Notes: generated from the letters alone by a model not told the origin. Positions 1-20,000 are shown, counted from the stretch's first letter. The stretch: 20,000 nt of DNA from an uncultured virus (IMG/VR IMGVR_UViG_3300024255_001771) (IMGVR_UViG_3300024255_001771:58932-78931), one strand, 5' to 3'. Numbers and translations are program-made.

Positions 1-1
1 C

Positions 2-733
2 TATAGATTTGTGTCTCAGCGCAAAGAACATGCAACAGTAGCAAGTTATCCTAAAGTTAAAGATTATGATATTGTGTTTATAAGTTATAATGAACCTAAT
101 GCTGATGAAAACTGGGAAAACTTGAAAGAACGTTTTCCAAGAGCGCAACGTATACACGGAGTCAAAGGCATACATCAAGCACACATTGAAGCAGCTAAAT
201 TGTGTACTACTGACTTATTTTTTGTTGTAGATGGCGATGCTACGATAGTAGATAGTTTTGATTTCCGTTATAAAGGACAAGAAGGCTTTGTACATGTATG
301 GCGTAGTATAAATCCTATAAACGATCTAGTATACGGATACGGCGGCGTAAAGCTATTGCCAAGAGAGCTTACGCTTAACATGGATACTAGCAAGCCTGAT
401 ATGACAACTAGTATATCAGAAAAGTTTAAAGCAATGCCAGATATTAGTTGTATAACTAATTTTAATACAGATCCGTTTAGCACTTGGAAAGGTGCATTTA
501 GAGAATGTTGTAAACTTTCTAGTAAAGTAATTGATAGGCAAAAGAATGAAGAAACAGATGACCGTTTACTTACCTGGACGACAGTAGGGAAAGAGCGCCC
601 TTACGGCGAATGGGCTATCAAAGGTGCTAGACAAGGATCTGCTTACGGAACAGCAAGCCAAGGCGATAGTGAAGCACTTAAAAAAATAAATGACTTTGAT
701 TGGCTTCAGGAGAAGTTTAATGAAAACACATGA
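2..733 (+). CDS. GT-A fold glycosyltransferase-like protein (5' truncated by the window edge)
   Basis: The frame is open from position 2 (YRFVSQRK...), so the true start is probably upstream. N-terminal 'YDIVFISYNE' beta-strand and 'FFVVDGDA' DxD motif after a hydrophobic strand, as in GT2/GT-A enzymes. Confidence 0.6.
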   Translation, partial: YRFVSQRKEHATVASYPKVKDYDIVFISYNEPNADENWENLKERFPRAQRIHGVKGIHQAHIEAAKLCTTDLFFVVDGDATIVDSFDFRYKGQEGFVHVWRSINPINDLVYGYGGVKLLPRELTLNMDTSKPDMTTSISEKFKAMPDISCITNFNTDPFSTWKGAFRECCKLSSKVIDRQKNEETDDRLLTWTTVGKERPYGEWAIKGARQGSAYGTASQGDSEALKKINDFDWLQEKFNENT

Positions 734-1634
734 GTTATTAGATAGGTTTGAACTACTGTATCCTACTAACAGCAAATTAGCAGATCTACGTAGAGCATAT
801 ATTGACCAAGACATTAGCAGTATATTTAGACTAATGCCTAATCATGTATCTGGAGACATTGAAGAACTTCGTAAAGCAGTGCTAGAACAAAATTTGCATA
901 GTATCTTTAGATTGTGTAACAACGATGATTTAAGGAAACTTGTACTAGAAGACAATACATGGAAACTTTGGCCCATACTAGATTGTTACGCTGACACTCA
1001 ATTTATAGCAGCATTCAAAAGTTTTTTTGTTAATGAAACAAATATTTGGGACGATTGTTTTTCTAGAGGACAACTAGAAAGTAAATTATGGTTAGTAAAA
1101 GAACTTAGAAAACTTAAGGTTGACTTAGGCACAGTATTCTTGTGTGCAGGTTGGTACGCTACACTAGCTACAATGTTATTTGAGAGTAACATTAAAGTAG
1201 ATAAAGTTAGATCTTTCGACATTGATCCTAGCTGTGTAGATATTGCTGAAGTATTTAACAAGCCTTGGTTTGTAGATCAATGGCGATTTAAAAGTATTAC
1301 ACAAGATATAATGGATATTGATTATAATGAGCATACATGGCAGTATTGGAGTAACGCAAACAATAGAATGAGCTATCCAATTACAGATAGTCCTAATACT
1401 ATTATAAACACAAGTTGCGAACACATAGAAAACTTTTCAGAATGGTATGATCTAATACCAAACGATAAATTAGTAGTTCTACAAAGTAATAATTATTATG
1501 AAGTAGAAGAACATGTTAATTGTGTTAAAGACATCAAAGAGTTTGGCAACATGGCACGTATGACAGGTCCGTTATATGCAGGTGAACTAGAACTGCCCAA
1601 GTACAAGAGGTTTATGTTAATTGGATATAAATGA
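720..1634 (+). CDS. Class I SAM-dependent methyltransferase-like protein with N-terminal helical repeats
   Basis: ATG at 720 overlaps the previous stop. Motif I-like 'VFLCAGWYATLA', acidic motif II 'RSFDIDP' and 'IINTSCEHI'. Three imperfect repeats of D/E-LR-K/R-xx-L/I-E/D-x-N/D in the N-terminus. Confidence 0.65.
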   Translation: MKTHELLDRFELLYPTNSKLADLRRAYIDQDISSIFRLMPNHVSGDIEELRKAVLEQNLHSIFRLCNNDDLRKLVLEDNTWKLWPILDCYADTQFIAAFKSFFVNETNIWDDCFSRGQLESKLWLVKELRKLKVDLGTVFLCAGWYATLATMLFESNIKVDKVRSFDIDPSCVDIAEVFNKPWFVDQWRFKSITQDIMDIDYNEHTWQYWSNANNRMSYPITDSPNTIINTSCEHIENFSEWYDLIPNDKLVVLQSNNYYEVEEHVNCVKDIKEFGNMARMTGPLYAGELELPKYKRFMLIGYK

Positions 1635-1845
1635 ACTAAGTGTAAGAGAACTGCAAACAGAGAGTGCTAGGGCATTGAGTACAATGCAAGCAACCAATAA
1701 TAATATTTGGCAGTTCAATAAAGTAGCACATCATAACAGTCAAAACTGGTACAAGGCTGTAATCGAATGGTATGTTGAACAGTACGGCAACCTGCCTAGT
1801 AAAGTTGGTCCTGGTAAAGATGTAAAGTTGATAATGGATGTATAG
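1621..1845 (+). CDS. Small hypothetical protein (74 aa, TTG start, Trp/Tyr/Asn-rich)
   Basis: Fills the gap between two genes and overlaps both (14 and 8 nt). An in-frame TAA at 1618-1620 makes TTG 1621 the earliest possible start. Confidence 0.7.
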   Translation: MDINELSVRELQTESARALSTMQATNNNIWQFNKVAHHNSQNWYKAVIEWYVEQYGNLPSKVGPGKDVKLIMDV

Positions 1846-2905
1846 ATACGAAGATATAAAAACAATACACCTTGAGGTTACACAAAACTGCCAAGCCAAT
1901 TGTCCAATGTGTGACCGTAATATGAACGGCGAAGGATTAAATCCGCACATTAATTTAGATGAACTATCATTAGACGATTGCAAAAATATTTTTACAAAAG
2001 AATTTATTGCACAATTAGATACAATGTATATGTGTGGCAACTTGGGAGATCCTATCGTTGCTAAAGACACATTAGAAATATTTCAATATTTTAGATTACA
2101 CAATCCTAATATGTGGCTAAGTATGAATACAAACGCAGGGGCAAAAAATGAAAAGTGGTGGAGACAGCTGGCTGAAGTTTTTGGAAGGATGGGCTCCGTC
2201 ATATTTAGTGTGGACGGTTTGCGTGACACTAATCATTTATATCGCCAAGGAGTTGTATGGGATAACGTAGAACGCAACATGCGAGCATTTATTGACGCAG
2301 GCGGCAGGGCACGTTGGGACTTTCTAATTTTTGAACACAATCAGCATCAAGTAGATGAAGCGGAAGCACTTGCTAACGAATGGGGCTGCGAAAAGTTTAT
2401 GAAGAAAAAGACTGGACGCTTTATTACACAAGATTCAAAAAAGAAAGAATCTCATCAAGCAGTTGATAAAAAAGGTAATAAAACTTCTAAACTTAAAAAA
2501 CCAGATGCAAAATATCAAAACAAAGCAATTAGCAAGCAAGAAGTAATTATTAACAAGTACGGCACTATGGACGCTTACTATGATGCAGCCCCTATCATTT
2601 GTAAAGTAAAGAAAGATAATAGCTTATTCATAACAGCAGAGGGCCTAGCGTTACCTTGTTGTTGGACTGCTGGCCGAATGTATAAATGGTGGCACAAAGA
2701 TCCTAAAGTAGAACAAATATGGGACTTTATACCTGATATAAGCGCCTTACAAGCACGGAACGGTTTAGAAGCAGTGTTTGCTACGGGAATATTTGAACGC
2801 ATACAAGACAGCTGGACAAAGTCTAGTTGCGGTGACGGCAAGTTAAAAGTGTGTGCAATGAAATGCGGCGCAGAGTTTGATCCGTTTGCAGAACAATTTA
2901 AATAA
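1838..2905 (+). CDS. Radical SAM protein with C-terminal SPASM/twitch-like Cys domain (family A, copy 1)
   Basis: CxxxCxxC 'CQANCPMC'; 'CGNLGDP'; 'FSVDG..DTNHLYR'; C-terminal 'C...GLALPCC...CAMKC'. Confidence 0.9.
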   Translation: MYRYEDIKTIHLEVTQNCQANCPMCDRNMNGEGLNPHINLDELSLDDCKNIFTKEFIAQLDTMYMCGNLGDPIVAKDTLEIFQYFRLHNPNMWLSMNTNAGAKNEKWWRQLAEVFGRMGSVIFSVDGLRDTNHLYRQGVVWDNVERNMRAFIDAGGRARWDFLIFEHNQHQVDEAEALANEWGCEKFMKKKTGRFITQDSKKKESHQAVDKKGNKTSKLKKPDAKYQNKAISKQEVIINKYGTMDAYYDAAPIICKVKKDNSLFITAEGLALPCCWTAGRMYKWWHKDPKVEQIWDFIPDISALQARNGLEAVFATGIFERIQDSWTKSSCGDGKLKVCAMKCGAEFDPFAEQFK

Positions 2906-3506
2906 TAATTTTAGTCTGAGGTTTCTTTTTAAATTGACCATGGTCAAACTTGTTATTGTCTATATTACTAAGTAATCCTTCAACAGGATATCCTACACCT
3001 AATGCTAATCCTATATCTTTGCCTTTGATTTTGTAATTCCTTAATGCTCTTGCTACCTTATTTTTCTTATCTTTTCCACTTTCTAACGGATAAAAACATT
3101 TACAAAATCCGGTTCGTAGACCAATATTATTTGCAGCCAATGCCATAGCACCAGCAGCCAAACCAATTTCTGTCATAGTTGTGTTATTGCCTTGACGCTT
3201 TTCTTGACTACGTTTTTTTTCGTCTCTGTCTTGTTTTTCAAAAAATGTAAATACCACCGGAGCTAACATTTGTGGATTCTTCACTTGTCTACCGTGCCAT
3301 CCTTTATTAACAGCACTTGCTGTAAGATATTCAATCATTGTCCTATCAGTAAACGCTACTATTTGAAAGGATGATAAGTTTTGTTTAGTAGGCATTGTAT
3401 AACCTACATCAAATAGCCAATCAATTATTTCTTGATCTACAGATTTATCAAGATCCCAATTTCTTTGGCAATGTTGTGTTTGTTCTATTAAGTCTAACCA
3501 ATTCAT
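2898..3506 (-). CDS. Nitroreductase-family (FMN-binding) protein
   Basis: Likely start MNWLDLIEQ at 3506. 'QHCQRNWD' corresponds to the RxSxRxF motif and 'PTKQN' to PSxxN. Also 'IGLAAGAMALAANNIGLRTGF' and 'LGVGYP', the standard nitroreductase signatures. Confidence 0.8.
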   Translation of the reverse strand: MNWLDLIEQTQHCQRNWDLDKSVDQEIIDWLFDVGYTMPTKQNLSSFQIVAFTDRTMIEYLTASAVNKGWHGRQVKNPQMLAPVVFTFFEKQDRDEKKRSQEKRQGNNTTMTEIGLAAGAMALAANNIGLRTGFCKCFYPLESGKDKKNKVARALRNYKIKGKDIGLALGVGYPVEGLLSNIDNNKFDHGQFKKKPQTKIII

Positions 3507-3511
3507 ACAAA

Positions 3512-3518
3512 TATTTAT
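3512..3518 (-). promoter_or_regulatory. T4-late-like promoter box ATAAATA for the nitroreductase gene
   Basis: TATTTAT on + reads ATAAATA on -, 5 nt upstream of the ATG at 3506. Similar to the T4 late consensus TATAAATA. Confidence 0.55.
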
Positions 3519-3528
3519 CTTAGAACAA

Positions 3529-3535
3529 ATAAGTA
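3529..3535 (+). promoter_or_regulatory. T4-late-like promoter box variant ATAAGTA for the radical SAM run starting at 3541
   Basis: One mismatch to ATAAATA, 5 nt upstream of the ATG at 3541, mirroring the box on the opposite strand. Confidence 0.45.
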
Positions 3536-3540
3536 CAGTT

Positions 3541-4590
3541 ATGCTTACAATTAATGATGTTAAAAAAATTGAACTAGAAATTACCAGCGATTGCAATGCA
3601 GCCTGTCCAGGCTGTGCTAGAACAATTCATAATGATTTGCTGAGAATAAACAGTTTTTCACTGCAAGATCTGCAGAGAATATTTCCTACTACTAATCATA
3701 TAGCAGATAAAGAATTTAAATTTTGTGGTGTATTAGGCGATCCAGCAATACATCCTCAGCTTGCTGATATGTTAGAATACGTATTACAACATGGCGGGAA
3801 AGCAAACATTAGTACAAACGGTGCTGTAGGTACAGCAGACATGTGGCGTAGAATAGGCAAACTAGCAAACCAGTATCATCAAAAGTTTTTCATGCAATGG
3901 TGTATTGATGGTCATAAAGAAACAAATCATATTTATAGAGTAAACACTAAATGGAGTGTTCTTGAAAGAAATATAAATGCATTTTGTGAAACAGTTGGAG
4001 AATATACTCACAAAGCACAATGGGTCTTTATTGTTTTTGATCATAACGAATACGAACTTGATATAGCAAAACAACATGCTAAACGTTTAGGATTTAAATT
4101 TGCTACTCGCACAGGAATGCGTAACAGTTATCATCAATGGATATCTCATATTGGTAAGAAAAACAATAAAGAAACAAAAGTAATTACTACTACAGGCAAG
4201 AACGAACATAAACGTAAAGATGAAGTTTACAAGTTAGATAAACTAATTGCTAATAACGAAGTTGACAATAGTATCATTAATACAATTTCATGTAAGTATG
4301 TACACGAAGGTGAAATGTTTATTAATGCACAACAACAAATGTGGCCGTGTTGTTTTTTATGGGATAGCGCATTTAAAGATATAGACAATATGTCAGAAAA
4401 ACTTAGTGATTATCCTGACAGCTGGAATAGTTTAAAAACACAATCTATAGAAGAAGTTATGCAACAACCTTACTATATGAATGTACTTGAGGAAAGCTGG
4501 AACCCTAAACACAATAAACATATAGAGCGTTGTATAAGAACATGCGCATACAATAAAGCATATCAAAACGAAATAGTAGAACAAAAATGA
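3541..4590 (+). CDS. Radical SAM protein with C-terminal Cys domain (family A, copy 2)
   Basis: 'CNAACPGC', 'CGVLGDP', 'STNG', 'IDG..ETNHIYR', 'WPCC...CIRTC'. Confidence 0.9.
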   Translation: MLTINDVKKIELEITSDCNAACPGCARTIHNDLLRINSFSLQDLQRIFPTTNHIADKEFKFCGVLGDPAIHPQLADMLEYVLQHGGKANISTNGAVGTADMWRRIGKLANQYHQKFFMQWCIDGHKETNHIYRVNTKWSVLERNINAFCETVGEYTHKAQWVFIVFDHNEYELDIAKQHAKRLGFKFATRTGMRNSYHQWISHIGKKNNKETKVITTTGKNEHKRKDEVYKLDKLIANNEVDNSIINTISCKYVHEGEMFINAQQQMWPCCFLWDSAFKDIDNMSEKLSDYPDSWNSLKTQSIEEVMQQPYYMNVLEESWNPKHNKHIERCIRTCAYNKAYQNEIVEQK

Positions 4591-5588
4591 GTTGGAAAAT
4601 TTTAGTTAAAGATCAAGTTAAGGTTCAAATTGAAATGTCTAACTATTGTAATGCTGCTTGTCCGGCTTGTGCAAGGTCAAAGGTTCGTAAGAATATCAAA
4701 GATGAGATGTATCCTATTACATTAAATGATACGTACATAAGTTTAGAACAATTTAAAAGTTGGTTTGATAAAGATACTTGGTCAAGTTTAACACATATAC
4801 ATATGTGCGGTAACTACGACGAGGCAACAACTAATCCTGATCTAATTGAAATTGTAAAGTGGATTCTATCTAGTGATGATCTATTTCCTATGAAACCTAA
4901 GATTTCTATTGCTACTAACGGCGGTACACGCACTAAAGAATTTTGGAAAGAGCTAGGACAAATGTCTGCCGAATCCGGCAATCGCCTTAATGTAACATGG
5001 GGCCTTGATGGGTTTGAAGACACTAATCATCTTTATAGGATAAATGTTGTTTGGAATAGAGTACAAGAAAATTATAGAACATACATAGCAAACGGCGGAA
5101 ACGCAGTTTGGCAATTTATATATTTTGCACACAATGAACATCAAGCACATCTAGTTGAAGATTATGCAACTAGTGAAGGATTTTCTAAAGTAAAGTTTAT
5201 AGGAAGTGCTAGACCTAATATTGGCAAAACAGAACACAACATTGATAAGAAAGCAACACCAAAGATAATTTCATCAATAATAGCACCAAAATGTCTTACT
5301 GGAAGTATAGACGATCATGGTGTATATATTACACACCACGGTTATGTTCTTCCTTGCTGCTGGTGGGGAACTAGGTGGGGATTTGAAAATCTAAAAGATT
5401 ATAGTAAACTTTATAGTCCTGACCAACACAGGTTAAACGGATCAAATAGTATACAAGATATCTACGACAGTGACTGGTATAGTAACTTATATACTGCTAT
5501 CATGAACGAAAAGTTTTCGAAATGCACAGAAAATTGTAAACAAAATAAAGTTGCAACACAACGATTTGAGAAATTAAATGACAAATAA
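4587..5588 (+). CDS. Radical SAM protein with C-terminal Cys domain (family A, copy 3)
   Basis: 'CNAACPAC', 'CGNYDEA', 'ATNGG', 'LDG..DTNHLYR', 'LPCC...CTENC'. ATGA overlap with the previous gene. Confidence 0.9.
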   Translation: MSWKILVKDQVKVQIEMSNYCNAACPACARSKVRKNIKDEMYPITLNDTYISLEQFKSWFDKDTWSSLTHIHMCGNYDEATTNPDLIEIVKWILSSDDLFPMKPKISIATNGGTRTKEFWKELGQMSAESGNRLNVTWGLDGFEDTNHLYRINVVWNRVQENYRTYIANGGNAVWQFIYFAHNEHQAHLVEDYATSEGFSKVKFIGSARPNIGKTEHNIDKKATPKIISSIIAPKCLTGSIDDHGVYITHHGYVLPCCWWGTRWGFENLKDYSKLYSPDQHRLNGSNSIQDIYDSDWYSNLYTAIMNEKFSKCTENCKQNKVATQRFEKLNDK

Positions 5589-6984
5589 ATTACCATCAGA
5601 AACATTTTGCCTACTACCGTGGGTACATCTAAGCACAAGACCAGACGGCAGTATGCGAGTATGCTGTACAGCAAACGCTAGTTCAGTTGGCCCAACTAAT
5701 GATAAAGAGCATGGCGGCCAAGTAGGCATACTAAAAGATGACGAAGGACGTCCTAACAATTTAAATGTTAGTGATTTTCAAAGTGCATGGAATAGCGACT
5801 ACATGAAGAATGTACGCAAACAAATGCTTGCAGGAGAGAAACCTCCCAGTTGTTTAAAGTGTTATAAAGAAGAAGCAGCTGGACATCGTAGTAAGCGTAT
5901 GTGGGAAACACACTACTGGAGTCAGCGTGTTGATGTTGATAAGGTATTACAAGAAACAAACGAAGACGGTAGTGTTCCTCCTAACTTGGCATACATTGAT
6001 TTACGCTTTGGTACTAAGTGTCAGTTAGCATGTGTTATGTGCAGTCCTCATGATTCATCAGGTTGGATCAAAGACTGGAAAGCAATCTTTCCTGCTGTTG
6101 AAAACAAAAGTCTCAAAGAAATTATGCAGTGGGATAACAAAGGCAGCACTAACGGTAGTAGTTATAATTGGCATAAACAGAATCCTACATTTTGGAAACA
6201 GTTCTATGAACAAATGCCTAGTATGCAGCAAATTTATTTTGCAGGCGGCGAAAGTCTTATTATTGAAGAACACTATGAAATACTTGAACACGCAATCAAA
6301 ATGGGCTACGCTAAAGACTTAGAACTACGTTATAATTCAAACGGAGTTGAATGGCGCGATGATTTATTTGACCTATGGAAAGAATTTAAATTAGTACGTT
6401 TCCATTATAGTATAGACAGCATTAAAGAAATGAATGACTACATTCGTTATCCTAGCAATTGGGAAAACCAAGTAAACACGTTTCATAGATTAGATAATGA
6501 AACAAGTGATAATGTTGAAGTAACTATTGCGTGTGCAGTGCAAGCACTAAACGTATACTACTTGCCAGACTTTATACAATGGAAGTTGGAGCAGAAGTTT
6601 AAGAAAATTAACATGTGGCCATTTGGTGCAGGCGGTATTAGTCAGCACTTTGTATACTGGCCAGCACATTTAAATGTAAAGAGCTTGCCTGCAGACTTTA
6701 AAGAAAAATGTAGAGCAAAATACGAAGCATGGTATCCATGGTGGGAAGAAAACTGGGAACTTGGAGTTCCAAGTTGGCATAAAGGTAAGATTACTAAAGA
6801 AGACTTTATGCAAGCTGAATATGGTATCAAAAGATTAAATGGCATCCTTAACTTTATGGAAAGTGAAGATTGGAGCCAACGACTTCCAGAGATGAAAGAA
6901 TTCCTTAGTAGATGTGACACACAGCGTGGTATAACATTTGAAGAAACATTTCCTGAGATGAAAGATATATTTGATGGACTTTGA
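5578..6984 (+). CDS. Radical SAM protein with N-terminal twitch/SPASM-like domain (family B, copy 1)
   Basis: N-terminal 'CLLPWVHL..RPDGSMRVCC...CLKC', then 'CQLACVMC', 'FAGGES', 'YNSNG', 'SIDS...NDYIRYP'. Confidence 0.9.
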   Translation: MTNKLPSETFCLLPWVHLSTRPDGSMRVCCTANASSVGPTNDKEHGGQVGILKDDEGRPNNLNVSDFQSAWNSDYMKNVRKQMLAGEKPPSCLKCYKEEAAGHRSKRMWETHYWSQRVDVDKVLQETNEDGSVPPNLAYIDLRFGTKCQLACVMCSPHDSSGWIKDWKAIFPAVENKSLKEIMQWDNKGSTNGSSYNWHKQNPTFWKQFYEQMPSMQQIYFAGGESLIIEEHYEILEHAIKMGYAKDLELRYNSNGVEWRDDLFDLWKEFKLVRFHYSIDSIKEMNDYIRYPSNWENQVNTFHRLDNETSDNVEVTIACAVQALNVYYLPDFIQWKLEQKFKKINMWPFGAGGISQHFVYWPAHLNVKSLPADFKEKCRAKYEAWYPWWEENWELGVPSWHKGKITKEDFMQAEYGIKRLNGILNFMESEDWSQRLPEMKEFLSRCDTQRGITFEETFPEMKDIFDGL

Positions 6985-8143
6985 TACAATAAATTTACTA
7001 TCGGGTAAAGTATTTCAAATTACTTGGGATTTAGGTAGGCGGTGTAATTACGACTGTACATACTGTCCTGTAACTAGGCATGATAACTTTAGTCCCCATG
7101 CTAGTCTCGATGAACTAAAAAGTAGTGTAAATTTTGTTTACAGTTACATTGACTTGTATATGCAATATAGAAAAGAAGATCGTGCTAGTATTAGTTTCAC
7201 AGGCGGCGAGCCTACTGTAAATCCTAACTTTATTCCTTTTGTAAAATATTTAAAAGAAGCATACGAAGAAAAGTATAAAGGCAGATGGCAAAATGCACTA
7301 ACACTTACTACTAATGGTGCAATGAGTCAAAAAATGGCACAAGCTGTAATTGATAACCTATCACATGTTACAGTAAGTTATCATGCTGAAAGTAATCAAA
7401 AACTAAAAGATCAAGTTAGAGACAGAATACTACAGTTTAAAAAAGCTGAAGATAGTGGCAACTTTAGGATTAATGTTAATGTTATGTTCCATGCACAACA
7501 TTTTGATGAGTGTAAAGACTTATGCGAATTTCTAGAAGAACACGATGTAAAATATGTTCCTAGAGTTATCGGTGAAGAAGCAGACAGTAAGCCATCCTTT
7601 GCACATAAATATTCACTTGAACAATTAGACTACATGAAAAACTATTGGAACAATAATACTAAAAAGTTAAACAAAGAAAAAGAAGTATCAAAAGTATTAA
7701 GTGCAGCAGGCGAAAAGAAAAGCGAATCTGATAAATTAGGAATGACTATTGGACGTCCTTGTTGCGGTATGCGTAATATGTGTTTAAGCAATAAGACTGA
7801 ATCTATTACTAGTCAGTTTGTTAACAAAAGAGATTTCAAAGGATGGAGTTGTAGTGTAAACTGGTTCTTCTTACATATTGAACAACAAACTGATCAAGTA
7901 TTTCACCATCAAACATGCCAAGCAAAATTTGACGGTACAAGAGGTGCAATTGGCAAACTAAGCCAAGGTAATATTATACTTAAAGATTTAAGAAATAAAT
8001 TAGAAAATAAAAAAATGACTACTATAATATGTCCTAAACAAACATGCGGGTGTGGATTGTGCGCACCAAAAAGTATGTACAGTGAACGCTATAAAGAAGT
8101 AGTTACAGAACATATTGATGTAGGAGTTCTAAGTGACATATAA
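6974..8143 (+). CDS. Radical SAM protein with Cys-rich C-terminus (family C, copy 1)
   Basis: 'WDLGRRCNYDCTYC', 'FTGGEP', 'TTNG'. C-terminal 'CCG...C...CPKQTCGCGLC'. ATG at 6974 (TTG at 6971 is an alternative start). Confidence 0.9.
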   Translation: MDFDTINLLSGKVFQITWDLGRRCNYDCTYCPVTRHDNFSPHASLDELKSSVNFVYSYIDLYMQYRKEDRASISFTGGEPTVNPNFIPFVKYLKEAYEEKYKGRWQNALTLTTNGAMSQKMAQAVIDNLSHVTVSYHAESNQKLKDQVRDRILQFKKAEDSGNFRINVNVMFHAQHFDECKDLCEFLEEHDVKYVPRVIGEEADSKPSFAHKYSLEQLDYMKNYWNNNTKKLNKEKEVSKVLSAAGEKKSESDKLGMTIGRPCCGMRNMCLSNKTESITSQFVNKRDFKGWSCSVNWFFLHIEQQTDQVFHHQTCQAKFDGTRGAIGKLSQGNIILKDLRNKLENKKMTTIICPKQTCGCGLCAPKSMYSERYKEVVTEHIDVGVLSDI

Positions 8144-9209
8144 TTGTTTAGAAGGTACAACTAGTTTATACGTTGAAAGACATTCAAGTGGTTATGTAGT
8201 ATCTCCGTGTTGCTTGTATAAAGCCAAGCACAACAGCGGAACAGTTCCTAACATTGAAGATTTAATAGATAATCCAGCAATCAATAAAATTAAAGAAGGA
8301 TTTAAAGGAGACTGGAAACGTCCTGAGTGTATAGATTGCATTTTAAAAGAATCATCAGGAAAATCTAGCAAACGTATAGTTAGCCTTGAAAGAGGCAACA
8401 CAGGAATTACTCACTGGGACATACGACCCGGCAGTCTTTGCAATTTAAAGTGTGCAATGTGTACTCCTTGGAACAGTAGTAAATGGTATGAAGATATTGA
8501 CATCTTTAAAAAATACAATGGCGAAGTTTTAAATGAAGACAATCGAAAAGCAAGAGACGAAATTGATTGGGATTGGATATATGAAAATTGTATAGACAAA
8601 GCTATATCTATTTACATTGCTGGCGGCGAACCTTTTTATATGAAAGATGTACAGAAATTTATTAAGAATTTATCTAAGCATGAGTGGAATCGTAATAATA
8701 CTATTTTATGTATTCAAACTAACGGAGTAAGTAATACTCCAAAGTTTTTAGAAATATTATCTAAATTTAATCACCTAGAATTTAGTATTAGTTGCGATGG
8801 TTGGAGTGATGTTAACGATCTTATACGTTTTCCAACTAAACACGACGAATTCTTAAAAAATACGCAAGAACTTGTTGACTTAAATTGCGAGAAATTATTT
8901 TTTAATATTACTGTACAAGCAATGAACTTACCTAATATTGATACATTAGTTGACAATATTCAAAAAAAGTGGAACGGAAAATACGATATTCATAAATTAA
9001 CTAGGCCTAATCAATTACAAGTAAATGCACTAAAGCCGCATATAGTTGAACGTGTCCTAGAACAAACTAAAGTGCCTGAACTAAGAAAGTTTTATTCTGA
9101 TTATAAATTTAATGAACAACTAAATCTTAAGATGCAACAATATTTACTAGAGTTAGATAGTGCAAGAGGCACTGACAGCAAAAAAATTATACCGTGGTGT
9201 TTTGAATAA
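8133..9209 (+). CDS. Radical SAM protein with N-terminal twitch-like domain (family B, copy 2)
   Basis: GTG start. 'C...SPCC...CIDC', then 'CNLKCAMC', 'IAGGEP', 'QTNG', 'SCDG...NDLIRFP'. Confidence 0.88.
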   Translation: MTYNCLEGTTSLYVERHSSGYVVSPCCLYKAKHNSGTVPNIEDLIDNPAINKIKEGFKGDWKRPECIDCILKESSGKSSKRIVSLERGNTGITHWDIRPGSLCNLKCAMCTPWNSSKWYEDIDIFKKYNGEVLNEDNRKARDEIDWDWIYENCIDKAISIYIAGGEPFYMKDVQKFIKNLSKHEWNRNNTILCIQTNGVSNTPKFLEILSKFNHLEFSISCDGWSDVNDLIRFPTKHDEFLKNTQELVDLNCEKLFFNITVQAMNLPNIDTLVDNIQKKWNGKYDIHKLTRPNQLQVNALKPHIVERVLEQTKVPELRKFYSDYKFNEQLNLKMQQYLLELDSARGTDSKKIIPWCFE

Positions 9210-10150
9210 TGTGGACAACTGATACATTAGAATGGATTGATATAGAACTTACAAGTTTTTGTAATATAAAATGCAAAGGCTGTTTTCGTGTGTTGTCTGA
9301 TTATGCCGATGACATATTAAACAAAACTTATTTAGATCTCGACACTATTAAAGAGAGATTTCAAAAAGAAATGTTTCCAAATATTAAAATTATTAATTTT
9401 TGTGGTAGCGTTGATGAGCCTTGTAGTCATCCACAATTTCATGAAATTATAAAACACTTTGCTGATTGGGACTGTCATATTAACATTGCTACTAACGGAA
9501 GTTTACGGAGTGAAAAGTGGTGGACTGAACTAGCAGGTATACTTCCTAGCAGTCACAAAGTTGTTTGGGGAATTGACGGTAGTGACGAATTGTCTGAAGT
9601 ATATAGACAAGGGTCTAATTATAAAAAAGTACAAAAAAATTACAGAGCATTTATTGCTGCTGGCGGAAAAGCAAATTGGCAGTTTATTAGTTTTGAACAT
9701 AATGAACATCAACTAGAAGAAGCAAGAGAAATAGCAAAGCAAGAAGGCTTTAAAGAATTTAAAACTATTATTAGTCATAGAAAAGACTCTGGTGGTATCA
9801 AACATAAAAAGGTTGAAACACAAGAATCCAATTGCATTAGTTGCAAGTATGCTAATCAAAAACGTATTTTTGTAAATCACATGGGCAATGTAATACCCTG
9901 TTGTCATCTTAATGCAAAGATGTTAGAATATCCAGTTAGCGGAAAACACAAAGATAAATTTGAAGATATATTAGAACAACAGGATTATATGTCAGATATT
10001 AATTTAACCAATGTAAGTATTGAACAAGCAATTAATGGAAAAGTTTGGACAGACATAAAAAACAGTTGGACATCAGATAACAAGATTCCTCGTTGCGAGC
10101 AAGTATGTAAAGAAAACAAACGTGATAAATTTATAAAGGAACAGCTATGA
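9209..10150 (+). CDS. Radical SAM protein with C-terminal Cys domain (family A, copy 4)
   Basis: 'CNIKCKGC', 'CGSVDEP', 'ATNGS', 'WGIDG', 'IPCC...CEQVC'. TAATG overlap with the previous gene. Confidence 0.9.
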   Translation: MWTTDTLEWIDIELTSFCNIKCKGCFRVLSDYADDILNKTYLDLDTIKERFQKEMFPNIKIINFCGSVDEPCSHPQFHEIIKHFADWDCHINIATNGSLRSEKWWTELAGILPSSHKVVWGIDGSDELSEVYRQGSNYKKVQKNYRAFIAAGGKANWQFISFEHNEHQLEEAREIAKQEGFKEFKTIISHRKDSGGIKHKKVETQESNCISCKYANQKRIFVNHMGNVIPCCHLNAKMLEYPVSGKHKDKFEDILEQQDYMSDINLTNVSIEQAINGKVWTDIKNSWTSDNKIPRCEQVCKENKRDKFIKEQL

Positions 10151-10821
10151 TATTTAAAAATAGTCAACAAGATATTAATATTGAAGAACCTGATAGCGTA
10201 AAGGTAGTATCTCTTAAAATATCCGGCGGTGCTGACAGTGCTATTGTTGGTTATATGTTATCTAAATATGTAGCTGAAGAAAGACCTGATATTAAGATTA
10301 TTCCATTAACTACTAATCATCCTAAGAAACCTTATCAAGGAGTGTTTGCTCCCCGTATAATAAATTTTTATAAAGATACTTTTGGAGAACATATTTTTGG
10401 AAAACATTATATAAACAATGTAGACGTAATGAATACTAACGATGATTATATAAATGCACAATGGGATAATTTTTTCGAAGCTAATAATAAAGAAAACATA
10501 CAAAAAAATTATTCTGGTATTACTGCTAATCCACCCTTAGATATAGTAGATACTTTTAGAAACGAAAAGGGTAACCTAATTAACGGACCGTGCGATAATA
10601 GAAATGGAAAGAATTTTCCTGTGCTTAATGATTATTCTTGGAGACACCTAACAAACATAGACAAAAAAGGTGTAGCAGAACTATACGAAACACTTGGAGT
10701 TATGGAAACATTATTTCCGTTGACTAGAAGTTGTGAAGACCATACTATGGACTTTAGTTCCCATTGCGACAACTGTTGGTTTTGTAAAGAAAGATTTTGG
10801 GGTTTTGGCCGATATATTTAA
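10147..10821 (+). CDS. QueC-like PP-loop ATPase (7-cyano-7-deazaguanine synthase-like / adenine nucleotide alpha-hydrolase)
   Basis: PP-loop 'ISGGADSA'. C-terminal Zn-binding pattern 'TRSC...HCDNCWFCKER', matching the QueC C-x(n)-CxxCxxC-xx-R motif. Confidence 0.75.
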   Translation: MIFKNSQQDINIEEPDSVKVVSLKISGGADSAIVGYMLSKYVAEERPDIKIIPLTTNHPKKPYQGVFAPRIINFYKDTFGEHIFGKHYINNVDVMNTNDDYINAQWDNFFEANNKENIQKNYSGITANPPLDIVDTFRNEKGNLINGPCDNRNGKNFPVLNDYSWRHLTNIDKKGVAELYETLGVMETLFPLTRSCEDHTMDFSSHCDNCWFCKERFWGFGRYI

Positions 10822-10824
10822 CGG

Positions 10825-10852
10825 TTGATTATTTTTTAAAAGGTGTTATACT
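10825..10852 (+). promoter_or_regulatory. Sigma70-like promoter TTGATT-N16-TATACT with extended -10 (TGn), probably leaderless
   Basis: TTGATT at 10825-10830, TG at 10844-10845, TATACT at 10847-10852. Only 6 nt separate the -10 box from the ATG at 10859, and there is no SD. Confidence 0.6.
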
Positions 10853-10858
10853 GTAGTT

Positions 10859-11974
10859 ATGAGTGAAGATTTAAAATGGAGCAATTATGACTTTACAAAG
10901 ATCCCGTTTGACGACATTGTTAGCGTCGGACAAAGGACACTCTTATATAGAGACTTGTTTACTGTCAGCTGGCTGCTTGGAAGATTCTGTAACTACAAAT
11001 GTAGTTACTGTTGGCCCTACGCAAGAAGCGACCGCAAAGATCATAGACCTACAGAACTATGTCTCAAAACAATCGACGAAATAAAGCGACAGGCACGTGA
11101 AAACGGATTTAATAGTTATCATTTTAGTCTTAGTGGCGGTGAGCCTACTTTTCATCCTGGGTACTTGGACATTCTACAGCATCTGGCTGATGACGTAGAC
11201 AACACCAACTATACCAGTGTACACATGACGTCAAACTGTAGTCGCAATATGGCTTGGTTTGAAAAGTATGTTGAAGCAGTAAAGCCATTTCATAGAGCAA
11301 GTATTACAGCAAGTCTGCACACAGAACACGTAAACAGTAAAGAGAAGATGCAGGACTTTGCAGATAAGTTAATCTTCTGTCAGGAGCATGATGTACAAGT
11401 TACAATTAATCAAGTTATGGTACCAGAATGGTTTGAACGTGATTGGGAGAATGCGTTATTCTTTCACGAGCAAGGTATCAACGTTACTCTTAAACCACAA
11501 TCAGACCCTACTGCTTCTAAAATTGTTGAAGGTTACAAACCAGAAGACTTGGAGCGGTTGTGGAACGGAATGCCACAGCGAGCATACACAGAAAACAAAA
11601 GGATATGGACAGAGCGTCCGAAGCCAAACTTCCAAATACCTCAAGGAGTAGAGGGAAAATTAGATACAAGTATTCCTTGGCATATGCAAGTAGAGTTAAA
11701 AGACTCTAAAGGTAAAAAGTGGTATATGGACCAAGCAGAACGCTTTAATGCCTTTAATTTCAACAATTTTGAAGGATGGGCTTGCAATGCCGGTTACAGC
11801 GGACTTATAATACGCGAGCCAGACGGTTCGGTAAAACGTAGTTATTCTTGCCATGATGCGCCACTAGGCAACATCGAAACAGGTTTCGAACTGTTTAAGA
11901 CACCTAAAACTTGCATTACAAAAAGTTGTGTAAGTTCGGCTGATTCAAAAATACCTAAACGTAAGATTATTTAA
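10859..11974 (+). CDS. Radical SAM protein (family C, copy 2; viperin/MoaA-like core)
   Basis: 'WLLGRFCNYKCSYC', 'LSGGEP', 'MTSNCS'. C-terminal 'CNAG...IREPDGSVKRSYSC...GNI...CITKSC' twitch-like segment. Confidence 0.9.
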   Translation: MSEDLKWSNYDFTKIPFDDIVSVGQRTLLYRDLFTVSWLLGRFCNYKCSYCWPYARSDRKDHRPTELCLKTIDEIKRQARENGFNSYHFSLSGGEPTFHPGYLDILQHLADDVDNTNYTSVHMTSNCSRNMAWFEKYVEAVKPFHRASITASLHTEHVNSKEKMQDFADKLIFCQEHDVQVTINQVMVPEWFERDWENALFFHEQGINVTLKPQSDPTASKIVEGYKPEDLERLWNGMPQRAYTENKRIWTERPKPNFQIPQGVEGKLDTSIPWHMQVELKDSKGKKWYMDQAERFNAFNFNNFEGWACNAGYSGLIIREPDGSVKRSYSCHDAPLGNIETGFELFKTPKTCITKSCVSSADSKIPKRKII

Positions 11975-11981
11975 ATAAATA
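11975..11981 (+). promoter_or_regulatory. T4-late-like promoter box ATAAATA upstream of the second sub-operon
   Basis: Exact ATAAATA immediately after the stop at 11972-11974, at the start of the only long intergenic region. Confidence 0.55.
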
Positions 11982-11989
11982 CACATACT

Positions 11990-12052
11990 GCGAGAAATCG
12001 CGAACATTCTATGTTCATTTTCATTACTGCTATTCAGCCAAGATTTATCTTG
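11990..12052 (+). promoter_or_regulatory. Putative structured 5' leader (multiple hairpins)
   Basis: GCGA-GAAA-TCGC (11990-12001, GNRA loop), GAACAT-TCT-ATGTTC (12002-12016), CAAGA-TTTA-TCTTG (12039-12052). Confidence 0.45.
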
Positions 12053-12072
12053 ATACTACTCTTATAGGACGC

Positions 12073-13929
12073 ATGATGAAAAAAGTTTATTTCACACAAA
12101 TTAATAATGTAATAGCCGAAGCAACATTCTTGCCACTAAGCGTAGCATATGTATGGGAATACTGCAACGCTAATGTAGAAGGATGGGAGCTTGGCGGAAT
12201 ATTGTTTGAGCGTGAAACAGTAGCCGAATATTTAAAACAAATAACCGACCCTGATGTATTTGCCATTAGTACATATGTATGGAATTGGGATATAAGTAGA
12301 GAGCTTGCTCGTGCAGTTAAACTCCGTTGGCCCAACTGTTTAATTGTAATGGGCGGCCCACAAGTTCCTGCCAAGAAACAATGGCTACAAGATAATCGAG
12401 ATATATGTGATTTAATTGTCACATATGCCGGCGAACGTGCGTTTGCTGAGTTACTTAATGGTAATTATACAGCACCTGGCATATTGAGTGTTGATAGTTA
12501 TAGTCCTCCTAAACCTGATAAAATAGTAGACGACATTCCTAGTCCGTATCTTAGTGGACTAATGGACTCTCTTATGAAACCTGGAAAACAGTACAGTGCT
12601 ATAATTGAAACTAATAGAGGTTGTCCTTATGCTTGTACCTTCTGTGATCAAGAAGCAATATATTATAATAAAATAGCAAAGTTTAATTATGATAGAGTTA
12701 TTGCTGAAATTGATTGGGTGTCTGATCATAAGATCGACTTCCTATATTTTGCAGATAGTAATGTAGGAATATTTGACAGAGACATTGACTTTATCAAATA
12801 TGTTGCTAAGTGCAAAAATGAAAAAGGATTTCCAAGACAAATTGATTATAGTACAGCAAAACAGCAACCTGAACGAATCGTCGAACTAGGCCGTATACTT
12901 AATCAAGAAGCAAAGATTAAACGTGGAGTGACTATTGCACTACAGAGTATGAACCCAGCTACACTAAAAGCAATTAAGCGTATTAATATTGCTAATACTA
13001 AATTAGAACAAATGGTAAGTGCGTATAATAAAGCCGGCGTTGATAACTACTGCGAATTAATAGTCGGCTTGCCAGAAGAAACATTAGATACTTGGATTGC
13101 CGGAATTGGAAAAATACTTGAACTAGGAAGCGATCACGCTCTTACTGTCCATCCATTAAGTATTGTTCCTAATACTCCATTTAGTGATCCAGAATACAAA
13201 GACAAGTACGGATTGCAATATACTGCATCTCCTGCACCTGCAGGCGGCAACGTTTATCCAGAAGACAGTAAGGGCGAAGTAGACTTTGTATGCCATACTA
13301 GTAATACGTTTACTACAGACGGATACATTGATATGTATTTCTTTGCAAAGGGCATCATTATTCCGCATCACTATCACGGTGTGAGTCAAGTAATTGCTAC
13401 TTACTTGTTCCGCGAACATAACATTTCCTTAATAGATTATTACAAATGTTTGTTTGAGTGGAGTAAGAATAGTTCAGGTATTTTAAATCAAGAGTACGTT
13501 ACTCATACAACTAGTTTGCGTGAAAGTTTATTTGAAATGAAAACTTGGGGACGTTCTATAGAAGGTTCAGACGATTTTCACTTCCAAGATAATGGAGCAA
13601 CTGCTGCATTTTTGTATTCTAATATTGATGAAATTTACAATGAACTTATTTACTTTGTAAAACTGAAATACGGTATTGACATTTCTGAAGTATCAGTGTA
13701 TAATAAGCATATACTCGATATTTATGGTAAGACGGCTTACTCTATGACATTTACAAAAAATTGGGACTCTTGGTTCTTTAACAATACTATATTAGCAAAT
13801 ATGGAAACTGTTGTAGAAACAACTCCAACAAAATATAAAGACAGAGGCGACCACGCTAAACATTTATTCTGGTATGGTCGAAAAAGCAAAAGATGCTTTT
13901 TACAAACAACAAAAAAGGAGTTTGCATGA
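12073..13929 (+). CDS. Cobalamin-binding radical SAM protein (class B methyltransferase-like), copy 1
   Basis: N-terminal B12-binding domain ('LPLSVAYV', 'ISTYVWNW', 'IVMGGPQV'), then 'PSPYLSG', 'ETNRGCPYACTFC', 'FADSN', 'ELIVGLPEET'. AGGA at 12066-12069 fits the second ATG at 12076 better. Confidence 0.9.
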   Translation: MMKKVYFTQINNVIAEATFLPLSVAYVWEYCNANVEGWELGGILFERETVAEYLKQITDPDVFAISTYVWNWDISRELARAVKLRWPNCLIVMGGPQVPAKKQWLQDNRDICDLIVTYAGERAFAELLNGNYTAPGILSVDSYSPPKPDKIVDDIPSPYLSGLMDSLMKPGKQYSAIIETNRGCPYACTFCDQEAIYYNKIAKFNYDRVIAEIDWVSDHKIDFLYFADSNVGIFDRDIDFIKYVAKCKNEKGFPRQIDYSTAKQQPERIVELGRILNQEAKIKRGVTIALQSMNPATLKAIKRINIANTKLEQMVSAYNKAGVDNYCELIVGLPEETLDTWIAGIGKILELGSDHALTVHPLSIVPNTPFSDPEYKDKYGLQYTASPAPAGGNVYPEDSKGEVDFVCHTSNTFTTDGYIDMYFFAKGIIIPHHYHGVSQVIATYLFREHNISLIDYYKCLFEWSKNSSGILNQEYVTHTTSLRESLFEMKTWGRSIEGSDDFHFQDNGATAAFLYSNIDEIYNELIYFVKLKYGIDISEVSVYNKHILDIYGKTAYSMTFTKNWDSWFFNNTILANMETVVETTPTKYKDRGDHAKHLFWYGRKSKRCFLQTTKKEFA

Positions 13930-14489
13930 TACGTGTGGGAGATACTATACCTAATGTTTCTAGTATGCATAAAGTTAAACATAACAATGAGTGGGCAGAC
14001 ACCCGATCGTTATTTGCTGGCAAGAGGATACTTTTACTCGGATTGCCAGGTGCGTTTCTTGTAGAATATGCTGCTTCTCAACTCCGGTCGTATGAATTTT
14101 TATATGACAAGTTTATGAACGAAGTTGACGAAATATGGTACACGTCAACTGACGATTGTTTTATACAGAACGCCTGGAACAAATTTCAAGGTATTAAACA
14201 TATACAAAATTTACCTGATCCAGATGCTACTTGGTCCGATGCAATAGGCATGACCGAAGATATGACCAAAGAAGGATTAAGCAGTAAACGAAGCCATCGA
14301 TATGCTATGGTCCTAGATAATCTTGTTGTTAAAACTATTAAATATGAAGACTTTAGTCATAATCCAATGACGTGTTTCCAAGTAACTGATGCAGACTCTA
14401 TGATGCAATACTTTGAAATTATAAAGACAAATTATGAAAGATGGGATGATAATGTTGGAAGAGAAAAAAACAGCTCAGTACTGTCATGA
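13926..14489 (+). CDS. Peroxiredoxin (Prx5/Redoxin)-like protein lacking the peroxidatic Cys
   Basis: ATG at 13926 (ATGA overlap). 'VGDTIP', 'LFAGKRILLLGLPGAF', 'DDCFIQNAW', 'LPDPDA', 'RSHRYAMVLDN' match Prx5, but PGAFTPxC is replaced by PGAFLVEY. Confidence 0.8.
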   Translation: MIRVGDTIPNVSSMHKVKHNNEWADTRSLFAGKRILLLGLPGAFLVEYAASQLRSYEFLYDKFMNEVDEIWYTSTDDCFIQNAWNKFQGIKHIQNLPDPDATWSDAIGMTEDMTKEGLSSKRSHRYAMVLDNLVVKTIKYEDFSHNPMTCFQVTDADSMMQYFEIIKTNYERWDDNVGREKNSSVLS

Positions 14490-15069
14490 ACTAACTAACC
14501 TTTGGTTTGATAGACAGTATCTAAGTAATCACTTAGCAAGTATAGAAGAGGATGAATGGTATGTTTTCGATTGTGGCAAAACTAGGTGGACAGTTCAAGA
14601 AAGTTTTGATCCACGTCTTGAGTGTAAAAACTACTCCTGGTCAGACTTTCACGAAGAGCTCGCATTATTATTTAATATACCGATCATGCCCGATACTATG
14701 TTATATACCAGCACACCTGTCGGAGGAACCCCTCCCCACCAAGACCGAAACAGAAGAGCAGTCTTAAACTTTCCTGTAAATGGAAAATTTGGACTGGATA
14801 GTCCACAAACATTCTTTGAAACATTTGATCGTGATACGTTAAAATATACAATGCCATATGAGAAATCTAAGCTAACAGATGAATTAGCGCCTTGGCTGTT
14901 TAAAGGACAACAAATACACGGAGTAACTAATGAATCAGATGAAGGTAGGACAATTATTACCACTTGCTGGCGACATAACTCGTATGAAGATATTAAAGCT
15001 AAAATTGAAGATGGCACTTTGATAAATTGGGAACAGAACAAAAAAAATAAAAAGGTTAAGTTTATATGA
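14452..15069 (+). CDS. 2OG-Fe(II) oxygenase / cupin-like protein
   Basis: HxD 'PPHQD', 'LNFPV', distal 'IHGV' followed by Arg. The start is uncertain (14434, 14446 or 14452). Confidence 0.65.
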   Translation: MLEEKKTAQYCHELTNLWFDRQYLSNHLASIEEDEWYVFDCGKTRWTVQESFDPRLECKNYSWSDFHEELALLFNIPIMPDTMLYTSTPVGGTPPHQDRNRRAVLNFPVNGKFGLDSPQTFFETFDRDTLKYTMPYEKSKLTDELAPWLFKGQQIHGVTNESDEGRTIITTCWRHNSYEDIKAKIEDGTLINWEQNKKNKKVKFI

Positions 15070-15704
15070 GTAGCAAACACGCATTATCTAGATTGCACAC
15101 TATGGGCGACTGGCTCGAGATGCAGAAGTTTAACTCTGGCAAACTGTTAGATGATATTAATCAGTACGCAGATGAGTGGAAACCGTATAACGTTAAAAAG
15201 CCAAACAATCGCTGGGGACTTAGTATTACTAGTCTTGATGGTAAACTTAGTGGCATTCCGGACTTAGATAGTCTGTCAGAATATAATAACCGGCACGGCA
15301 CTACACTTACAAATCATGATATTAACACATATACAAATGTGTACAGTACTAGTCTAGAACTTCAAAAGATTATAGAGCCTTGGAAGCCATGGTTAGGTCG
15401 GTGTCATTATCTTAAACTAAACAGTGGCGGCTTCTTCCCTGAACATTATGATATAAACAAACTAGACTACACATACGAAGATGTTAGACTGGTTGGCTTT
15501 GTTAATCGCAACAGTAAAGACACTATGAAATTTATATACGAAGACACTGTTATGAATGTTAAAGAAGGTAGTTTGTATTATTTTAATGCAAGCAAACGAC
15601 ATAGCGTGTTTAGTATGTCAGATGATTGTATCATGCTTGTATTTTGTTTAAAGTTTGATGCAAAGTTATTTGAAACAATGATAGATCAATATAGGTTGTC
15701 TTAA
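15066..15704 (+). CDS. 2OG-Fe(II) oxygenase (Asp/Asn beta-hydroxylase-like)
   Basis: 'LKLNSGGFFPEHYD' HxD motif and 'GSLYYFNASKRHSV' distal His. Confidence 0.7.
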   Translation: MSSKHALSRLHTMGDWLEMQKFNSGKLLDDINQYADEWKPYNVKKPNNRWGLSITSLDGKLSGIPDLDSLSEYNNRHGTTLTNHDINTYTNVYSTSLELQKIIEPWKPWLGRCHYLKLNSGGFFPEHYDINKLDYTYEDVRLVGFVNRNSKDTMKFIYEDTVMNVKEGSLYYFNASKRHSVFSMSDDCIMLVFCLKFDAKLFETMIDQYRLS

Positions 15705-16240
15705 TGGACTGGTATCATAGAAAACTAAAATTACAATATAATCCTAGTGTGTTTAATGAAATAATTGAATATGCACAGCATACTACTTGGAAACAAGGAT
15801 ATGATCAGAACGGACTAGTTTGGAATGTAGAAGAACTTCCATTAAGTGTAGAAGACTTTCCTATATTAAACGAATTATATAACGGCCTTAATGCAGAATT
15901 TAAACGTCCTAGTTTCTTTTTAAGTAGTGTAAAGCCTGGAGGATTAGTTAATCATATTGATCATCGTAAATGGGGAAATTTTGGAATTCCGTTACTAGGG
16001 GACTTTAGTAACAGTCCTCAATACTACTATGACCAATTTAATCATCCAGTTGAGCAATTTATATTAGATACACCGACTATTTTTTATACTCGCATGTTAC
16101 ATGCTGTGCCACGTAAATTAGAAGACACTACACCCCGTTGGGTATTGATGATGGATTTATTTGACTGGACAGATAACTTATTTAAAAAAATTGACAATAA
16201 TACTATTTGGACAGACACAGAGAATTTTAAACATGCGTAA
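15704..16240 (+). CDS. 2OG-Fe(II) oxygenase / cupin-like protein
   Basis: 'VKPGGLVNHID' HxD motif, 'LHAV', 'RWVL'. TAATG overlap with the previous gene. Confidence 0.7.
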   Translation: MDWYHRKLKLQYNPSVFNEIIEYAQHTTWKQGYDQNGLVWNVEELPLSVEDFPILNELYNGLNAEFKRPSFFLSSVKPGGLVNHIDHRKWGNFGIPLLGDFSNSPQYYYDQFNHPVEQFILDTPTIFYTRMLHAVPRKLEDTTPRWVLMMDLFDWTDNLFKKIDNNTIWTDTENFKHA

Positions 16241-17888
16241 TATATACTTTTTACAGTTGCCACTAACTGCTCACACTGCTTCTTTACCGCAAGCAGTTGG
16301 AACTATTTGGAGTTACTGTAATCAATTTGAAGAAGTGTCGTCTAAATATAACTTAGCTGGCGTTTGGTGGAAGGATCCTATTGATATTGTAGATCCGTAT
16401 ATTATTGCTGCCAGTTGTTATATGTGGAACTGGCAAGAAACTTATGCAATTATTAAAGATGCTAAGTCTAAATACCCGAACTGTAAAGTTATTGTCGGCG
16501 GCCCAGATCCTAAATACACTTCGCAGTGGTGTATTGACCATCCCGAAGTTGATGCAGTAATTGCATACTACGGCGAAGAAACTTTGCGTAATGTATTAAC
16601 TACTGATACGTTTGATTTACCGGGCATTGTAACTAAGGATTTCAATAATGCATTGAATGCAGTATATGCAGATCCTAAAATGATACCGAGTCCGTACTTA
16701 AATGGATTTTTTGATAAGTTATTAGAAGGTAACACTACTAAGAATATTAGAGCAATATTTGAAGGTAATAGAGGCTGCCCGTATAGCTGTAGTTTTTGTG
16801 ACATTGGATCTAAACAGTATCAAAAAATACAAATGTTTGACACTGACCGATGCTTGCAGGAACTTGACTGGATATGCGAAAACAATATTAATATTATCGA
16901 CGTTGCTGACAGTAATTTTGGAATCTTTCCTAGAGACGAACTTATAGTAGACTACATTGTAGAACAAAAACAAAACGGAAGATTTAATGGGAGTTTCATG
17001 CCCACTTGGGCTAAAACACACGGCGAGCAAATTATTAAACTTGCTAAAAAACTACAAACCAGCGGAGTAGATAAAATCTTTGGATTTAGTTTACAGAGCA
17101 CTAATCTAGAAACTCTTAAGAATGTTAAGCGTAAAAATGCATATGACATTAAAGGATTTATTCCTATTCTTGAAGATATGCAACTAGAAAATTTATCATC
17201 ATATACTGAATTAATATTTCCTATGCCAGGCGACACTAAAGAAAGTTTTAAAGCAGGAGTGCATGAGCTATTAGATATGCCAGTATCGTTTGAAATGATA
17301 CAAATTAACAGTTTGAGTAGGTTGTCTAATACTGAGTTTAATACTGGATTTCTAGATATGGAATGGGCCAATATTAAAGGAACTGCAAAACCTTATGATA
17401 ACGGTGTTACTGATGAAATATGTGTTTCAACAAGCTCAATAGATCGAGAAAGTGTATTTGAATCTTTTTTCTACGCAAGGAATTTTATTATACCAATGTA
17501 CTGGTATGGAATTACAACATATCTCGCAGACTATTTACATAAAAATAATATAAACAGAAGTGCATTTCATAATGAGTTATACGATCAAATGTTTTCTGAG
17601 AAATTGTTTGCTGATCATAAAGCAGAAGTAAGAGATCACTATTTTAATTCTATTGACAATAATGATCATATCGGGTATTATATTAGTAACTGTAATTATA
17701 CTGATACTGCATACTCGCATTTATTTTATGTACAGAATAATATTTTTGATTATTTAAAAGAAAGATATCCAGAGCACAGTGATATCATTTCTGCTAACCA
17801 AAAAGACTTTAAAAGCATAACTGACTTATCTAGTTGGATGACTGAAATACACATCAAAGGACGATTTAGTAAATCATGGAAAAATTAA
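16233..17888 (+). CDS. Cobalamin-binding radical SAM protein (class B-like), copy 2
   Basis: ATG at 16233 (MRNIYFLQ) aligns with MKKVYFTQ of copy 1. 'SCYMWNW', 'VIVGGP', 'PSPYLNG', 'EGNRGCPYSCSFC', 'VADSNFG'. Confidence 0.9.
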   Translation: MRNIYFLQLPLTAHTASLPQAVGTIWSYCNQFEEVSSKYNLAGVWWKDPIDIVDPYIIAASCYMWNWQETYAIIKDAKSKYPNCKVIVGGPDPKYTSQWCIDHPEVDAVIAYYGEETLRNVLTTDTFDLPGIVTKDFNNALNAVYADPKMIPSPYLNGFFDKLLEGNTTKNIRAIFEGNRGCPYSCSFCDIGSKQYQKIQMFDTDRCLQELDWICENNINIIDVADSNFGIFPRDELIVDYIVEQKQNGRFNGSFMPTWAKTHGEQIIKLAKKLQTSGVDKIFGFSLQSTNLETLKNVKRKNAYDIKGFIPILEDMQLENLSSYTELIFPMPGDTKESFKAGVHELLDMPVSFEMIQINSLSRLSNTEFNTGFLDMEWANIKGTAKPYDNGVTDEICVSTSSIDRESVFESFFYARNFIIPMYWYGITTYLADYLHKNNINRSAFHNELYDQMFSEKLFADHKAEVRDHYFNSIDNNDHIGYYISNCNYTDTAYSHLFYVQNNIFDYLKERYPEHSDIISANQKDFKSITDLSSWMTEIHIKGRFSKSWKN

Positions 17889-18637
17889 AAATGGATAAAC
17901 TTACAATTAATAGCGACTGGTATATTGATTTAGATGAAATTTTAAATATTGGTAGCTGTCCAGCAAGTTTAGATGATGGACTAATTAATAATTTTGATAT
18001 GATCCGTCACTGTTGCAACATTAATACCAGTGACTTGTCCGGTAATTCAATTGCAGATGCGTTAGATATTAAGGCAGCCACCAATAAAGATATATTTGCT
18101 GCTGAACTGACAAATGCATTACGCTCACCATATCATGTCATGAAACTGACAACTGGAGGGCATGACGGGTATGTTTATGATTCAATCAAAACTCCAGCAG
18201 CAGTATGGGATTCCATTAAATGGAAACCCGGGCTATCAGAAGATTGGCAACCTTTTAAGGAATGGATTGCTCAACTGCCCATAACAAAAGTCGGGCATGT
18301 GGCAGTGTTTATCAATAGGCCCGGAGTAATCCCATGGTATCACGTTGATAGCGGCCAAGATCACGATATCGCCAACTGGCGCCCTGTGCCTCATAGAGAA
18401 GAGTTTATCTGGATTAACTTTGACAATCACAAAACATTTTATATTCTAGATAACAATAACACCCCGGTAAAAGTCCAATCAAGAAGTGCATTTTTCAATA
18501 CAAACAATTATCATGGTAGCCATGAAGCAACACACAGTTGGAGTTATAGCGTAAGAATTGAATGCATATTCTCAGATCATTTTAGAAAACAAATAAGTAT
18601 AGATCATATAGAAGGTTATTATTATGAAGATGTATGA
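17876..18637 (+). CDS. 2OG-Fe(II) oxygenase / cupin-like protein
   Basis: 'PGVIPWYHVD' HxD motif, 'FFNTNNYHGS', 'SVRI'. Alternative ATG at 17891. Confidence 0.65.
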   Translation: MEKLKMDKLTINSDWYIDLDEILNIGSCPASLDDGLINNFDMIRHCCNINTSDLSGNSIADALDIKAATNKDIFAAELTNALRSPYHVMKLTTGGHDGYVYDSIKTPAAVWDSIKWKPGLSEDWQPFKEWIAQLPITKVGHVAVFINRPGVIPWYHVDSGQDHDIANWRPVPHREEFIWINFDNHKTFYILDNNNTPVKVQSRSAFFNTNNYHGSHEATHSWSYSVRIECIFSDHFRKQISIDHIEGYYYEDV

Positions 18638-19721
18638 ATTTGAAGACTTCAAAGCCGAGTTTATAGAATGGTCATTTGATGCCGAAAAAATTCAAACAAA
18701 CAATCTTCCGCTGTGTCCATATGCCAAACATACTAGGATTACAAATAATGTAGAATTCTTTGATGGTAGAGAAAATTTAAAAGAGTGCCTTTTAAAATAC
18801 ACTGGAGAGAAAGATATGGGTGTAATTTGGTTAGGTAACAACATAGATGTCGAGGACGTTAATATTGTTTTAACAGAACAACAAAAAATAAATGCAAATA
18901 TTATTTATTTTCTAACTGAAAAAAACGTCGTTGTCCAAAGATATAATTTTGGATTTATCAGTAAATCGTTTACTAATACTATTATTATGCACCGGTACGA
19001 CGATTATTTAATCAAGCAGCGATCTCTTTTTGAAAAAAAATATTATGACCAATATCCAGATAATAGTACAATAAAACAAAGAGTTAATCAGATTTACAAT
19101 AATATTTATCCAGTCAAAAAACAAGATAATCAAGTTATAGGTACTGAATCACAATATAAAATTTTTGATTATTATTTTGATGAGCCCGGAAGTGTTTTAG
19201 ACATTGGAGGCAATGCAGGAAATTTATTAACAAGTAAAAATAAAAAAATAGAAAAGTATACTTGTTTAGATGTATCAAAAGATGCAGCTAAATTGGGGAA
19301 AAGGCTGTATCCCAATTCAAATTTCTATCATTATAATATGTATAATGAATATTATAACAAAGCAGGAAATAGAACGGAAATATTTCCTAATATAGAAATA
19401 CACGATTATGTTTTTATAAACAGTGTATTTACAAGTTGCGATCTTGATACTATTATTAATATATTATCAGAGTCTATCAAACTCGCCAAAAAGAAAATAG
19501 TGTTTAGTGTATTCGACTATGATAACCAATATCTTAAAGATAAATTTAAAATAGAAGAGTTAAAAAAAGAAACGAATATATCATATTCGGCAAAATCTAT
19601 CAAACTTCATAATATCAACTTGTTGAAAGATTACATAGAAAATGCATTTGGTATTAATGTGTTAGTCGACAACCCGTGTCCGATAGATAACAATTTTACA
19701 ATATTTTTAATAGAACGGTAA
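18624..19721 (+). CDS. Fusion: N-terminal 'CPYA' domain (DUF1415-like) plus C-terminal class I SAM-dependent methyltransferase
   Basis: 'LPLCPYAK' near the N-terminus. C-terminal 'SVLDIGGNAGNL', 'YTCLDVSKDA', 'DYVFINSVFT'. Confidence 0.7.
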   Translation: MKMYEFEDFKAEFIEWSFDAEKIQTNNLPLCPYAKHTRITNNVEFFDGRENLKECLLKYTGEKDMGVIWLGNNIDVEDVNIVLTEQQKINANIIYFLTEKNVVVQRYNFGFISKSFTNTIIMHRYDDYLIKQRSLFEKKYYDQYPDNSTIKQRVNQIYNNIYPVKKQDNQVIGTESQYKIFDYYFDEPGSVLDIGGNAGNLLTSKNKKIEKYTCLDVSKDAAKLGKRLYPNSNFYHYNMYNEYYNKAGNRTEIFPNIEIHDYVFINSVFTSCDLDTIINILSESIKLAKKKIVFSVFDYDNQYLKDKFKIEELKKETNISYSAKSIKLHNINLLKDYIENAFGINVLVDNPCPIDNNFTIFLIER

Positions 19722-19727
19722 AGAAAA

Positions 19728-20000
19728 ATGTATACAAATCCTTTAAATAAATTAATATGGAATAAGGTCGAAGAAATGTTCGGCTGGAACATTGCTCCAG
19801 AATCTATGATCCACCAGTTGCCGTTTACAAAAGAGTTTATGACAGCATGTGAACAAGAATTTTCAATGCAAGTTAGAGATACACATCATCCAATTCATCT
19901 CGGTCAAATTGATCAATGGTATGGAAAAACTATGGGCGACTTTGTAAAAGAAATTGACAAGCAATATCAACACAACTACTTCGTAGGTGAAAACGGTACA
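19728..20000 (+). CDS. Hypothetical protein, 3' truncated; N-terminus resembles an acyl carrier protein without the DSL serine
   Basis: My translation: MYTNPLNKLIWNKVEEMFGWNIAPESMIHQLPFTKEFMTACEQEFSMQVRDTHHPIHLGQIDQWYGKTMGDFVKEIDKQYQHNYFVGENGT, open to the window end. Not in the supplied ORF track. Confidence 0.7.
   Translation, partial: MYTNPLNKLIWNKVEEMFGWNIAPESMIHQLPFTKEFMTACEQEFSMQVRDTHHPIHLGQIDQWYGKTMGDFVKEIDKQYQHNYFVGENGT

Follow-up and report, generated by a model that had tools for sequence, protein, structure and literature searches.

In pelagimyophages, glycosyltransferases, a UDP-glucose dehydrogenase and radical SAM (rSAM) cassettes lie in a hypervariable tail-fibre island, and the glycosyltransferases were taken to remodel the O-chain of the host (Zaragoza-Solas et al. 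2020, PMC7029224). The locus analysed here, a 20,000-nt stretch of DNA (the window) from an uncultured virus, is like that 'host recognition cluster' by description, both being large hypervariable islands that follow a giant (VrlC) protein among the structural genes and in which close relatives differ by added cassettes (PMC7029224). It is unlike it in belonging to a phage whose capsid is closest to GAP32/CBB/PA5oct-type jumbo phages, and the passages of PMC7029224 on the cluster describe neither such rSAM numbers, nor the conserved rSAM trio, nor a bacterial counterpart. The T4-like environmental genome TARA_ERS488813_N000010 (183 kb) carries 12 genes for radical SAM proteins (Nishimura et al. 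2017, PMC5332604). Compared by description, it is likewise a T4-type phage from the sea that is exceptionally rich in such genes, which the passage concerned mentions only with regard to Fe-S cluster supply, without cluster anatomy or function (PMC5332604). Since these sources note rSAM cassettes in marine T4-like phages in passing (PMC7029224, PMC5332604), the initial annotation of the locus as an 'undescribed assembly line' was too strong.

In the cultured Ralstonia jumbo phage RsoM2USA (MG752970), ORFs 354-347 are syntenic with part of the scaffold described below, at 27-46% identity. Shared are small proteins, a GT-A-like protein (45%), an N-twitch rSAM (46%), a second GT-A-like domain (42%) and a methyltransferase-like protein (27%), and there, too, the module is downstream of a giant virion protein and fibre genes. 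The virion proteins upstream of these ORFs were confirmed by mass spectrometry, while the eight ORFs are all annotated as hypothetical and the word 'radical' is absent from the accessible text of the paper (PMC8504454). The 24.9-kb stretch of RsoM2USA examined differs in having one rSAM match against 15 here, and lacks the rSAM-B/C trio, the 74-aa protein, the PP-loop proteins and the B12 block.

Chlorovirus PBCV-1 also encodes its own GT-A glycosyltransferases, including A64R (PDB 2p6w), to which the predicted model of the GT-like protein matches with a Foldseek E of 8e-4. Viral GT-A enzymes decorate virion proteins, as in mycobacteriophage virion glycosylation and with the chlorovirus capsid glycosyltransferase A64R; to our knowledge, these virus-encoded glycosylation machineries have no radical SAM component. 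In antibiotic pathways, BtrN and GenK are radical SAM enzymes that tailor sugars. Like BlsE, AprD4 and GenD1, they are of the twitch/SPASM or B12-rSAM type, as in the island, and their substrates are sugars or nucleoside sugars; AprD4 and HpnR-type models match the island weakly, all scores being far below family cut-offs, and antibiotic pathways use one or two such rSAMs, against the 8-21 matched in relatives of the phage.

Source virus and genomic setting

Family searches on the 78.9-kb source contig identified it as viral: the part upstream of the island encodes a gp55-like late sigma factor, Mre11 and Rad50, hub and wedge components of the baseplate, three paralogous tail-fibre proteins and a virion protein of 5,294 aa. 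A gp23-type capsid gene was found on a longer contig (138 kb, 100% identical to the source contig) and in 5/5 related contigs, the identical one included, and its product is 67-71% identical to the capsid proteins of Vibrio phage 2.275.O, Phosso, CBB, GAP32 and PA5oct. Both the gp55-like sigma factor and the major capsid gene, proposed as checks in the initial annotation, were thus recovered, and its attribution of the window to a large phage was borne out. Judging by sequence, the virus is a marine jumbo myovirus of wide (cosmopolitan) distribution, akin to GAP32, CBB and PA5oct and with a T4-type capsid. The window covers the distal portion of a hypervariable island that spans at least 37 kb, directly follows the baseplate, giant-fibre and tail-fibre genes and includes a UDP-glucose dehydrogenase (PF03721 and PF00984, phrog_9148 at 2e-97). 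No transporters or regulators were found in the window, in agreement with the earlier description; a TctA-family transporter fragment follows the island about 3.4 kb beyond the window end in the identical virus.

The T4-late-like boxes that had been reported were not supported as exact T4 late boxes. A single exact copy of TATAAATA, the T4 late box, lies in the window, on its minus strand, against an expectation of 4.4, and the contig's plus strand has none; a shorter TAAATA-type box is all that was seen, in 5/9 intergenic gaps. The ATAAATAC box in the gap at 11975..12072 precedes the rare B12 block. RNA-library contigs match parts of the island, DNA carry-over being a possible source of these.

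Gene content of the window

Features of the window (positions counted from the first nucleotide of the stretch)
Position	Strand	Feature	Evidence or remark
2..733 (ORF from 11)	+	GT-A-like (DxD) domain, C-terminal part of 545-aa protein (contig 58027-59664)	paralogy
690..1634	+	class I SAM-dependent methyltransferase fold (predicted), N-terminal helical domain; conserved anchor	predicted model, pLDDT 88.4
1621..1845	+	conserved 74-aa protein	both ends overlap neighbours, including rSAM-B start
1838..2905	+	rSAM-B; conserved anchor	PF04055 34.6 bits; C-terminal Cys-rich auxiliary-cluster domain
2898..3596	-	nitroreductase-family flavoprotein; only minus-strand gene	PF00881 32 bits, cut-off 23.5
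3541..4590	+	rSAM-B paralogue; variable cassette	CxxxCxxC; PF04055 19.7 bits, below cut-off
4587..5588	+	rSAM-B paralogue; variable cassette	CxxxCxxC; PF04055 27.8 bits; paralogous to other B members
5578..6984	+	rSAM-A, N-terminal twitch domain; conserved anchor	NF033640 425 bits, cut-off 170
6971..8143	+	rSAM, C type; variable; core resembles MoaA/viperin	PF04055 43.1 bits
8133..9209	+	rSAM-A paralogue, N-terminal twitch family	NF033640 191 bits, cut-off 170; PF04055 50.1 bits
9209..10150	+	rSAM-B paralogue with SPASM domain	PF13186 24.4 bits, above cut-off; PF04055 28.5 bits
10147..10821	+	PP-loop ATPase, C-terminal four-Cys site (QueC-like end)	SGGxDS and C196/C207/C210/C213 invariant in 21 homologues
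10859..11974	+	rSAM-C; most conserved anchor	PF04055 52.1 bits
11975..12072	.	sole sizeable intergenic gap	begins with ATAAATAC, short late-promoter-like box (consensus match only)
12073..13929	+	B12-binding rSAM no. 1, class B methylase type	PF02310 39.9 and PF04055 39 bits, both above cut-off
13893..14489	+	redoxin/peroxiredoxin-like	PF08534 50.4 bits; phrog_2281 at 4e-29; likely start ATG 13926
14434..15069	+	HxD..H protein 1, candidate Fe/2OG-type oxygenase by motif alone	H102, D104, H162 invariant in 3 homologues
15066..15704	+	HxD..H protein 2	H127, D129, H179 invariant in 8 homologues
15704..16240	+	HxD..H protein 3	H84, D86, H133 invariant in 3 homologues
16161..17888	+	B12-binding rSAM no. 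2	PF02310 44.9 and PF04055 43.2 bits; likely start ATG 16233
17876..18637	+	HxD..H protein 4	H156, D158, H213, H216 invariant in 19 homologues
18624..19721	+	methyltransferase-like protein, weak evidence	PF08242 19.3 bits, cut-off 30
19728..20000	+	N-terminus of 305-aa SAM methyltransferase, running past the window	full ORF L085:17656-18573, identical virus

The initial count of ten CxxxCxxC radical SAM proteins in 20 kb was confirmed by motif, shuffling control and profile. The motif is present in 10/22 window ORFs (15/59 ORFs of the 78.9-kb contig), shuffling the residues of the window proteins left 0.08 on average and never more than 1, and PF04055 matched the same 10 proteins among 21 window ORFs (Pfam, E<=0.01). 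Seven scored above the 29.5-bit PF04055 cut-off and three below it (19.7, 27.8 and 28.5 bits), each of the three being a paralogue of an above-cut-off protein and also matching phage rSAM PHROGs (phrog_21308 at 9e-18 for 3541..4590, which is 27% identical to the 1838-2905 protein, and at 2e-34 for 9209..10150). The 6971..8143 protein is 24% identical to the 10859-11974 protein and reaches 42.8 bits with the viperin model (cut-off 180). No rSAM came near the cut-off of any characterised family, the sole family matched above cut-off, NF033640, being itself uncharacterised, and PDB profile searches found no close solved structure for the island rSAMs, rSAM-C included. The sugar decarboxylase BlsE, a weak lead, was the second-best PDB match of the rSAM-B profile (7.5e-7; NCBIfam BlsE 4e-5).

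The protein at 2..733 is 34% identical to a 308-aa paralogue at contig 44203-45129, for which a GT-A fold was predicted (pLDDT 83.7). The GT-like model aligned to B4GALNT1 (Z 10.8) and ThuS (Z 9.4), and Foldseek matched it to ThuS, SunS, RmlT, TarS and PBCV-1 A64R (E 3e-5 to 8e-4), ThuS and SunS being the best. PF13641 or PF00535 was annotated on 3 among the 120 relatives listed. With the DxD invariant among homologues and the paralogue's model predicted as GT-A, the earlier call of a DxD glycosyltransferase-like protein is well supported. In some relatives, the 2..733 protein is fused to the next gene, and some have single GT-GT-methyltransferase ORFs of 1,000-1,200 aa.

Two methyltransferase-like proteins had been listed. 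For 690..1634, which had neither a Pfam nor a PDB sequence match, the predicted model has a class I fold with at least 500 Foldseek matches at E<=0.001, those listed being methyltransferases or related SAM-dependent enzymes (e.g., RebM, AtmM, NodS, PsoF). The match of 18624..19721 is weak, and the ORF starting at 19728 passes the PF13489 cut-off when taken at full length (34.6 bits, cut-off 27).

The 'QueC-like PP-loop/Zn ATPase' keeps its invariant SGGxDS motif and four Cys, but with QueC it scores 18.7 bits, short of the cut-off of 22; a PDB profile search matched it to TtuA/NcsA-type thiolases at 2e-4, and a paralogous PP-loop protein just beyond the window passes the QueC cut-off (27.8 bits). 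The nitroreductase call was upheld by the above-cut-off PF00881 match, with a weak match in 17/84 viral loci.

B12-rSAM no. 1, to which no. 2 is 29% identical, was found in only 4 viral loci and scored 187 bits with NF033712 (KedN5; cut-off 700). The redoxin gene between the two was absent from the initial list. The four proteins described as HxD..H oxygenases retain the motif invariantly in their homologues, but an oxygenase fold was not supported by Pfam (no match at E<=0.01 for any of the four) or by hhalign (probabilities of 0.6-3% between them); one has a below-cut-off Cupin_2 match at E<=5 (13.8 bits, cut-off 27.2). Protein 2 alone among the four has an Atlas lead: its nearest cluster (viral) scores 0.98 and carries PF05118 on 25% of its members, pointing to Asp/Asn beta-hydroxylase-like cupins. 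For protein 4, the 20 relatives found carry zero Pfam annotation, and a PDB search gave no match.

Conserved scaffold and cellular counterparts

The 59 contig proteins were compared with 84 viral loci by tblastn, revealing a scaffold of conserved anchors, which runs in this order: small proteins, a GT-A-fold GT-like protein, an N-twitch rSAM, a second GT-A-like domain, the class I methyltransferase (predicted fold; matched in 71/84 loci), the 74-aa protein (64/84, median identity 77%), and three distinct rSAMs, namely rSAM-B (at least 50% identity in 76/84, with invariant Cys), rSAM-A (84/84, 81-100% identity) and rSAM-C (mean column identity 85% over 15 viral homologues). Variable cassettes interrupt this scaffold: extra rSAM paralogues, PP-loop ATPases, the nitroreductase and a rare block in which two B12-rSAM methylases are combined with the redoxin, methyltransferases and the four HxD..H proteins. 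Relatives have 8-21 rSAM matches each. In locus L090, a GT2 gene directly follows rSAM-C.

Among genome loci with rSAM-A relatives, 63/73 were labelled as Bdellovibrionota lineages. In 20 such loci, rSAM-B and rSAM-A were each present in 20/20 and rSAM-C in 17/20, at identities of 42-48%, about 60% and 59-71%, respectively; GT-like and methyltransferase-like genes accompany the trio in many of them, and each 20-kb locus has 4-10 rSAM genes plus PP-loop proteins. Distribution is patchy (15/301 sampled genomes of the phylum). These clusters share with the phage island the co-location of rSAM-A/B/C, GT-A-like and methyltransferase-like genes, and differ in having genes on both strands and ordinary cellular genes as flanks (GT2, PMT_2, tRNA synthetase). 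No gp23 was found with them, and a literature search found no publication on rSAM-rich Bdellovibrionota clusters. The genes are thus conserved and co-occur as a system across the viral and Bdellovibrionota loci, as had been proposed, rather than being a set of unrelated cofactor genes.

Neighbouring genes include two GT2 genes, PMT_2 and SDR in a 2.9-Mb chromosome; two UDP-glucose dehydrogenases, two epimerase/dehydratases, DegT and a polysaccharide lyase in a Bdellovibrio isolate; and FdtA, NDP-hexose 2,3-dehydratase and also a PKS in Poseidonocella. Sugar genes were present in only 23/73 genome loci (ten queries). The placement of cellular homologues among sugar genes favours a sugar or glycan substrate over a nucleic acid, with the proviso that neighbourhood is not function.

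Candidate substrates and acceptors

The overall initial picture of a large phage with a co-occurring enzyme system therefore stands, without exact T4 late boxes and with 'undescribed' qualified, and the substrate reading that we propose for it is sugars or glycans. We put at about even the chance that this is a sugar or glycan tailoring-and-transfer island, which would make a sugar or short glycan, tailor it heavily and then transfer it. A uronic acid would come from UDP-glucose dehydrogenase; the twitch/SPASM rSAMs could act on the sugar or nucleotide sugar by radical chemistry, for instance oxidising, epimerising, deoxygenating or decarboxylating it or forming C-C bonds; the PP-loop ATPases may activate a carboxylate, e.g., for amidation; the B12-rSAMs would C-methylate, the HxD..H proteins hydroxylate and the methyltransferases O- or N-methylate; and attachment of the product, which cassette swaps between near-identical phages may diversify, would fall to the GT-A enzymes. 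The two leading acceptor candidates are the phage's own fibres or virion surface and the envelope glycan of the infected cell. Against sugars stand the single clear nucleotide-sugar enzyme of the phage island, UDP-glucose dehydrogenase, and the lack, in Pfam searches at E<=0.01 (window) and E<=0.001 (upstream part), of any recognisable flippase, polymerase or lipid-carrier enzyme, many ORFs being without a family match.

Twitch/SPASM rSAMs more often act on peptides, typically as maturases, and the island rSAMs weakly match the peptide maturases SkfB, YhhB and PapB, and also FxsB and DynA. These matches, the similarity of the GT-like model to the peptide-glycosylating ThuS and SunS, and the PF05118 (protein hydroxylase) lead for one HxD..H protein would be compatible with a protein as the acceptor, or even with a substrate made of protein alone. 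The enzymes might then modify virion fibre residues, the island adjoining fibre genes, or a ribosomal peptide (proteusin- or sactipeptide-type, RiPP-like) by cross-linking, epimerisation, C-methylation and hydroxylation. Two B12-rSAMs with oxygenase-like proteins and methyltransferases may resemble the polytheonamide cluster, and the conserved 74-aa ORF overlapping the rSAM-B start could be the substrate, glycosylated by the GT-A enzymes, or a chaperone. However, that protein is evenly conserved along its length, without a variable core, and was not found in the 20 trio-keeping Bdellovibrionota loci or in RsoM2USA. Family searches found neither an RRE/PqqD domain nor a recognisable precursor family, and there is no room for hidden precursors, since window genes overlap or abut with gaps of only 37 nt and 98 nt. 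Cellular homologues sit with sugar genes, not with peptide or protease/exporter genes, and we consider protein or peptide hypermodification possible but doubtful.

A diffusible small molecule or cofactor made during infection and unattached to virion or envelope, such as a redox cofactor or a compound resembling a nucleoside or an aminoglycoside, would account for the secondary-metabolism-like tailoring set of PP-loop ATPases, methyltransferases and oxygenase-like proteins, for the B12-rSAM matches to KedN5, PhpK and HpnR types and the BlsE-like match, and for the TctA-family fragment after the island and the PKS beside the Poseidonocella homologue. It is unlikely given the two or three GT-A-like domains in the invariant scaffold, fused to a methyltransferase in relatives, the position within the structural/fibre region, conserved from RsoM2USA to the marine phages, and a phage island in which no scaffold-forming enzyme (NRPS, PKS, cyclase) was found. 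Least probable, and by our estimate very improbable, is a modified or sugar-decorated base in phage DNA or tRNA that would evade host restriction, built by the GT-A enzymes, QueC-like PP-loop ATPases and rSAMs with QueE/MoaA/viperin-like cores. In its favour, DNA glycosylation does occur in T4-type phages, weak similarities to QueC, QueE, MoaA and the viperin core were seen, and the PP-loop paralogue beyond the window exceeds the QueC cut-off; yet the scores for viperin, MoaA and QueE fall far short of their cut-offs, PF00303 (thymidylate-synthase/hydroxymethylase) was not found in 5/5 related contigs (incomplete genomes), and Pfam scans of the contig did not match DpdA/TGT, FolE or QueD. Bacterial chromosomes, moreover, carry the same core beside GT2, PMT_2 and sugar genes.

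Viral context and extent of the island

The window forms the final 20 kb of a 78.9-kb contig (GC 34.6%), and is preceded by genes for Mre11/Rad50-like nuclease subunits, a gp55-like late sigma factor, baseplate hub and wedge proteins, and three tail-fibre paralogues, each bearing a collar domain. Related phages have a giant VrlC-like fibre or baseplate protein, to which a single upstream ORF of 5,294 aa probably corresponds. For the window genes queried, a 138-kb IMG/VR contig is 100% identical; a gp23-type major capsid gene is present on it and on four further related contigs. The viral origin of the contig, proposed in the initial annotation, is therefore borne out by the sigma factor, the baseplate and fibre genes, and gp23 on the identical contig.

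The gp23-type capsid protein is 67–71% identical to those of Vibrio phage 2.275.O, Sinorhizobium phage Phosso, Pectobacterium phage CBB, Cronobacter phage GAP32 and Pseudomonas phage PA5oct, and the Rad50-like protein of the contig is 49% identical to its PA5oct counterpart. These affinities place the phage among jumbo myoviruses of roughly 290–470 kb, in agreement with CheckV estimates of 36–66% completeness for contigs of 138–236 kb, and the same two proteins rule out a pelagimyophage. Megablast of the window against cultured phages gave no match, and cultured phages gave distant matches only (≤25% identity) to rSAM-A and rSAM-C, two of the three conserved radical SAM (rSAM) anchors referred to here as the trio. 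Near-identical sequence was present in 16 seawater or marine runs containing at least half of the sampled words, dated 2011–2024, and 20 rows from 17 studies contained any part of the sequence, so the lineage is widespread.

The cluster begins near contig 41.5 kb, directly after the fibre genes, includes small conserved proteins (contig 41553-44210) and a UDP-glucose dehydrogenase in its upstream part, and extends beyond the contig end. On a longer contig of the identical virus (L085), the last open ORF of the window is a 305-aa methyltransferase, followed in order by an unknown protein, a second PP-loop/QueC-like protein (QueC, 27.8 bits; cut-off 22), another unknown protein, a 16th rSAM, and a fragment of a TctA-family tripartite tricarboxylate transporter (PF01970, 96.5 bits) ~3.4 kb past the window end. 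A membrane transporter is uncommon phage cargo.

Positions of features in the window, the contig (G000:C1) and comparison loci, with matches among 84 viral loci (≥50% identity)
Feature	Position	Viral loci	Remark
SegE-type GIY-YIG homing endonuclease	contig 330-779		PF19835, 1e-35; near recombination nuclease genes
AT-rich element, two copies	contig 5364-5449 and 41502-41552		candidate promoter type
5,294-aa single ORF	contig 17101-32985 (= L002:101-15985)		"virion structural protein" phrog_10938; weak CBM_5_12
GT-like protein, 308-aa paralogue	contig 44203-45129		GT-A fold (model)
Three-member paralogue family	contig 54577-55896
GT-like protein	window 2-733
MT-like protein, 314 aa	window 690-1634		class I methyltransferase fold (model)
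74-aa protein	window 1621-1845	64/84
rSAM-B	window 1838-2905	76/84
rSAM-A	window 5578-6984	84/84	NF033640, 425.2 bits
Second A-family rSAM	window 8133-9209		NF033640, 191.2 bits
rSAM-C	window 10859-11974	46/84	median 88% identity
B12-rSAM block	window 12073 onward	found in 4 loci	two of the four are one virus
HxD..H proteins 1 to 4	window 14434-15069, 15066-15704, 15704-16240, 17876-18637		putative oxygenases
Joints between rSAM-B paralogues	window 2081-9696, 2700-9208, 2904-5005, 2161-5007		metagenome contigs
Fused GT-like/GT-like/MT-like ORFs	L043:2823-6206, L036:3913-7089, L035:1288-4956
TctA-family fragment	L085:21368-21853
401-aa thrombospondin-repeat protein	L101:6799-8004		Bdellovibrionia contig
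RsoM2USA minimal module	L163, record 215949-222310		ORFs 354-347

Radical SAM proteins and associated enzymes

The window contains 22 densely packed ORFs, 21 on the plus strand and one on the minus strand, and no tRNA genes were found. The CxxxCxxC motif was present in ten of the 22, against a mean of 0.08 and a maximum of 1 in residue-shuffled window proteins, and PF04055 (Pfam, E ≤ 0.01) recovered the identical set (10/21 ORFs), seven above the 29.5-bit cut-off and three below, the latter being paralogues of an above-cut-off protein that also match phage radical-SAM PHROGs. The count of ten radical SAM proteins in the initial annotation thus stands, and five more lie upstream, giving 15 in the contig.

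These 15 comprise a family A with an N-terminal twitch domain (n = 6), a family B with a C-terminal Cys-rich or SPASM region (n = 4), a family C with a MoaA/viperin-like core (n = 2), two B12-binding proteins and a singleton. The two A-family proteins of the window exceed the NF033640 cut-off (N-terminal twitch rSAM, 170 bits, full model), and the four upstream members were placed by paralogy, the NF033640 scores covering the window pair only. B-family sequences are weakly similar to the glucuronate decarboxylase BlsE. Two window proteins combine PF02310 and PF04055, both above cut-off; since their scores for the KedN5 family (NF033712), 187 and 168 bits, lie below its 700-bit cut-off, this assignment was rejected and they are called class B-type, without a named family. 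Viperin/pVip identity (NF038283, PADLOC; cut-off 180 bits, full length) was likewise rejected at best scores of 42.8 and 42.9 bits, confined to the rSAM core, as was a defence-system reading, PADLOC having returned just generic rSAM-core likeness to pVip and to a candidate B12-rSAM family. PDB profile searches gave no close solved structure for rSAM-A, rSAM-B or rSAM-C, the single match to rSAM-C having an E value of 0.009.

For the GT-like family (GT-A-like proteins with a DxD motif), an alignment-based model of the 308-aa paralogue of the first window ORF (pLDDT 83.7) has a GT-A fold, with Foldseek matches (E 3e-5 to 8e-4) to ThuS, SunS, RmlT, TarS and the PBCV-1 capsid glycosyltransferase A64R, the top matches being peptide S-glycosyltransferases. 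Structural comparison with B4GALNT1 gave a VIA Z score of 10.8 (rmsd 3.0, 136 residues aligned), and 165 chains reached Z ≥ 8, those listed being GT-A transferases or related nucleotidyltransferases. With D65 and D67 of the DxD invariant in the family, the modelled protein is a GT-A fold with DxD, a fold compatible with a nucleotidyltransferase too. The window protein itself gave no Pfam GT2 match, and a PDB sequence-profile search with the GT-like protein yielded nothing meaningful; its family numbers at least 8,000 metagenomic proteins, many of them two-domain (~535 aa), and 3 of the 120 relatives listed carry the GT2 Pfam families PF13641 or PF00535. An Atlas clustered protein search with a three-member paralogue family from the upstream part of the island returned unannotated viral clusters only, and its GT10 fucosyltransferase lead (Atlas 0.79) was too weak to keep.

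The MT-like (methyltransferase-like) protein was modelled with a class I methyltransferase fold (pLDDT 88.4), for which Foldseek gave at least 500 matches at E ≤ 0.001, all of those listed being methyltransferases or related SAM-dependent enzymes, among them the sugar methyltransferases RebM and AtmM and the chitooligosaccharide N-methyltransferase NodS. Its PDB sequence-profile search gave nothing meaningful. Residues A153/G154/W155 and D177/D179, invariant among homologues, would correspond to motifs I and II, respectively.

In the QueC-like ATPase proposed in the initial annotation, the PP-loop (SGGxDS) and four Cys are invariant across 21 homologues, and the protein is weakly similar to TtuA/NcsA, NAD synthetase and QueC; membership of QueC (PF06508) was rejected at 18.7 bits against a cut-off of 22, over the C-terminal 55 residues only, so the protein is described as a PP-loop ATPase with a QueC-like end. 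For the four oxygenases proposed there, the HxD...H triad is invariant among homologues in each family, and their identity as oxygenases is putative, Pfam giving no match at E ≤ 0.01 and, at E ≤ 5, a single sub-cut-off Cupin_2 match in one protein (13.8 against 27.2 bits). HxD..H protein 4 had no match in a PDB profile search, and the Atlas search gave a lead for one HxD..H protein only, to a viral cluster with PF05118 (Asp/Asn beta-hydroxylase family) in 25% of its members. Homology between the four families is not claimed, since profile-profile comparison (hhalign) gave non-significant probabilities of 0.6–3%. The window also encodes a redoxin and, as its sole minus-strand gene, a nitroreductase-family protein, both supported by Pfam.

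Conserved anchors, variable cassettes and counterparts

IMG/VR was scanned with rSAM-A, keeping the best 80 of 189 relatives (81–100% identical), and 59 contig proteins were compared with 84 viral loci. Anchor genes of the virus-encoded mega-cluster of tailoring enzymes proposed in the initial annotation co-occur across these loci, in which the trio and the 74-aa protein recur at the frequencies tabulated and the GT-like and MT-like genes were matched in 71/84; contig ends truncate many loci, which makes the counts lower bounds. Gene content between the anchors varies from phage to phage, the B12-rSAM block being an example, and five longer relatives had 8, 12, 16, 18 and 21 rSAM matches. In some relatives two GT-like domains and the MT-like domain form a single fused ORF (1,000–1,200 aa; 1,058–1,222 aa at L043, L036 and L035), which indicates a functional tie between them. 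Metagenome contigs from sequencing runs X17 and X1 join paralogous rSAM-B genes, skipping the intervening cassettes, at joints with short sides (24–47 letters) and 90% likeness; as a hint only, these may be co-occurring cassette variants produced by recombination between paralogues.

A minimal module syntenic with the island start is present in the cultured Ralstonia jumbo phage RsoM2USA, with identities of 34–38% for small proteins, 45% for a GT-A-like protein, 46% for an N-twitch rSAM, 42% for a second GT-A-like domain and 27% for a methyltransferase-like protein. All eight of its ORFs (347 to 354) are annotated as hypothetical. The module lies downstream of virion proteins for which the phage paper (PMC8504454), a text without the word "radical", gives confirmation by mass spectrometry.

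A scan of prokaryotes with rSAM-A, using one genome per species, gave 323 relatives, from which 73 loci were kept, 63 of them labelled as Bdellovibrionota lineages. In 20 Bdellovibrionota loci, rSAM-B and rSAM-A were each found in 20/20, rSAM-C in 17/20 and a second A paralogue in 14/20, with 4–10 rSAM genes per 20-kb locus and, in many, GT-like and MT-like genes. These loci have genes on both strands and are located in chromosomes or long contigs that reach ~3 Mb, and gp23 was found in none of three Bdellovibrionota genomes tested. Among 301 sampled Bdellovibrionota genomes, 15 have rSAM-C orthologues (59–71% identity). The surrounding genes in the bacterial loci are of the sugar and glycan type: a 2.9-Mb chromosome has two GT2 glycosyltransferases, a PMT_2 (GT-C) protein and an SDR; a Bdellovibrio isolate has two UDP-glucose dehydrogenases, two epimerase/dehydratases, a DegT aminotransferase and a polysaccharide lyase; and Poseidonocella has FdtA and an NDP-hexose 2,3-dehydratase. 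In one further locus a GT2 gene lies directly 3' of rSAM-C. On one Bdellovibrionia contig (L101), a protein of 401 aa containing a thrombospondin type 3 repeat lies between the MT-like gene and rSAM paralogues and could be a surface-protein acceptor.

Five contigs (L089, L106, L111, L119 and L135) from MAGs with the labels Arcticimaribacter, Gammaproteobacteria, Neisseriaceae, Crocinitomicaceae and Rickettsiales appear to be phage sequence wrongly binned with bacteria: they have genes of this phage lineage, with 57–89% identity to rSAM-A, the 74-aa protein is present in four, and the MAG of L106 has gp23 on other contigs. The phage-like contigs among the non-Bdellovibrionota loci have a GC content of 33–36%.

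Proposed function and transcription

The island is a variant form of the known hypervariable fibre or glycosylation islands of phages. In pelagimyophages, Zaragoza-Solas et al. (PMC7029224) describe a "host recognition cluster" that is hypervariable, follows the giant VrlC gene and contains tail fibres and glycosyltransferases as well as UDP-glucose dehydrogenase and radical SAM cassettes, with a proposed role in remodelling the host O-chain against co-infection, and Nishimura et al. (PMC5332604) note, in an Fe-S context, a T4-like genome with 12 radical SAM genes. Beyond these passing mentions, literature searches found no description of the rSAM trio, of its jumbo-phage scale, of the RsoM2USA module or of the Bdellovibrionota counterpart, and subscription journals and supplements may hold more.

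The best-supported reading, with about an even chance of being correct, is that the island encodes a pathway for tailoring and transferring sugars or glycans. It is supported by the phage UDP-glucose dehydrogenase, by two to three GT-A domains in the invariant scaffold, by the sugar-type methyltransferase fold neighbours, and by the weak BlsE similarity of the B family. Judging from enzyme class, the rSAMs would carry out radical oxidation, epimerisation, deoxygenation, decarboxylation or C-C bond formation, the PP-loop proteins would activate carboxylates, the B12-rSAMs would C-methylate, the HxD..H proteins would hydroxylate, and the methyltransferases would O- or N-methylate.

A protein acceptor, or direct modification of a protein, is a serious rival: twitch/SPASM enzymes are more often peptide maturases, to which weak matches are present, the GT-like model is closest to peptide S-glycosyltransferases, and the sole oxygenase lead, to the PF05118 cluster, is to protein hydroxylases. 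In its classical form, a RiPP pathway, this rival is opposed by searches that matched neither an RRE (PqqD-like) nor a precursor family, and by the gaps of the window, just 37 nt and 98 nt, which leave no intergenic room for hidden peptides. The sole small ORF encodes the 74-aa protein, whose conservation is even and which neither the bacterial clusters nor RsoM2USA contain; complex prediction of this protein with rSAM-B scored 0.00, which is evidence neither for nor against binding. Hypermodification of nucleic acids is a weak alternative, since a search of five related, incomplete contigs detected no hydroxymethylase family and the similarities to QueC, QueE, MoaA and viperin fall below cut-off.

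A broader proposal, which we consider improbable, is that jumbo phages and predatory Bdellovibrionota share an unrecognised rSAM-based hypermodification of glycans (or glycoproteins), in which the core trio, GT-A transferases and a methyltransferase would build sugars with radical-installed C-C, C-methyl or deoxy features absent from known glycans and decorate prey-contact structures, with cassette swapping as a generator of diversity for recognition or evasion. If the best-supported reading, that of a sugar or glycan pathway, is right, radical SAM chemistry would operate at large scale in viral glycobiology; this would make accessible a large, uncharacterised stock of radical enzymes that modify sugars, or proteins, and would suggest how giant phages diversify their own surface or that of the host. 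One abundant, global marine phage lineage carries 8–21 rSAMs per contig examined, exchanged as cassettes. Bdellovibrionota share the trio and a cultured phage has the minimal module, which opens the question to experiment in a way that the earlier passing mentions did not.

RNA-library contigs match parts of the island, with 14/18 pieces at ≥99% identity in sequencing run X20; being contigs, they may include DNA carry-over, and stretches of the island that they leave uncovered carry no meaning. The T4-late-like boxes of the initial annotation (TATAAATA) were not borne out, with one window match, on the minus strand, against 4.4 expected, and none on the contig plus strand. Scans for sigma-70-like and terminator-like signals were at chance level. 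A shorter TAAATA-type box is present in 5/9 intergenic gaps of the contig, one of which precedes the B12 block (window 11975). A near-identical AT-rich element (TATATACTATTATAATA), which may be a shared promoter type, occurs twice, once in the divergent gap that precedes the baseplate operon and once directly ahead of the first island gene.
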